A stretch of 64,000 nucleotides of DNA from Candidatus Latescibacterota bacterium (GTDB lineage Bacteria; Latescibacterota; UBA2968; GCA-2709665), in contig OZ244744.1 of the NCBI GenBank assembly GCA_965219455.1, positions 3,136,001 through 3,200,000 on the forward strand, in the 5' to 3' direction. Made by a program: the position numbers and the translations under genes. The notes beneath the pieces were generated by a model. It worked only from the letters and a program-made list of their open reading frames with translations, searched no databases and was not told where the DNA came from. Of this stretch, positions 1 through 64,000 are shown piece by piece (position 1 is the stretch's first letter; each line of letters begins with the position of its first letter).

Positions 1-783
1 GGTGAATGTCTTCCCTGTGAGCGCTGCGGCCGTCAACCCGGTTTCCAGCGCTCCTTCGTCGAACCGGTCCTGCGGGGCGGAGCAGGCGGAAAACATCCAA
101 CGCCGGGCGCATGCTTCCCACGCTTCTGCCCGCTCGTGTCCGGACAGAAACAGATAGCAGGCCGCCAGGCCGTGCGCCGTCCACGCGTTCTCCTCCATCT
201 GCGTATCGGCGTAAACCCCGCTCTTTGGCGCCATTTCTCCAAACCGTTCGAGATAATCCAGGCAAATTTCCGCCAGCATCATCCGCGTTTCATCGTCCAC
301 GTACGGCATCAACATCAGGGCCGCGGAGGTCATATTCGCAATGGTCCCGCCGCACTGGCTTTCCGGGAAAAACCCCCGGCCCTGTTCGCCCCACTTTGTA
401 CCCCAGGACCTCGGCATTCCCAGACCGGTGGACGGCCGCAGACATTCCTCCAGACCCGTATCGTGTGTGAAACACAGGTACCTGATCGCCTTGACGACAA
501 CTTCCCGCAGTTCGTCGATCGACAGTCCCGCGGTACTCTCATCGTATTCCGGCGACGTACTCACCGCGGCCAGGGCGTGCAACGGGACCGCCGTCTCAAT
601 GCCGTACCAATGGACCCCGCCGAAAAAATGCCCGCAACGGGGGCGCCCGCCCCAGTCCTCAAAATAGCTCAGCGCGGTCGGAAACCACTTCTGTGCCATC
701 CTCAGATAGCGCCGGCTCGTCGGCGTCTCGGCGGCGGGTATGCACGCACCCTCCAGTCTGGTTATCATGTCTACGGTGACCAT
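1..783 (-). CDS. Hypothetical protein, 3' end runs off the window (possibly an alpha/alpha-toroid carbohydrate-active enzyme)
   Basis: Not in the ORF track. Reading the minus strand from ATG at 783 (GGAGGG 9 nt upstream) gives an open frame to base 1: MVTVDMITRLEGACIP...GHFFGGVHWYG...DTQMEENAW...ALTGKTFT. Co-oriented with the two amidohydrolases. Confidence 0.75.
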   Translation of the reverse strand, partial: MVTVDMITRLEGACIPAAETPTSRRYLRMAQKWFPTALSYFEDWGGRPRCGHFFGGVHWYGIETAVPLHALAAVSTSPEYDESTAGLSIDELREVVVKAIRYLCFTHDTGLEECLRPSTGLGMPRSWGTKWGEQGRGFFPESQCGGTIANMTSAALMLMPYVDDETRMMLAEICLDYLERFGEMAPKSGVYADTQMEENAWTAHGLAACYLFLSGHERAEAWEACARRWMFSACSAPQDRFDEGALETGLTAAALTGKTFT

Positions 784-816
784 GCGTCATCGCCCTCCAC
801 ATTCAATTAACGTGGC

Positions 817-1614
817 TTACAACATCCGTTCCGCCCGCCTGTAACAGATTTCTTCAAGGGTCTCGTCATCCACCGGCAACACCGCACACTTGACCCTGGC
901 CGCCGAAGGATAGGAGAACGGAGCGTGTGTGCCGAATACGAGGTGGTCCGCGCCGCCCTGTTCGATGAAATCCGACAGATCGCCCATCTGATTCACGTTT
1001 CGACTCAATGTGTAGTGTACTTCCGCCAGGGACAGGTCGAAATACCAGTCGCGGTCCCGAATCTCCGTGCGTTGCCAGACGGGGGTGTTTGCAAGCCCTC
1101 GCGCATTCGGAACCACGATTGTCGCCCCGGAGACCGCGGCAATCAGATTCGCCACGCCATTGAGATCCACCATCCGCCCGGGGTCCATCCAGTGCCTCTG
1201 TCTGACGTCTTCGATCCGATGCGGGATGAACACCGGAAGCCCCCGCTCGGTGCATGCCGCAACGACCTTGCGGGCTTCGGGTCCGTCCACGGCGAAATCG
1301 TGATATTGCGGGAACAGCCGCGCGCCTCGCATTCCCAGGTCTTCGTGGCACCGGCGCAGATCGCCCTCCCAGTTCGGATCGGCCGCATTGATTGTCGCCA
1401 TGGCAATCAATCGGTCGGTAAACCCTTCCAGGTCCTCCGCCAGGCGTTCGTTAGCCGGTTGCACGCTTCGGTGCAATATCGCCTCGATCCGGGATACGGC
1501 GGCCGTCCCGATACCGGCCCGGTCCAGCCGACGGATCAGTGTTTCAGGCGTATTGTCCCGCAAACCCCGAAAAGGCCAGGAACCCAACCACGCATTGATA
1601 TCGACGTACCTCAT
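817..1614 (-). CDS. Amidohydrolase family (TIM-barrel metal-dependent hydrolase)
   Basis: YVDINAWLG start, GARLFPQYH, VFGTHAPF end motif; 4-nt overlap with the upstream paralog. Confidence 0.85.
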   Translation of the reverse strand: MRYVDINAWLGSWPFRGLRDNTPETLIRRLDRAGIGTAAVSRIEAILHRSVQPANERLAEDLEGFTDRLIAMATINAADPNWEGDLRRCHEDLGMRGARLFPQYHDFAVDGPEARKVVAACTERGLPVFIPHRIEDVRQRHWMDPGRMVDLNGVANLIAAVSGATIVVPNARGLANTPVWQRTEIRDRDWYFDLSLAEVHYTLSRNVNQMGDLSDFIEQGGADHLVFGTHAPFSYPSAARVKCAVLPVDDETLEEICYRRAERML

Positions 1615-2453
1615 GCCACCGCCTCCTTCTTCGTCAAGATCGGCGCCGCGCCTTGAGCGGCCAGGATCCGCTCCGCGTTGCCCCAGAAAATCAGGTCCTT
1701 TTCCTCGTCCGTCAGCGTCGCGTCGATGACCTTCCCCACGCTGCCGGTCATGGTTCCGTCCGTGCCGAACAACACCCGGTCGGGTCCCATTTCGGCCACG
1801 GCAAGTTCGACCTGTCCATCGTCCAGATTGCTACCGCTCACGTCGCAGACCAGGTTGGGCGAGGTATCCCGCATCGCGCGAATCGTGTTTTCCCAGTCGC
1901 CGCCGCCGCCGATGTGGGCGTGGATGACCATCGCCTCCGGATACAACCGGTTCATTTCCGCGAAATGACGTCCATCGGAAATCAGCGGCTGTTGATCCAG
2001 GAATTCCCTGCCGCACACGAAGCCCGCGTGCTCCAGGAGAGGTACCCCGCGCTCGATCACCCGTTCGATAACCGGAAACACCGCCGGGTCGTTGATCCTG
2101 TACTGGTTGTAGAGTTTGACGCCGATCATCCCCGCGTCGAGACACCGGTCCACCTCGTCCACCGCCTGCCGGTAGTGCCCCGGAATCACAAAACACATGC
2201 CCCGGATATGATCGGGAAAGCGTTTCATGGCCCGCAACACCGCGTCGTTCTCCGCGCGCACTTCTTCAATAATGGCAAGCCGGCCACCCGTAATGGGTGA
2301 CGAACACCAGTATTCGGTTATACCCAGCATCTCTCCCGTCGAGATCAGCCGCTCGGCGGAAGTCGCCTCCTCCGCCTCGTTCCCCAGATTCCAGACGTGG
2401 CAATGCACGTCGATCTTGGGCCGGCGGAGCCACCTTTCGATATCCAGACTCAT
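1611..2453 (-). CDS. Amidohydrolase family (Amidohydro_2-like)
   Basis: IDVHCH metal motif, IHAHIGGG, VLFGTD; GGAGG RBS. Confidence 0.9.
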   Translation of the reverse strand: MSLDIERWLRRPKIDVHCHVWNLGNEAEEATSAERLISTGEMLGITEYWCSSPITGGRLAIIEEVRAENDAVLRAMKRFPDHIRGMCFVIPGHYRQAVDEVDRCLDAGMIGVKLYNQYRINDPAVFPVIERVIERGVPLLEHAGFVCGREFLDQQPLISDGRHFAEMNRLYPEAMVIHAHIGGGGDWENTIRAMRDTSPNLVCDVSGSNLDDGQVELAVAEMGPDRVLFGTDGTMTGSVGKVIDATLTDEEKDLIFWGNAERILAAQGAAPILTKKEAVA

Positions 2454-2520
2454 TTCACATCCTCCGTAAGTTTGAAAGCGATAAAAGTGCCTCGCCTGTA
2501 AGGCCGACCTCTCAGATGAA

Positions 2521-2857
2521 GCTATCAGCTATCAGCCGTCAGCTGTCAGCTAAAAACGAAAGGCAAGATCAAAGTCCAACCTCTCCTCCCAGCCCCGAAG
2601 ACCTCTCCCCCCGGCCCCCTCTCCTAAAGGAAAGGGGGAGTAACACCTGATGTTGTGCGTTCGCGATATTTCGCCACGATTCCTTCACCAATCGAAACGG
2701 CTCCAGTCAATCAAAACCTCCATCAGTCGATCACAGTTCCCCCTTCCTCTCAGGAAGGGGGACCGGGGGTAGGTCTCGCCTGTTGCTTTTTGCGCCTTTG
2801 GAACGGGTTGGGCGGGGAGCTGACGGCTGACGGCTGACGGCTTAGAGCTGACAGCTT
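2521..2857. repeat. Composite intergenic repeat: heptamer run (GCTATCA/GCCGTCA/GCTGTCA) + CCCCCTCTCC-type palindrome, mirrored at both ends
   Basis: Heptamers at 2521-2551, palindrome at 2602-2640, reverse-oriented relative at 2738-2773, reverse heptamers at 2818-2856. Confidence 0.8.
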
Positions 2858-2858
2858 T

Positions 2859-4619
2859 TTATTCCCTATCCCATGGGAATACGAATGTCGGTTGATTCAC
2901 GTATCGCTTTGCGGTGACAACGAGACGGCTGCCGCTTCCGGGCGCCAGACGTAACGTGAAGAAAGGACAATCCACGGAATGGGTACTGTCGTCGGTCTGA
3001 ACCGCCGTCACCTGGTGCTCGCCGTAGGCCCCCGCCTGGACGATGACGGTCCGATGATCCACCGGATTCACGTTCACCAGAGACACCGTGACCGTCTCGT
3101 CCGTCATCCCCTCCACGAGCGCCGCCACGTCCTCGGGTATCCCCGCCCGCTGGCGTACGGGGTCGAAATATCGCAAACGGCAATGCAGCGCCTCGCCGTA
3201 TCGGGGGGTCAATCCGCCCAGCATCAACTGGGTCAGACAGCTATTGATGGCCGGGTTGTACCGCAGCGTATCGTCCGACATCCGGGTATCGGGCGTGCTG
3301 GTATCCCGACACATGCCGTTCACCTTTTCACGGATTGAGGCAAATTCCCGGCGCAAGGCGGCCTCCGCAAATCCCTCGTTTTCCCCATCCAGAAACTTCA
3401 GCCATGCGTTCCCGGGAACGTATTTCAGATCGTCCCGATCCATTGACCAGTAGTAAACGTCCAGCGCACCCTGGCTGTACGGCGAGTCCTCATAGGCGTA
3501 CCAGCCGTCGTCGCCATACATGTGCGGGTACCTGGTTCTGCCATCCACCGTCCGGGAATTGGCATTTACCGTGGCGAGCATCCTGCGCCATACGTCCACG
3601 TATTTCCGTTGGCCCGTCAGCAACAGCGCGTTGCCGAAGCCCGCGACACCCCGGTATGTCGCGTTCCGGTTTGATAGCTCACCCGTTTGCGGCACGACCA
3701 CCGTGAACCCCCAGCCGTAACACCCGCCATACCACTTTCCATCGCACTCGCCACCGATCGTGCCGTCCAAACCGATATTGCTGGGAAGAATCCCGTTGTT
3801 CACGGCCGCCCTTTCCGCCCAGGCACCCACATAGTCCACCACCCACTCCTTGTATTTCTTCTCTCCAGCCACCATAAACGCGTTCAGACCCAGCGTGGTG
3901 GCCGCCAGATTGATGGGATGGTCGCCAACCACGTCCGTGTAATCCTCGAAATGCGCCAGCATCTCCTCGAAATTGCGCTCTCCATGCGCCGGGTCGAATC
4001 GTCCCTCCACTTCGATTGGATCTCCCGCCCAGTCCAGCGCCGTCGCCTTCCGGAGCAGGGGCCCACGGCTTCCGGTAAACAGACTGCGGATGATCTTATG
4101 CTCCGGATCGTAATTCCTGGCCTGCGGGTCCTCATCCATATAGAGCCCCGCGTACCGGCGCGCACGGTGCTGAAAGCTGATATCGTATGGATCCGACAAT
4201 CCCTGTAAATTGAAGACGGCCAGGCTTTCACCGTGGTGGAACCAGTCCAGGCTGACCGGAAACTCCTTATATATCATCCCATCCCGGGCCAGCGGCACCT
4301 CCACGGTTTTCGCCTCCGTATATTGCAACAGGTGTCCCTCCCACCCCAGCTTGTACATGTTCAGAATGCAATCCGGCGCACCCGCCGCGTGGAGAATCGG
4401 CCAACCCGTCAGATTCTCGATCGCGTCGTCCGGCCCGTCGTTACCACCCCAGCGGGGTACGCACTGGAGATAACCCCGCGAGTCAAAGTACCGGTTGAAG
4501 AATTCTTCGCACGCGCGCGTCTGCGACCGGATTAACGCCCTTTCGAGCAACGCCCATTCCGGCGGCGGCATGGGCGTCTCGATCGACACGGTCAACGCAT
4601 TTGGATTCACCTTGGACAT
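2859..4619 (-). CDS. Conserved hypothetical protein (~586 aa; W/Y/G-rich, possibly alpha/alpha-barrel lyase/hydrolase)
   Basis: Long ORF with genome-like codon usage; AAGGA RBS 6 nt before ATG 4619 (ORF track starts at 4625). No motif I can name with confidence. Confidence 0.8.
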   Translation of the reverse strand: MSKVNPNALTVSIETPMPPPEWALLERALIRSQTRACEEFFNRYFDSRGYLQCVPRWGGNDGPDDAIENLTGWPILHAAGAPDCILNMYKLGWEGHLLQYTEAKTVEVPLARDGMIYKEFPVSLDWFHHGESLAVFNLQGLSDPYDISFQHRARRYAGLYMDEDPQARNYDPEHKIIRSLFTGSRGPLLRKATALDWAGDPIEVEGRFDPAHGERNFEEMLAHFEDYTDVVGDHPINLAATTLGLNAFMVAGEKKYKEWVVDYVGAWAERAAVNNGILPSNIGLDGTIGGECDGKWYGGCYGWGFTVVVPQTGELSNRNATYRGVAGFGNALLLTGQRKYVDVWRRMLATVNANSRTVDGRTRYPHMYGDDGWYAYEDSPYSQGALDVYYWSMDRDDLKYVPGNAWLKFLDGENEGFAEAALRREFASIREKVNGMCRDTSTPDTRMSDDTLRYNPAINSCLTQLMLGGLTPRYGEALHCRLRYFDPVRQRAGIPEDVAALVEGMTDETVTVSLVNVNPVDHRTVIVQAGAYGEHQVTAVQTDDSTHSVDCPFFTLRLAPGSGSRLVVTAKRYVNQPTFVFPWDRE

Positions 4620-4699
4620 GGCCATTCCTTTCGATCAACAAAACGTCTGATTGCTGAATCATGGAGTTTCCACCACCCCCAAATGTCCCCTATTCCCTT

Positions 4700-5760
4700 G
4701 CCCTTTTTCTTGCTTCGCCCAAGAAAAAGGGCGAAAAAGAAGGGCGCCGCTCGGCGCGGGGCCGGTTTTTCCGTGAACCACCTCGAGGGCCCAAATGGGA
4801 ATGGGTTGCCCTTTCACCGGACTAGCCCATCCCGAACTATCTTGCCGGACGGAATAGCACGGAAAAACCCCCAGCTCCACCACCGTTCGCTCGATAGGAC
4901 TGCTCGATGTACTGTTCAATAGTGATGTTGTACCTTCAAGCGCGGTATCTGCCTCCACCCGCGTAGCGGATGACCTGTTGTACCGGCGATTCTTCGGGAC
5001 AACAGGGGACGCCTGGTTTTGGCGTTCGAGGCTGATGGTGAGCGGTGCGCTTCATGCCGCGAACAATCCACGTCCCACCGCGTCCATATTGTATTCGTAG
5101 GGGCAACCCTTGTGGTTGCCCGTTTTTCGATTGTTTCCCTTTGTGCCTTTGTGTCTCCGTGTGAGCCTTCTGTGTCGCGTCGCCGGACATGGCGAGAGAT
5201 CCTCCCCTTTTCCTTTAGGAGAGGGGGACGGGGGGAGAGGTTCCCGCGCCCGTCGTGAGATTGCCATCGCCAGTCCGTACGGCGATCTGCCTTTTGCCTT
5301 TCGTTTTTAGCTGACAGCTTACGGCTGAAAGCTGATCGCTCTGTCCGAGAGGGGGCCGGGGGGAGAGGTCTGCGCCCTTCGCGGTCGTCGACATAATAGC
5401 GCTGACGTCAACTGATTCGGTTTTTGGTTTTGGCTGATAGCTCGCCTCCAGATAGCCATTCGGTTATCGAACGCGATGCCTGTCAAGAACACTTCCAGAG
5501 CAGAGCGCGTGGTTCCGTTAAGCAGCGACGATCGGTGTTCAGCCGAGGCTGGTAGGGCAATGTCCGACGTGCATCCAGTGAGGGTATTCGCGCTGTGCAT
5601 ATGGCAGGCCCCGCGCCCAGCGGCGACTTTTGGTTCCTTTTGGTCGTTTCAAAAGGAACACGCCGTAGGCAGGGAATCTGGGGAGATGTGGATGTTGAAT
5701 TTGAATCTCGTCTTTTTGTTCAAGCTGAATGCTGAAAACTGACCGCTGATAGCTGCCTTT
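4700..5760. repeat. Cluster of several short palindromic repeat families
   Basis: Hairpin + CGCCGCTSGGCGCGGGGCC element at ~4700-4763 and inverted at ~5606-5660; REP at 5097-5121; CTTTGTGCCTTTGTGTCTCCGTGTGAG at 5139-5165; CCCCCTCTCC-type at 5202-5240 and 5347-5369; heptamer runs at 5294-5339 and ~5723-5755. Confidence 0.75.
5097..5121 (+). repeat. GTAG-type REP (type B, GTAGGGGCAACCCTTGTGGTTGCCC)
   Basis: Exact reverse complement of the REP-B copies near the RAYT (38356, 51177, 52475). Confidence 0.9.
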
Positions 5761-5846
5761 CGACAAATCGCCGTATAATAGGCAATCGGAACCCCGGATA
5801 CAACGCAAAAGGACGTGGCCCGACGGTGCGCAGTGGAAGAAAATTC

Positions 5847-5875
5847 TTGACTGGCAAACCCACTTTTTCTATTTT
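5847..5875 (+). promoter_or_regulatory. Sigma70-like promoter of the his leader
   Basis: TTGACT (5847-5852), 17-bp spacer, TATTTT (5870-5875); leader ATG lies 10 nt downstream. Confidence 0.65.
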
Positions 5876-5884
5876 AATGACGCT

Positions 5885-6034
5885 ATGAAACCACTGAAAA
5901 ACAATGCGGCCATTCCCCAAAAACCCAACGACATTCCAACGGGGATTCCCTACGCCCATACGGCCCATCGCCATACCCATCATAACGGTTCCGCGACCCT
6001 TCGCGAAACGTGCTCGGCGGTGGACCAGTCCTGA
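5885..6034 (+). CDS. hisL: Histidine operon leader peptide (49 aa)
   Basis: MKPLKNNAAIPQKPNDIPTGIPYAHTAHRHTHHNGSATLRETCSAVDQS*: 5 His (all CAT) in 9 codons, followed by an intrinsic terminator and hisI/hisG. Below the ORF-track length cutoff. Confidence 0.8.
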   Translation: MKPLKNNAAIPQKPNDIPTGIPYAHTAHRHTHHNGSATLRETCSAVDQS

Positions 6035-6052
6035 AATTTGAGTTTAGGAAAC

Positions 6053-6086
6053 AAAAGCCCGCTGTCGAGAGACAGCGGGCTTTTTT
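6053..6086 (+). terminator. Attenuator (intrinsic terminator)
   Basis: AAAAGCCCGCTGTC-GAGA-GACAGCGGGC-TTTTTT; CGGCGG (~6015-6020) can pair with CCGCTG in the 5' arm as an antiterminator. Confidence 0.85.
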
Positions 6087-6165
6087 AATGGGTGGCGGCG
6101 ATGAGCGGATTCGCCGATGACGGCAATCTCACTGGTTTGGCTTATTTTCGACAGGTGACTGAGAA

Positions 6166-6888
6166 ATGGCACACAATGACGACGCATATGGACGGATGAT
6201 GTGGGACTTTCATCGCGGCATACCCGCGCAGGAAATCGTGGAACGTGAAGATGGATGTATTTCTGCCGGCAAGTCGAGTGATTATTTCAAGCCCTTTTGC
6301 GACTGGCCGCCTCACCAGCAGGAGTCGATGAACTATGTGTCAGGACGCGTACTGGATATTGGCTGCGGGCCCGGCCGGCATGCCATCCACCTTCAACAGA
6401 AGGGATTTGACATTCTGGGCATCGACGCCTCGCCCTTGGCGGTCAAGGTGGCCCGGGAGCGCGGTCTGAAGAAGGCCAGCGCTCTGAACGTCACGCAGAT
6501 TTCCTCCCGGCTCGGTCAGTTCGACACCCTGCTCATGATGGGCGCCAATTTCGGTCTTTTCGGCAATTTGAAACGCGCCAGGTGGCTGTTGCGAAAAATG
6601 CGCAATATGACGTCTTCGGGCGGGAGGATTATCGCCGAATCCCGGGACCCCTATACCACCACGAGCAAAGCGCATCTGGATTATCACGAATCGAACCGGA
6701 GGCGCGGCAGGTTCTCGTGCCAGCTCAGAATCCGGATTCGGTACGAACGACATATCGGCGCCTGGTTCGATTACCTCATGGTGTCCCGAAAAGAGATGGC
6801 ATTCATCCTGGAAGACACCGGTTGGCGGATTTCGAAATTCGTTCCTGAAACGGGAACCGTATACGTCGCGATCATCGATAAAGCCTGA
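6166..6888 (+). CDS. Class I SAM-dependent methyltransferase
   Basis: VLDIGCGPG motif I, GIDAS motif II, FDTLLM. Confidence 0.9.
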   Translation: MAHNDDAYGRMMWDFHRGIPAQEIVEREDGCISAGKSSDYFKPFCDWPPHQQESMNYVSGRVLDIGCGPGRHAIHLQQKGFDILGIDASPLAVKVARERGLKKASALNVTQISSRLGQFDTLLMMGANFGLFGNLKRARWLLRKMRNMTSSGGRIIAESRDPYTTTSKAHLDYHESNRRRGRFSCQLRIRIRYERHIGAWFDYLMVSRKEMAFILEDTGWRISKFVPETGTVYVAIIDKA

Positions 6889-6922
6889 CCGGTTCTCAAT
6901 CCTAAGCATGAAGGATATCGCC

Positions 6923-7351
6923 ATGGCTGCCAGTCACACAATTGAAGAAGGCACCGAGATCCAACTCGACTTCGAGAAGCTGTCCAGGGTTGCTGAAACC
7001 GGCCACTCCGTCATCCCGGTTGCCGTACAGGACGTGGACAGCAAGGCGGTACTCCTGATCGGCTACGCCAATGAACAGGCGCTGGACTACGCGCTTGAAC
7101 ATCGAGTGGCGACATTCTGGAGTACATCGCGCAACGAACTCTGGATCAAGGGGGCAACGTCAGGGGATATGCTCGAACTGATCGACGTGCGCATCAACTG
7201 CGAGCAGAACTCACTGTTATATCTGGTGCGCCTGAAGGGCGATGGAACGTGCCACACAAAGGTAAACGATCGGACACGCTACGGCTGTTATTACCGCGGC
7301 ATAGACAACGGAAAACTCAGATTCACAGATCCCAAAACCATCCTGGAGTGA
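6923..7351 (+). CDS. hisI: Phosphoribosyl-AMP cyclohydrolase
   Basis: FWSTSRNELWIKGATSG, INCEQNSLLY, CHT...CYY zinc motifs; start 6923 or 6908. Confidence 0.92.
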   Translation: MAASHTIEEGTEIQLDFEKLSRVAETGHSVIPVAVQDVDSKAVLLIGYANEQALDYALEHRVATFWSTSRNELWIKGATSGDMLELIDVRINCEQNSLLYLVRLKGDGTCHTKVNDRTRYGCYYRGIDNGKLRFTDPKTILE

Positions 7352-7354
7352 CAC

Positions 7355-8215
7355 ATGAACTTCACGCTCGGTCTGCCCAATGGCAGCATGCAAGGTCCGC
7401 TGTGCGACCTGCTCTCCCGCATCGGCCTGGACGTTCGCCCCAGCGGACGCAACGGTCAGGTTGCGATAGACGGTCTCGACCTATTCAGCCAGGCCGTCTA
7501 TATGCGCCCGCAGGATATTCCGCTGGCCCTGGTGAAAGGACAGATCGACTGCGGTATCTGCGGATTGGACTGCGTGGTCGAAACCGAACTTGCACAAGAA
7601 TCCCCAATCGACACCCGAATTCAACGCCTCGCGGAACTGAAAATAAGCCGGGATACCCGCGACTCTGCCCGGGTTATCCTGTTCGGACGGCCGGACAGCC
7701 CGCCGTTGTCGCAAAATGCAACAGTGACGATCAGTTCCGAATATCCGGCGATCACCCGCAACCGATATCCGAATGCGGATATCGACTTCTCACACGGAAG
7801 CACGGAGATCAAGGTGGCAATGAAGCTTTTCGACTACGGTGTGGGTGTCACGATAACGGGCATCAGTTTGCGGGAAAACGGCCTGCAAATCTTAGACGAA
7901 ATCATGGTTTCTCCTATTGTTGTCATTGCACGCAGCCGAATTTCCGAATTCGTCGCCCTGGGAGACCTGTTGGCCGGCGCGCTCGAGGCCGAAAATCAAC
8001 AACTCATCAAATTAAACGTCGACAACTGTCGGAGAAATGCAGTCCTGGATGCGTTGCCCGCCCGGCGCGCGCCGACACTCAGCCCTTTATCGGATTGCGC
8101 CAGCGCGATCGAAACCGTCGTGCCCAAATCGCAAACGGCCGGGCTCCTGATTCGCCTGCGCACGCTTGGCGCGACGGACATTATTGTGCAGAACATCAAT
8201 GCGATCGTGGGATAG
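7355..8215 (+). CDS. hisG: ATP phosphoribosyltransferase (long form, divergent)
   Basis: LGLPNGS, RPQDIP, DCGICGLD, SEYP, HGSTE, TGISLRENGL, and a C-terminal regulatory domain (PTLSPL...LGATDI). Confidence 0.9.
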   Translation: MNFTLGLPNGSMQGPLCDLLSRIGLDVRPSGRNGQVAIDGLDLFSQAVYMRPQDIPLALVKGQIDCGICGLDCVVETELAQESPIDTRIQRLAELKISRDTRDSARVILFGRPDSPPLSQNATVTISSEYPAITRNRYPNADIDFSHGSTEIKVAMKLFDYGVGVTITGISLRENGLQILDEIMVSPIVVIARSRISEFVALGDLLAGALEAENQQLIKLNVDNCRRNAVLDALPARRAPTLSPLSDCASAIETVVPKSQTAGLLIRLRTLGATDIIVQNINAIVG

Positions 8216-8838
8216 AATACACCCAACCGGCAGGGCAGGCGAGAGACGCGGGAGAGATTGATCGGAGAGTGAAAAGGCCGCGGCGGAAAAATATGGAGAG
8301 GGGAAACGGGAAAAAGTGCAAACACGGGATCGCGCGGAACTTAAGACGATGCCGCCGGGACGATCGCGCCGCTCCAGAGCCGTTCCAGGAAATCCCGCCA
8401 CGGCAGGATCAGGATTCCATCTGCGGTTGGGCGCGGTCCCATAGAAAACACTCAGAAACGCCGAACAAATCTAAAATTGATATTCGATTATACATGAATA
8501 TCTAAAACAGACATTTGGATTTTCAAGGCCAGAACGAAGATTTGATGCCGTGTCCAGAGCGGCTTCGCTGTGCTCCACGGTAACGCAATCTGTAACGCTA
8601 CGATATGTTCGTGGCGTTTTTCCTTTTCGGGAGCTTCGACGAACCACCGATAAACACGTCCTATGGGCTGTTGTATTCGGCGGGTACCCGACACTTGGAT
8701 CGGAAAATACATTGGTAAAATTACTTCCAAATATTTATTATTTCATTTTGTATATTTATCCCGGCAAATATCGATGTCGAACCCACTCACAAAAAAGACA
8801 CACAAATTTCGGATTTTTGCAGTTCAATTGAGGATTTC

Positions 8839-11800
8839 GTGGCCTTTTTCGGCGCAATTTCTGGTTTACGAATTAAGATCAGCTCTATCACCCTCGGCGT
8901 CGTCGGCCTGATCTGCCTGTTTGTGTTCGCGCTCCCGTGGTCGCCGTCCACGCAGCCGAGCGGATTTTCTCTCTCGCTGGACCTGGACGATGCTGCAGGC
9001 GACCAGGCCGTTTCCTCACTCGACCTCCTTCCCGATCAGCCTTTTTCCATCCAGATCTTCGGCAGAGATATTCAGGGCGCCACCGGCATTTCCGCGCGCT
9101 TTCGTATCGACGCATCCCAGGTCGCGTACGAGGGCTTCGATGCGGGCGACGCGCTGCCGAACGCGCAGGCCGTTGCACAGCCGGATACCACGTCGGTCCG
9201 TATCGGTGTGTCGTGGTCGAGCGGCTCCGCATCGGTGAACACCGGGCTTGTGGGCACGCTGCGATTGCGCACCACGCCATCGTTTTCGGACACGGAGGTG
9301 TGGCTGGAGCACGCCGAGCTTACGCGGGGCGGGCAGACCGAGACGATCTCGCCCGCGGCCGGCGTGGCGCTGCAGGTTGCCGCGCCGCCTTCTCCGGACT
9401 TCGACGGCGACGGCGTGGTGGACTTCTTCGACTTTGTGGCGTTCGCCGGCGTCTTCGGGTCGCAGCGCGGAGACGGGAAGTACGTGGCGGCGTACGATCT
9501 GACCCAGGACGGCGGCATCGGCTTCGACGATTTTCTGGTCTTCGCCAGCAACTTCGGCAAAAATCCCAATCGCGCTCCCGCTTTCGACGCCACACCTCCG
9601 TTGACGCGTACCATGGAAGAAAACACGCCATTTGGACAGCCCATCGGGGCCCCCGTCACGGCCAAGGACGCCGACGGCAATTCCCTGTCCTACGGCCTGC
9701 GGGGCGTGCACTCGGACAGCTTTGCGATTGAACCGGGCACGGGTCAGCTTCTCACAAGGGAAGGAACTGCGTACGACCACGAGGCCAGGGACACCTATTC
9801 CGTGACGGTACGCGCCAGCGACGGGCAGGGGGGCCGCGCCACGGTCGTGGTGGGCATCTCCGTCACGGACGTGGACGAACCCCCTTCCGCGGCGCCCGAC
9901 AGCGTGGCAGTGGCCCCGCGCGACAGCGCGCTTGCCGTGACGTGGCTGGCGGCGATGGACGAGGCGGGCAAGCCTCCGGTGAGCGGGTACGAGGTGGGGC
10001 ATAAGCAGGCAGAGGCTGAGACATGGCCGGAGGGGCTGCTGGTGGAAGGCCGCACGGATACGAGCGTCACGTTAGCAGGCCTGACCAACGAACAGCCGTA
10101 CCACGTACGTGTGCGCACAATGAACGAGGAGGGCGCGAGCCCCTGGTCGGAGACCGTTGCCGGCGCGCCCACGGTGGGTCCGCGGCCCCTGGGCGTGATC
10201 GGCGACCTGACGGTCTTCGTCGACCGCGACCTTCCCGTGAACCTGGCCAGCCTGTTCACGCGGCCGGCACTTGGGGCGCTGACGTATGATGCGACGTCGT
10301 CCGACGAGGGGGTTGCCACGGTGACCGTGGCGGATACGATGGCGACGGTGCGCGGCGTGGCCGCGGGGCGCGCGACCATCACCGCCACTGCCAGCGATGT
10401 ACAGGGCAAAAGCGCACAGACGACCTTTGCCGTCGACGTAACGACAGCATTGCCACCGCCTCCGCCGCCACAGAACAACCGGCCGCCGACCTTCGACGAC
10501 GGGCGCAGCACGTCGCGCACCCTGGCGGAGAACACGCCCGCGCACCGTCCCATTCAGCATCCGGTCAACGCCACGGATCCGGACGGACACCGGGTGACGT
10601 ACAGACTCTCGGGGCCGGACTCCGCCAGCTTTTCGGTGGCCACCGGGAGTGGCCAACTGCGCACGTTGTCGGGCATCACGTACGACTTCGAGGATAACGA
10701 CAGGTATTCCGTCGACCTGGTAGGCAGCGACCCCTACGGCGAATCGGCCACGATCGGCGTGACCATCCACGTGGACGACGTGGACGAGCCGCCGGAGATT
10801 CCCGCAGCGCCGCTGGTACAACCGGCGTCGACGACCAGCCTGACGGTCACGTGGGACGCGCCGGACAACACGGGTCCTGCTATCAACGACTACGACGTGC
10901 AATACCGGAAGAGCGGCAACTTCCTCCCCCATACACACGACGGACCGGGCACGAGTGCGACCATCATCGACCTTGACGTCAACACCCGCTACGAGGTGCA
11001 GGTGCGGGCAACCAACGACGAAGGCGAGGGCGGGTGGTCTGGATCAGGCTTCGGGACGACCAGTTCCAACCTTTCGCCGGTGTTCGACGAGGGACGGAGT
11101 ACCACGCGCGAGGTGGCCGAGAATACGACCGGTGTGCAGAACCTGGGCGTCCCGCTGCGGGCGGACGACCCGGAGAACACCGCGGTGACGTACAGCCTCA
11201 CCCGCGGCGACACGGAGAGTTTTTACGTCGATGAGAATACGGGTCAACTGCGAACATCGGCGGACGCCACCTACGACTTCGAGACGAAGGACCGCTACTC
11301 CGTGACGGTGGAAGCGCAGGACGAGCACGGCGGGCGGGCGACCATTGCCGTGACCATAGACGTGACCGACGACGACAGCGAAGCGCCGGAGGCGCCTGAC
11401 AAGCCCACGTTCACGGCGCAGACGCTGAACAGCCTGTCCATACGCTGGACGGCCCCGGCCAACACCGGTCCTGCTATCAACGACTACGACGTGCAGTTCA
11501 GCGAGGACGGCGGCGCCTTCACCGACTGGCCGCACACGGGGCCGGGGACGACCACGACCATTACCTCCCTGACGGCCGACACGCCCTACCGGGTGCAGGT
11601 GCTGGCACGCTCTCCCGAAGGCGAAAGCTCCTGGTCGGAGTCTGCAGACGCCAGGACCGTGGCCAACAGCGGGCCGACGTTCAACGAGGGCACGAGCACC
11701 ACGCGCTCTCTGGCAGAGAACACCACGGGTACAAACGACATCGGCAACCCGGTCACGGCGAGGGACAATGACGGCGGCACGCTCACCTACGACCTGGAAG

Positions 11801-14800
11801 GCACGGACCAGGCCGCCTTCGCCCTTGACGGCAACCAGCTGCAAACCCGGTCGGGACAGACATACGACTTCGAGGCGAAGCCCCGCTATGACGTCGTCGT
11901 GCGCGTCGAAGACGGGCAGGGCGGCAGCAACACCATTGCGGTCAGGATCAACCTGACGGACCAGCAGGAAAGACCCGGCACCCCCGACGCGCCCTCCGTC
12001 TCGGCGTCGTCGTCCACCAGCCTGGAGGTCACGTGGGACGAGCCGGCAAACACCGGCCCCGACATCAACGACTACGACGTGCAATACCGGGAAGGGGACA
12101 GCGGCGGCTTCAGCGCGTGGACGCACAACAGCGCGGAACGCACCGCAACCATCACGGGCCGCACCCCGGGCACGAGCTACCAGGTGCAGGTGCTGGCGAA
12201 GTCTCCTGAAGGCACGAGCGTCTGGTCGGAATCGGGCACGGGAAGCACCGATCCCAATCAGTTGCCAACATTCACTGACGGGCTCGGCGCGACACGCACC
12301 CTGGCGGAGAACACCAAGGGCGTGAAGGACATAGGCGATCCGGTGGGCGCCACGGACCCCGAGATGACCCCGCTGACGTACGCCCTTGAAGGCACGCACG
12401 CGGACTCCTTCTCGATAGACACGCGTAGCGGTCAGCTTAAAACCAGATCAGGCAGGACCTACGACTTTGAGGCCTTGTCGCGCTATTCGGTCAATGTCAA
12501 AGCCACCGACGGCCACGGCGGCGAGGGCAGCATCCCCGTGTCCATCGACCTGACCGATCTGAACGAGGCGCCCGTGTTTACCGGCGAGCCGACGCTCGAG
12601 GCGACGGAGAACCAGTCCTTCGCCGGCAGGGTCAGTGCCGACGACCTGGACCAGGGCGATGCCATCACAGACTACACCCTGACCGGCGGCAGCGACCGCA
12701 GCAGGCTCGAAATCAGCAACACCGGCGCGCTGACGTTCAGGGATGACCCCGACTTCGAGCGTCCCGTGGACGCGGGAAGCAACAACAGCTACGTCGTGGA
12801 GGTCACCGCCACCGGCGGTTCCGGCGGTCGCGCACTAACCGCCGCGCAGACCGTTACCGTCAATGTCACGGACGAGAACGAGCCGCCGGTTTTCACCATT
12901 GAAGACACCTTCGAGGTCACCGAGAACACCCGGTTCGCCGGACTAATGGTGGCCCAGGACGTCGATGCCGGTGATGCCATTACCGGATACGCTGTCACCG
13001 GCGCCGCAGACGGGGACCTGTTCGAGATCGCGAGCACGAACCAGCTGCGTTTTAAGGAGGATCCCGACTTTGAGACTCCCGCGGATGCAGGGAGCAACAA
13101 CGACTACAGCGTGGTGGTGGAGGCGACCGGCGGCAGCGGCACCCGCGAAATGCCGGGCACCAAGACGGTCGTCGTCCTCGTGAAGGATGACGTCGAACCG
13201 CCGGGCAAGCCCGACCCGCCCACGGTGAGCGGCGAGACGGAGAGCAGCCTGACCGTGAGCTGGGATGCGCCAGAAAACCAAGGTCCCGACATCACGAACT
13301 ATTACGTGCAGTACAGGGAAGGCGCCAGCGGCGCCTTCAGCAATTGGCACGAGACCGGTCCCACCCGGTCTCGCACGATCACCGGCTTGAGCTCGGGCAG
13401 GATCTGCCGGATTCAGGTGCAGGCGGAGAACGACGAAGGGAAGGGCCCATGGTCCGATCAGGTCTACGGCACGATCCTCCCCGCGTCGATTGTTCCTTCC
13501 TCGACTCCGGTCTTCACGGCGGCTCCGGATGAGGACCATCGCTTCGGTCAACCGGTGACTCACGCCTATAGTGGCGACCACACCAGTACGCTCGATCCCG
13601 GCGATCATAACCGCACCCACGTCGAGTACGACGACGGAACGCTCGAGCCGGCAACCGGTACTGCAGGGATCAACATCACCAACAAGAACGCGGGTTCCGA
13701 GTACCACGCGATCACGATCGGCGACAGCGCCGAGGTAACTGCAAGAGGAAGCGTCGCGGCCAACATCACAACGGAAGGCAACACCGGGAACCTTTGGATC
13801 CTGAACCAAGGCTCCGTAACTCTCGATAGCGCGGGCATCGGCATCCGCGCGGTGATGAAGGCCTCCCCCGCCAACATACTCCTCGTGAACGACGGAGAAA
13901 TCACACTGAACGGCCTCACCACCGCGCCGGACTTGGCTCAATCCAACCATCGTCTTGTGGTCGGGGGCCTCAACAAGGCGGCGGAGCCCCATGACTTCTC
14001 GAACTACAGCCACAAGGTCGAGTTGTTCAACATGCCCGGCGGCCAACTCATTGCTACCGGTCCCTACAACAAGCGAGTTGACGGTCTTAAGTGCGAGACT
14101 GGAAGCGGACATCTCACACGACTGGTCAACTATGCGGAAGGCCAGATCCGGATTGAAGGAGAGGGCGCGCGCGGGATCTCGGCTCAGAGTCTCTGGGGAG
14201 CGTCACAGGGTCTCAACTTCGGCTCAATCGAAATCAACGGTCTGTACGCGATCGGCTTGTGGGCGGGGAACTGCGCGCCGTGGCCGTTCGAGAACAACGG
14301 TTGCCACGGGAACCTGGATGAGATCGTCCCCGACCGGACCAGCAACGTGCCGGGCGATGTCTACGCGAGGAACTACAGTGACGCCTCCATCACCACGAGG
14401 GCGACGACACGCACGGACGACAGACGGAGACACCGCCACGGATATGGAATCATCGCCAGGAGTTCGATGTCCGGCCGGGTCTTCGCGATCAACCAGGGGA
14501 CGATCGATACGGAGGGAAAATGGAGCCACGGCATATATGCTTACGGATACGATAACGACAGAGATCTCGATGACACTTCGTACCCCGACATTCCAGACTA
14601 CCCGGACACATCGGAGCACGATGGCGTTCATGTGGAAAATACCGGTACGATCAGCACGGACGGCGAGGCGGCCCACGGTATTCGCGCCGAGCATTACCGC
14701 GGCGGCGAGATCAAGGTATTCAACACCGGGAATATCTTGGCGACGAGCAAGTACTCGACGAATGCGGAATCTTCGTACTCGGCGGGAATATCAATTGCTG

Positions 14801-15159
14801 GGATGGGTGGGGATGTTCCTGGACCGGGATGTGAGACGGCGGCAGGCGATCCGGTGGACCCGGACATCGTTTGTAAGAACGTCTACCGTATAGGCGACGT
14901 CGTGGTCTGGAACAGCGGCGACATCGGCGCCCCTGAGGGCATCACCGAAGCTCCCAGCATAGGTATCGACGTGGTGAGCCAGGGTGGGGATATCACGATT
15001 ACCCACACCGGGAGTATCACGGCCGCCAGGATCGGAATCCGCGTGCAAACCTCGGGGCAGGGGAAGATCACCCTGAACGCAAGTGGAGCATTGAATGCGC
15101 CGATGAAGTACGAGGTTATTGGCGGCACGGACAATGAAATTGTCGTGAACGAGCTTTAG
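8839..15159 (+). CDS. Giant surface protein A (2106 aa): signal/TM, cohesin-like, dockerin-like EF-hand pair, cadherin-like/FN3 repeats, Ig-like, C-terminal beta-helix-like tip
   Basis: PDFDGDGVVDFFDF...YDLTQDGGIGFDDF; repeated ENT..IG.PV.A.D.D / YD.E cadherin-like motifs; W..P.NTGP.I.DYDVQY FN3 motifs; N-x-G-x-I repeats in the last ~550 aa. Confidence 0.88.
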   Translation: MAFFGAISGLRIKISSITLGVVGLICLFVFALPWSPSTQPSGFSLSLDLDDAAGDQAVSSLDLLPDQPFSIQIFGRDIQGATGISARFRIDASQVAYEGFDAGDALPNAQAVAQPDTTSVRIGVSWSSGSASVNTGLVGTLRLRTTPSFSDTEVWLEHAELTRGGQTETISPAAGVALQVAAPPSPDFDGDGVVDFFDFVAFAGVFGSQRGDGKYVAAYDLTQDGGIGFDDFLVFASNFGKNPNRAPAFDATPPLTRTMEENTPFGQPIGAPVTAKDADGNSLSYGLRGVHSDSFAIEPGTGQLLTREGTAYDHEARDTYSVTVRASDGQGGRATVVVGISVTDVDEPPSAAPDSVAVAPRDSALAVTWLAAMDEAGKPPVSGYEVGHKQAEAETWPEGLLVEGRTDTSVTLAGLTNEQPYHVRVRTMNEEGASPWSETVAGAPTVGPRPLGVIGDLTVFVDRDLPVNLASLFTRPALGALTYDATSSDEGVATVTVADTMATVRGVAAGRATITATASDVQGKSAQTTFAVDVTTALPPPPPPQNNRPPTFDDGRSTSRTLAENTPAHRPIQHPVNATDPDGHRVTYRLSGPDSASFSVATGSGQLRTLSGITYDFEDNDRYSVDLVGSDPYGESATIGVTIHVDDVDEPPEIPAAPLVQPASTTSLTVTWDAPDNTGPAINDYDVQYRKSGNFLPHTHDGPGTSATIIDLDVNTRYEVQVRATNDEGEGGWSGSGFGTTSSNLSPVFDEGRSTTREVAENTTGVQNLGVPLRADDPENTAVTYSLTRGDTESFYVDENTGQLRTSADATYDFETKDRYSVTVEAQDEHGGRATIAVTIDVTDDDSEAPEAPDKPTFTAQTLNSLSIRWTAPANTGPAINDYDVQFSEDGGAFTDWPHTGPGTTTTITSLTADTPYRVQVLARSPEGESSWSESADARTVANSGPTFNEGTSTTRSLAENTTGTNDIGNPVTARDNDGGTLTYDLEGTDQAAFALDGNQLQTRSGQTYDFEAKPRYDVVVRVEDGQGGSNTIAVRINLTDQQERPGTPDAPSVSASSSTSLEVTWDEPANTGPDINDYDVQYREGDSGGFSAWTHNSAERTATITGRTPGTSYQVQVLAKSPEGTSVWSESGTGSTDPNQLPTFTDGLGATRTLAENTKGVKDIGDPVGATDPEMTPLTYALEGTHADSFSIDTRSGQLKTRSGRTYDFEALSRYSVNVKATDGHGGEGSIPVSIDLTDLNEAPVFTGEPTLEATENQSFAGRVSADDLDQGDAITDYTLTGGSDRSRLEISNTGALTFRDDPDFERPVDAGSNNSYVVEVTATGGSGGRALTAAQTVTVNVTDENEPPVFTIEDTFEVTENTRFAGLMVAQDVDAGDAITGYAVTGAADGDLFEIASTNQLRFKEDPDFETPADAGSNNDYSVVVEATGGSGTREMPGTKTVVVLVKDDVEPPGKPDPPTVSGETESSLTVSWDAPENQGPDITNYYVQYREGASGAFSNWHETGPTRSRTITGLSSGRICRIQVQAENDEGKGPWSDQVYGTILPASIVPSSTPVFTAAPDEDHRFGQPVTHAYSGDHTSTLDPGDHNRTHVEYDDGTLEPATGTAGINITNKNAGSEYHAITIGDSAEVTARGSVAANITTEGNTGNLWILNQGSVTLDSAGIGIRAVMKASPANILLVNDGEITLNGLTTAPDLAQSNHRLVVGGLNKAAEPHDFSNYSHKVELFNMPGGQLIATGPYNKRVDGLKCETGSGHLTRLVNYAEGQIRIEGEGARGISAQSLWGASQGLNFGSIEINGLYAIGLWAGNCAPWPFENNGCHGNLDEIVPDRTSNVPGDVYARNYSDASITTRATTRTDDRRRHRHGYGIIARSSMSGRVFAINQGTIDTEGKWSHGIYAYGYDNDRDLDDTSYPDIPDYPDTSEHDGVHVENTGTISTDGEAAHGIRAEHYRGGEIKVFNTGNILATSKYSTNAESSYSAGISIAGMGGDVPGPGCETAAGDPVDPDIVCKNVYRIGDVVVWNSGDIGAPEGITEAPSIGIDVVSQGGDITITHTGSITAARIGIRVQTSGQGKITLNASGALNAPMKYEVIGGTDNEIVVNEL

Positions 15160-15176
15160 TCAGGTGTTCGAGGACG

Positions 15177-18100
15177 GTGGGACGGTGCCGTCGAGATCGT
15201 GGCCGCAGGCGGCGTGTTCAGCAGCCAGAAATGGACCTGCTGACGTATACGGCGTTGTCCGGAAATACGGCCGCCGCTTCCTTTCATGTGATCGGTGTAC
15301 TTTGTCGTTCGCGAATAAGCATTGGGTCTTTCACCCTCGGCGCCGTCGGCCTGATCTGCCTGTTTGTGTTCGCGCTCCCGTGGTCGCCGTCCACGCAGCC
15401 GAGCGGATTTTCCGTCTCGCTGGACCTGGTCGGCACGGTGCGATTGCGTACGACGGCTGCATTCTCTGATACAGAGATCTGGCTTGTCGACGCGGAACTT
15501 GCCCGTGGCGGGCAGACCGAGACGATCTCTTCTGCCATTGGCGTGGCGCTGCAGGTGGCCGCACCGCCTTCTCCGGACTTCGACGGCAACGGCCTGGTAG
15601 GCTTCTCCGACTTTGTAGCCTTTGCCGGCGCTTTCGGGGCACAACGGGGCGACGGCAAGTATGTGGCAAAGTACGATCTGAACAACGACGGCAGCATCGG
15701 CTTCGATGACCTGCTGATCTTCGCCGAGAGCTTCGGCGATGCGGTCAACCGCGCGCCGGTGTTCGGGGTTGCGCCACCCGTGACGCGCGCGCTGGCGGAG
15801 AACACGCCCGCAGGCCAGCCCATCGGCGACCCCGTCCTTGCCACGGATGCCGATGACGATTCTCTCACCTATGGCCTGCGCGGCGTGCACGCGAACCGTT
15901 TTTCCATAGGCGCCGGCACAGGGCAGTTGCTGACAAAGGAAGGCATTGCCTACGACCACGAAGCCAGCGACACCTATTCTGTAACCGTCCGGGCCAGTGA
16001 CGGCAAGGGGGGCCGCGCCACCGTCGGGGTGGACGTCGCCGTGACCGACGTGGACGAACCCCCCGGCGCGCCGCCCCCGGGCGTGGCGGTCACGCCGCGC
16101 AACAGCGCCCTGTTGGTAAGCTGGAACACGCCGCCCCCGGGCGTGGCGGTCACGCCGCGCAACAGCGCCCTGTTGGTAAGCTGGAACACGCCGCCCGACG
16201 AGGCGGGCAAGCCCCCGGTGAGCGGTTACGAGGTGACGCACCGGCGCGGCGATACCGGCGACTGGCAGGAAGCGCTGATGCTGGACAGCAGCGCGGATAC
16301 CAGCGTGACGTTGACGCGCCTGAACAACGAACGGACCCATCAGGTGCGCGTGCGCAGTTTCAACGACGAGGGGACAGGCCCATGGTCACAACCCGTTGCG
16401 GGCGCGCCCACGGCGGGGCCGAAGGTGGCGCGCGGCATCCCCGACCAGAGTCTCTACACGGACGGGGGTAACCGTCGCGTGAACCTGTCCGTGGCCTTCA
16501 CCCGGCCGGGCAGGAGGCCGCTGATCTACGGTGCGGCATCGTCCGACAGCACGATCGCCGCGGTGAGCGTGTCGGATTCCATCGCGACGCTGCGCCCCGC
16601 GGCCGGCGGGCGCGTGACCATCACTGCGACCGCCAGCGACCTGTGGGGCAACGCGGCGCAGACGACCTTTAACGTTGTCGTGACCTCGGGTTCCCCACCG
16701 CCTCCCCGGCCGCCTCCTGTGCCCACGGGGCCAGGCGGGCCATCGCGGCCGCCTCAGCCGCCCCCGCCACCTCCACCGCCGCAAAACAACCGGCCGCCTA
16801 CCTTCGACGACGGATCAAACACGTCGCGCACCGTGGCTGAGAACACGCCCGCGCGCCGTCCCATCCAGCATCCGGTCAACGCCACCGACCCGGACGGACA
16901 CCGCGTGACGTACAATCTCTCGGGCCCGGGCTCCGCCAGCTTCGCCGTTGACACGGGCAGCGGGCAGTTGCGCACGCTGTCGGGCATCACGTACGACTTC
17001 GAGGATAACGACCGCTATTCCGTGGAACTGGATGCCAGCGACCCCTACGGCGAATCCACCACGATCGGGGTCACCATCCACGTGGCCGACGTGAACGAGC
17101 CGCCGGCGATTCCCGTCGCGCCTGTGGTACAGCCGGCGTCGACGACCAGCCTGACGGTCACGTGGGAAGCACCGGACAACACGGGTCCGGACATCACCGA
17201 CTACGACCTGCAATATCGGCAGAGCGGCAGCTTCCTCCCTCATACCCACGATGGGCCGGGTACGAGCGCAACCATCATCGAACTCGACATCAACACACGC
17301 TACGAGGTGCAGGTGCGTGCAGCCAACGACGAAGGGACGACGTTATGGTCCCGGTCGGGCTTCGGGTCCACCAGTAGCAATCTGCCGCCGGTTTTCGACG
17401 AAGGAAGGAGCACTACGCGCGAGGTGGCAGAGAACGCGACCGGGACAACCGACCTCGGCGTCCCGCTGCGGGCAGACGACCCGGAGAACACCACGGTGAC
17501 GTACAGCCTCACTCGCGGGGACACGGAGAGTTTTGGCGTCGACACCAACACCGGTCAACTGCGGACCGCAACGGGCGTTGACTACGACTTCGAAACGAAA
17601 AATCGCTACTCGGTGACGGTGGAAGGGAGGGACGAGCAGGACGGAAGCGCGACCATCACCGTGACCATAAACGTGATCGACGACGACACCGAGGAACCGG
17701 AGACGCCCGACAAGCCCACGGTCACGGGACAGACGCTGAGCAGCCTGTCCATCCGATGGACGGCGCCCGCTAACACCGGCCCCGCCGTCAACGACTACGA
17801 CGTGCAGTACAGCGAGGACGGCGGCGCCTTCACCGACTGGCCGCACACGGGGCCGGGGACGACCACGACCATTACCTCCCTGACGGCCGACACGCCCTAC
17901 CGAGTGCAGGTGCTGGCACGCTCTCCCGAAGGCGAAAGCTCCTGGTCGGAGTCTGCAGACGCCAGGACCGTGGCCAACAGCGCGCCGACGTTCAACGAGG
18001 GCACGAGCACCACGCGCTCTCTGGCAGAGAACTCGACGGGCACAAACGATCTCGGCAATCCGCTCACCGCGCGGGATACCGACGGAGGCACACTCAGCTA

Positions 18101-21100
18101 CGGCCTCGAGGGCACGGACCGGGCCTCCTTCGCGCTGGATGGCGCCCAGCTTCAGACGCTTTCAGGTGAGACCTATGACTTTGAGGCCAAGCCCCGCTAT
18201 GACGTCATCGTGCGCGTCGAAGACGGGCAGGGCGGCAGCAACACCATTGCGGTCAGGATCAACCTGACGGACCAGCAGGAAAAACCCGGCACGCCGGATG
18301 CGCCGGACGTCACGGCGGCCTCGTCCACCAGCCTGGAGGTGACCTGGGACGAGCCCGCAAACACCGGTCCGGCCATCAACGACTACGACGTGCAGTACCG
18401 GCAAGGCGACAGGGGCGGCTTCCGTTCGTGGACGCACAACAGCGCCGAGAGCAGTGCCACGATCACGGCGCTGGTTCCGGACTCCTCCTACCAGGTGCAG
18501 GTGCTGGCGCGCTCTCCCGAAGGCACGAGCGAATGGTCGGAATCCGGCACGGGAAGCACCGACTCCAATCAACTGCCAACATTTGCCGACGGGTCCAGCG
18601 CCACGCGCACCCTGGCGGAGAACACAACCGGTACACAAAATATCGGGGATCCGGTCAGTGCGACCGACGCCGAGATGACCACGCTGACGTACGCGCTGGA
18701 AGGCACGCACGCGGACTCCTTCTCCATCGACACCCGCAGCGGCCAGCTCAAGACCCGATCGGGCAGGACCTACGACTTTGAGGCCCTGTCCCGCTATTCG
18801 GTGAACGTGAAGGCCACCGACGGCCACGGCGGCGAGGGCAGCATCCCGGTGTCCATCGACCTGACGGATCTGAACGAGGCGCCCGTGTTTACCGGCGAGC
18901 CCACGCTGGAGGCGGCGGAGAACCAGTCCTTCGCCGGCAGTGTCAGTGCCGACGACTTCGACCAGGGCGATGCCATCACGGACTACACCCTGACCGGCGG
19001 CAGCGACCGCGGCAGGCTCGAAATCAGCAACACCGGCGCGCTGACCTTCAGGGACGACCCCGACTTCGAGAGTCCCGTGGACGCGGGAAGCAACAACAGC
19101 TACGTCGTGGAGGTCACCGTCACAGGTGGGTCGGGCGGTCGCGCGCTGACCGCCGCGCAGACGGTGACCGTCAATGTCACGGACGAGAACGAACCCCCCC
19201 ACTTCACCAGCGTGGATACGTTCATGGTTGTGGAAAACGTCCTGAGGGCAGGGCGGCTGGCGGCGCAGGACGTGGACAGGGACGACGGCATCACGGGATA
19301 TGCCGTCAGCGGCGGCGCGGACAGCGACGACTTCGAAATCAAAAACACCAGCGAGCTGCACTTCAGGGATGATCCAGACTTCGAACGGCCGGCGGACGCG
19401 GGAGGCGACAACGAGTACACGGTCCAGGTGGAGGTGACGGGCGGGGCGGACACCCGGGCGCTGGCGGCCACGCAGACCATCACCGTCGCCATTGACGACG
19501 AGGACGAGCCGCCGGGCAAGCCCGACCCGCCCGTGGTGAGCGACACCACCGAGAGCAGCCTGACGGTGAGATGGGACGAACCGGACAACGACGGTCCCGA
19601 CATCACGAACTATTTTCTGCAGTACCGCGACAGCGGCGCGTTCACCATCTCTTCCGACAGCACCTCGACACGTACCCGCACAATCTCGAGCCTCCGCGCG
19701 GGAAGGTCCTACCAGTTCCAGGTGCAGGCGAAGAACGACGAAGGCAAGGGACCGTGGTCTAATACGGGCAGCGGAACCACCCTCACCGCCCCGACGGTCT
19801 CCAGTGTCGCGTTCACCTCGACGCCAGCCTCAGGACAGAACAACACCTACAAGCTCAAGGACACCCTCGACGTGACCGTCACCTTCAGCGAGGCGGTGAC
19901 CGCCACCGGCGCGCCGCAGGTCGACCTGACCATCGGCTCCACTCCGCGCCAGGCCGACTACGAAAGCGGCTCGACCACGACCCAGCTCCTGTTTGAGTAC
20001 GCGGTGCAGGTTGCCGACGAAGACGATAACGGCGCCGCCATCAACGAGAACGGCCTCAAGCTCAACAGCGGCCGCATCTTCCTGCTCAAGAACAGCGTCA
20101 CCGTCAACGCCGACCTGGCCCACTCGGCCGTCGCCAACCAGTCCCGCCACAAGGTCGACGGCGTCGCCCCAACCCCCACCAAAGCGGAAGTGGATGGAAC
20201 CAAGCTGACCCTGACGTACGGCGAAACGCTCGTCAGCAATCCAAAGCCGGCCAACAGCGATTTCGCCGTGACCGTGGACAGCGAGACGCGAAGCGTTACC
20301 GCGGTGGCCGTCAGCAACACCAAGGTGACACTCACCCTGGCCTCGGCCGTAAACACGGGGGAGACGGTGGCGCTTGCCTACACGCCGGGGACCAACCCGA
20401 TCCGCGACCGGGCCTGGAACCCCGCCGGCGCCCTCAGCAACCTGGCGGTGGACAACCTCAGAAACGTCTGCAACCGCACCGCGCAGGTGCGCGACGAGAT
20501 CATGGATGAAGCCGGGGTCAGCGCGTGCGGCGACGTAACCGCGGACCATCTTGCCGCGATCACCAGCCTCTCCCTGATTGACGAAAGCATCTCCACGCTG
20601 AAAGCCGGCGACTTCGCCGGGCTGACGTCCCTGGAAGAACTCTACCTGTCAGACAACAGTATCAGCAGCCTGTCGGCGGGTATCTTCTCCGGCCTGTCGG
20701 CGCTGGAAGACCTCAGCCTCAGGCAGAACAACCTCTCCAACCTCGGAGCGAACACGTTCTCCGGACTGACCGCGCTGTCATCTCTCGATCTTTCCTTCAG
20801 CCATCTGGGCAGTTTCGACGCCAACCTGTTCTCCGGGCTGACGTCCCTGACCCATCTCGATCTGCTGAGTGCCCGCATCAACAGCCTGCCGGCGAACGGC
20901 TTCTCCGCGTTGACGGCGCTGGACACCCTCATCCTTCAGTACAACCTCCTGGGCGACCTCGCCGCCGACGAGTTCTCCGGGTTGTCGACGCTCGAATACC
21001 TCGACCTGAGCAATACCCGAATCACCAGTTTTCCGGCGGACGTCTTCTCCAACTTGTCGGGGCTCAAGCACCTCGACCTGGAGTATGCCCGGCTCACCAG

Positions 21101-24100
21101 CCTTCCGGCGACCGTGTTCTCCGGGTTGTCGTCACTCGAACACCTCAACGTGAAACGCAACGATCTCCCCAGTCTCGACGCCGGCCTCTTCTCCGAACTG
21201 ACGGCGCTGACCTATCTCGACATTTCCAGCATCGATCTCACCTCCGTGCACGGCGACCTCTTCTCAGGGCTGACCGAGCTCGAGTTCCTCGACCTGAGCT
21301 ATAATAACAACCACCTCACCGAACTGCCGGTCACCGTTTTTTCCGATCAGACGAAACTCGGAACGCTGAGCCTGAGAACCAACGACATCTCCACCTTGCC
21401 GAAGGGTCTTCTTTCCGGGCTGACGGAACTAAGATCGCTGGACCTGAGACAAATGGACTTCTCAACACTGGGAGACAGCGTTTTTTCCGGTCTGACTGAA
21501 CTGACCAAACTCCAGCTCCAGTGGAATCCGGTGGACCCGCTGCCGATTACCGTTTCACTGGAATCGACAGGGACGGGCCAGTTCGTGGCTAAAGCGCACA
21601 CCGGAGCGCCCTTCGATATAGTCCTGCCGCTGCGGCTTTCCAACGGTGAGATCGACGGCGGCGAAGGGAGCATCACCATTCCCCAGGGCAGTGTCGAGAG
21701 CGGGGCCCTCTCCGTCTCCCGCACGGCCGGAACCAGGGCGGCGGTCACTGTCGATATCGGGGTGCTGCCGGCCGTCCCGGCGAGCGACAACGGGTACGAG
21801 TTGGTGCGGTCCGATGACCTGCCGCTGGTGGTCATCGACGCCGAATCCGGGGTGGAGATCTATCCCACGGAACTGACCATGGCGGAGGACGACAACGACA
21901 CCTACACGGTGGTGCTGACCATGCAGCCCACCGCCGACGTGACGATCACGGTGACCGTGCCGTCGGGCGCCGATGTCACGGCGAACTCGTCGCCGCTGAC
22001 CTTCACGACCGACAACTGGGATACGCCGCAGACCGTGACGGTGAGTACCAGCGCCGACAGCGACGACGACGAGGTCAACCTGAGCCACACGGTGAGCGGC
22101 GGCGGCTACCAGGGAGTCACCGCCGATGACGTGACGGTGAACGTCACCGAGACCGCGGTAACCGCCAACAGCCCGCCGTCCATCTTCCACAATTCCCTGA
22201 CCGTGGATGAGAACTTCACCGGGACCATTTCCATAGTGGGAACGGATCCGGATGACAGGGACTACATCACCGGGTACGAGATCACCGGAGGCCGCGACCG
22301 GGCGTTGTTCGAGATCTCCACCCGGGGCGGACGGGGCGAACTTTCCTTCGCCGATGTACCGGACTACGAACGCCCGGCCGGAAACAGCAACCGGAATGAG
22401 ATCGTAGTCTCCGTCACCAGCGGCATGGGCACCCGGGAACGGACCGGGCAGCAGCAGATCGCCATCAATGTCTCCGATGTGGACGAGCCTCCGGGCCGGC
22501 CGGCCGCGCCCGGATTGAGTCTCCCCGGCGGCTCTCCCACCATCGGGGTGAGCATGGGAGGCCGGATCCCGCCGGTGAATACCGGACCGGACATCAGTGG
22601 CTGGGGAATAGGATACCGCGAGAAGGACAGCGGCGACTTCATCACCTCCACGCACACCTCCTCGACCTTGGATGCGCGGATCGAGAATCTGACCAAAGGC
22701 GTTACCTACGAGGTGCGGGTGCAGGCGAAGAACGACGAAGGGGACAGCGAGTGGTCACCCTCGGCGGAGATCGAGATCCCCAACCAGCCGCCGGTCGCCG
22801 TCAGCTCCTTCGACGACCTCACGCTGGCGGTGGGAGGCGCCGTCGAGATCGTGTCCGCAGACGGGGTCTTCAGCAGCCAGGACGGCGACCTGCTGACGTA
22901 TTCGGCGTCGTCCGGCAATACGGCTGCCGCTACCGTTCAGCTGATCGGTACCAAGGTCCTCGTGGATCCCGGGTCGGCCGGCAGCGCGACCATCACCGTG
23001 ACCGCGAGCGATCCATACGGCGCGTCCGACTCGGAGACGTTCGACGTTACGGTGCAGACGCCGACTCTTTCGGCGCCCACACTGACCATCACCGGCAACC
23101 TCTTCACGCTGTCATTCACGGATGACTTCGCGGCCGAGGAAACCCGGGCCTACCATGTACGCATCCGCCAGAAGACGAATCATGGACCCTGGGCGACAGG
23201 GTGCCATACCGAGACCAATGACGAGGATTCCCAGCAGTCCATTTCGGTATCGCTGGAGGACGCGGTCTCCGATTTCTTCGAACCGGGCACCACGTATGAG
23301 GCGGACTACGGATACCTGGGGGCGGACTGCGACGGCAGCCTGACGGGTTCGCGGTCGGCGACCGGCGAGGTGACCACGTCCGGGACGGCATCCTTCGATA
23401 TCGACCTGGTTTTCGTCGGCAGCATCTCGTCGACAAACCGGTCCCATATCGAAGACGCCGCCGAGCGCTGGGAGGAGATCATCACCGGTGATCTTCCCAA
23501 CCATCAGTTAACCAGCAGGAATCGCGAGTACCTGAACCGGGGTTATCCAGGTACTACCGCCCCCGAGGTCGTGGACGATATCGTGATCTACGTGAGAACC
23601 GGTTACGTGTTGGGGCTCGCAGCGGCTACGTCCTTGTCGCACCGGACTCCCTCCTCCCTGCCGTTCGCATCCGAAATAGTACTCGGCACCAGCAACGTGA
23701 TCAATTACCTCGTCGCTCTGCACGAGATAGGCCACGCGCTGGGATTCGGAACCTATCCGTGGACAGCTCACAACCTGTTGAAGGACCCCTCCCGAGGACC
23801 ATTCTCAACCATCATCACTCCCTCTCCCGACACCTACTTCTCGGGCGCGAAGGCGGTTGCCGCCTTCGACGCGGCGGGCGGGTCGGGCCATACCGGCGCC
23901 AGGGTGCCTGTGGAGAACGGCTCCAGCACGCGGTACCGACCCAGCCTGGACAGCCACTGGCGGCAATCCGTCATGCAAAGCGAACTGATGACGCCAGGGT
24001 TTTCCGACCCCGGTCCGCTGAGCGCGATCACCATCCAGTCGATGGCCGACCTGGGCTACACCGTGGACGTCACCCAGGCCGACGCCTACACCCTGCCGTC

Positions 24101-24239
24101 CACTTCAAAGATCGCGATAGGACCTGAAGGGCAGATTCCGCTCAACTGTGTGATCGAGCACCCGGAGGTCGGACCCGATAAGTCCGAGCCCATCATCCTG
24201 AATCTCCGCAGGGTCAGGGAGAGTCAATCCCGGGAATGA
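15177..24239 (+). CDS. Giant surface protein B (~3000 aa): dockerin-like, cadherin/FN3 stalk, SwmB-like, ~14 LRRs, Calx-beta-like, C-terminal zinc metalloprotease
   Basis: Same stalk as gene A; 24-aa LxxLxL repeats (~20550-21530); HEIGHALG, DSHW and ELM motifs of leishmanolysin-like metzincins. True start uncertain because the 5' end is chimeric. Confidence 0.85.
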   Translation: MGRCRRDRGRRRRVQQPEMDLLTYTALSGNTAAASFHVIGVLCRSRISIGSFTLGAVGLICLFVFALPWSPSTQPSGFSVSLDLVGTVRLRTTAAFSDTEIWLVDAELARGGQTETISSAIGVALQVAAPPSPDFDGNGLVGFSDFVAFAGAFGAQRGDGKYVAKYDLNNDGSIGFDDLLIFAESFGDAVNRAPVFGVAPPVTRALAENTPAGQPIGDPVLATDADDDSLTYGLRGVHANRFSIGAGTGQLLTKEGIAYDHEASDTYSVTVRASDGKGGRATVGVDVAVTDVDEPPGAPPPGVAVTPRNSALLVSWNTPPPGVAVTPRNSALLVSWNTPPDEAGKPPVSGYEVTHRRGDTGDWQEALMLDSSADTSVTLTRLNNERTHQVRVRSFNDEGTGPWSQPVAGAPTAGPKVARGIPDQSLYTDGGNRRVNLSVAFTRPGRRPLIYGAASSDSTIAAVSVSDSIATLRPAAGGRVTITATASDLWGNAAQTTFNVVVTSGSPPPPRPPPVPTGPGGPSRPPQPPPPPPPPQNNRPPTFDDGSNTSRTVAENTPARRPIQHPVNATDPDGHRVTYNLSGPGSASFAVDTGSGQLRTLSGITYDFEDNDRYSVELDASDPYGESTTIGVTIHVADVNEPPAIPVAPVVQPASTTSLTVTWEAPDNTGPDITDYDLQYRQSGSFLPHTHDGPGTSATIIELDINTRYEVQVRAANDEGTTLWSRSGFGSTSSNLPPVFDEGRSTTREVAENATGTTDLGVPLRADDPENTTVTYSLTRGDTESFGVDTNTGQLRTATGVDYDFETKNRYSVTVEGRDEQDGSATITVTINVIDDDTEEPETPDKPTVTGQTLSSLSIRWTAPANTGPAVNDYDVQYSEDGGAFTDWPHTGPGTTTTITSLTADTPYRVQVLARSPEGESSWSESADARTVANSAPTFNEGTSTTRSLAENSTGTNDLGNPLTARDTDGGTLSYGLEGTDRASFALDGAQLQTLSGETYDFEAKPRYDVIVRVEDGQGGSNTIAVRINLTDQQEKPGTPDAPDVTAASSTSLEVTWDEPANTGPAINDYDVQYRQGDRGGFRSWTHNSAESSATITALVPDSSYQVQVLARSPEGTSEWSESGTGSTDSNQLPTFADGSSATRTLAENTTGTQNIGDPVSATDAEMTTLTYALEGTHADSFSIDTRSGQLKTRSGRTYDFEALSRYSVNVKATDGHGGEGSIPVSIDLTDLNEAPVFTGEPTLEAAENQSFAGSVSADDFDQGDAITDYTLTGGSDRGRLEISNTGALTFRDDPDFESPVDAGSNNSYVVEVTVTGGSGGRALTAAQTVTVNVTDENEPPHFTSVDTFMVVENVLRAGRLAAQDVDRDDGITGYAVSGGADSDDFEIKNTSELHFRDDPDFERPADAGGDNEYTVQVEVTGGADTRALAATQTITVAIDDEDEPPGKPDPPVVSDTTESSLTVRWDEPDNDGPDITNYFLQYRDSGAFTISSDSTSTRTRTISSLRAGRSYQFQVQAKNDEGKGPWSNTGSGTTLTAPTVSSVAFTSTPASGQNNTYKLKDTLDVTVTFSEAVTATGAPQVDLTIGSTPRQADYESGSTTTQLLFEYAVQVADEDDNGAAINENGLKLNSGRIFLLKNSVTVNADLAHSAVANQSRHKVDGVAPTPTKAEVDGTKLTLTYGETLVSNPKPANSDFAVTVDSETRSVTAVAVSNTKVTLTLASAVNTGETVALAYTPGTNPIRDRAWNPAGALSNLAVDNLRNVCNRTAQVRDEIMDEAGVSACGDVTADHLAAITSLSLIDESISTLKAGDFAGLTSLEELYLSDNSISSLSAGIFSGLSALEDLSLRQNNLSNLGANTFSGLTALSSLDLSFSHLGSFDANLFSGLTSLTHLDLLSARINSLPANGFSALTALDTLILQYNLLGDLAADEFSGLSTLEYLDLSNTRITSFPADVFSNLSGLKHLDLEYARLTSLPATVFSGLSSLEHLNVKRNDLPSLDAGLFSELTALTYLDISSIDLTSVHGDLFSGLTELEFLDLSYNNNHLTELPVTVFSDQTKLGTLSLRTNDISTLPKGLLSGLTELRSLDLRQMDFSTLGDSVFSGLTELTKLQLQWNPVDPLPITVSLESTGTGQFVAKAHTGAPFDIVLPLRLSNGEIDGGEGSITIPQGSVESGALSVSRTAGTRAAVTVDIGVLPAVPASDNGYELVRSDDLPLVVIDAESGVEIYPTELTMAEDDNDTYTVVLTMQPTADVTITVTVPSGADVTANSSPLTFTTDNWDTPQTVTVSTSADSDDDEVNLSHTVSGGGYQGVTADDVTVNVTETAVTANSPPSIFHNSLTVDENFTGTISIVGTDPDDRDYITGYEITGGRDRALFEISTRGGRGELSFADVPDYERPAGNSNRNEIVVSVTSGMGTRERTGQQQIAINVSDVDEPPGRPAAPGLSLPGGSPTIGVSMGGRIPPVNTGPDISGWGIGYREKDSGDFITSTHTSSTLDARIENLTKGVTYEVRVQAKNDEGDSEWSPSAEIEIPNQPPVAVSSFDDLTLAVGGAVEIVSADGVFSSQDGDLLTYSASSGNTAAATVQLIGTKVLVDPGSAGSATITVTASDPYGASDSETFDVTVQTPTLSAPTLTITGNLFTLSFTDDFAAEETRAYHVRIRQKTNHGPWATGCHTETNDEDSQQSISVSLEDAVSDFFEPGTTYEADYGYLGADCDGSLTGSRSATGEVTTSGTASFDIDLVFVGSISSTNRSHIEDAAERWEEIITGDLPNHQLTSRNREYLNRGYPGTTAPEVVDDIVIYVRTGYVLGLAAATSLSHRTPSSLPFASEIVLGTSNVINYLVALHEIGHALGFGTYPWTAHNLLKDPSRGPFSTIITPSPDTYFSGAKAVAAFDAAGGSGHTGARVPVENGSSTRYRPSLDSHWRQSVMQSELMTPGFSDPGPLSAITIQSMADLGYTVDVTQADAYTLPSTSKIAIGPEGQIPLNCVIEHPEVGPDKSEPIILNLRRVRESQSRE
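16069..16196 (+). repeat. Perfect 60-bp in-frame tandem duplication
   Basis: CGCCGCCCCCGGGCGTGGCGGTCACGCCGCGCAACAGCGCCCTGTTGGTAAGCTGGAACA x2, encoding PPPGVAVTPRNSALLVSWNT twice. Confidence 0.95.
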
Positions 24240-24250
24240 ACATCAGCTAT

Positions 24251-24351
24251 GATTCGCCAATATTCGTCGGCGGAGGCAACTGCCGATTGGTTGTTATTGG
24301 CGAATCGAGGTAAAAGCCTGCGCCTTTGGATTTTCTGCATCCAAAGGCGCA
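24251..24351. terminator. Two hairpins between convergent genes
   Basis: GATTCGCCAATA...TATTGGCGAATC (24251-24306) and TGCGCCTTTGGAT...ATCCAAAGGCGCA (24319-24351). Confidence 0.6.
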
Positions 24352-24424
24352 ATGATTCGATCGTGCTGAATTGTCCATGAATTCGGGAGTTCGAGAATAT
24401 CCAGGCTGAAACGAGTCAGGGTCT

Positions 24425-24967
24425 TTATCCGGCCTTATAGAAGAGTCTAATTAAGTCCCCATCGCCAAACAAAATGTCGAGAAGCGCCGCTGTCTCCGGG
24501 TCGATCTCGCCCGTACCCTCCCTCTGCCTGTAAATGTTCAGGTACCCCTCCTTGTTCAGGATGATCGTCAGGTCTTCGCCGTCCACAAAGTACTGCCACT
24601 GAATGGTTAACCCATCTTCGCCGACGATCGTGAGGATGTCGCCCTGTACCGACCAGACTCCCGAACTGCCGGAATTGTCTTCGTAGGTTCGGTCTTGATT
24701 AAATCGCACGATCGCCAGGCCGTTATCGCGGAAGCCTCTATCCAATTCATTCCTGTATTCAGCGACCATGGTTTGCGCGGCCGTCAGGTCCAGGCCCTGG
24801 CCCACCATGTAATTCTGCAGGTTTGTCGCTACCGTCGAACCATATTCGAAGCCCTGGTAAGTCCACGACCCAACCAGTTCGTGGACCGGCTCCGTGGGTT
24901 TGTCGTCACCACAGGACATCACGAAACCAATAAGGACCGCCAAGCCGAAAATTCCTTTATGTCCCAT
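24425..24967 (-). CDS. Lipoprotein, lipocalin-like beta-barrel (180 aa)
   Basis: ATG 24967, lipobox VMS-C, ELVGSW motif. Confidence 0.8.
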   Translation of the reverse strand: MGHKGIFGLAVLIGFVMSCGDDKPTEPVHELVGSWTYQGFEYGSTVATNLQNYMVGQGLDLTAAQTMVAEYRNELDRGFRDNGLAIVRFNQDRTYEDNSGSSGVWSVQGDILTIVGEDGLTIQWQYFVDGEDLTIILNKEGYLNIYRQREGTGEIDPETAALLDILFGDGDLIRLFYKAG

Positions 24968-25057
24968 TAAGAATTTCCTGTCTGATTGTGTAACCGACAT
25001 TGAAAGGCGCAACGGATTCGCGCCCGCACTTGCCAGGCGCACAATAATTTCCGCCCG

Positions 25058-25600
25058 CTATCCGGTCCTATAGAAGAGTCGTAGTGAGTCCCCGTCGCCG
25101 AACAAAATGTCGAGAAGCGTCGCTGTCTCCGGGTCGATCTCAACCGAACCCCCGGACTGCCTGACGATGTTCAGGTACCGCTCCTTGTTCAGAATGAGCG
25201 TCAGGTCTTCGCCGTCCACAAAGTACTGGCATTGAATCGTAAACCCGTCTTCCCCGGCCATCGTGAGGACGTTGCCCTGTACGGACCAGACTCCCGAATT
25301 GCCGGAATTATCTTCGTAGGTTCGGTCCTGATTTAATCGCACGATCTCCAGGCCCGTATCCCGGAAGCCGCTGTCCACCTCATTCCTGAATTCTGTGACC
25401 AGGCGCACCGCGGCCGTCAGGTCCAGGCCCTGATTCACCATGTAACTCTGCAGGTTTCTGGCTGCCGTGGCACTGAATTCGGATCTCTGGTAAACCCAGG
25501 ATCCAACCAGTTCGTGGACCGGCTCCGTGGGTTTGTCGTCACCACAGGATATCACGAAACCAACAAAGACCGCCAGGCCCAAAATTCCTGTACGTCCCAC
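25058..25600 (-). CDS. Lipoprotein, tandem paralog (180 aa)
   Basis: GTG 25600 with AGGAG RBS, lipobox VIS-C; 135/180 identical to its neighbour by hand count. Confidence 0.8.
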   Translation of the reverse strand: MGRTGILGLAVFVGFVISCGDDKPTEPVHELVGSWVYQRSEFSATAARNLQSYMVNQGLDLTAAVRLVTEFRNEVDSGFRDTGLEIVRLNQDRTYEDNSGNSGVWSVQGNVLTMAGEDGFTIQCQYFVDGEDLTLILNKERYLNIVRQSGGSVEIDPETATLLDILFGDGDSLRLFYRTG

Positions 25601-25692
25601 AAAATACTCCTGTCTGACTGTGTAACCGACGTTGCGAGGCGCTACGGATTTGCGCTTCGCCGGAGAAGGAGTAGTCGATTCAGTTGACGCCA

Positions 25693-27327
25693 TCAGAAAA
25701 GCGAAAACTCGATTTCCTTCGCCGTGATGAATTCCAGCAGCGCCGGCACGCCTTCCTCCGTCTTCCGGATTCCCCGCTTGATAGCGGGCACGATGTCGTC
25801 CGGGGATTCCACCCGTTCTCCGTAACCGCCGAATGCCTTCGCCATGTCCGCATAGTGCCCGGAAATATCCGTGCTGCGGTATTTTTCCGTGGAGACGGGC
25901 ATCACGGGTAGTTCGATGGCCATACTGAAATTGTTGAAGAGCACTGATAGAATCGGTATCCGCTCACGGACGGCCGTTTCAAAATCCATTCCTGTAAACC
26001 CGATGGCGGCGTCGCCCCATACGTTTATACAGAGCTTGTCCGGTCTGGCGAGCTTGGCGCCCATCGCAAGGCCCAGCCCGTAACCGAGTTGGGTCGTCTT
26101 TCCCCAGCCGATGTAGGAAAGCGGGGTTTGAGATTCCCAGAACGGAGAAAGCTGGTCCCGCGGGCTGCCGGCATCGTGGGTGATGATCGTATTGGGTACG
26201 TCCACCGTCCGCATCAGATCCCGAATTACCCGGTAAGGCGATAGCGGCGCCTCGTTCAGCGTCAGTTTCGGCATCCATTGCTCAAGCCACTCGCATTTGA
26301 CTGCGGCAATCTCCCGCGCCACCTGTTCCGACCGGCCTCGTGGCCGGCCGCCCAGCCGTTCTCGAATCTCCGCCGTCACGGCTTCCAGGATGAGCTTTGC
26401 ATCCCCCAGCAGGGCGTGCTCGACCTCCACGTCCTTATTGATGTCTCCCGCATCCAGTGTCGCATGGACAACCGCCTTACCCTCGGGGATTGATACCCCG
26501 AAATGGGTGCGCGAAAAACTGCATCCGATCCCGAAAATCAGATCCGTCTCCTGCAGGAAGTGGTGTACAGACTTAGGAATGGACCTGCCGCCGGAGCCCA
26601 GAGAAAGCGGATGGTTCTCCGGGAACGCGCTCTTCCCGCCGAGGCTGGTGGTCACCGGCGCTTCCAGAAGTTCCGCGAGATCCCGAAGGGACGCCCACGC
26701 CTCGGCGTAGTGGACACCCTGCCCCGCGTAAATTACGGGCCTCTGCGCGTTCAGCAACATCGTTGCCGCCACGGTAACCGCGTCCGGATCGGGACCGGCT
26801 CTCAATGCAGGAACGGGACGGTAGTCGAACGGTCCGGGGACCTCCTCGTCGAAAACGTCGGTTGGAAACTCTACCAGCACAGGAAGGGGGCGTCCGTTTC
26901 GAACCTGCGTAATTGCCCGCCGCATGACCTCCGGAACGGTCTCCGGAAGGATGACTTGCTCTGAAAGCTTTGTTACATGCCGGTAATTCAGCGCGGAGTT
27001 GAAATTCGGCTGCACATTGGTCAGCTTCCTGGAATAACCCATCGGTAGCACCAGGATCGGCGCCGAATCCCCATATGCCTGGGCGACTCCGCCAAATGCG
27101 TTCTCCGACCCCGGACCGCTCTGCATACAGAAGACGCCGATCTGCTTCCCGGACGTCATCCGGCTCAACGCGTCGGCCATATGAAGGCCAATCCGTTCCT
27201 GGCGGACGAGAATCGGCCGGATGTCCACCTTCGCCGCGGCCTCGATGAGCGGATTCACCGGATAAGCGAATAAATATTCCACGCCCTCTGCTTTCATGAT
27301 ATGGGCCACCACGTCTGCAACGTTCAT
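25693..27327 (-). CDS. Thiamine pyrophosphate-requiring enzyme (acetolactate synthase-like family)
   Basis: RQERIG catalytic Glu region, QSGPGSEN, GDAA...NN TPP-binding motif. Confidence 0.9.
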   Translation of the reverse strand: MNVADVVAHIMKAEGVEYLFAYPVNPLIEAAAKVDIRPILVRQERIGLHMADALSRMTSGKQIGVFCMQSGPGSENAFGGVAQAYGDSAPILVLPMGYSRKLTNVQPNFNSALNYRHVTKLSEQVILPETVPEVMRRAITQVRNGRPLPVLVEFPTDVFDEEVPGPFDYRPVPALRAGPDPDAVTVAATMLLNAQRPVIYAGQGVHYAEAWASLRDLAELLEAPVTTSLGGKSAFPENHPLSLGSGGRSIPKSVHHFLQETDLIFGIGCSFSRTHFGVSIPEGKAVVHATLDAGDINKDVEVEHALLGDAKLILEAVTAEIRERLGGRPRGRSEQVAREIAAVKCEWLEQWMPKLTLNEAPLSPYRVIRDLMRTVDVPNTIITHDAGSPRDQLSPFWESQTPLSYIGWGKTTQLGYGLGLAMGAKLARPDKLCINVWGDAAIGFTGMDFETAVRERIPILSVLFNNFSMAIELPVMPVSTEKYRSTDISGHYADMAKAFGGYGERVESPDDIVPAIKRGIRKTEEGVPALLEFITAKEIEFSLF

Positions 27328-27611
27328 AAGTATCTCCTCACTGTTACATTTATTAACGATAGAACCGGCACCGTTTTTTTCTTCTTCGTACTCTTTCGCT
27401 AAGAATCGGGTAGAGGGGAGACGGAAGACGTAAGAAGTGTTGGCAACTATTCCGGACGCCCCGGAATGGACTCACGTTGTGTTTAACGAGAAGTGGATTG
27501 CGGATGGGAGCGTGAGACCGGTGGTGTACGGTGTGGACTTCTTGCCTCTCCCCTCTTACGTCTAACCGCCTTTGAAAGAACCGTTCGCGTGATTGAAAAA
27601 ACCTGGTTTTC

Positions 27612-27770
27612 CTCCCCCTTTCCTTTAGGAGAGGGGGCCGGGGGGAGAGGTCCCCGGGAGCGAGGGCATCTTGCCCTCGCTGCGCCCCTTCTGCTCCTGC
27701 CGCTTTGCGGCGCTGACGTCAATTGATCGGTTTTTGATTCAAGCTGACTGCTGATGGCTGTTAGCTGTTT
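27612..27770. repeat. Composite repeat: CCCCCTCTCC-type palindrome + GGGAGCGAGGGCATCTTGCCCTCGC hairpin + heptamer run
   Basis: 27612-27650 is the exact reverse complement of 2602-2640; the downstream part resembles 5347-5445. Confidence 0.8.
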
Positions 27771-27821
27771 TTGCTGCTTCTCGACGGCCGAATTCAGGCG
27801 ACCTGTTTCCGGAACGGAACC

Positions 27822-29219
27822 CTATGGCATCTTTCCATGAAAAGCATCGCCGCCATCCTCCCAAGCTCCTCCGACCGGCCGCAGTTGCCCGCCGCCCGTA
27901 ACGGCCCGTTCGCGCCCGTCCTTTTCCGGGTCCGCCCAGGTCGAAAACCAATCCTCAAGCATCGCCCGCATCGCCATTATACGCGAGGTCTGATGAGCAT
28001 CGTTCACGAGATTCTCGCGTTCATCAGGATCGTTCACCAGGTCGTAGAGTTCGTTCGGTCCCTCCGCGTAGCGGTGAATAAACTTCCATTCCCCCGTCCT
28101 GACCATTCTGGTGGGGCCGTATTCGTCGTAAATCACCACGGATTCGCGGCCGGAGTCTCCAAGGCCGAGCAACGCGGGAAGGAAACTCCTTCCCGGCAGA
28201 TTCCGTCCCTCCGGAAGCGGGAGGTCCAGGTAATCCAGAAGCGTCGGCATAAAGTCATACGCGCTCACCATCGCGGGCTGTACGAACCCTCCCGGAATTC
28301 GTCCCGGATGGCTCATCACGGCCGGAACCTTGACGGAATTCTCGTACATGTTCAGGGGACGCGTGCCGTTCCCTTTGCCCCAGAATCCGTGGTGCCCGCA
28401 GCTGAACCCGTTATCGCTTACGAAGACGACCAGTGTCTGTTCCCGAATGCCGTGCGCCTCCAGCCTGTCCAGAATCCTTCCCACGTCGGCGTCCATTGCC
28501 GTCACGGCGGCGAAATATCCCTTCAACATTTCCCGGTTGCCCAGGCATTGATCCGTCAGTCCGATGGCCCACGGATGCCGGGCTTCCTGCGGACAGGACT
28601 CGAACGCGCAATCGTCGTAGGAATCCACCACCTTCCGCGGATGCCCCGTCCACGGACTGTGCGGCGCGGTGTAGTGCACGCCGAGGTAGAACGGATCATC
28701 GTTGTTCTCATGCCGGTCGATGAACGCCAGCGCGTCGTCCGTAATCACGTTGGTCACATATCCTGGCGCCGCAATCAGCCTGCCGTCCCGCACCATCGGC
28801 GCATCGTTGTATTTTCCGCCGCCTTGTTGGTGCACGAACCAGTGCTCGAACCCATGTTGCGAGATCTGGCTATTGCCCAGATGCCACTTGCCGCTGATAC
28901 CGCACGTCCATCCGTGTTCCGCCAGCACATCCGTGTATGCCACCTCTCCCGCCAGGTAGGAAGCCGCATCCGGCCCCACGTTTCCATTTCTGATCCAATC
29001 GTGGACGCCATGCTGTGAAGGCATGCGTCCCGTCAAGAACGACGCACGGCTGGGCGAACAGACCGGCGATGCCACGAAAAAGTTCTCGAACCGCACGCCG
29101 GTGTCCGCGATCCGGTCGATATTGGGCGTGCGGATTTCAGCATTGCCGTAACACCCCGCGGCCCATACACCCTGGTCATCCGTTAAAATAAACACGACGT
29201 TTGTCTTCCGGGAAGCCAA
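27822..29219 (-). CDS. Formylglycine-dependent sulfatase (choline-sulfatase-like)
   Basis: NVVFILTDD, CSPSRASFLTG (CxPxR), GKWHLG, SDNG; likely TTG start at 29219. Confidence 0.92.
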   Translation of the reverse strand: MASRKTNVVFILTDDQGVWAAGCYGNAEIRTPNIDRIADTGVRFENFFVASPVCSPSRASFLTGRMPSQHGVHDWIRNGNVGPDAASYLAGEVAYTDVLAEHGWTCGISGKWHLGNSQISQHGFEHWFVHQQGGGKYNDAPMVRDGRLIAAPGYVTNVITDDALAFIDRHENNDDPFYLGVHYTAPHSPWTGHPRKVVDSYDDCAFESCPQEARHPWAIGLTDQCLGNREMLKGYFAAVTAMDADVGRILDRLEAHGIREQTLVVFVSDNGFSCGHHGFWGKGNGTRPLNMYENSVKVPAVMSHPGRIPGGFVQPAMVSAYDFMPTLLDYLDLPLPEGRNLPGRSFLPALLGLGDSGRESVVIYDEYGPTRMVRTGEWKFIHRYAEGPNELYDLVNDPDERENLVNDAHQTSRIMAMRAMLEDWFSTWADPEKDGRERAVTGGGQLRPVGGAWEDGGDAFHGKMP

Positions 29220-29499
29220 TATACGCTCGCTTTCTCGAAGATTTACATCCGCGTGCGCCCTGTTTCCCGGGTGAAGAAGATAGGTACGGGCGCAGGGGTG
29301 CCGTAATCTAATGTGCCCGGCTGAAAAAATCAACGCGAATACCCTGCGCCCCCGTTTTTTGTCCTTGCCTTCCCCCGGTTCTGGCCGATATTCTAGTGCG
29401 TTGTCGAAGCGTTTTTGAACCCTCAATCAACGCATTCCGGGACAATCTACTCCTGCAAGGAGAAACAAGGTACATGGATAACACAATGGGAGAAACACA

Positions 29500-30408
29500 A
29501 TGGAGACCATTTGTCTTGACCATTGTATGACGGACAAACAGCGGGAACACTTCGATCAGAAAGGCTTTCTGATCGTCGAAAATGCACTGGATTCGCGAAT
29601 GCTGGGCCGGCTGCTGGACGCCTGCGACCGCGTGGATGCGCGTGAACGCGAAAAACAGGGGCTCGGGCCCGGTCAATTGATGAACAAATTCCGGACCATT
29701 GTCGAAGACGACGCCTTTCTGGATCTGCTGGATCTGCCTCGGACATTCCCGCTCATCTGGGACATACTGGGCTGGAATGTCCAGCACTATATTTCGCACC
29801 TGGTATGTTACCCGCCGGAGCCGCGAGCCACAGCCGATCGGAAGACCGGCGGCTGGCATCAGGATGGCGGCCGTCCCGTACCGGAGATGGAGCGTCCACA
29901 CCCCCGGCTATCGCTGAAGGTCGCATTCTGGCTATCTGACACCCGCGCGCCCGAAAGGGGCGGGATTCGCATCGTTCCGGGCAGCCACAAACGCGACATC
30001 CCGCCGGATCGCTGGCCCGCCGGAAACGGATCATCCAGCGCGTCAGGCTTCGAAGACATGATGCAGGTCCGGGTAAAAGCAGGAACAGCGGTCCTCTTCG
30101 ACAGGCGTTTATGGCATGCGCGGGGGTTGAATACGTCCGATACCACGCGAAAAGTGTTATTCCTGGGATACAGCTATCGATGGCTCAGAGGATTGGACTA
30201 CAACCTGATTCCGGACGAAATTCTCGAAAAATGCGATCCGATCCGACGCCAACTCCTGGGAGACGGGGTGGATGTCAAAGGATGGTGGCAGCCGACGGAT
30301 GCCGACGTCCCGCTCAAGGGATGGCTTCTGAAGCACAAGGGCGAGTCCTACGTGGAAAGGATTGGACAGAAGCAATGGGAACGAAAAAAATGGGCGGAAC
30401 GTTCCTGA
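29500..30408 (+). CDS. Phytanoyl-CoA dioxygenase (PhyH) family 2OG-Fe(II) oxygenase
   Basis: WHQD (HxD), VPGSHK, distal WH. Confidence 0.9.
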   Translation: METICLDHCMTDKQREHFDQKGFLIVENALDSRMLGRLLDACDRVDAREREKQGLGPGQLMNKFRTIVEDDAFLDLLDLPRTFPLIWDILGWNVQHYISHLVCYPPEPRATADRKTGGWHQDGGRPVPEMERPHPRLSLKVAFWLSDTRAPERGGIRIVPGSHKRDIPPDRWPAGNGSSSASGFEDMMQVRVKAGTAVLFDRRLWHARGLNTSDTTRKVLFLGYSYRWLRGLDYNLIPDEILEKCDPIRRQLLGDGVDVKGWWQPTDADVPLKGWLLKHKGESYVERIGQKQWERKKWAERS

Positions 30409-30439
30409 TCAACAAACCCCATTTCAGGGAGAAAGAGCT

Positions 30440-32218
30440 ATGGACCGCGACTCTATGAGCAACGAAGAAAACTACTGCTTCGACATCGGCGGATACCTTA
30501 TTGTCAGAGGTGTACTGACAAGGGGAGAAATTGCCGGCCTGAATTCGGCGATCGATGCCGGCGGGACGTCGCAGGGCATGTTGGGGTGGCCTCACCCCCT
30601 GCGCAAACCGTTTCGCGACCTTCTGGTCCATCCCCAACTCGTCTGGTATCTCAATCAGATTGTCGGGCAGGGCTTCCGTCTTGAGACCGAACCGGAATTG
30701 CTCTGCGACGCCACGTGCGAACCGGATGCGCCTCTTGAGGGCGGCAACGAACCGCGCGACCCCACCCGGGCCTACTATTACCAGAACGGGCGCCGCTTCA
30801 GTGAAACGGTTCGCGCCGCGTGGGCCCTTGCGGATGCGGAGGCGGGCGCGGGCGGTTTCGTTATAGTACCATGTTCTCACAAATCCAACGTGGAGACCCC
30901 CGACGACGTGCTCACCGGTACGGACGACATGGGGCTCACGCTACAGCCCGCGCTCAAAGCGGGCGACCTTCTGCTGGTTGCAGGCGCCCTGCTGCACGGC
31001 ATGCGACCGTGGGCGGGGAGCGGTCCCCAGCGACTTCTCTCTTACGAGTTCGCGGGCCGGGGCGTCATCCGCTCCGCCGGAAGCGGCCCCAAAACCGGAG
31101 AAGACCCCACGCCCGAATGGATGTCCGCCATTACCGCCGAACAGAAGGCCTCCATCTGGCGACCCGGCTACGAAAGCACCACGCCGCCGCCCACCATCCT
31201 CACGGACGGAGAGTCGGTGCGCCTCGACGAATCCCGTGAGGTCTATCATCCGTCCATTTACGTCAGGAATCCGAAATCCGGGATCGACGAGAAAGAGTTC
31301 TACTTCTTGGATCTGTGCGGTCACCTCATCCTCCGCAACGTGATGGACGAAGCGTGGCTGGAACAGGCCAACGACGCCATCGACAGATACGAAGACCGGA
31401 TCGAAGTGGGCAGGGAACTCTCCAGAGGATCGAAAACTCTGGCTGGAACCGGCAGGCCGCTGCTGTCCAACCTTCTACAACTTCCGGAACCCTACTGCAA
31501 TCCCTTCCGGCGCATGGTCGCGCACCCCGTCGTGGAGCACCGCCTGAACTGGATGGGCGCCAGCGGCGGACGGTTGGGCGACGCCACGGCCTTCTGCTCC
31601 GTCAAGGGCGGTTCCGGACACTCCCTGCACGACGCCAACGAGCCGCTCAACCCGGGCCGGGGATATGTTTACCAGAACGGCCGGAGCTATTGCGAGGCCG
31701 TGACGGTCACCTGGCAGTTGCGAGACGTGCCCGCCGGCATGGGCGGATTCGCCTGCGTGCCCGGCAGCCATAAAGCCCAGTACCGCCTGCCGCCCGGCGT
31801 GCGATCCTGCGACGACGACATGGGCCTGGTCGTCCAGCCCGAAATGAAAGCCGGCGACGTGCTTTTCTTTATGGACGGGGGACAGACGCATGGCGCGTTG
31901 GCATGGAAAAACGAAAACGACCGCCGGGCGATCCTCATCAAGTATTCCTCCCGTAACTTCAACCGCAGCGGCGGCGAGATGGCCCACCCCGAGAACCGGT
32001 GGGGTGACCTCGTAGCCGACATGACTGACGTCCAGTTGGCCGTTATGCGCGGGCCGGACCGGGACGTCTTCAACCAGAACGTCCCCCGCCTGGAAGTCGA
32101 AAACGGGCAGGTTTCGGTTTCCTACGAGCGGGGCGGCGCCCTATACAGCAATGAAGCACCCGCCGGCCCTGTCGCCTCAAAGGGCCGTAGCGTATCCGCA
32201 AAGCGTGACGGGAAATAG
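30440..32218 (+). CDS. Tandem two-domain PhyH family protein
   Basis: Two PhyH-like halves (VPCSHKSN...LLHG; SLHDAN...VPGSHKA...QTHG). The first half appears to lack the first His. Confidence 0.85.
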   Translation: MDRDSMSNEENYCFDIGGYLIVRGVLTRGEIAGLNSAIDAGGTSQGMLGWPHPLRKPFRDLLVHPQLVWYLNQIVGQGFRLETEPELLCDATCEPDAPLEGGNEPRDPTRAYYYQNGRRFSETVRAAWALADAEAGAGGFVIVPCSHKSNVETPDDVLTGTDDMGLTLQPALKAGDLLLVAGALLHGMRPWAGSGPQRLLSYEFAGRGVIRSAGSGPKTGEDPTPEWMSAITAEQKASIWRPGYESTTPPPTILTDGESVRLDESREVYHPSIYVRNPKSGIDEKEFYFLDLCGHLILRNVMDEAWLEQANDAIDRYEDRIEVGRELSRGSKTLAGTGRPLLSNLLQLPEPYCNPFRRMVAHPVVEHRLNWMGASGGRLGDATAFCSVKGGSGHSLHDANEPLNPGRGYVYQNGRSYCEAVTVTWQLRDVPAGMGGFACVPGSHKAQYRLPPGVRSCDDDMGLVVQPEMKAGDVLFFMDGGQTHGALAWKNENDRRAILIKYSSRNFNRSGGEMAHPENRWGDLVADMTDVQLAVMRGPDRDVFNQNVPRLEVENGQVSVSYERGGALYSNEAPAGPVASKGRSVSAKRDGK

Positions 32219-32318
32219 CGCCCTGCCCTCACTCACAAGTCCCCGACGTGACCGGTTGTGTGCACGGAACGGACATCTGCGGTTGTAGAATTCCCGCTGC
32301 CGGGAAGGGTCTCCGTTT

Positions 32319-32996
32319 ATGTCGAACGGTATCACCACCATATTATTTGACGCTTACGAAACCCTCCTTGCGGGCGCCATGGAAAAACTCCATGCCCTGT
32401 GTGGCCGCATCGTCAGTGAACAGGACGTCGGCATGTCCGGACAGGACTTCTTTGAAACCTGGGACCGGTCGTTTTTCCCGCTCATTCAGGGCGATACATT
32501 TTACACCATGCGGCAGGCGCATCTCATCAGCCTTGGACAGACGTTCGAGAACCTCGGCAGACGAGTTTCCTTCGAACACTACACCGACGGCCTGTTCGCC
32601 GCATTTGCCAACGTGCCCATCTTCGAAGACGTCGAGCCCGCGCTGGCCGGACTCGGTTCGTTCAGAACGGGCGTGGTATCCAATGCGGATGACGACCATC
32701 TGAACCGTGCACTCAGGAGGAACAACCTGGCGTTTCCCGTGATCGTCAGTTCCGAGTCCGCCCGTTCCTACAAGCCGGCGCCGGAAATCTTTCACGAAGG
32801 CCTGCGCCTGATCGGCAGCCGCCCCGAGGAAACCCTCTACGTGGGCGATTCCCAGGACGACGACATTGTCGGCGCGCGGCGGGCGGGCATCAGGGTCGCC
32901 TGGCTGAACCGTAACGGTGAAGCACTCAAACCGCGCATTCCAGAGCCTCACTACGAAATATCCAGCCTGCAAGACATAAGCGGACTCGTCTCATAA
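32319..32996 (+). CDS. HAD-superfamily hydrolase
   Basis: FDAYETL motif I, SNAD, YKP, VGDSQDDD. Confidence 0.9.
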   Translation: MSNGITTILFDAYETLLAGAMEKLHALCGRIVSEQDVGMSGQDFFETWDRSFFPLIQGDTFYTMRQAHLISLGQTFENLGRRVSFEHYTDGLFAAFANVPIFEDVEPALAGLGSFRTGVVSNADDDHLNRALRRNNLAFPVIVSSESARSYKPAPEIFHEGLRLIGSRPEETLYVGDSQDDDIVGARRAGIRVAWLNRNGEALKPRIPEPHYEISSLQDISGLVS

Positions 32997-33182
32997 GTCC
33001 TGGCGACCCGGATGGATGTTCCGGCTTCCGGAGAAGCCCCTGGATTGGCGGCGTCCACAACCGGCTCGCCAAACGCGGCGCTCTTCGACAGCTGACCCGA
33101 AGATGCGCTGCACCCAACAAAAAAACAGCCTGCAACGCATCTCCTGATGAGGCGCATTGCAGGCTGACGGGTAAGATTCTGG

Positions 33183-33818
33183 CTATTTGTTCGGCTGCGG
33201 AGTGTACCTCAAATACGGCTTCACAGTCGTAAACCCCCTGGGGAATTTTTCGGTTGCCTCTTCGTCGGTCACCGCTGGAACGATGATACAATCCTCGCCG
33301 TCCTCCCAGTTGGCCGGTGTGGCCACCTGGTGATAGGCCGTGAGCTGCAGCGAATCGATTGCCCGCAGAATTTCGGCGAAATTTCGTCCGGTAGAAGCCG
33401 GATAGGTCAATGTGAGTTTGACCTTCTTGTCCGGCCCGATTACGAATACGGACCGTACCGTTGCCTTGTCGTCTTCGTTCGGATGAATCATATCGTACAT
33501 GCTGGCCACGGTCTTGTCCGGATCCGCAATGAGCGGGAAGTTCACGGTGGTATTCTGGGTCTCGTTGATGTCGCTGACCCAGCCGTTATGGGAATCCAGC
33601 GGGTCCACGCTCACCCCGATCACCTTTACGTTTCGCTTCGTAAACTCCGCCTTCAGCTTGGCCACAACGCCCAGTTCGGTGGTACAAACCGGCGTAAAAT
33701 CGGCCGGATGCGAGAACAGGATGCCCCAGCCGTCTCCCAGCCATTCGTGAAAGCGGACCGTACCTTCTGTCGTCTGCGCGGTAAAATCGGGCGCGTTGTC
33801 CCCCAATCGCAATGGCAT
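33183..33818 (-). CDS. 1-Cys peroxiredoxin (Prx6 type)
   Basis: FSHPADFTPVCTTE, YPASTGRNF, ATPANW. Confidence 0.95.
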   Translation of the reverse strand: MPLRLGDNAPDFTAQTTEGTVRFHEWLGDGWGILFSHPADFTPVCTTELGVVAKLKAEFTKRNVKVIGVSVDPLDSHNGWVSDINETQNTTVNFPLIADPDKTVASMYDMIHPNEDDKATVRSVFVIGPDKKVKLTLTYPASTGRNFAEILRAIDSLQLTAYHQVATPANWEDGEDCIIVPAVTDEEATEKFPRGFTTVKPYLRYTPQPNK

Positions 33819-34048
33819 GGCAAACCTCCTTATTCTTGTGATTCGTTGAGATGCTCCGGCGCACCGGAAAATTCCGGTAACCGAAACCCTTCCAACGCGT
33901 TTTAGGGTACAGCAACCAGGTATCGAAGCAGGATTATAAAGAAAGTAACTGTTATATCAATGTCAAGCGATTTATTCGAATCCGGGCGCATCTCAGTCGC
34001 CCTGGTGCGCGGGCGATTCCGTTGCCCGGCATAACCGGAGAGGCCACC

Positions 34049-36493
34049 ATGCAATCCCACGCGCGCCTGGTTGTCATCGGCGCCGGCATCGTCGGTTGCA
34101 GCATCGTGTACCATCTCACCCGGCTGGGCTGGAAGGACATTGTGGTTCTGGACCAGGGGCCGCTGTTCGATACCGGCGGGTCGACTTCCCATGCTCCCGG
34201 ACTGGTTTTCCAGACCAACTTCTCGAAAACGATGACCGATCTGTCGAGGGACACGGTTGCGCTCTACAACGCGCTGAACCTGGACGGCCAGCCATGCTTC
34301 TATCCTGTCGGCAGCTTCGAAGTCGCGTACACGGGCGAACGGCTGGAAGACCTGAAGCGCAAGCTGGGCGCCGCCAAAGCCTGGGACCTGGAAGCCCATC
34401 TCATTTCGCCGGAAGAGGCCAGAGCCAGACTCCCCCTCCTGGATGCGGATCGAATCCATGGCGCGTACTATGTGCCGTCCGATGGCATTGCCAAAGCCGT
34501 ACGCGCCTGCGAAGCCATGGCCCGCGCCTCGGAACCCGGCGCGACGTTTCGCGGCAGTACCACGGTCACGGGCATCGAGGTCGCCAACGGCCGGATCAGG
34601 GGGGTTGACACCGACCGGGGTCGGGTCGCCGCGGATCAGGTATTGATCTGCGCGGGAATCTGGGGGCCGCGCCTCGGGCGAATGGCGGGGATTTCCATTC
34701 CGCTCGTCCCCGTACAACACCTATATGCGCTCACCGCGCCGCTTCCGGGCCTGGCGGGAGAAACCCGGGAGGTCGTCCATCCCATCCTGCGCCACCAGGA
34801 CTACGCCATGTATTTCCGGCAGCAGGCCGACCGGTATGGCATCGGTTCCTACAAACACGAACCGCTACTGGTGAGTCCGGACGACCTGGTCAGCCCGGAT
34901 GAAGCAAGGGTCTCACCCTCCATAATGGATTTTACGCCTGGACACTTCAGGGTGGCGAGAGAGGCGGCGGACGAGCTTCTGCCCGCCTTGAAACACGCGG
35001 GTCTCGACTACAGGATCAACGGCCTCTTCTCCTTCACGCCGGATGGGTTGCCCCTTCTCGGGGAGTCCGTCGACGTCCGCGGGCTCTGGGTTGCCGAAGC
35101 GGTGTGGATCACGCACGGCGGCGGCGTCGGGCAGGCCGTGGCAGAATGGATGGAAACCGGCGCGCCCGAAATCGATCTCCGGGATGCCGATGTCAACCGC
35201 TTCGGACCGCACGTCCATACCAGGGAATATGTCGAAGCCCGGGGCGCCCGGCAGTACCGCGAAGTCTACGATATCATCCATCCGCTGGAACAGATGGATT
35301 ATCCGCGCGACCTGCGCGTCAGCCCTTTTCATCAGCGCCTGAAAGAACTGGATGCCGTGTTCTTCGAAGGCGCGGGCTGGGAACGCCCGCAGTGGTTTGA
35401 AGCCAACGGACGCCTGTTGGAAGACGGCGATCTCCCATCGCGGACCGGCTGGGAGGCGCGGTACTGGTCTCCCATTCAGGGCGTCGAACACCGGGCCACC
35501 CGGAGCCGCGCGGTGCTGTGCGACCTCACGTGCTTCACGAAAATCGAAATTGCCGGTGAGGACGCACTGGATTTTCTGCAGCGTATCGCCGCCAACCGGA
35601 TCGGCCGCCCGGTCGGCACGGTCATCTATACGGCCCTGCTCAATTCCAGCGGAGGCATCGCCTGCGACCTGACCGTCACACGGCTGGCCGAGGACCGTTT
35701 TCTGGTCCTCACGGGCGCGGCAGGAGCCCGGGACCTGGCCTGGATTTCCCTCCAGGCCCGGGAAGAACGCGCCGTTCACATTGCCGACGTGACCTCCTCC
35801 TATTGCTGCGTGGGCCTGTGGGGGCCCAAAGCCCGCAGGATCCTTCAAAGGGTCTGTAACGACGATCTGACCAACCGGGCATTCCCGTATTTTTCCGCAC
35901 GGCAGATCCGGATCGGTCCCGTTCCCGCGCTTGCGCTGCGCGTATCCTACGTAGGAGAACTGGGATGGGAAATCTACGCGCCCTCCGAATTCGGGCTTCG
36001 CCTGTGGGACACGCTCTGGGAGGCCGGTCGCGCCCACGGCCTTGTCGCGCTGGGCGGCGGCGCGTTCGACTCGCTCCGTCTTGAAAAGGGATACCGCCTT
36101 TGGGGCGCGGATATCCACACGGAGTACAACCCCTACGAGGCCGGCATCGGCTGGGCCGTCAGACTCGACAAGGGCGACTTCGTGGGGCGGGACGCCCTGA
36201 TCAAAATCCGGAACCGGGGGATCACACGGAAACTCTGCTGCCTCACCCTGGACGATCCATACGCCGTTGTGATGGGGAAAGAACCCATACTGGACGGCAG
36301 CCGCGTAATCGGGTACGTCACCAGCGCCAACCACGGGTACACCGTTGGCGGATTCATCGCCTATGGCTACGTGCCGCTGGAGCACGCGAAGCCGGGAACC
36401 TCCGTCGAAATCGAATATTTCGGCAGATGCCATCGCGCCACGGTTTCGCGCGAACCCCTCTACGACCCCCGCGGCGAGAAACTGAAATCCTGA
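34049..36493 (+). CDS. Dimethylglycine oxidase/dehydrogenase-like FAD oxidoreductase with GcvT domain
   Basis: IGAGIVG, GGSTSHAPG, FSFTPDG, GWERP, SYVGELGWE, SLRLEKGYR. Confidence 0.92.
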   Translation: MQSHARLVVIGAGIVGCSIVYHLTRLGWKDIVVLDQGPLFDTGGSTSHAPGLVFQTNFSKTMTDLSRDTVALYNALNLDGQPCFYPVGSFEVAYTGERLEDLKRKLGAAKAWDLEAHLISPEEARARLPLLDADRIHGAYYVPSDGIAKAVRACEAMARASEPGATFRGSTTVTGIEVANGRIRGVDTDRGRVAADQVLICAGIWGPRLGRMAGISIPLVPVQHLYALTAPLPGLAGETREVVHPILRHQDYAMYFRQQADRYGIGSYKHEPLLVSPDDLVSPDEARVSPSIMDFTPGHFRVAREAADELLPALKHAGLDYRINGLFSFTPDGLPLLGESVDVRGLWVAEAVWITHGGGVGQAVAEWMETGAPEIDLRDADVNRFGPHVHTREYVEARGARQYREVYDIIHPLEQMDYPRDLRVSPFHQRLKELDAVFFEGAGWERPQWFEANGRLLEDGDLPSRTGWEARYWSPIQGVEHRATRSRAVLCDLTCFTKIEIAGEDALDFLQRIAANRIGRPVGTVIYTALLNSSGGIACDLTVTRLAEDRFLVLTGAAGARDLAWISLQAREERAVHIADVTSSYCCVGLWGPKARRILQRVCNDDLTNRAFPYFSARQIRIGPVPALALRVSYVGELGWEIYAPSEFGLRLWDTLWEAGRAHGLVALGGGAFDSLRLEKGYRLWGADIHTEYNPYEAGIGWAVRLDKGDFVGRDALIKIRNRGITRKLCCLTLDDPYAVVMGKEPILDGSRVIGYVTSANHGYTVGGFIAYGYVPLEHAKPGTSVEIEYFGRCHRATVSREPLYDPRGEKLKS

Positions 36494-36521
36494 CGGGCTA
36501 AACCAGGCGTCACGGGAATCA

Positions 36522-36682
36522 GTGCAACCACAAGGGTTGCCCCTGCGGTGTTCGCGGTCTGGCGCGGGGAAGTGTTGGGGCGGATTTGGAAGGAATACCC
36601 AACCGTTGTTATTTTCATAGGTGATGCCATGCCACGTCGGTGAAGACATTATAATTGTATGGGCGCCCCTTTGTGGGCGCCC
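36522..36682 (+). repeat. RAYT-derived unit 1: REP-B (rc) + degenerate RAYT segment + REP-A
   Basis: REP-B 36522-36546; 36561-36656 reads RGEVLGRIWKE..PNR...AMP...III versus RAYT AGEMVQRIWMEMPNR...AMP...III; REP-A 36657-36682. Confidence 0.75.
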
Positions 36683-36708
36683 GATCTGTTTTTTCCTCGC
36701 ATGATGGC

Positions 36709-36737
36709 TTGACACTGTTCCCAAAAGTAATTACTAT
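36709..36737 (+). promoter_or_regulatory. TA promoter with overlapping palindromic operator
   Basis: TTGACA, 17 bp, TACTAT; palindrome AGTAATTACT at 36726-36735. Confidence 0.65.
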
Positions 36738-36785
36738 AATTGCATAACTACCTTCACGATTTTCATCCAATCAGAGGTCAGCAAT

Positions 36786-37028
36786 ATGGCAATCAGGGAT
36801 GTCAAACTTATCGCGATAGGCAACTCCAGGGGTATTCGACTACCGAAAGCGCTGCTGCAAAAATATGGATGGGGGGACTCGCTCGTAATGGAAGAGACTG
36901 AACGAGGGGTTCTGCTGTATGGGAAAGATCGGAATAAGCTGACCTGGAAGGAAACATACCGCGAGATGGCCGCTGAGAATGAAGATTGGAGCGACCTCGA
37001 CGCAACGGTCGCTGATGGCCTGGACTGA
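36786..37028 (+). CDS. mazE: AbrB/MazE-family antitoxin
   Basis: KLIAIGNSRGIRLPK motif; TGATG overlap with the toxin. Confidence 0.9.
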   Translation: MAIRDVKLIAIGNSRGIRLPKALLQKYGWGDSLVMEETERGVLLYGKDRNKLTWKETYREMAAENEDWSDLDATVADGLD

Positions 37029-37360
37029 TGTCCGCATATCCCCGCCGATATACGATATATTTGGCCGACCTCAATCCCGCCGTAGGTGGAGAGATTCAAA
37101 AGGTTCGCCCGGTTGTAGTGGTCAGTCTGGATGTGATGAATCAGTTTCTGGATACGGTTGTCGTGTGTCCGCTTACCACATCTCTGCATCCTCATTGGCG
37201 GGGTAGAATGCAGATCCAATGCGCGGGCAAAGAGGCTGAAATTGCTGCGGACCAGATTCGCACCATTAGCAAACAGCGACTAAAGCGCCGAATTGACAAC
37301 CTGTTCGGCGACGACGCGGCGCAGCTCCGCCGCCTTATCACCGAGATGTATGGGGAATAG
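37028..37360 (+). CDS. mazF: PemK/MazF-family endoribonuclease toxin
   Basis: ADLNPAVGGEIQKVRPVVVVS, CPLTT, DQIRTISKQRL. Confidence 0.92.
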   Translation: MSAYPRRYTIYLADLNPAVGGEIQKVRPVVVVSLDVMNQFLDTVVVCPLTTSLHPHWRGRMQIQCAGKEAEIAADQIRTISKQRLKRRIDNLFGDDAAQLRRLITEMYGE

Positions 37361-37564
37361 CGAAAAACATGGTAAGATGTAGATTCAGCTGGTGCAGTAA
37401 GTGCGGTTGCCCGGACTGAGACATGGGTTCTCCTGAGTAAAAAGGCCTGTGTATTCCGCAACATATCTCGTAAGTATATTGGCTTGGACGATTCTTCGAC
37501 TGGATTGGCCGGTCCTCATTGATCGAGGATCGGCTGTTTCTGTAAATTGCCAGCGTAAGTTCCC

Positions 37565-37602
37565 TTGATTTCAATGAGAATATAGACTATATTGGACTAT
37601 AT
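37565..37602 (+). promoter_or_regulatory. Promoter/operator of the phd-vapC module
   Basis: TTGATT, 17 bp, TATATT; palindrome ATATAG-A-CTATAT and a repeated GACTATAT. Confidence 0.55.
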
Positions 37603-37620
37603 CTGTTGAGAGGAGGACAG

Positions 37621-37905
37621 ATGATCACGCAATATCCCAAACCACGCCGCGTCTGGACGGTCGCAGAGGCCAAGGCACGGTTATCTGAAATCCTTCGTCT
37701 TGCCGAAGCGGAAGGCCCGCAGCGCATTGGGGCGCGGAAGGCTTTCGTTGTGGTGCCCGAGCGGGTGTGGGAGGCTCAGTCTTCACCCCGCAAACCGCTT
37801 GGCCAGTGGTTGATCGACAACATGCCGCGCGGCGTGAATCTCAAAATCCCTGGCGATAGAACGTCCCGGCGGGAGATTCCGTTCGACGACGGAGGAACGG
37901 GGTGA
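37621..37905 (+). CDS. Phd/YefM-family antitoxin
   Basis: WTVAEAKARLSEILRLAEAEGPQRI; AGGAGG RBS; GTGA overlap with the PIN gene. Confidence 0.88.
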   Translation: MITQYPKPRRVWTVAEAKARLSEILRLAEAEGPQRIGARKAFVVVPERVWEAQSSPRKPLGQWLIDNMPRGVNLKIPGDRTSRREIPFDDGGTG

Positions 37906-38321
37906 GCGGTTTTCTCCTCGACACCAACGTGGTCTCCGAACTGACCAGGAGCGTGCCGGACTCGCAGGTTATGGCATTCCTGGCTGAGCAGGACGACTTA
38001 TGGCTGTCGGCGATGGTAGTGCATGAGTTGGAATTTGGTTTGCAACTATTGCCTCACGGGCAACGTCGCGACGTATTGCACTCGGTGCTGTCAGGGTTCG
38101 TCACGGATTACCAGGACCGCATCCTGCCTGTGGACAGAATGGGAGCAAAGTGGGCGGCCTACTTTCGTGCACAGGCGCGTCGATCCGGACGGGTGCTGGA
38201 CCTGGGGGATGCGCTCGTTGCCGGAACTGCCCGGGCTCATGATCTGTCGGTTGCAACCTGGAATGTTGCGGATTTCAATGGCCTGGACGTCAACGTCACC
38301 AATCCCTGGGAACCGCGGTGA
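37902..38321 (+). CDS. vapC: VapC PIN-domain toxin
   Basis: LLDTNVVSE, DALVAGTA, NPW end. Confidence 0.92.
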   Translation: MSGFLLDTNVVSELTRSVPDSQVMAFLAEQDDLWLSAMVVHELEFGLQLLPHGQRRDVLHSVLSGFVTDYQDRILPVDRMGAKWAAYFRAQARRSGRVLDLGDALVAGTARAHDLSVATWNVADFNGLDVNVTNPWEPR

Positions 38322-38355
38322 CCGGGAAAGTGAGGGCAGCCGCAACGGAAAACCA

Positions 38356-38536
38356 GGGCAACCACAAGGGTTGCCCCTACGACGCCATGTTTGGGCGCGG
38401 GTGAATGTGTTGTACTGGCGGACTTGGGCGTTACGCCGAACTGCCTGCCTGCATTGACATAGAGGCATTTTTCGCAATGCCTGACCGAAATTGTGCGTGA
38501 TTTTTCGATTTGTAGGGGCGCCCCTTGTGGGCGCCC
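38356..38536 (+). repeat. RAYT-derived unit 2: REP-B (rc) + degenerate RAYT segment + REP-A
   Basis: REP-B 38356-38380; the segment reads AGE...RTW..TPN...DIEAFFAMPD; REP-A 38512-38536. Confidence 0.75.
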
Positions 38537-38627
38537 TGCCTTTTTTGTCCCACCAAAGGCTTGACATCATCCGATAAAGTAACTATATGACTTCTGTAAC
38601 AGACGGAATCCAAGAAAGGTCGACTGA

Positions 38628-38870
38628 ATGGCAACGTGGGATGTCAAACTGATCGCTATCGGCAACGCCAGAGGAATTCGTCTTCCCGAAGCGCTACTAA
38701 AGAAATACGGCTGGGGCGACTCGCTGGTCCTGGAAGAGACTGAACATGGCATGGTGCTACGCGGCAAAGAACGAAATAAGCTATCCTGGAAGGAAACCTA
38801 CCGAGCCATCGCTGCCGATAATGAGGACTGGAAGGATCTCAACGCGACGGTCGCCGATGGCCTGGATTGA
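38628..38870 (+). CDS. mazE: Second AbrB/MazE-family antitoxin (orphan)
   Basis: 63/80 aa identical to 36786-37028 by hand count; TTGACA at 38561. Confidence 0.9.
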   Translation: MATWDVKLIAIGNARGIRLPEALLKKYGWGDSLVLEETEHGMVLRGKERNKLSWKETYRAIAADNEDWKDLNATVADGLD

Positions 38871-38931
38871 TGTCCGGATTTCCCGGGCGAAATGCCATCT
38901 GCTCCACCGAGTGACGGAGATGTACCGGGAA
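38870..38931 (+). pseudogene. Internally deleted mazF remnant
   Basis: MSGFPGRNAI (cf. MSAYPRRYTI) joined out of frame to LHRVTEMYRE (cf. LRRLITEMYGE); same TGATG overlap as the intact pair. Confidence 0.8.
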
Positions 38932-38942
38932 AGCGGTTCCGG

Positions 38943-39082
38943 TCGCGAACTGTGGAAGACAGAACGATGTCTTGACGGCCACTTGTGTCACACAACGTCA
39001 GTTGTAGGCCAATATCGACGAAAAATGGCCGACAAAATACGTTGATGGCAATGACTGACCGTCAACCGTCGATTCTGCCGGG
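38943..39082. repeat. Six-box symmetric element, copy 1
   Basis: 10-bp boxes (~TTGWYGGYCA) in alternating orientation at 38972, 38986, 39002, 39026, 39042, 39056. Confidence 0.75.
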
Positions 39083-39253
39083 TGCTCTGACGACGGCTAT
39101 AGAATCGAACCTGAAACGACCCCGGTTTGGAGGCGGAATATCTCGTACGGCGGCGGAGAGAAGATCAGGCACTGTGCGTCGAAGTGGCACAACTGCGCCG
39201 TGTCTTCTCTGAAATTTGCGGCAAATGGCGATTACTAAGGCGACGGCTGCGGT

Positions 39254-39464
39254 CTCAACCGATTCCCATCTATCTCTTTGGATACATTTTTCGCCTTTCT
39301 CCACCACATTCGCAGGTTCATTTTCCGTGTAGGGGCGCCTCTTGTGGGCGCCCGGCCTTCCAGCGACACGGTGCGCGCCTGAATATAAACCAGGGCAACC
39401 ACAAGGGTTGCCTGTCTGCCGCCTGCCTCGTCTGCTTCAGCAGGCAGGACAGGCAGGCCCCTGC
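39254..39464 (+). repeat. RAYT-derived unit 3: degenerate RAYT segment + REP-A + 39 bp + interrupted REP-B
   Basis: 39254-39328 matches RAYT 52012-52086 ungapped at 50/75 nt; REP-A 39329-39353; REP-B 39393-39464 with nested insertions. Confidence 0.85.
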
Positions 39465-39492
39465 GGGGGATGGGTGGACTCGATTTTGGGAT

Positions 39493-39640
39493 TCGCGTAA
39501 ACGTTGCGGAAGGCAGAAAAGTGCTTTGACGGCCACTTATGTCCCACAATATCCCTTGTCGGTCAATATTGAGAGAAAATGGCCAACAAAATGCGTTGAT
39601 GGCAATGGCTGTCCGACAACGACCCTCGATTCCGTGGGAT
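39493..39640. repeat. Six-box symmetric element, copy 2
   Basis: All six boxes lie at an offset of exactly +554 from copy 1. Confidence 0.75.
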
Positions 39641-39818
39641 CTGTAGAGGGGGGATGTAGAAAGTGGTAGAGATCCCCGGGGCAATTTAATGAATCAGTCC
39701 GGAAATCAGGGATTGGAATTGAAGCACAGATGATTTCGCCGATTCAGTGGAGATCCTGACGTAAGAAAAAGATTCTATTTGTAGCTGGAACACAAAAGGG
39801 AACTGAGGAGAGTGCTCT

Positions 39819-41015
39819 ATGGAAGGCAAGAGGTTCATTCGGTCGATTCGGCTAGACAACTTATTATCCTATGGTTCCTGGGAACGAGAGTTCGATCTAG
39901 AGCCCTTAAACGTCCTTATCGGCCCTAACGCTTCCGGAAAGTCGAACTTGATCGAAGCGCTCTCGCTTCTCGCAGCAGCGCCTACCAGGGATCTACAGGC
40001 ACCAATTCGGGAAGGGGGAGGCGTTCGCGATTGGTTATGGAAGGGCGCCACCCGACTATCCACGGCGACCTTGGACGTTACCATTGAGTACCATGGTGAA
40101 CAACCGCTCAGGTACAGGCTATCGTTCACGGAAAGCGCGGCGCGTTTCGAACTCAAGGATGAGGCGGTCGAGAGCGAAAGACCTACGCCAGGCAACGAAG
40201 ACCCGTATATCTTCTATCGATACCAGGAGGGCAGGCCGGTGCTCAACGTCTTCACACAGGAGGAGTCCCGGTTTAATCGGCGCCTCACACGTGAAGACGT
40301 GCATGCCGAGCAGTCGATACTGTCTCAGCGACGAGATCCCGACTCCTATCCGGAATTGACGTACTTGGCTAGCAGATTCGAGCGTATGCGCTTTTATCGT
40401 GAGTGGAATCTCGGGCGCTCTGGACCGCCGCGCCTTCCGCAGCAGGCCGACCTCCCGCAGGACAGCCTGCTTGAGGACGCCTCTAATCTCGGCTTTGTGC
40501 TAAGCAGTTTGTTAAATCAACCGCCTGTCAAACGCCAGATACTGGAACAATTGAGAATCTTTCATCCTTCGGTCGAGGATATTCTTGCCACATTCAACAG
40601 CGGTACAGTTCAGTTATTCCTCCACGAAGAAGGCTTGTATCATCCTGTGCCGGCCACTCGCCTCTCTGACGGATCCCTGCGCTTTCTATGTCTTCTCGTC
40701 GTGCTCTGTAATCCCGATCCGCCGCCTGTTGTCTGTATCGAGGAGCCGGAGATCGGCCTGCACCCGGACGTGATCCCGGAAGTTGCGGCGCTTCTGGTGA
40801 AAGCGTCTTCCCATAGCCAAATATTCGTCACAACACACTCTGACATTCTCATTGACGCGCTCACGGATACTCCGGAGGCCGTGGTTGTTTGCGAGAAATC
40901 GGACGGTGCGACGCAACTTCGCCGTCTTGACGCCGACGAACTCAAACCGTGGCTCAAAAAATACCAACTTGGCGAGCTCTGGGTAAAAGGGGAAATTGGA
41001 GGGAATCGGTGGTGA
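39819..41015 (+). CDS. ABC-type (AAA_21/AbiEii-like) ATPase
   Basis: Walker A GPNASGKS, signature LSDG, Walker B IEEPEIGLHP, TTHS. Confidence 0.92.
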   Translation: MEGKRFIRSIRLDNLLSYGSWEREFDLEPLNVLIGPNASGKSNLIEALSLLAAAPTRDLQAPIREGGGVRDWLWKGATRLSTATLDVTIEYHGEQPLRYRLSFTESAARFELKDEAVESERPTPGNEDPYIFYRYQEGRPVLNVFTQEESRFNRRLTREDVHAEQSILSQRRDPDSYPELTYLASRFERMRFYREWNLGRSGPPRLPQQADLPQDSLLEDASNLGFVLSSLLNQPPVKRQILEQLRIFHPSVEDILATFNSGTVQLFLHEEGLYHPVPATRLSDGSLRFLCLLVVLCNPDPPPVVCIEEPEIGLHPDVIPEVAALLVKASSHSQIFVTTHSDILIDALTDTPEAVVVCEKSDGATQLRRLDADELKPWLKKYQLGELWVKGEIGGNRW

Positions 41016-41649
41016 AGATCAAGCTTTATGCCGAAGGAGGAGGTGGTAGCAAGGCGCTCAAAAGGGCGTGCCGCAGGGGTTTTCGCATATTCATTGAGAA
41101 GTCGGGGTTGAAAGTACGGATGCCCGAAATTGTAGCCTCCGGCAGCCGCGGGAACGCGTACGAGGACTTTAAGACGAGACATCGTAATACGACAAAAATG
41201 AAGGCGCGCTGCTTCTGGTGGACGCTGAAAGGGCGGTAGGGGAAACGGGGCCGTGGCAACACCTCAAGGACAGTGATGGCTGGGACCGCCCCGACAGCGC
41301 AACGGACGACCAGTGCCACCTTATGGTGCAAGCAATGGAATCATGGTTTCTGGCGGACCGTTCGGCCCTTGAGGAATACTATGGCCAGGGCTTTCAGGAA
41401 ACCGCGCTCCCTTCGAATCCGCAGATTGAGCAAGTTCCCAAAGGTGACGTCCTCCACGGCATTCGCCGGGCTACCGACAGTACCACAAAAGGCCGTTATG
41501 ACAAGGGATCCCACAGTTTCGAGATCCTGGCGACAATAGACCCTTCAAAAGTGACGAGTGCGTCGCCCCATGCGAAACGATTTATCGAAACACTCTTCAA
41601 GTTTTCAGGAAGTGGAACTGCGGCGGATAAGGATCCTTCGAGCGGGTAA
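41012..41649 (+). pseudogene. DUF4276-like (TOPRIM-related) partner, frameshifted
   Basis: GTGA overlap; KIKLYAEGGG...GSRGNAYEDF in one frame, then LLLVDAE...HLMVQAMESWFLAD...YDKG in another; shift near the A5 run at ~41194-41198. Confidence 0.75.
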
Positions 41650-41705
41650 CAGGTGGATAAATCGCACCGTTAAACTGGTTTCCTTGAAATAGAGAACCGA
41701 TAAAT

Positions 41706-44504
41706 ATGCGACTATCGTGGAATGAAATCCGCGCCCGCGCCGCCAAGTTTGCGCAAGACTGGATGGACAGGGGCTACGAGAAGGGCGAGACACAGCTCTT
41801 CTATAGCGAGTTCTTTAACATATTCGGGATGCCTGTTCGCCGGGTGGCTGCATTCGAGCAACCCGTCAAACTACTCGGCGACAAGCGTGGCTTTATCGAC
41901 CTGTTCTGGAAAGGCGTCCTGCTCGTCGAGCAGAAAAGCGCAGGCCGCGACCTCGTTGCGGCCAAGACCCAGGCCCTCTCCTACTTCCCGGGACTCAAGG
42001 ACGTCGACCTTCCACGCTACATTCTGCTGAGCGACTTCGCAACGTTTGAGCTATACGACCTCGACGAAGACGAAAGCGTCGCCTTCGCCCTGGCCGATCT
42101 ACCTGATAACATTGAAAAGTTCGGCTTTATTCTCGGCCTCCAGAAGCGCACCTTCAAGGATCAAGACCCGGTAAACATTCAGGCGGCCGAGCGTGTGGGC
42201 CTTCTCCACGACGCGCTGGCGGCTTCCGGCTACACCGGCCACGACCTGGAGCAATTCCTCGTTCGGATCGTCTTCTGCTTCTTTGCCGACGACACCGGTA
42301 TCTTCGAGCCGCGCGACATCTTCCTTGACCTGTTGGAAAATAGGACGAACGAAGACGGCTCAGACCTGGGTGGCTGGCTGGCGCAATTGTTCCAGGTGCT
42401 CGACACGCCTGACGACCAGCGCGTCAACACCCTCGACGAAGATCTTGCCCGCTTCCCCTACGTTGACGGGGACCTGTTTCGCGAGACATTGCGCATCCCG
42501 TCGTTCGATGCCCAAATGCGCCAGAGGCTGATTGATGCTTGCCATTTCAATTGGTCGGCTATCTCTCCGGCCATCTTCGGCTCGCTATTCCAGTCTGTGA
42601 TGGACGAGGACGAACGCCGCGCTAAGGGCGCGCACTATACGACCGAACAGAACATCCTCAAGGTTATCGAACCCCTGTTCCTCGACGATCTGCGCGAGGA
42701 GTTCCAACGCCTGAAGTCGCGCCGCGACACGCGTCGCATTCCCGAACTGATCGCCTTCCAGCAGCGGTTAGGGACGTTGCGCCTCTTTGATCCGGCCTGC
42801 GGCTGCGGGAATTTCCTCATCATTGCCTACCGCGAGTTGCGGGCACTGGAAATCGAGGTACTAAAGGAAATTCGCCCGAAACGCCAGGTCGACGCCTTTG
42901 CAGAGTTGCTTTCGGTCGTAGATGTCGATCAGTTTTACGGGATTGATTTGGGGGAGTTTCCGGCGCACATCGCAGAGGTCGCATTGTGGATGATGGACCA
43001 CATTATGAACAACCGGCTGAGCCTGGAGTTCGGCCAGACGTACGTGCGCATTCCGCTGGAGAAATCCCCGCACATCCGGCATGGCGACGCGCTCGAGTTT
43101 GATTGGAGCGAATTACTGCCGCCGGAGGAATGTTCCTACGTGCTCGGCAATCCCCCATTTGTGGGCGCGAAGTTTCAATCGACCGAGCAGCGCGAACAAG
43201 TGCGCGCCATCGCTGCCCTAGGCAAGAGCGGCGGCACGCTCGACTACGTTACCGCGTGGTTCATCAAGGCTGGGAAATACGTTCAGGATAGCGCGGCGCG
43301 GATCGGTTTCGTGGCGACTAATTCCATCACGCAGGGCGAACAGGTTGCACAACTCTGGCCAATCCTATTCGAACGCCATAAACTGGATATCGCCTTTGCA
43401 CACCGTACGTTTGCCTGGGGATCGGACGCGCGTGGTATGGCGCACGTTCACGTGGTGATTATTGGATTGGCCAAACGGGACGATGCACTGCGACAGAAGC
43501 GGTTGTTTTCATACGATAGCCCGAAAAGCGATCCGCAGCAGAGCCAACACACCGCCCTCTCACCCTATTTGTTCGATGCAAGTGGTTTGACCGATTCGGG
43601 AGTTGTCGTAAGGGGGGCACATCTACCGATCAATGGACTACCAAGGCTCATCATCGGCTCCAAGCCCATCGATGGCGGCCATTATATCTTTAAGGTCGAT
43701 GAACGCGCCACTTTCCTTCGCGAAGAGCCGGGCGCTGAGCCTTATCTCCGACCTTTCGTGGGAAGCCGCGAGTTTTTGCAGGGCGGAGAACGTTGGATAT
43801 TGCATCTGGCGGAAGCGCCGCCGCACGTGCTCAAGACGCTACCGAAAGTACGGGAGCGCATAGCGGCCGTCCGGGAATATAGGCTGGCAAGTAAGAGCAA
43901 GCCGACCCAGGCACTCGCCATGACGCCGAAGCAATACCACGTAAACGTCATTCCAACTGAGCCGTTCTTGGCCGTGCCAAAGGTGAGTTCCGAACGGCGC
44001 GAGTATGTGCCGATCGGTTGGCTGGAGCCGCCGACGATCCCAAGCGATCTTGTCTTCGTTCTGAACGACGCGACAAAGCCATTGTTCGCGTTGCTCACCT
44101 CCGCTATGCATTTTAGCTGGCTGCGTCACATCGGCGGACGTTTGGAGAGCCGTTACCGCTATTCGATCGGCCTTGTATACAACACCTTTCCTCTGCCGCC
44201 AGCCCCGCCGGAACGGATGCAACGCCTCGAGCCCCATGCGGAAGCCGTCCTCAGTGCTCGCGCTAACCATCCAAAGGAGACGTTGGCGGACCTGTACGAC
44301 CCCGACCTCATGCCTACCGACCTTCGCAAAGCACATCAGGTCCTGGACCGCGCCGTCGATAAGCTGTACCGACGGAGCGGCTTCGCCTCCGAGCGCGATC
44401 GTGTGGAACATCTATTGGGTCTTTACGAGAAAGTGGTCGCTCCGGTGACGGCCATGGCCAAGCCGAAGCGACGGCGGCGGCGACGAAGGGATGGAAAGGA
44501 ATAG
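41706..44504 (+). CDS. MmeI-like (YeeA-like) single-chain type IIL restriction-modification enzyme
   Basis: N-terminal nuclease FIDLFW...VEQK, AIFGSLFQ, GAHYT, DPACGCGNF, GNPPF, C-terminal TLADLYDP. Confidence 0.9.
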   Translation: MRLSWNEIRARAAKFAQDWMDRGYEKGETQLFYSEFFNIFGMPVRRVAAFEQPVKLLGDKRGFIDLFWKGVLLVEQKSAGRDLVAAKTQALSYFPGLKDVDLPRYILLSDFATFELYDLDEDESVAFALADLPDNIEKFGFILGLQKRTFKDQDPVNIQAAERVGLLHDALAASGYTGHDLEQFLVRIVFCFFADDTGIFEPRDIFLDLLENRTNEDGSDLGGWLAQLFQVLDTPDDQRVNTLDEDLARFPYVDGDLFRETLRIPSFDAQMRQRLIDACHFNWSAISPAIFGSLFQSVMDEDERRAKGAHYTTEQNILKVIEPLFLDDLREEFQRLKSRRDTRRIPELIAFQQRLGTLRLFDPACGCGNFLIIAYRELRALEIEVLKEIRPKRQVDAFAELLSVVDVDQFYGIDLGEFPAHIAEVALWMMDHIMNNRLSLEFGQTYVRIPLEKSPHIRHGDALEFDWSELLPPEECSYVLGNPPFVGAKFQSTEQREQVRAIAALGKSGGTLDYVTAWFIKAGKYVQDSAARIGFVATNSITQGEQVAQLWPILFERHKLDIAFAHRTFAWGSDARGMAHVHVVIIGLAKRDDALRQKRLFSYDSPKSDPQQSQHTALSPYLFDASGLTDSGVVVRGAHLPINGLPRLIIGSKPIDGGHYIFKVDERATFLREEPGAEPYLRPFVGSREFLQGGERWILHLAEAPPHVLKTLPKVRERIAAVREYRLASKSKPTQALAMTPKQYHVNVIPTEPFLAVPKVSSERREYVPIGWLEPPTIPSDLVFVLNDATKPLFALLTSAMHFSWLRHIGGRLESRYRYSIGLVYNTFPLPPAPPERMQRLEPHAEAVLSARANHPKETLADLYDPDLMPTDLRKAHQVLDRAVDKLYRRSGFASERDRVEHLLGLYEKVVAPVTAMAKPKRRRRRRRDGKE

Positions 44505-44780
44505 TGTGGAAATATATGGAGTAAAATTCAGCTCACGAGCCTTGACCGGATAAAGAATCAAGACTACAATAGCATATACATTTGAGATTCCTTCCTACAC
44601 GAGGGCTACCAACGGAGATTGGTATTCTAATGCTAACGTTTTCCGTAAGACACCGGATGTCGCAACACATTCGGAATATTTGGTTTTTGTAATTTAAGAT
44701 TCGACAATCTTCCCCCGTTATATTCAAGGTTCCTGAAGGGGAAGAACAAACCCCGAGTCGTTACGGACGGACATTTTGTT

Positions 44781-46772
44781 ATGAAACTACAAAATACCCC
44801 GACTTCAAGGTCTGAACGTAAATACAAGATGACGGTTGCTGGCCAGTTGTTCAAACATCTGGGTTTGCAGATGTACTCTGGGGCAGTACCTGCAATTTCA
44901 GAACTAATCTCAAACGCATACGACGCCATGGCGAGAAACGTATGGATTGAACTTCCGACTCACACGTCCATCACGTCAAGTGACGAGATTGTAGTGAGGG
45001 ACGATGGACATGGCATGAGTTTTGACGAATGTAACTCTCGCTACTTGTCGGTAGGGAGAGACCGACGAATAAAGCACGATGAATGGACAAAGGAGTACCG
45101 TGATTTGAGTTCCCGGAAAGTTCAGGGAAGAAAGGGCATTGGCAAACTTGCTGGTTTCGGGATAGCAAATTTGATTGACGTCCGAACAATTAAGAGTGAG
45201 AAAATAGCGCATTTTCGAATGGATTATGACGAATTAACAAGAAGCTCGAATTTCGCCGATACGGAAGGATACGCACCCAAATCATTGCCAGATGACGGTA
45301 GACAAACCGACGATCCGGCTGGCACAACGGTTAGACTATCGCGGCTTAAGCTCAGTCGATCGATTAACGAAGAACAATTCAAAAAGAGCATTGCCAGGCG
45401 ACTTCTGGTCATTGACGAGTCCTTTACCGTGCATGTAAACGATACACAAGTGTCGAGACAAGAGATTCCATTTCAATTCAGATTTCCGAAAAGTGCCGGC
45501 GCTTGGCAGACCGATGAACTTTCAAATGGCCAACAATTTCACTGGTGGGCGGGTTTCTGCGATGGTACGATACCGGATGAAGAACAACGCGGCTTTGTTG
45601 TTTACGTGCGAGGGAAGTTGGCACAAACGCCTTGGTTTTTCGACCTTAGTGGTGGCGTTTGGGGACAACATGGCATGCAATATTTCACGGGCGAGATCAA
45701 GGCAGATTTTCTTGATGACAGTGTGGATTTGATTGCCACGGACAGGGGTACAGTTCGGTGGGAGGATCCCGCGGCCGTACCTTTGAAGGATTGGGGGCGA
45801 AAAAAGATCAGGGAGTTACTCGAGACTTGGTCGAAGAAAAGACGCGAAGCGAAACTCAAGAGTCCCAAAGTGATGGAGTTTCTGTCCCAAGCGGAGAAAC
45901 TACCTGAAAGAGAACGTCAGATTTTTGCAAAAGTGGTTGACCGTATTTGCGCTATACCTCAACTCGATAAAGACCAAGAGGGCAGGGATATAGCCGATGA
46001 ACTTGTGGAGTTTGCCTACAACGCATTGACAAATCTGAGTTTTCTTGATGCAATACGACGGTTGAACGCAGCATCTCCAAATGAAATGGACAGATTCAGT
46101 GAAGTGCTTTCCGATTGGGATATCATCGAGCTTGTAAATACGGCGCACCTCGTTAAGGGTCGGGTCGAAATCATCCGAAAATTCAAACAAATGATCGACG
46201 ATAGAGTTCCTGAAAAACCGGACATGCAGAACTACGTACGTGACCATCCATGGCTAATCGATCCGAAATGGACCGCTCTTGCGCACGAGAAAACACTCGA
46301 CAGGTTAATTGCAGATGAATTCGGAATCAAAACGTCAGATGGCAACGAAGGCAGGAGGCGACTTGATTTCTTCTGCCTTGGGGATAGGTATAAGACAGCG
46401 CACGTTGTAGAGACAAAGCGACCTGGAGAAATAGTTGGACGACAGGAATGCGATCAACTTCGTGATTATGTTTTGTTTCTTCAAAGAAAGCTCCAACATG
46501 AGGCTGACGAAGAAAACCGAAGAACGACAGTGCGAGGTCTGTTAATAGCCGATCGCATTCGACCCGAAGATGAGATTCACGCACAGACGCACCAACAGGC
46601 CGGAACATTCGATATTCGCACCTGGGATAATCTGCTAACCACAACGGAAACATTGCATGAAGAATTCCTAAATGTGGTTAGAACACGCGTTCCGTCAGAT
46701 GATCCTAGAATGAGGAGCTTGTTGGACGAATCAATCAATGCACCGATCGATTCAAACGAAGATCAGGGATGA
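44781..46772 (+). CDS. GHKL (MORC-like) ATPase fused to a C-terminal PD-(D/E)XK nuclease
   Basis: ELISNAYDA, DDGHGM, GRKGIGK, GT; C-terminal HPWLID, RLDF...VETKRP. Confidence 0.82.
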   Translation: MKLQNTPTSRSERKYKMTVAGQLFKHLGLQMYSGAVPAISELISNAYDAMARNVWIELPTHTSITSSDEIVVRDDGHGMSFDECNSRYLSVGRDRRIKHDEWTKEYRDLSSRKVQGRKGIGKLAGFGIANLIDVRTIKSEKIAHFRMDYDELTRSSNFADTEGYAPKSLPDDGRQTDDPAGTTVRLSRLKLSRSINEEQFKKSIARRLLVIDESFTVHVNDTQVSRQEIPFQFRFPKSAGAWQTDELSNGQQFHWWAGFCDGTIPDEEQRGFVVYVRGKLAQTPWFFDLSGGVWGQHGMQYFTGEIKADFLDDSVDLIATDRGTVRWEDPAAVPLKDWGRKKIRELLETWSKKRREAKLKSPKVMEFLSQAEKLPERERQIFAKVVDRICAIPQLDKDQEGRDIADELVEFAYNALTNLSFLDAIRRLNAASPNEMDRFSEVLSDWDIIELVNTAHLVKGRVEIIRKFKQMIDDRVPEKPDMQNYVRDHPWLIDPKWTALAHEKTLDRLIADEFGIKTSDGNEGRRRLDFFCLGDRYKTAHVVETKRPGEIVGRQECDQLRDYVLFLQRKLQHEADEENRRTTVRGLLIADRIRPEDEIHAQTHQQAGTFDIRTWDNLLTTTETLHEEFLNVVRTRVPSDDPRMRSLLDESINAPIDSNEDQG

Positions 46773-46775
46773 ACA

Positions 46776-47882
46776 ATGAACAAAGAAAGACGAATTGCGA
46801 TTGATCTGTTCGCCGGGTGCGGCGGATTGACAAAAGGTATTCGCGATGCTGGGTTCAACGTCTCAGCAGCCGTTGAGGTTGATTTCGATGCGGCGCGGAC
46901 CTACCGATGGAACCACCCACGAACGCGCCTGCTGAGAAAAGACATCCGTGAAGTGTCCGCTTCGGATCTCAAACGGGAAACCGGCAACGAGCATATTTCG
47001 CTTCTAGCCGGTTGCGCTCCCTGCCAGGGATTCTGTTCTCTGACGAGCAAGTACGACAAGCCAGACCCTCGAAACGAACTTCTCCTTGTTATGGCCAAGA
47101 TTATCGGAGAGATTCTTCCCCGTACAGTAATTATGGAGAACGTCCCCGGCGTCTTAGGCCGGGGAAAGGCAATTTTCGATAAATTCATTGAAGTTATCTC
47201 CAAACTTGGATACCAGTACAATTGGCGTATTGAGCAGATGGCCGACTTTGGTGTACCTCAATCACGTCGTCGGTTGGTTCTCATAGCCGGACTTGGATTC
47301 GAGGTTCCCTTTCCTGAACCAACCCATGCCCGTGCCAAGGGCGAAATATGCGGTCTGCAACCATGGAACACGGTAAGGCAAGCCATTGGCCACATAGATG
47401 CGCCGATCACGTTAAAGGCAGCCTGGCGCAATGATAGCCCGGAATCTAATGACTGGCATGTGGTCCGAGATCTTCAACCACAGGTCAAGAAACGACTGGA
47501 AGCTGCGGAACCAGGGGAGACATGGTTGGCAATTGATGAGTCGGTGCGTCCTAAATGTCATCGAAGCGGCTACAGGGGCTTTACAAATACGTATGGAAGA
47601 ATGGCTTGGGACCAGGTCTCTCCTACTATAACTGGTGGGTGTACGACGGCATCCAAAGGCCGGTTCGGGCACCCGGATAAATCCAGATATACAATCTCCG
47701 TACGAGAAGCTGCCTTACTTCAGACGTTCCCCGAAGATTACAGATTTGCTACGGATAAGATGGACACCGTATGTGACCTTATAGGCAACGCGGTCCCACC
47801 TCTATATGCAAAACTGGCCGCTACGGAAGTCCTTTCTGCAATTCGCAAGAATCCGGACGAACAAGGTGAAATGCGACCATGA
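46776..47882 (+). CDS. dcm: C5 DNA cytosine methyltransferase
   Basis: [38 protein letters not shown]. Confidence 0.95.
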
Positions 47883-48334
47883 GTCGATGGCCCGGCGACG
47901 CTCGGCAAGAACGTACGACGTTTGGTGGTTTGGTTCGCGGGGAACTGATGGCTCGCGTGCGTAGCAAGGGCAATGAGACAACTGAAAAGCGCCTTGTACG
48001 TCTCTTTCGCGAGTGGCGTTTAACTGGATGGAGACGAAACCAATCGCTTCCAGGTCGACCGGATTTCGTTTTTTCGAAAGAAAAGACCCTCGTCTTTGTG
48101 GACGGCTGTTTTTGGCACGGGCACAATTGCAGAAACCTAACGTCAAAGACAAACCAGAAGGCGTGGCATGACAAAATTGCACGAACCCAAGCCCGGGACC
48201 GACGGAACAACCGTCTGCTTCGCCAGTTGGGATGGAAAGTCATACGTATTTGGGAGTGTCGTCTGGCAAAGGCTCCAGACCTCTGCATGCGTAGGATAAA
48301 ACGCAGACTCGAGGAAAGTAGAGGAACAACATAG
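47879..48334 (+). CDS. vsr: Very short patch repair endonuclease
   Basis: [27 protein letters not shown]; ATGA overlap with dcm. Confidence 0.93.
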
Positions 48335-48451
48335 AACTTGAAATTCGATCAGGAGACTGGGAGGCTTGTCGCTACTGCTTATGATCTGGACCGGGACAGC
48401 ATTGATTTGCGGATTGAATCGCGTGGATCGATCGAGAGAAGGGAGAATCCG

Positions 48452-49591
48452 ATGAGGGTCAGCATTCGAGACAAGGGGCGCTTGAGCGAGGTCTCGCCTG
48501 CCGCCCTGTCGGCCTATGCTCGTGCAGCGGGCTGGACACGGACGGACAGCTACGGGGACTCTTCAGACGTTTATGAATCGGACGGATTGCCGGAGATTAT
48601 CGTGCCGCGCACCCAACAACTGGGAGATTATGCTAACGTGGTGTCGCAACTTATCGATATCTTCGCCGACGTGGCAGGTACCGACGAACTTTCTCTCTAC
48701 CGCGACCTGGTTTCCTCCGACCGAGACGTCATTCGCGTTCGGGGCGACGAAGGCGGCGATGGGGCCGCATCCGCAAATGAAAGGATTAAACTTGCAGGCA
48801 GCGCACGTGGTATGGTACTGGCAGCCGCCTGTTCGCTGCATGATCCGCGGTCGGTCTATCGCGCTGCCGCTGACAAGGAGGCCATGAACTTTGTCCGCAA
48901 ATTACGAATGGGGCAATCCGAGCAAGAATGCCTTGTTGTAACCCTGCTGACCCCTGTCGTGTCGCCACCCATACAACAGTCCTTCATTCAGGATTCGGAG
49001 CACAACGAAGACCCGATTGAGCGCAAGATGACAAGGCGTCTGGCTTCCGCACTGCGAGCCGCCCGGCATGCAACGGAACAAACAATGGGAGGAAAAGTCG
49101 ACGCTTTCTTGCAGGCCGTGGACAACGGTGTAAGCGCCAATCTGTGCGAAGCGCTTGTGAGATTGATCGAAGCATCCACGGCGCTGGAAGTCAGTTTGAC
49201 CTGGGCCCGCACGCATCCGATGAATACGGCGCGTGAGGTCGTTCATTTTGGCAAGGGTGATGCGCCCATCCTCCGTGAGGCCGCGCGGCTGTTCCGTGAT
49301 CGCGGACCGAAACCGGATGTGCTGCTATTCGGTTCTGTTCAACGGGTCAAGAGGCGCCAGGATGAGACGTACGGAACAATCACTTTGCGAGTATACGTTG
49401 ACGGGCAAATTCAGTCAGTCGTAGCCGCCCTCACCCAGTCCGATTACGAGAGAGCCATTGAAGCTCATCAACAAAAGGCACCGGTCATTGTGGCCGGCGA
49501 CCTTGACCGCATTGGTCAACGGTGGCGCTTGTTGAATCCGCGCGTTGTTGCCGTCATTCCGCAAGAGGATATGCAGGAAGAGGGAGAATGA
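48452..49591 (+). CDS. Hypothetical protein (379 aa), possible C-terminal OB-like region
   Basis: GGGAG RBS before ATG 48452; GVSANLCEAL motif; ATGA overlap with the SIR2 stub. Confidence 0.8.
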   Translation: MRVSIRDKGRLSEVSPAALSAYARAAGWTRTDSYGDSSDVYESDGLPEIIVPRTQQLGDYANVVSQLIDIFADVAGTDELSLYRDLVSSDRDVIRVRGDEGGDGAASANERIKLAGSARGMVLAAACSLHDPRSVYRAAADKEAMNFVRKLRMGQSEQECLVVTLLTPVVSPPIQQSFIQDSEHNEDPIERKMTRRLASALRAARHATEQTMGGKVDAFLQAVDNGVSANLCEALVRLIEASTALEVSLTWARTHPMNTAREVVHFGKGDAPILREAARLFRDRGPKPDVLLFGSVQRVKRRQDETYGTITLRVYVDGQIQSVVAALTQSDYERAIEAHQQKAPVIVAGDLDRIGQRWRLLNPRVVAVIPQEDMQEEGE

Positions 49592-49827
49592 GGTCAATCG
49601 ATCCAATCCATTCCCTGGCGTTTTCGATTCAAGCAAATCCTGGCGTGTATGCTATCCTTGTGGGCTCAGGGGTATCACGGTCGGCGAAGATTCCCACAGG
49701 ATGGGAGATAACTCTCGACTTGATTCGCAAGTTGGCAAAACTCGGCAACGAGACTTGCGAACCCGTTCCGGAATGTTGGTATCTGGAGAGATTCGGTAAA
49801 GAGGCGTCGTATTCCGATCTCCTTTGA
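49588..49827 (+). pseudogene. Truncated SIR2-family protein (N-terminal 79 aa only)
   Basis: YAILVGSGVSRSAKIPTGW is the sirtuin GxGxS..x.IP.W NAD-binding start; the frame ends after YSDLL and I see no continuation. Confidence 0.75.
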
Positions 49828-49975
49828 TGTCAAGGCTGCATTCGGTGATTTGTGAGCATCGGTTGGATGATCGCCTGGTCGGTGCGATTGCAGGCCCCTT
49901 TGGTTTGCGATCTCGCCCCAATGCGGAATCTCCATTGATTTCGGTGTCTGACCGATCAAGGGAGAAGTTATTTCA

Positions 49976-50956
49976 ATGACACCTGAAAACTTGGGAAAAC
50001 TGGAATCAGTTGACCTTCGTGAAGTATGGCGGAACGAAGCTGACAATTTTACGCCATGGTTGGGGACGCAAAGGAACCTGGACGATCTCGGTGAAACGCT
50101 CGGTATGCAGATAGAGTTTCAGGCGTTTGAGGAAGCTGTTGGTCCATATTCGGCGGATATATTGTGCCGAGACATTGATGATGATAGTTACGTTGTTATC
50201 GAAAACCAGCTTGAGGAAACGGACCACGACCACCTCGGGAAACTTCTCACGTATGCGGCGCATTTCAAAGTGTCAACCGTGGTCTGGGTCGCAAAGACAT
50301 TTACCGAACAACACCGAGCGGCCGTTGACTGGCTGAATGAGACCTCGGCCGAGGGGACTCAGTTCTTTGCGTTGGAAATTGAGGTCTGGCGAATCGGTGA
50401 GTCCGCGTTCGCGCCGAAATTCAATATGGTGGCCAAACCGAACAACTGGACGAAGGGAGGTAGATCAACTGCCGCCAGTTTGACGGAGACGCAGCGAGTT
50501 CAGCTTGAATTCTGGAAAGGATTCCAAGACCACGTTTCCCGGCATGGACAGCAGATCAAACTCTCTGCGAGTCCGAAAGCGAAAACCAGTATGGCCGCAG
50601 GGGGCTTGGGGCGTACGGGTTTCCTCCTCGCCGCTGTGGCCTCGACGTATTCCGAAACCAGGGGATGGAACGGTCAGGAACTAAGGGCGGAACTAAGCAT
50701 CAGCCGGGGAGAACTCTCGGGCCGATTTCACGACTTTCTCCAATCCGAAAAGTCCGAGATCGAACGGGAGATGGGCGGAGAGTTGAACTGGTACAATCCG
50801 GAGGATTCGAATGCCTGTAGAATTTACTCTCGCAAAGACGTGGAACTATACGATCCGGATGCCCGCAATGAGCAGTACACTTGGCTTCTGGAGCAACTCG
50901 AGAGTTTCCATCGAGTCTTCGCGGAGCGGATCCAGAAGTTGGAACCTGCGCCCTAA
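49976..50956 (+). CDS. NucS-like PD-(D/E)XK nuclease + DUF4268-like domain protein
   Basis: LREVWRNEADNFTPWL, ADIL, VIENQLEETDHDHLGKLLTYAA, QLEFW. Confidence 0.82.
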   Translation: MTPENLGKLESVDLREVWRNEADNFTPWLGTQRNLDDLGETLGMQIEFQAFEEAVGPYSADILCRDIDDDSYVVIENQLEETDHDHLGKLLTYAAHFKVSTVVWVAKTFTEQHRAAVDWLNETSAEGTQFFALEIEVWRIGESAFAPKFNMVAKPNNWTKGGRSTAASLTETQRVQLEFWKGFQDHVSRHGQQIKLSASPKAKTSMAAGGLGRTGFLLAAVASTYSETRGWNGQELRAELSISRGELSGRFHDFLQSEKSEIEREMGGELNWYNPEDSNACRIYSRKDVELYDPDARNEQYTWLLEQLESFHRVFAERIQKLEPAP

Positions 50957-51059
50957 AGACAATTGGTACGACCACCTTCGCAAAAAGTATCAGGACCTTC
51001 AACTACTGTCAATCCGGTCAATCATGTGAACGTGTCGCCTCATATGCAAAGCGACAATT

Positions 51060-51100
51060 TACTCAATACGTTGAGTATTTTTACTCAATGCATTGAGTAA
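51060..51100. promoter_or_regulatory. Pair of palindromic operator-like sites
   Basis: TACTCAA-TACG-TTGAGTA and TTACTCAA-TGCA-TTGAGTAA, 22 bp apart. Confidence 0.5.
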
Positions 51101-51176
51101 TTCGTTGAATTTGCGTCCAAATGCCACGGAACTGCCGCGCCGTCTGCATAAACGAAGGCCACCGCCACGCAAACAA

Positions 51177-51807
51177 GGGCAACCACAAGGGTTGCCCCTA
51201 CGCGGTACAGGGTATTCCGCTGGGCGTGAGATGCGCTTCGACTATCGATTCATCGTATTTGTCATATTTATCGCAATGCCCAGCCCTATGTATGGCATCA
51301 ACACAATTGTAGGGGCGCCCCTTGTGGGTGCCCTGCCTCGCCGCGACACGACGGTCACCGTCGCAGACCCGCGGGCCGCCGCGTGGATTGCCCCAAGGGG
51401 GTACGGGTATTCGATTTGGAGTGAGTTGCCCAACTGGCATCGAACCAGCACAGTTGGCATATTTGTTGCAATGCACAATCAAGTCCACCTGATGATTGAA
51501 ATTGCAGGCGCGTCCCGTGGGCGCCCGGCCATCCAAGACGCAATGGTCGCCGCAACGAATACGCGGGCAACCACAAGGGTTGCCCCTACAACATCACGGT
51601 CGGTCGTGGGTTAATGAGGTGGAGTGGCGGCGGCGAATTCGGGCAAAATGCCGAACGGATTTTCATCCGATGAATTGAAAACATTCGTCTCAATGCTTCA
51701 CCACATGCGCGGAATTATTCCATTTGTAGGGGCGTCCCTTGTGGGCGCCCGGGGTTAAAGAGAAGCGATGCGTGCCTTAACATAATCCAAAACAACCACG
51801 GGGGTTG
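51177..51807 (+). repeat. RAYT-derived units 4-6 in tandem (~190-225 bp each)
   Basis: REP-B at 51177, 51373 (degenerate), 51565, 51790 (truncated); REP-A at 51309, 51504, 51726. Segments read FIAMPSPMYGINTI, IWSELPN...FVAMHNQVHLMIEI, and MPNGF...FVSMLHHMRGIIPF. Confidence 0.85.
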
Positions 51808-52434
51808 ATCCGACAGGTGAACGGCGTGTACGATCCGGAAATCCATCATCGCCGGTCGATGAGACTGAAGGGATACGACTATTCGCAGGCAGGGGCGTAC
51901 CTTGTTACCGTTGTCGCACATGGACGGATGACGCATTTCGGCGATGTGGTTAAGGGTCGGATGCAGTTGAACCCGGCCGGAGAAATGGTCCAACGAATAT
52001 GGATGGAAATGCCCAATCGATTCCCACCTATCATTATGGACGAATTTATCGCCATGCCAAACCACGTTCATGGAATCATCATCCTGGCAGGTGCGGGCAT
52101 TGCGGGCGCCCCAACACCTAACGATCGATCGGACATCGGTACAAGAAAAAATGCAACCACAGGGGTTGCCTCTACATCGGATGGGCGCACGAGACTGGGG
52201 GATGTGGTAGGTGCATTTAAATCATTGACAACATTGGAATATACGCGTGGTGTGCGCGACAAGAACTGGCCGCCGTTTCAGGGACGGTTGTGGCAGCGGA
52301 ATTTCTATGAACATATCGTTCGGACCGACGTGTCATTGCAGCAATATCGCAAGTATATAGTTGACAATCCGGTGCAATGGCCATTTGACCGTGAGAACCC
52401 GATGGCCGTAAGTCCCAGGTCGCACTCGCTATAG
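51805..52434 (+). mobile_element. REP-associated tyrosine transposase (RAYT, Y1 HUH)
   Basis: HHRRSMRLKGYDYS, MPNHVH (HUH), WQRNFYEHIVR, catalytic YIVDNP; flanked by REPs; true start may be GTG 51826. Confidence 0.92.
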
Positions 52435-52474
52435 CCAACGATATCCCGGCCATCACCTCAATACGCACAGACGA

Positions 52475-52851
52475 GGGCAACCACAAGGGTTGCCCCTACG
52501 CGGTACAGGGTATACAATTTCCAACCAGATCGGATGAATGATCGAAATTGTAGGGGCGCCCCTTGTGGGCGCCCGCCTGCCTCAGTCGGAAATGCCACGA
52601 CCATAGAAACCAGGGCAACCACAAGGGTTGCCCCTACACGGTACGGGGAATACAATTTACAACCGGGTGCAATGAATGATCGAAATTGTAGGGGCGTCCC
52701 TTGTGGGCGCCCGGCGTTTCGGCGAAGCAATGCGTGTCTGAACATAAACCAAAGCAACCACAAGGGTTACCCCTACACGGTACGGGGTATGCAATTTCCA
52801 ACCAGATCGGATGAACCATCGAAATTACAGGGGCGCCCCTTGCGGGTGCCC
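52475..52851. repeat. BIME-like tandem REP array, period 138-139 bp
   Basis: REP-B at 52475, 52613, 52752; REP-A at 52550, 52688, 52827; conserved linker CGGTACRGGG..CAATTT.CAACC.G...ATGAA..ATCGAAATT. Confidence 0.92.
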
Positions 52852-52891
52852 GGCCTTCCGATTATCTTTTTAGAAAAACGGAGGAGATCCG

Positions 52892-53896
52892 ATGCCCGAG
52901 TCGATTCTGAAACTACTGGATGAGGGGGCGGTGCTGGGCGACGGGGGGTACCTGCTCACCTTGGAGAATCGAGGCTACGTCCAGGCCGGTCCGTTCACGC
53001 CGGAAGTGACGATTGAAAACCCCAACGCGCTTCTGGCCCTGCACGAGGAATTCCTGCACGCCGGGGCCGAAGTCCTGCAGGTGCTCACGTTTTACGCCAG
53101 CGAAAACAAGCTGGCGCAAATCGGCTACGCCGGCAGGCTGGAAGAAATCAACCGCGCGGCCGTCAGAATCGCGCGGGAGGCCGCCGGCGACAGGGCGCTG
53201 GTTGCCGGGAATATCTGCCTGACCTGGAAGTACCCGGAACGGGAGGACGAATGCCGGCGCCTCTTCGATGACCAGATTGGCTACCAGATGGCCGAGGGCG
53301 TCGACTTCATCATCGGCGAGACGTTCCTCCACGTGGGCGAAGCCCTCATCGCTCTCGAACGGGCAAAAAAAACCGGCCTTCCGTCGATGATCACGATGGC
53401 CTTCGAAGGCCCGGACACACGCGACGGAAAAACCCCGGGAGAGGCCGCGCGGATGCTGGAAGGCGCGGGCGCCGACGTTGTGGGCGCCAATTGCTGGCAG
53501 GATCCCGCCTTTATGCTCCCCGCCATCGAACAGATGCGGGAGGCGGTAACCTGTCACGTGGCCGCCCAGCCGGTCGCCTATCGATGCACGCCCGAAGTGC
53601 CGTTTTTCACCGGGCAGCCCGGCTTTCCGGACAAACTCGACCCCTCCAAGATCACCCGCTATGAAATGGGCGATTTCGCCAAAGCAGCCCTGGACCGAGG
53701 CGTGAATTATATCGGCGGATGCTGCGGATGCGAGGGTTCCCATATCCGCCAGATGGCGCGCGCCATCGGCAAAATGCCCGCTGAAGAGCGCGAGTGGGCC
53801 GCGGACTACCAGCAACCCCAGTCGGCCACGGAAGCGTACAAAGAAATCCGGGAGCCATCCGGCAGTGCTCCCGGGGAGATGAACAGAACGCGATGA
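52892..53896 (+). CDS. Homocysteine S-methyltransferase (betaine-homocysteine methyltransferase-like)
   Basis: LGDGG, GPFTPEV, GANC, IGGCCG zinc ligands; GGAGG RBS. Confidence 0.9.
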   Translation: MPESILKLLDEGAVLGDGGYLLTLENRGYVQAGPFTPEVTIENPNALLALHEEFLHAGAEVLQVLTFYASENKLAQIGYAGRLEEINRAAVRIAREAAGDRALVAGNICLTWKYPEREDECRRLFDDQIGYQMAEGVDFIIGETFLHVGEALIALERAKKTGLPSMITMAFEGPDTRDGKTPGEAARMLEGAGADVVGANCWQDPAFMLPAIEQMREAVTCHVAAQPVAYRCTPEVPFFTGQPGFPDKLDPSKITRYEMGDFAKAALDRGVNYIGGCCGCEGSHIRQMARAIGKMPAEEREWAADYQQPQSATEAYKEIREPSGSAPGEMNRTR

Positions 53897-53921
53897 TACG
53901 TTAAAGCCCGGCCTGGCGGGT

Positions 53922-54686
53922 TCAACCGGCCCGCCACTCCCAGCAGGTCACCCGGTAACCCTGTCCCTTCAACGCCACGGCCCCGACAAAGCCGTTCCCG
54001 GGCTCCAGCGCCTTCAAAAACCACTCTGATGAAGCCACCGGATTGTCGTTGATACGCAGCAGCGCCGCGGGTGATCCGGGCGCCAGCGAAACTTCGAATC
54101 CATCCAGCGGACATGCAAGCCCCGTTCCCAGGGCCTTGATATACGCCTCTTTACGGGTCCAGCAGTTGAAGAACGCCTCGTATTGGACCTCCCGGGGCAG
54201 CGCCCGGATCGCGGCGACTTCACCGGGAGCAAAATAACGCCCCGCCAGACGGAGGTGCTCTTTCACCGCACGGATGCGTTCCACGTCCACGCCGATTTCC
54301 CAGGCCCGGACCACCGCCAGGAGGGCGAGTTCGCCGGTATGGGAGAGGTTGAAGCGCACGGCGTCCCCGTCCGAACCCCTCTTCAAAAACGGCTTACCCC
54401 GGGATTCGTAGCCGAATTCCAGCCGGTCCGGTGCCAGGCCCACGTACCGACCCAGAATCCTCCTGAGGGACGCCCGGCCCGCAATAAAACGCGCCCGGTG
54501 TCTGTCAAAGACAAACCGGGCGGCGCGCGCGTGCTCGTCTTCGGAAAGCACGTGCTGCATCTCTTGAATCTCTGGTGCCGGCCGGTCCAGATTCATGCGC
54601 CAGACCTGAATCTCGTCGTCCGATGCCACCGGATGTTCAGGCGGCTGAAGCCAGATTTCGGATGCAGACCGGTTGAAATGACTCAC
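53922..54686 (-). CDS. Sfp-type 4'-phosphopantetheinyl transferase
   Basis: [24 protein letters not shown]; GTG 54686 overlaps the dehydratase stop (GTGA). Confidence 0.92.
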
Positions 54687-56671
54687 GGGGGTGTACCGCC
54701 GTTCAACCGATTCACAATCGCCTCCACGTCGTAGACGCATCCCCCCCAGGTTCCGCCGCCCACGTTCTGAAGGGCCGCCCATAGCCGGGTATCGTCAGGA
54801 AGATCCGGGTCGGGCGCCAAATCGGAACGCGTGGCTCGGTCGGCCAGAATCCGACGGCCTTCTTCAGGTCCAAAACGGGTCTCGCCCACGCCGACAAAGT
54901 GGATGCTTCCCGAGAGTTCCTTCCGGTCGATCACGATTTCCACGATGTCTCCGTCCTTCAACTTGCCGATCGGGCCGCCAGCCAGCGCCTCCGGACCGAT
55001 ATGGCCAATGCACGCTCCGGTGGAGAACCCCGAAAACCGAGCGTCCGTGAGCACGGCCACGTGTTTGCCGAAGTCCAGGTACTTGAGCGCGGTCGTGATC
55101 TGTGCAATTTCCTCCATCCCCGCACCCATGGGACCGCGCCCGATCAACACCATCACGTCGCCCGGTTTCACGCCCTTCGGTCCGGAATCCTTAAGTGCGG
55201 CGGCGGCGGCGCGCTCGGTGATGAACACCTTCACCGGACCGGTCATCCGGTAGATGCCATCCGCGTCGACGACCGAAGGGTCGATCGCCGTGCTTTTTAC
55301 CACGGACCCTTCGGGCGCGATATTCCCGGTGGGAAAACAGACCGTGCTGGTCAACCCTCTTGCCCGCGCGCGGTCGGTATCCATAATCACATGGTCCGGA
55401 TCAATTCCGTCCTGAACACGCAACGCCTCCCTTAACCTGGATCGTCGTTCGGACCCCTCCCACCAGTCCAGATTCTCACCGAGTGTCCTTCCGGAAATCG
55501 TGAGCGCGCCAACTTCGAGCAACCCGAGCTTTCGCAGGTGCAGCATGACTTCCGGCACGCCGCCCGCCAGAAACGCCCGGATCGTCGGATGGAACTCAGG
55601 ACCGTTGGGCAGTACGTCGACCAGGCGCGGGACCTGGCGGTTCACGTGGTTCCAGTCGGCCACGGTCGGCCGCGTGAGCCCGGCCGCATACGCCACCGCC
55701 GGAATATGCAACAGCAGGTTGGTCGATCCACCGAACGCGGCATGCGTTGCCATCGCATTGTGAACCGCGGCGTCCGTAATCACGTCGGCCGTGGTGAATC
55801 CCGATGCCTGCATCGCGAACACCGCACGGGCGGACCGGAGCGCCATATCCAGCCAGACCTTCTGGCCCGACGGCGCCAGGGCCGAATGGGTCAGCGCAAA
55901 TCCGAGCGCTTCGGCCACCACCTGTGAAGTCGCCGCGGTGCCCAGGAATTGGCAACCGCCGCCGGGCGAGGCACAGGCCCGGCATCCCAGGTCCTGTACG
56001 TCGGAAATCGTCATCTCCCCGTGCGCCAGCCTGACGCCAACCGACTGTATCTTGCCGGCGTCTTCTCCAATTTCGGGTGGAAGCGTCACGCCCCCCGGAA
56101 CGATCGCCGTGGGCAGCGAATGCATCGCCGCCAGGGCGATCATCATCGCGGGCAATCCCTTGTCGCAGGTTGCAACGCCAATCACCCCTTTTCGGGTGGG
56201 AAGCGACCGGATCAGCCGACGGAGCACCATTGCCGCGTCGTTGCGATAGGCGAGACTGTCCATCATGCCCGTGGTGCCCTGCGTACGCCCGTCGCAGGGG
56301 TCGGAGCAATAACCAGCAAACGGAATGCCGCCCAGACGTTGAATCTCCTCGGCGGCCTCCTGCATCAGCAGCCCGACCTCCCAGTGTCCCGTATGATATC
56401 CCAGCGCGACCGGTTGTCCCTCCGGTCCACGTATTCCGCCCATCGTGCTTAAGATCAGGAACTCGGGCCGCCCCAGTTCCGCCGGATTCCACCCCATACC
56501 CGCGTTCTGGCTATAGCCGAAGATATCTCCGCTGGGCGATTCGATGACGTGCGCTTCCGTCAGGGAAGTCAAACGCCCCTCGGGCCCCGGCGCCCGCGTA
56601 CGAACCTCGTAGATTGATTCGTCGTCGGACTGCAGGATTGCGTCACAGGATGGGATGTTTACCGCCGGCAT
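54683..56671 (-). CDS. yagF: YjhG/YagF-family D-xylonate dehydratase (IlvD/Edd superfamily)
   Basis: [37 protein letters not shown]; AGGAG RBS before ATG 56671. Confidence 0.88.
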
Positions 56672-56794
56672 ACGACTCCTCACACTGGCACGAACACCTG
56701 AATCGGGTCTGCTGTTGACAGGCCCGCGATTCCGGGATAGAAGCGATCTCGTCTTCCCTGATTCACAGGCCCCTGGTGTTGGGCTTCGGGGTGT

Positions 56795-57565
56795 TCATTC
56801 CAACCCCATCGCCCGCAAATTACGCAGACTGATGCCCAGGCTTTCGAACGGGTCTCGCTGGCACGTGTCCTGTTCCACGATGTACCACCGCGTGCCCGCC
56901 GCCGTGCCGGCATCCAGGATGGCCGGCCAGTTCAGGTTGCCCTCACCCACCTCGGCGTAGAGCTGCTCCCGGCCGCGCATGGCCATATCTTTCACGTGAA
57001 CAAGGTCCGCCCGGCCCGCGGCCTTGCGAATCCACGCGGCCGAATCCCCGCCTCCGTGCTGTATCCAGTAGGTGTCGATCTCGAGCTGGAATACCTCCGG
57101 ATCGCTCTCTTCAAACAGGATCTGCAGCCCCGTGCGATCGCCGAATCTCTCCAGTTCAAAACTGTGGTTGTGATACCCGAACGTGAGCCCGGCCGCCGCC
57201 AGCTTTCTCGCTACTTCGGATGCCTCGCGGGCGAACCGTCTGTAACCGTCTCCACCCCCTTCGCGATAGTTCTGGGGAAGCCCACCGATCGCGGGGTATC
57301 TGCATCCCCACAACAGATGTTCGTCGATGACAGCCTGCGTTTCATCCCTCATGCGTTCGTAACTTGTGTGGGTGGCGCAGATATCGAGGCCTTCGCCATC
57401 CGCCAGGTTCTTGAGTTCCAGGGGGCTGATCTCTCCAAATGCCGACACCTGCATGGCGTCGTATCCCAGCGCCTTCACCTTTTTCAGGCTGACCGCGACG
57501 TCCGCGGGTGTTTTAGTGAATTCACGCACCGTATACATCTGCGCAGCCAATACCGTACCGGCCAT
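56795..57565 (-). CDS. Sugar phosphate isomerase/epimerase (xylose-isomerase-like TIM barrel)
   Basis: YHNHSFE, EIDTYW, HVKD, VEQD. Confidence 0.9.
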   Translation of the reverse strand: MAGTVLAAQMYTVREFTKTPADVAVSLKKVKALGYDAMQVSAFGEISPLELKNLADGEGLDICATHTSYERMRDETQAVIDEHLLWGCRYPAIGGLPQNYREGGGDGYRRFAREASEVARKLAAAGLTFGYHNHSFELERFGDRTGLQILFEESDPEVFQLEIDTYWIQHGGGDSAAWIRKAAGRADLVHVKDMAMRGREQLYAEVGEGNLNWPAILDAGTAAGTRWYIVEQDTCQRDPFESLGISLRNLRAMGLE

Positions 57566-57830
57566 CTTCGGCTCCTTTCCACAATCGCCAATACATCCTG
57601 TACACGCTTGATTTCACGTACAAAATACCACAGGATCGCCGAACATCCAAGCTAAGTTTTCCCAGAAGAGGCCGCAAGCCGCTCTGCGACAGCCGGAACC
57701 ATTTTTGACTGGTTTTTTTCCGAAATCACTGTATTTTTAGTTCGTAGTTTCCGCTCCCCAATCCCTCCCCCGTATTGCACGATCCCCCCTGTTTCAACCG
57801 AACCCGCTTCCCTCTCAGAGGAGCCCGTTT

Positions 57831-60095
57831 ATGTCCGAATTGCAACACGCGACAACGCAGCAGGAGCACCGCAACCGGACGCTGCTGGACGGTTCGCGAT
57901 ATCTGTCCGAAACCGTTACGTCCGAAGTTCTGCCACTACGTATCGACATCCGGCATACCGAGACATTGACGGAGACACAGGTCAACATTTTCACTGCCCT
58001 TCAGATCGATGCTGCCCGCACGGCCGTGCGTTCGCTGGCTTGCCTGGCCGAAATCGGCGAAGCGGATCACCTGGGCGGCGGCATCGGACTGATTCCCCCA
58101 TTGCTGCTCACCCTCGCGGTGGTCGACTTTGAACGCATCGAGTATACCATCGAACACGCCCATACCAGCGTCGGATATTATGCCGCGCTTTCCGCGTTGG
58201 GATTTGTCGAACCCGAACACGTCGTTTCCGACTTTCGCCGCGGCCTGGATCTTCCAGGCCACGTTTCATGGCTGTCGGGGGGCACGCAGATGAACGGCGG
58301 CCGCCTGGGTGTGATGATTCCCGTTGCGGTCGGCAACGCGCTGGGTAAACGCGGCGCCTTAGGCGGCGGATGCTGGGTGGTTGCCCACTGCGGAGACGCC
58401 GGCTGGATCTCGGGCCAGGCCCTCAACGGCTTCAACGCCGCGCAGGTTCACGGCGCGCCCGTCACGTTTGTGATGGACCGGAACGGCATCCAGCTTTCCG
58501 GCAGCACCCGGAGTATTCTTGACCGGGATCCCCGGTCCGTCATCGGCGCCATGGGCGTCGAAATCCTCGAAATTCCCACGCTCCACGATCCCGCCGGCCT
58601 TTACAGGGCGTACCGCGACGCGTACGTTCTCGCGCAGGAAGGCCGCCCCAGTCTGATTTATCCCGTCGGCTTCCGGTCCCGGCACGGCAGACGGATCGAC
58701 CTGTCGCATTTCGGCGAGTACCACGGTATTCTCGAAGAGGTCGAAGTCTTCGCCGCACGGCACGATGTGCCTCTGGACCATGAGATCTGGGTTCCCGGAT
58801 CGCTGATGAGTTACAGGGACGTGGAACCCATGCTGGAGTGCCTGTTCCTGGTGAACGAGCTCCCCGGCGGCGCCGGCCACCACGACGGGGGCATGAAGGG
58901 CCGAAACGAAGCGGACGTGCTCGCCAATCCCATGTTCCGGGCGACGCCCGGCCAGGCGGAAGCGCTCGAGAATCTGAAATCGCAGCCGGCGCACACGGAA
59001 ACAACCCACGCTCGACCCGCGCCCGGAAGCCCGAACCTGGTTCTGCCTGAAGGCGCGCTGGAGAGCGTCTCTTTGCCCGGTCCGGGTGAAATGAAGAGCG
59101 CCCGCGACGGCTCGGAAGCGGGCTACGCGCTCGTTGCGGAAACCTTTCCCGAAAAGGTCTTCGTGGTCAGTTGCGACCTGGACGCTTCCACCAAACTGGC
59201 CAAAGCCCGAAGCCACCTTACCAAAAATCACCAGTTCGAAATCAGTATCGAAGAACAGGCCGCGACCCTCATCGCCAACGGCCTGGCCACCAGTACACCG
59301 AACCCCCAACTGAACGTGGTGTCCACCTTCGCGGCGTTCTTTGAAGGCATTGCCCGCGAAGGCTTCGACATGTGGCAGTACCAGCGTAACCTGACGGGCG
59401 TAAACGAAGGCCTGAACGTGGCCTTTCATCTCTCTCACGTGGGCGCGTGTACGGGCCGAGACCACTTCTCCGGCTGGGGCCTGGACTGGATCAACGTGGG
59501 CCTCAACTACCTTCCGTACCTGCACCGGTTCTACGCCCCGTGCGACGCCCGGTCGGCCTTTCTTGCCGTGATCGATCTGGCCGCCAACTATGGCGGGCAC
59601 ATCATCGGTATTCCGCGGGACAACCTGCCCGTCCTCGAAAAACAGGACGGATCCGGCCCCCTCTGGGAGCCGGACGAGGAATGGCAACCCGTCACATCCT
59701 GCCGGTCATTTGCCGGCGCCAGGCGCGCGATCCTGGCGTTCGGCGCGCCGGCCTTCCTGGCTGCGGAGGCCGCGGACCGGCTGAATCAACGGGACGTAGG
59801 CGTCGACGTATACATCGTCAACGGCCTGCCGGTGCCGAGTGGACGCGTCGAATCGTTGATTTCGCGATACGCGGAGGGTGTCGTCACGATCGAAGACGGT
59901 AAGATCGGCACCCCCGATACCGGTCTCAGGGGGTTTGCGGGCCTGGTGGCCACCGCGGCTTCGTCCCGTGGCATTGCCCATGCGCACGTTGGCCTGACCG
60001 ATCCAAAAATCGCTCCGTCCGACGGGCATATGGAAACCTGGGCGCACTTCGGCATCACCACCGATGCGCTGGTCGACGCGGTTGAAGGGCTATAG
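57831..60095 (+). CDS. Divergent single-chain transketolase-family TPP enzyme
   Basis: DHLGG, LPGH, GDAG...DRN TPP motif, DLDAST, ISIEEQ, STFAAF. Confidence 0.8.
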   Translation: MSELQHATTQQEHRNRTLLDGSRYLSETVTSEVLPLRIDIRHTETLTETQVNIFTALQIDAARTAVRSLACLAEIGEADHLGGGIGLIPPLLLTLAVVDFERIEYTIEHAHTSVGYYAALSALGFVEPEHVVSDFRRGLDLPGHVSWLSGGTQMNGGRLGVMIPVAVGNALGKRGALGGGCWVVAHCGDAGWISGQALNGFNAAQVHGAPVTFVMDRNGIQLSGSTRSILDRDPRSVIGAMGVEILEIPTLHDPAGLYRAYRDAYVLAQEGRPSLIYPVGFRSRHGRRIDLSHFGEYHGILEEVEVFAARHDVPLDHEIWVPGSLMSYRDVEPMLECLFLVNELPGGAGHHDGGMKGRNEADVLANPMFRATPGQAEALENLKSQPAHTETTHARPAPGSPNLVLPEGALESVSLPGPGEMKSARDGSEAGYALVAETFPEKVFVVSCDLDASTKLAKARSHLTKNHQFEISIEEQAATLIANGLATSTPNPQLNVVSTFAAFFEGIAREGFDMWQYQRNLTGVNEGLNVAFHLSHVGACTGRDHFSGWGLDWINVGLNYLPYLHRFYAPCDARSAFLAVIDLAANYGGHIIGIPRDNLPVLEKQDGSGPLWEPDEEWQPVTSCRSFAGARRAILAFGAPAFLAAEAADRLNQRDVGVDVYIVNGLPVPSGRVESLISRYAEGVVTIEDGKIGTPDTGLRGFAGLVATAASSRGIAHAHVGLTDPKIAPSDGHMETWAHFGITTDALVDAVEGL

Positions 60096-60314
60096 TGTTT
60101 TCAACTGCGGAGGATATGCAACTGGCGGGGTGGGCGGAACTGGAGGCAGGGCGATTCGAGGGACGCCCAAAGATTGGCGGGCGCGTATTCTACAACGCCG
60201 TCGGGGGTAATCACGGACCTGATATCGCGTTGTTCATCGCTCGCGACAGACTTCTCGCGACACGCGCGGTCATTCCGCTTCGATCCGCTACCCGCAATAC
60301 GTCCTTTCCCACGG

Positions 60315-61640
60315 CTAAAAGATCCGGTAACTCAGACCCATATTGAAACTCTGCCGGGAATCTTCGCCTCGAACAACGCGAAAGGATTCGGATAGCGTCA
60401 TGTTGAATTTGTTTTCAATGAAAAAGCTGAGCGCAAAGGAAATATTCGTACTTAATTTGGCTTCTTCTTTTTCCCGCTTCTGCGCACGGATTATTTTCAG
60501 TGCCGCGAACCGGATCCTGTTCGTCACTTCATAGATGAAATCCGTCCTCAGGCGCAGGTTGTACCCCCTTCCGAAGGCCTTGGAAAACGGCGTATCGTAG
60601 CTGAGGTCGGTGTTGATCTGCGTACTCCAGCTGATCGGGTGGGAGTATCGAAAATTGATCAGCAGACCGGGCGGCCGCCGGTCCTGGTCATCGTAGGGAT
60701 TCAACATCTGAAACTGCACGCCCGTGGTGATGTCCCAGCCATAGAATCTCTTGCTGATCTGCTCCTGCGTCAACACTTCCTGTATCCGCACCAGGCCGAA
60801 TCCGATCTCGTCTCCCAGAACCCTGCGAGACTTCCTGATCTCGGCCAGCATGTCTTCGAACCAGTAGTTTTCGTACCGGTCTCCATGCAGTTCCTTGTAC
60901 TCTCTTTCCCTATCGATGATATGCGCCAGTTCAATCATCGTTTCCTTGGAGAAATGATCGCCGATGATGCCCTCCTCCAGGAAAAAATCCTCGATCCGCA
61001 CGGCTTTTCGAAGCGCGGTCGCGTCAATAAACCGGCCATGGCCGAAGCCCAGCGTCATCTCGATGTTGGGTCGATCGTATGTGGTATCGTAGTCCGAGTC
61101 CGTGCCCCACGAATAGAAGAAGCTGCCTTCATGCCGGTGGTATTTCTTCAGATTTGTCTTCAATTGGGTCAGGGCGTCGCTCTCCATTTCCTTGTTTATG
61201 ATCCTGAACAGGCCCTCGCCGATTGCGTCAACGGAGTAGGCGTACGGAAGCGACTCGTAGAACTTTTTGTAGACAACGATCACGTTACCATTCTGAATTA
61301 CGGTCTCGTCACCCTGGGTTGTGTAGTTGAAGCTGAGCGCGTCGACGCGCAGGTTATGCGCCCGGCTGACGGGCACCACGTAATCGGTGATCGATACGTT
61401 CTGCGCCGATACGTTCGAAACCGCGAACACGCTGATCGACGCCGGACTCACCAACAGCATCCGGAACAGGAAACGAACGTATCCCACCGGAAAACATGAA
61501 GACCGCCCCGGCATTGTCCTTCGCTTCCGATACGGCAGTCTCATATTGCACTCTGGTGCGAAACCGTGGCCGAAACGCGTCGCCCGGTCCACGATCACCT
61601 TCAGTATCTGATCTCGCCTTGCTCCTGTGTTTCCTGTCAT
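60315..61640 (-). CDS. Hypothetical secreted/outer-membrane beta-barrel-like protein (start uncertain)
   Basis: Signal-like segment ending VSA-Q; alternating beta-strand pattern; C-terminal LSYRIF. Confidence 0.65.
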   Translation of the reverse strand: MTGNTGARRDQILKVIVDRATRFGHGFAPECNMRLPYRKRRTMPGRSSCFPVGYVRFLFRMLLVSPASISVFAVSNVSAQNVSITDYVVPVSRAHNLRVDALSFNYTTQGDETVIQNGNVIVVYKKFYESLPYAYSVDAIGEGLFRIINKEMESDALTQLKTNLKKYHRHEGSFFYSWGTDSDYDTTYDRPNIEMTLGFGHGRFIDATALRKAVRIEDFFLEEGIIGDHFSKETMIELAHIIDREREYKELHGDRYENYWFEDMLAEIRKSRRVLGDEIGFGLVRIQEVLTQEQISKRFYGWDITTGVQFQMLNPYDDQDRRPPGLLINFRYSHPISWSTQINTDLSYDTPFSKAFGRGYNLRLRTDFIYEVTNRIRFAALKIIRAQKREKEEAKLSTNISFALSFFIENKFNMTLSESFRVVRGEDSRQSFNMGLSYRIF

Positions 61641-62410
61641 CGCTCGGTCCCCCTGTCCTGGTCTGAGGCATCGGCCTCGGAATCCATATCCGGTGAATCG
61701 GATCGCTCCATCAAGAAAGAAATGTCGTCGTAATCGGCCTTCACGTGCGCTTTCGTGTTGTCAGAATCCGTAAGCACGGCAACGGCTCCAACGAGCCGGG
61801 GGTCGCTACCGAAAAGGCGTTTGTAGTCTTCATAGGCGTTGACTTCCTCCCAGATCCATTTGCCCATCCTTCCCCGTCCGGATTGCAGGACGATCACTTT
61901 TGTATCCTTGCTGGCCGGGCTTTCCATCTCGGCACCCACCGGCAGCGTCGAGCTCCACACATACTTTAGCGTCTTGGGGATATATCGGCCCTTGAATACC
62001 AGCCTCACCGCCGCCGCGCTGTCGTTTGTGTTCTTGTGGGTTTCATTGCCGTCTGCCGGAAGGCTGTGCACCCGCCACCGCCACCTGAGCATTTTAAAGA
62101 CACGCAGGTTGATTCTTACGGGGCGGCCCGCATTCGTGGCCCTGCCGACGGTTTCGGCTCTCAGAAAGTGATCGCCGCCCTCTGCCTGGATCGTGTAATA
62201 CAGATCCTCTTTCTTCTTTGTTTTCTTCTGGCGCCAGCCCACCCTTCCTTCCCAGTTCCCGGGAAACCGCCCGAGTTGTTCGGGGTACTCGAATCGTTCC
62301 AGAATGAGAATGGAATCTCCCGAAGGCGTATAGAAATTCGGCGGCGGATCGCCCGCGTACGCCGACGATCCGATCAGAATCCCGACGATGATTTTATGGA
62401 TTCGTCTCAT
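61637..62410 (-). CDS. DUF3047-like periplasmic protein
   Basis: Signal peptide, LRWRWRV, DSAAAV, LKYVWSS, LTDSDNT. Confidence 0.78.
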   Translation of the reverse strand: MRRIHKIIVGILIGSSAYAGDPPPNFYTPSGDSILILERFEYPEQLGRFPGNWEGRVGWRQKKTKKKEDLYYTIQAEGGDHFLRAETVGRATNAGRPVRINLRVFKMLRWRWRVHSLPADGNETHKNTNDSAAAVRLVFKGRYIPKTLKYVWSSTLPVGAEMESPASKDTKVIVLQSGRGRMGKWIWEEVNAYEDYKRLFGSDPRLVGAVAVLTDSDNTKAHVKADYDDISFLMERSDSPDMDSEADASDQDRGTER

Positions 62411-62578
62411 AGGTGATTGGGTAAATTTGACTTCACGAAACGCCGCTGAACCGGGAAATCCGCAAGAGATTTGCAAGGGTTCCGGACGACCCGGTTATAG
62501 CTCACTGCGTGTTCAGGAAATATAGGAAATAGACTCTTCATGGTGTACAAAAAAGCCCGGAACGACCGGGTTCCGCGA

Positions 62579-62632
62579 CCCTTCGACCCTTCGACAGGCT
62601 CAGGGACCGCAAGCTCAGGGAGCGGCTCAGGG
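62579..62632. repeat. Nested CCCTTCGACAGGCTCAGGG-type repeat
   Basis: CCCTTCGA[CCCTTCGACAGGCTCAGGGACCG]CAAGCTCAGGG followed by a third GCTCAGGG. Confidence 0.7.
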
Positions 62633-62797
62633 TACAGGCATAAAGATACCGTCACAGAACTCGTTTCTGTGACGGTGACCATACCCTTCCCCATCATACA
62701 ACGGTCGCAACGCCAATTGAATTATGGAAAGTGCCGGCGCAGGGGCGGGAATGGGTTGGATCAGCGCGGACGCCGCCGCAAAATATCAACTACTGTG

Positions 62798-63931
62798 TTA
62801 CGTACCAAATTCCCGTGCGAATCGGATAAAATCGCCAAACCCGATGCGTCCGTCTCCGTCCAGGTCCAATCGAGTCTCGTAATCCACATCCCCTACCTGG
62901 GAACCGAACGCCTTTGCGAAAATCAGAAAGTCACCGAAATCAATCTGGCCGCTGCCGTCGAAATCCGCGGATCTTTCCCGGACACTAACGCTCACAAAAG
63001 GCAGCAAGCCTTCTCCGTAATTCCACCCCGTCCCCCAGGACACCGTCTTCGCCTCCGCATCCACCGAGCCCACGTGATACCACAAATCCAAACTGTTGTA
63101 CCCCTCGTGTACCTCCATTACAATACCGTTATCCAGCGCCACGTTGGGAGCCGTACCGCGATCGAATTCCATCGCCTTATCACCCCACTCGACGATCCTG
63201 CCCTCCACATCCAGAGCGCCCACGTGATACCACAGACGCCCTCCGTTGATCGACTCATGCATCTCCATGACCACGCCATCGTCCATATCCACGGAGGGCG
63301 TCTGGCCGCCATCGTATTCCTGAGCGTCGCCCCACTCAATGGACTTCGTCGTGGTATCCACGGTCCCCACACTATACCACAATCGCTCACCCTCTTCGGA
63401 CTGGTGGACTTCCACGACCATCCCGTCCGAAAGCGCTACCGATGGGAACCGACCCGCGTCGAATTTCTGAGCGTCGCCCCATACGATCGAATCGGCCGCG
63501 GTATCCACGATGCCCACGTGGTACCACAGGTTTGTGCCGACATGCGACTGGTGTACTTCCACCACCACCCGGCCGTCCAGCGCCACCACCGGGTACTGGC
63601 CCGCGTCGAACTTCCTCCCCGCGCCCCACCGGATCGCCTTTGTGTTCGCGTCGACCTTGCCAACTTTGTACCACAGATTCGTACCCTGATGAGACTGGTG
63701 AATCTCAATGACAAGCGCGCCGTCCACTGCAACGGACGGAAACTGGCCGTCGTCGTGCGCGCCCACCTCACCCCAGTCGACCGTCTCTGACTCCGCGTCG
63801 ATCACGCCGACACGGTACCGCAATTCAGTCTCCAATTCCTCCTGGTGCATCTCCACAACCACGTCGGCCGCCGGAATCGACACCCCCCGCAGGAGAACGA
63901 ACAGAAAGATCGCATTCCGGAAGAAGCGCAT
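62798..63931 (-). CDS. Secreted six-repeat (probable beta-propeller) protein with C-terminal dockerin-like domain
   Basis: Six ~49-aa repeats VEVH...LWYHVG.VD....WG...D.G..P.V; ADFDGSGQIDFGDF...DLDGDGRIGFGDF. Confidence 0.85.
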   Translation of the reverse strand: MRFFRNAIFLFVLLRGVSIPAADVVVEMHQEELETELRYRVGVIDAESETVDWGEVGAHDDGQFPSVAVDGALVIEIHQSHQGTNLWYKVGKVDANTKAIRWGAGRKFDAGQYPVVALDGRVVVEVHQSHVGTNLWYHVGIVDTAADSIVWGDAQKFDAGRFPSVALSDGMVVEVHQSEEGERLWYSVGTVDTTTKSIEWGDAQEYDGGQTPSVDMDDGVVMEMHESINGGRLWYHVGALDVEGRIVEWGDKAMEFDRGTAPNVALDNGIVMEVHEGYNSLDLWYHVGSVDAEAKTVSWGTGWNYGEGLLPFVSVSVRERSADFDGSGQIDFGDFLIFAKAFGSQVGDVDYETRLDLDGDGRIGFGDFIRFAREFGT

Positions 63932-64000
63932 GCCGTTCCTCCAAACTATCGTGGCGTGAATCGTCGTCGCGTGAACCGCTGCCTCATCCCATCCCGTACA

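Follow-up and report, generated by a model that had tools for sequence, protein, structure and literature searches.

The RAYT (TnpAREP) gene in the window, the whole stretch of 64,000 nt that was analysed and to whose positions all coordinates refer, lies in a REP array whose upstream REP-A copies are preceded by decayed copies of codons ~46-90 of the RAYT gene. The locus is probably a BIME-like REP array in which pieces of RAYT pseudogene serve as linkers, a by-product of REP-anchored duplication rather than a gene-capture device, the cargo of which changes independently of the REPs. The RAYT region is a genus-wide REPtron with a single RAYT, which is of the TnpAREP subclass-2.4 kind and has been inherited vertically. 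An in-frame REP doublet within the gene is already known from this subclass (Quentin et al. 2018, PMC6006769). The apparently unreported part is the RAYT-derived spacer, as no published description of such a spacer in a REP array was found. The features of the locus are the following.

36522..36546 (-): REP-B of the GCAACC-stem type, left end of unit 1 (pattern scan, 2 mismatches)
36565..36656 (+): RAYT-derived fragment 1, with a deletion; reads RIWKEYPT...AMP (shuffle test, direct reading)
36657..36682 (+): REP-A with a 1-nt insertion, then a terminator-like T run
36786..37360 (+): type II TA pair, MazE1 (36786-37028; Pfam MazE_antitoxin 1.8e-4, 21.8 bits, below the Pfam cut-off of 24.7) and MazF1 (37028-37360; PemK_toxin 2.7e-24)
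37606..38321 (+): Phd/YefM-like antitoxin (37606-37905; Pfam 4.3e-5, 23.6 bits, below the cut-off of 29.8) and PIN/VapC toxin (37902-38321; Pfam 1.9e-10)
38356..38536 (+): unit 2; REP-B 38356-38380, RAYT fragment 38381-38511, REP-A 38512-38536 and terminator-like T run
38628..38870 (+): orphan MazE2, 79% identical to MazE1 (tblastn), with mazF beside it reduced to ~28 nt
38951..39075 (+): D8 element copy 1, a locus-specific repeat of ~120 nt
39254..39412 (+): unit 3; fragment 39254-39328, REP-A 39329-39353, 39-nt spacer, truncated REP-B 39393-39412
39498..39639 (+): D8 element, second copy, preceding the HEC-01 genes
39819..41649 (+): HEC-01A ATPase (39819-41015; PADLOC E 2.7e-171) and HEC-01B/DUF4276, split across two frames (40949-41239 and 41218-41649; E 4.1e-18 and 8.8e-52) (PADLOC, Pfam)
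41706..44504 (+): MmeI-like type IIG restriction-modification enzyme (five MmeI Pfam domains; PADLOC REase_MTase_IIG, E 0)
44781..48334 (+): type II R-M module; BbrUII/HgiDII-like REase (44781-46772; NCBIfam match of 295.7 bits, below the cut-off of 550), Dcm (46776-47882), Vsr (47879-48334)
48338..50956 (+): PDC-M02B (48338-49591), PDC-S65 SIR2 stub (49522-49827; 101 aa, against 579-608 aa for the full-length SIR2 proteins of relatives), PDC-S11/DUF4268 (49976-50956) (PADLOC)
51177..51333 (+): unit 4; REP-B 51177-51201, RAYT fragment ~51247-51308 (FIAMPSPMYGINTI), REP-A 51309-51333
51414..51589 (+): unit 5; fragment 51414-51503, degenerate REP-A 51504-51526, 38-nt spacer, REP-B 51565-51589
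51591..51813 (+): unit 6; fragment 51591-51725, REP-A 51726-51750, degenerate REP-B 51789-51813 (17/25 to the consensus) abutting the RAYT start
51805..52434 (+): intact RAYT, HUH motif at MPNHVHG
52475..52851 (+): downstream REP array, alternating REP-B (52475, 52613, 52752) and REP-A (52550, 52688, 52827)

RAYT origin of the spacers

The RAYT reading frame opens with a TTG at 51805, the GTG at 51817 being favoured by homologues. Just after the HUH motif it carries two degenerate in-frame REPs, REP-A-like at 52087-52111, as the preliminary description had noted, and REP-B-like at 52152-52176. This doublet is present in 22 aligned homologues (consensus VGAxLVGA...ATTRVAPT) and in the RAYT genes of the relatives. 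The RAYT start also has a REP-B next to it or nearby, which is intact in G002 (16522), degenerate in the present genome and 58 nt upstream in G015. The REPs around the gene are GTAG-footed like those inside it and alternate in orientation, an arrangement that is BIME-like; the leftmost REP-B starts 28 nt past the stop of a DMGDH-like gene.

That every upstream REP-A follows a degenerate RAYT segment, as first described, was confirmed. The 140 nt upstream of each REP-A were aligned locally with RAYT codons 41-90 (51937-52086), using 1000 dinucleotide shuffles each. The z scores, with the number of shuffles per 1000 reaching the score, were 3.8 (5) for REP-A 36657, 4.4 (2) for 38512, 14.7 (0) for 39329, 7.3 (0) for 51309, 4.5 (6) for 51504 and 6.4 (1) for 51726, and the alignment kept the expected offset from REP-A in all six copies. 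The downstream REP-A at 52550, 52688 and 52827 gave no RAYT signal (z ≤1.0, 213-832 of 1000 shuffles reaching the score), nor was RAYT similarity detectable in the ~50-nt and 38-39-nt linkers of that array. The ungapped match of 39254-39328 to 52012-52086 at 50 of 75 positions was reproduced, against a mean of 18.5 (sd 3.8) and a maximum of 34 for 20,000 random 75-mers of the genome; unit 4 reaches 41/75. The proposed tblastn search with the RAYT protein gave three matches, at 39257-39451 (E 9e-4), 51414-51593 (6e-5) and 51645-51923 (3e-5). Conversely, a profile of 22 full-length unit cores, two of which come from this genome, found the intact RAYT at 51952-52079 (E 6.9e-6, whole 5.84-Mb genome searched) and also touched the HUH region of a RAYT paralogue at 954 kb (E 0.029); it matched units 2 and 6, both among the units used to build it, with E 1.8e-16 and 1.4e-34.

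The repeat unit had been described as RAYT segment, REP-A and REP-B. These components stand, but an upstream REP-B had been omitted and the fragment reaches further back, to ~codon 46, so that the layout is REP-B, ~107-137 nt of RAYT-derived DNA and REP-A. No REP or GTAG was seen in RAYT at codon ~46, where REP-B joins the fragment. The array has two linker classes, of 38-39 nt and ~137 nt, which can be likened to enterobacterial BIME-1 and BIME-2. Enterobacterial BIMEs, as outlined by Nunvar et al. 2010, likewise combine two REP variants in alternating orientation in tandem arrays whose copy number varies between genomes; here, however, the long linker is a recognisable piece of a transposase gene and the array, instead of being dispersed, stays at the RAYT locus. 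The likeness to TnpAREP subclass 2.4 (RAYT group 4) lies in the HUH/Y1 protein and the flanking GT[AG]G-footed REPs, whereas partial gene copies as REP-array spacers, present here, are not mentioned in the available text on that subclass (PMC6006769).

Units in related genomes

Thirty REP-B/RAYT-fragment/REP-A units occur in 10 genomes of the same genus, all of them in one syntenic gap, flanked by the genes for a dimethylglycine-oxidase-like protein and a homocysteine S-methyltransferase. Full-length units (22 of 30) measure ~183-200 nt, most of them 184-189, with a REP-B to REP-A spacing mostly of 158-163. In five relatives the 137-nt core was matched 19 times, always inside this gap. In the present genome its significant matches are all in the window; the rest are weak (E at least 0.024) and include one to the HUH region of the 954 kb paralogue. 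The genome-wide dispersal of fragments considered in the preliminary description was not encountered, as no unit was found outside the locus in the six genomes searched (five relatives and this one). In G014 and G010 the RAYT (80% and 77% identity, respectively) adjoins the methyltransferase gene; in G006 it is broken across contigs, and in G008 a remnant persists. The suggested survey of RAYT loci, covering 68 intact ones from many phyla, recovered self-derived coding pieces within 4 kb in seven (two full copies, five partial).

Unit identity is 53-77% between clades against 77-87% for phd-vapC DNA, and 62-92% inside a five-genome clade against 85-93%, with exceptions such as G014_4597 and G008_947 (90%) or G014_203 and G002_136 (89%). 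Judging from these identities, the units appear to evolve near-neutrally and faster than adjacent coding DNA; as some match coding DNA in between-species similarity, weak constraint or gene conversion is possible.

Alternatively, several complete RAYT genes could have reached the locus by insertion or duplication and each decayed separately to the piece beside its REP, leaving a graveyard of fragments. Further RAYT pseudogene pieces lie at 3.89, 4.93 and 4.945 Mb, REP doublets flanked by RAYT C-half sequence occur at 4.146, 4.199 and 1.822 Mb (46, 44 and 39 of 75 identical), and the partial copies of G015 are longer and less decayed. We nevertheless find separate decay quite improbable: the 22 full-length units are alignable end to end and share both boundaries, which indicates that one shortened ancestor was amplified, and codons 1-45 and the C-half of RAYT are absent from all units.

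Like the RAYTs of REPIN systems, as presented by Bertels and Rainey 2011 and Bertels et al. 2017, this one is single-copy, syntenic and vertically inherited with cognate REPs. The REPs thin out at the locus in the RAYT-less G009, G001 and G013, but not in G012, which has 12 REP hits there. A difference from the REPINs of those papers is the rarity of REP-A/REP-B doublets elsewhere in the genome, where the pattern scan found two; the dispersed copies are 57 single REP-B with conserved flanks of their own.

Duplication and deletion breakpoints

A 1.84-kb segmental duplication (repeat families D2, D17 and D20, spacing 1842-1854) accounts for units 1 and 2 and for the MazE copies that go with them, MazE1 and MazE2. 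In G015, which belongs to another genus, the RAYT region is recently triplicated into three tandem copies (period 564-565 nt), each comprising the 5'UTR and N-half of the gene, its REP doublet and what is left of a C-half. On the upstream side of REP-A, copy 2 agrees with copy 3 (~99%), and on the downstream side with copy 1, a partner switch at the intragenic REP-A that is the product expected of unequal exchange there. Strain variation is seen in run X10, where one contig (record 13, 853 nt, depth 4.6), a single low-depth record, joins 51591 to 51823 and lacks unit 6, skipping exactly one unit from REP-B copy to REP-B copy. These two breakpoint cases suggest REP-anchored exchange. The earlier proposal that the repeats came from RAYT by duplication at REPs thus stands as to their RAYT derivation and the gene's own REP doublet, and the G015 and X10 cases, both at REPs, bear on the duplication itself.

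Breakpoints at REPs would fit RecA/slippage and RAYT-catalysed exchange alike. If the enzyme were responsible, it would cut ssDNA at REPs in and around its own gene, rejoin the strands and copy the REP-bounded stretch, the unit being a long-spacer REPIN-like substrate copied only locally. In favour of this, two inverted GTAG-footed REPs delimit the unit, the exchange point of G015 lies within ~25 nt of REP-A despite ~125 nt of available homology, and the X10 contig differs from the window by exactly one REP-B-to-REP-B interval, deleted in the one or duplicated in the other. Moreover, G002 has recent within-genome copies on both sides of RAYT (84-92% identity), and units are better preserved in several RAYT-bearing genomes (G014, G010, G002) and degenerate in G012 and G013, without RAYT at the locus. 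However, units of G004 and G008, which lack an intact RAYT there, are still 88-90% identical to those of G014, a mobilised element would not be expected to stay at one locus, as the unit does in six genomes, the duplication that produced units 1 and 2 also took in genes, and the breakpoint cases are only two. Both the self-duplication and the local copying by RAYT are therefore regarded as rather unlikely.

Cargo and origin of the array

Pfam and PADLOC bear out the two TA modules, the orphan antitoxin and the defence genes reported within and between units. Two REP-A hairpins with T runs resemble terminators ahead of mazE promoters.

In chromosomal integrons, repeats that form hairpins separate small cassettes, among which TA modules are numerous, and an enzyme acting on ssDNA hairpins is encoded at one end. 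By analogy, the present locus may be compared to them, with hairpin repeats between small TA cassettes and the gene of an ssDNA-hairpin-type enzyme at the end. The preliminary description had accordingly seen an integron-like landing array, in which REP units would be recombination sites capturing and losing TA and defence cassettes. In REP-rich relatives each small cassette (RDD, MazEF, Phd-VapC, MazE) is flanked by units on both sides, and cargo content differs considerably between G000 and G013, although these are the closest pair (92% in phd-vapC), so that pure vertical loss needs many events. All three loci of this genome with an intact RAYT or a RAYT pseudogene cluster adjoin restriction or defence genes, and an E. 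coli REPtron locus replaced by a TA operon is among the cases cited by Quentin et al. 2018 (PMC6006769).

The comparison of relatives supported variable cargo presence and unit number, but the modules keep a single, unshuffled order in 10 of 10 genomes, differing by presence or absence. The pattern scan found no REP in the 11.7 kb from 39412 to 51177, which places module swaps inside the defence island away from REPs; in relatives, alternative modules between MmeI and PDC-M02B exchange without REPs, and the 18.8-kb island of G009 has a single REP-like hit. VapC 3' remnants precede some units, and those breakpoints therefore lie inside genes. Further points against cassette capture are the block copying of units 1 and 2 and a promoter-like site of MazE1's own (36709-36737, after REP-A 36657..36682). 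Four dispersed REP-flanked RAYT fragments adjoin ordinary genes, not restriction or defence genes. No integrase, or any recombinase besides RAYT, was found among the 17 ORFs scanned. In contrast to chromosomal integrons, the locus has no IntI and no attC, a cassette order fixed genus-wide, cassettes with their own promoters and a large defence island without repeats at its internal junctions. We regard the integron-like reading as very improbable.

We infer the recombination route of the favoured BIME-like array from what is established at the level of sequence, namely the RAYT derivation, the confinement to the locus, the synteny and the breakpoint positions. The array would grow by duplication of the stretch between the REP-B ahead of the gene and the REPs within it, every duplication leaving a partial 5' RAYT copy upstream of the intact gene. 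One shortened form, with REP-B joined near codon 46, would have been re-amplified locally, and larger segmental duplications would carry it along too. The exchange would be REP-anchored, most likely unequal exchange or slippage of the ordinary, homology-dependent kind, with REPs and units serving as direct repeats. The TA modules and the defence island would represent an old variable island at a hotspot, with one order genus-wide, changing by module loss and replacement independently of the REPs. The units today would be pseudogene debris, whose only remaining role, if any, would be that of direct repeats favouring the loss or duplication of the intervening DNA.

The RAYT gene and its setting

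The window belongs to a single contig of 5.84 Mb with 58% G+C. Within it, 16.4 kb separate a dimethylglycine-oxidase-like gene from a homocysteine S-methyltransferase gene, and this gap holds, in order, MazE/MazF, Phd/VapC, an orphan MazE, a defence island and the RAYT (TnpAREP) gene. The island runs from HEC-01A/B through an MmeI-like type IIG enzyme, a BbrUII-like REase with Dcm and Vsr, and PDC-M02B to a SIR2 stub and PDC-S11. The main features are the following (window positions):

34022-36493, dimethylglycine-oxidase-like gene, left flank of the gap
51805/51817-52434, RAYT gene, 205-209 aa
52087-52111, degenerate REP-A inside the RAYT gene, in frame, after MPNHVHG
52152-52176, degenerate REP-B inside the RAYT gene, in frame, after MPNHVHG
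52892-53896, homocysteine S-methyltransferase gene, right flank of the gap

The homocysteine S-methyltransferase family is much expanded, with 11 matches in the source genome and up to 35 in genome G017 (whole genomes).

The RAYT carries the HUH motif MPNHVHG and a C-terminal catalytic-tyrosine region, LWQRNFYEH. H89, W163, R165 and N166 are invariant in 22 homologues, and H87, Q164, Y168 and H170 are conserved in at least 90% of them. Profile scores lie below the cut-offs (16.6 bits against 23 for Pfam Y1_Tnp; 50.3 against 80 for NCBIfam REP_Tyr_transpos, with the C-terminal part alone aligned), and class 2 TnpAREP proteins have been reported to align to PF01797 in part only (Quentin et al. 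2018, PMC6006769). The gene is flanked by GTAG-footed REP hairpins that are also found elsewhere in the genome. It is a single-copy gene with a conserved position and vertical inheritance: orthologues of 75-80% identity occupy the same gap in G014, G010 and G002, the G006 copy being split across contigs, and the remaining RAYT-like copies of the source genome are paralogues at 37-44% identity or fragments.

The in-frame REP doublet is absent from the paralogue at 954 kb (37% identical to the RAYT). At the same point of the gene, the RAYT of G015, from another genus, shows an intact REP-A separated from REP-B by a 15-nt spacer, and those of G017 and G039 carry different hairpins with GTAG/CTAC feet. 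The residues VGAxLVGA...ATTRVAPT are present in the consensus of 22 aligned database homologues. In-frame REPs inside TnpAREP genes of subclass 2.4 have already been published by Quentin et al. 2018 (PMC6006769), who take this subclass to be what Bertels et al. call RAYT group 4. By its motifs, REP flanks, in-frame REPs, single copy and synteny, the gene is a subclass 2.4-like TnpAREP.

Elsewhere in the source genome, an intact RAYT paralogue (locus L040, genome 951156-954655) directly follows a type I restriction R-subunit gene, and a RAYT pseudogene cluster (locus L039, genome 4941988-4947155) lies between type I methylase and HNH genes. All three loci of this genome with an intact RAYT or a pseudogene cluster thus adjoin restriction or defence genes.

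A REP array with a RAYT-derived linker

REP-A consists of GTAG and the stem GGGCGCCC, and REP-B is its near reverse complement, with the stem GGGCAACC/GGTTGCCC. At up to 3 mismatches, 96 REPs were found genome-wide, 64 of them of the B type and 14 inside the locus. In the array, the two variants alternate in orientation with two linkers (A-38/39-B and B-~137-A), and copy number varies between genomes and also in one strain contig. The array is BIME-like, that is alternating, two-linker, tandem and variable in number. It does not behave as a REPIN, an inverted doublet in many dispersed copies, since the genome scan returned no more than two A/B doublets outside the locus (genome coordinates 4145653/4145717 and 4199282/4199338).

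The preliminary description had proposed that the repeats derive from the RAYT gene itself, and this is borne out by three approaches. First, the 140 nt before each REP-A were compared with RAYT codons 41-90 against 1000 dinucleotide shuffles each. The six flanks upstream of the gene align in the correct register, with z values, in order, of 3.8, 4.4, 14.7, 7.3, 4.5 and 6.4 and scores attained by 5, 2, 0, 0, 6 and 1 shuffles per 1000; the three REP-A flanks downstream of the gene show no RAYT similarity in this test (z <= 1.0). A fragment match of 50/75 given in that description was reproduced exactly, random genome 75-mers having a mean of 18.5 and a maximum of 34 in 20000 trials. Second, tblastn with the RAYT recovered three fragments (E 9e-4 to 3e-5). 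Local alignment at +2/-3 was too strict for sequences that are 65-70% identical and overlooked most of the fragments; it was replaced by anchored identity and a softer scoring. Third, 30 units, each made of REP-B, ~137 nt and REP-A, were counted across nine same-genus gaps and the window. Among them, 22 are full length (~183-200 nt, most 184-189) and align end to end, and a profile was built from their cores, REPs excluded. Searched against the whole genome, its positions 6-129 (of 136) match 51952-52079 in the intact RAYT (E 6.9e-6), and it also reaches the HUH region of the 954-kb paralogue (E 0.029). The translated consensus core, read by eye from the profile, is NMPNRFFSDELRTFVAMSDHLRGIVPIVGA, against EMPNRFPPIIMDEFIAMPNHVHGIIILAGA in the RAYT. 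Because the profile matches this part of the gene, the long linker of the array is, by sequence comparison, derived from RAYT codons ~46-90.

In the main texts of the literature consulted, including Nunvar 2010, Di Nocera 2013, Quentin 2018 and Bertels 2017, no description of RAYT-derived REP spacers was found. What is new is confined to this RAYT-derived long linker and to recurrent partial duplications that end at REPs.

Several observations concern REPs outside the array or their immediate context. Most dispersed A-type REPs of the genome have no HUH flank, the best match being 33/75 at 1379718. The 57 REP-B sites outside the 36.0-53.0 kb locus share conserved flanks (e.g. window 5097-5121), which cover ~17 nt on the upstream side (GCGCCG...TTG.ATTT) and 45 nt or more on the downstream side (..CGTCGTGGCGC.GATATCGCCGATTGACATCGCC.GGCCGTATC); the source genome's mobile element therefore seems to be a larger unit around REP-B. 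A decayed RAYT C-half (GAFKS helix region) directly follows REP-B at genome 4145537-4145741, 4199201-4199371 and 1822350, matching at 46, 44 and 39 of 75 positions (random maximum 35); these sites are REP doublets or a lone REP-B, and their neighbours are ordinary genes. Within the locus, two REP-A hairpins (36660-36683 and 38515-38537), each with a T run after it, have an intrinsic-terminator-like score and lie just before the mazE genes, and a promoter-like TTGACA-17-TACTAT lies at 36709-36737, upstream of mazE1. On the basis of consensus scans, the two hairpins are plausible terminators.

Confinement and origin of the units

The same two flanking genes bound gaps of 4.8 to 22.7 kb in nine same-genus genomes, and all 19 matches to the 137-nt core in five relatives fall within this syntenic gap. 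All significant core matches of the source genome are within the window; the rest are weak (E >= 0.024), one of them being the HUH region of the paralogue, and no B-137-A unit was found outside the locus. Phd-vapC DNA from ten genomes forms the clades {G000, G013}, {G001, G009, G012} and {G002, G004, G008, G010, G014}, G000 being the source genome. Unit identity is 62-92% within the five-genome clade (85-93% for coding DNA) and 53-77% between clades (77-87% for coding DNA), and three units on both sides of the RAYT in G002 are 84-92% identical to each other. From these sequences, the unit is old, and its divergence fits drift with occasional local copying. Selection on the units was considered for the high identity between some species, which is equalled by coding DNA of the same clade; constraint is therefore not claimed, and unit and phd-vapC identities across the ten genomes gave no clear sign of it. 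Among genomes without a RAYT at the locus (G012, G009, G001 and G013 compared), several are REP-poor in this region, with one hit in 18.8 kb in G009. REP clusters persist at both ends in G012, which suggests that its RAYT was recently lost between flanking units.

The RAYT start adjoins a REP-B that in G002 is intact; the window copy is degenerate (51789-51813, 17/25 bases matching by manual count). In G015, three tandem copies occur with a period of 564-565 nt, each comprising the 5'UTR, the N-half (aa 1-98) and the REP doublet, followed by a short remnant of the C-half; the last is continuous with the intact gene. Up to REP-A, copy 2 is the same as copy 3 (~99%), and beyond REP-A it is the same as copy 1. 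This triplication is exactly what a two-copy array and its sister would give on exchanging unequally at REP-A. In one contig of the public run X10 (853 nt, depth 4.6), position 51591 is joined directly to 51823, and unit 6, one REP-B-to-REP-B interval, is missing. Contigs of the four public runs are short and break at REPs, and most of their joints, with sides of 20-32 nt at REPs, were set aside as probably reflecting other REP copies or other organisms. In X4, X7 and X10, cover is low or missing at 44.7-48.6 kb, which does not show that this stretch is absent. In a survey of 79 RAYT loci from many phyla, the gene is intact in 68, and 19 of these have flank self-matches. In twelve of these 19 the match stays within the REP insert, and in seven it takes in 12 aa or more of conserved coding sequence (two full copies, five partial), so that partial self-copies are recurrent but uncommon.

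These data bear on the mechanism proposed in the preliminary description, in which cutting at REPs inside the gene duplicated the segment: derivation from the gene and breakpoints at REPs are supported, and the integron analogy is not. Exchange catalysed by the RAYT may have made the units, with REPs as the cut sites, and we regard this as unlikely, for the units always stay at the locus, are retained in G004 and G008, which have no intact RAYT there, and in some cases were plainly copied inside larger blocks. For the same reasons, exchange by RecA or slippage is the reading that we favour, as the probable one. That the units are live substrates, the RAYT cutting and rejoining single-stranded DNA at REPs within and near its own gene and thereby duplicating, deleting and perhaps capturing REP-bounded segments such as TA cassettes, appears quite improbable. 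If true, it would make the locus an HUH-nuclease counterpart of a cassette array, in which the enzyme's own gene seeds the recombination sites.

A variable defence hotspot

The type II TA modules are MazE/PemK and Phd/PIN, each with adjacent small antitoxin and toxin genes. Both toxin domains score above the Pfam cut-offs and both antitoxin matches below; MazE2 has no toxin partner. PADLOC assigns the defence genes of the window to HEC-01, type IIG R-M, type II R-M with Vsr, PDC-M02B, PDC-S65 and PDC-S11, and islands of the relatives contain Fic, Schlafen/AlbA_2, DUF4365, HNH, SIR2 and AAA_14-DUF4143 modules. The region is a defence island that varies between relatives. Two of its genes look broken in the window: HEC-01B/DUF4276 (40949-41649) lies in two frames split near 41220-41239, and the PDC-S65 SIR2 gene (49522-49827) is a 101-aa stub, against 579-608 aa in relatives.

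Across 10 genomes, the shared modules begin with RDD, MazEF, Phd-VapC, MazE, Fic, HEC-01 and MmeI, continue with either a type II R-M module or one containing DUF4365 (with Schlafen/AlbA_2 in G013 and HNH in G009), and end with PDC-M02B, SIR2, further genes and the RAYT. Genomes differ in the presence of modules, never in the order of those shared. Although phd-vapC is 92% identical between G000 and G013, the two are unlike in MazEF, Fic, the module for R-M or Schlafen, the island's 3' end and the RAYT; cargo turnover is brisk despite the fixed order.

A 1.84-kb block is present twice, once with unit 1 and MazE1 and once with unit 2 and MazE2 (repeat families D2, D17 and D20, spacing 1842-1854). 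Remnants of the VapC 3' end stand before units in G004, G008, G010 and G014, which places these breakpoints inside genes. The window has no REPs between 39412 and 51177, and the 18.8-kb island of G009 has one REP-like match. No integrase family, IntI included, was found in a scan of the 17 larger ORFs, and neither reordering nor gain of cassettes at the repeats was seen in the 10 genomes. The idea of an integron-like landing array for defence cargo is therefore not supported, given the fixed order, the REP-free island junctions and the absence of an integrase from the ORFs scanned. The locus is a variable defence hotspot in which a REPtron also resides, not a system of REP-based cargo capture. 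A genome-wide link between REPs and cargo was likewise rejected: the four dispersed loci with RAYT-like flanks adjoin ordinary genes (two-component, HEAT, succinyl-CoA ligase, BlaR/BlaI-like and heparinase-like).

A second locus-specific repeat, D8 (~120 nt, boxes TTGTTGGCCA / TGGCCAACAA), lies at window positions 38951-39075 and 39498-39639, the two copies enclosing unit 3, and at loci L025-L034. Nine of the 10 genomes carry it, in 19 copies altogether, and the rest of the source genome has none. It precedes HEC-01 and MmeI, and flanks the Fic gene on both sides in G002, G008, G009 and G013. Possible roles of D8 are those of operator, leader or recombination site. Its alifold structure is weak (-10.4), and an Rfam scan of 36400-53000 gave nothing beyond a chance-level SprD match (E 0.13).

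What RAYTs do to REPs in vivo has so far mostly been inferred. Arrays with datable spacers from the enzyme gene are a natural record of REP-anchored events, of which the recent triplication with its breakpoint at the intragenic REP is a fresh example, and offer a simple plasmid-assay substrate able to separate RAYT-catalysed from RecA-dependent exchange. If the units are only debris, the result would amount to a tidy annotation note and a caution on ORF calls across REP arrays, and would explain assembly breaks inside this RAYT gene. As the locus shows, a REPtron can long occupy a hotspot of TA and defence turnover without its REPs being the junctions of that turnover.
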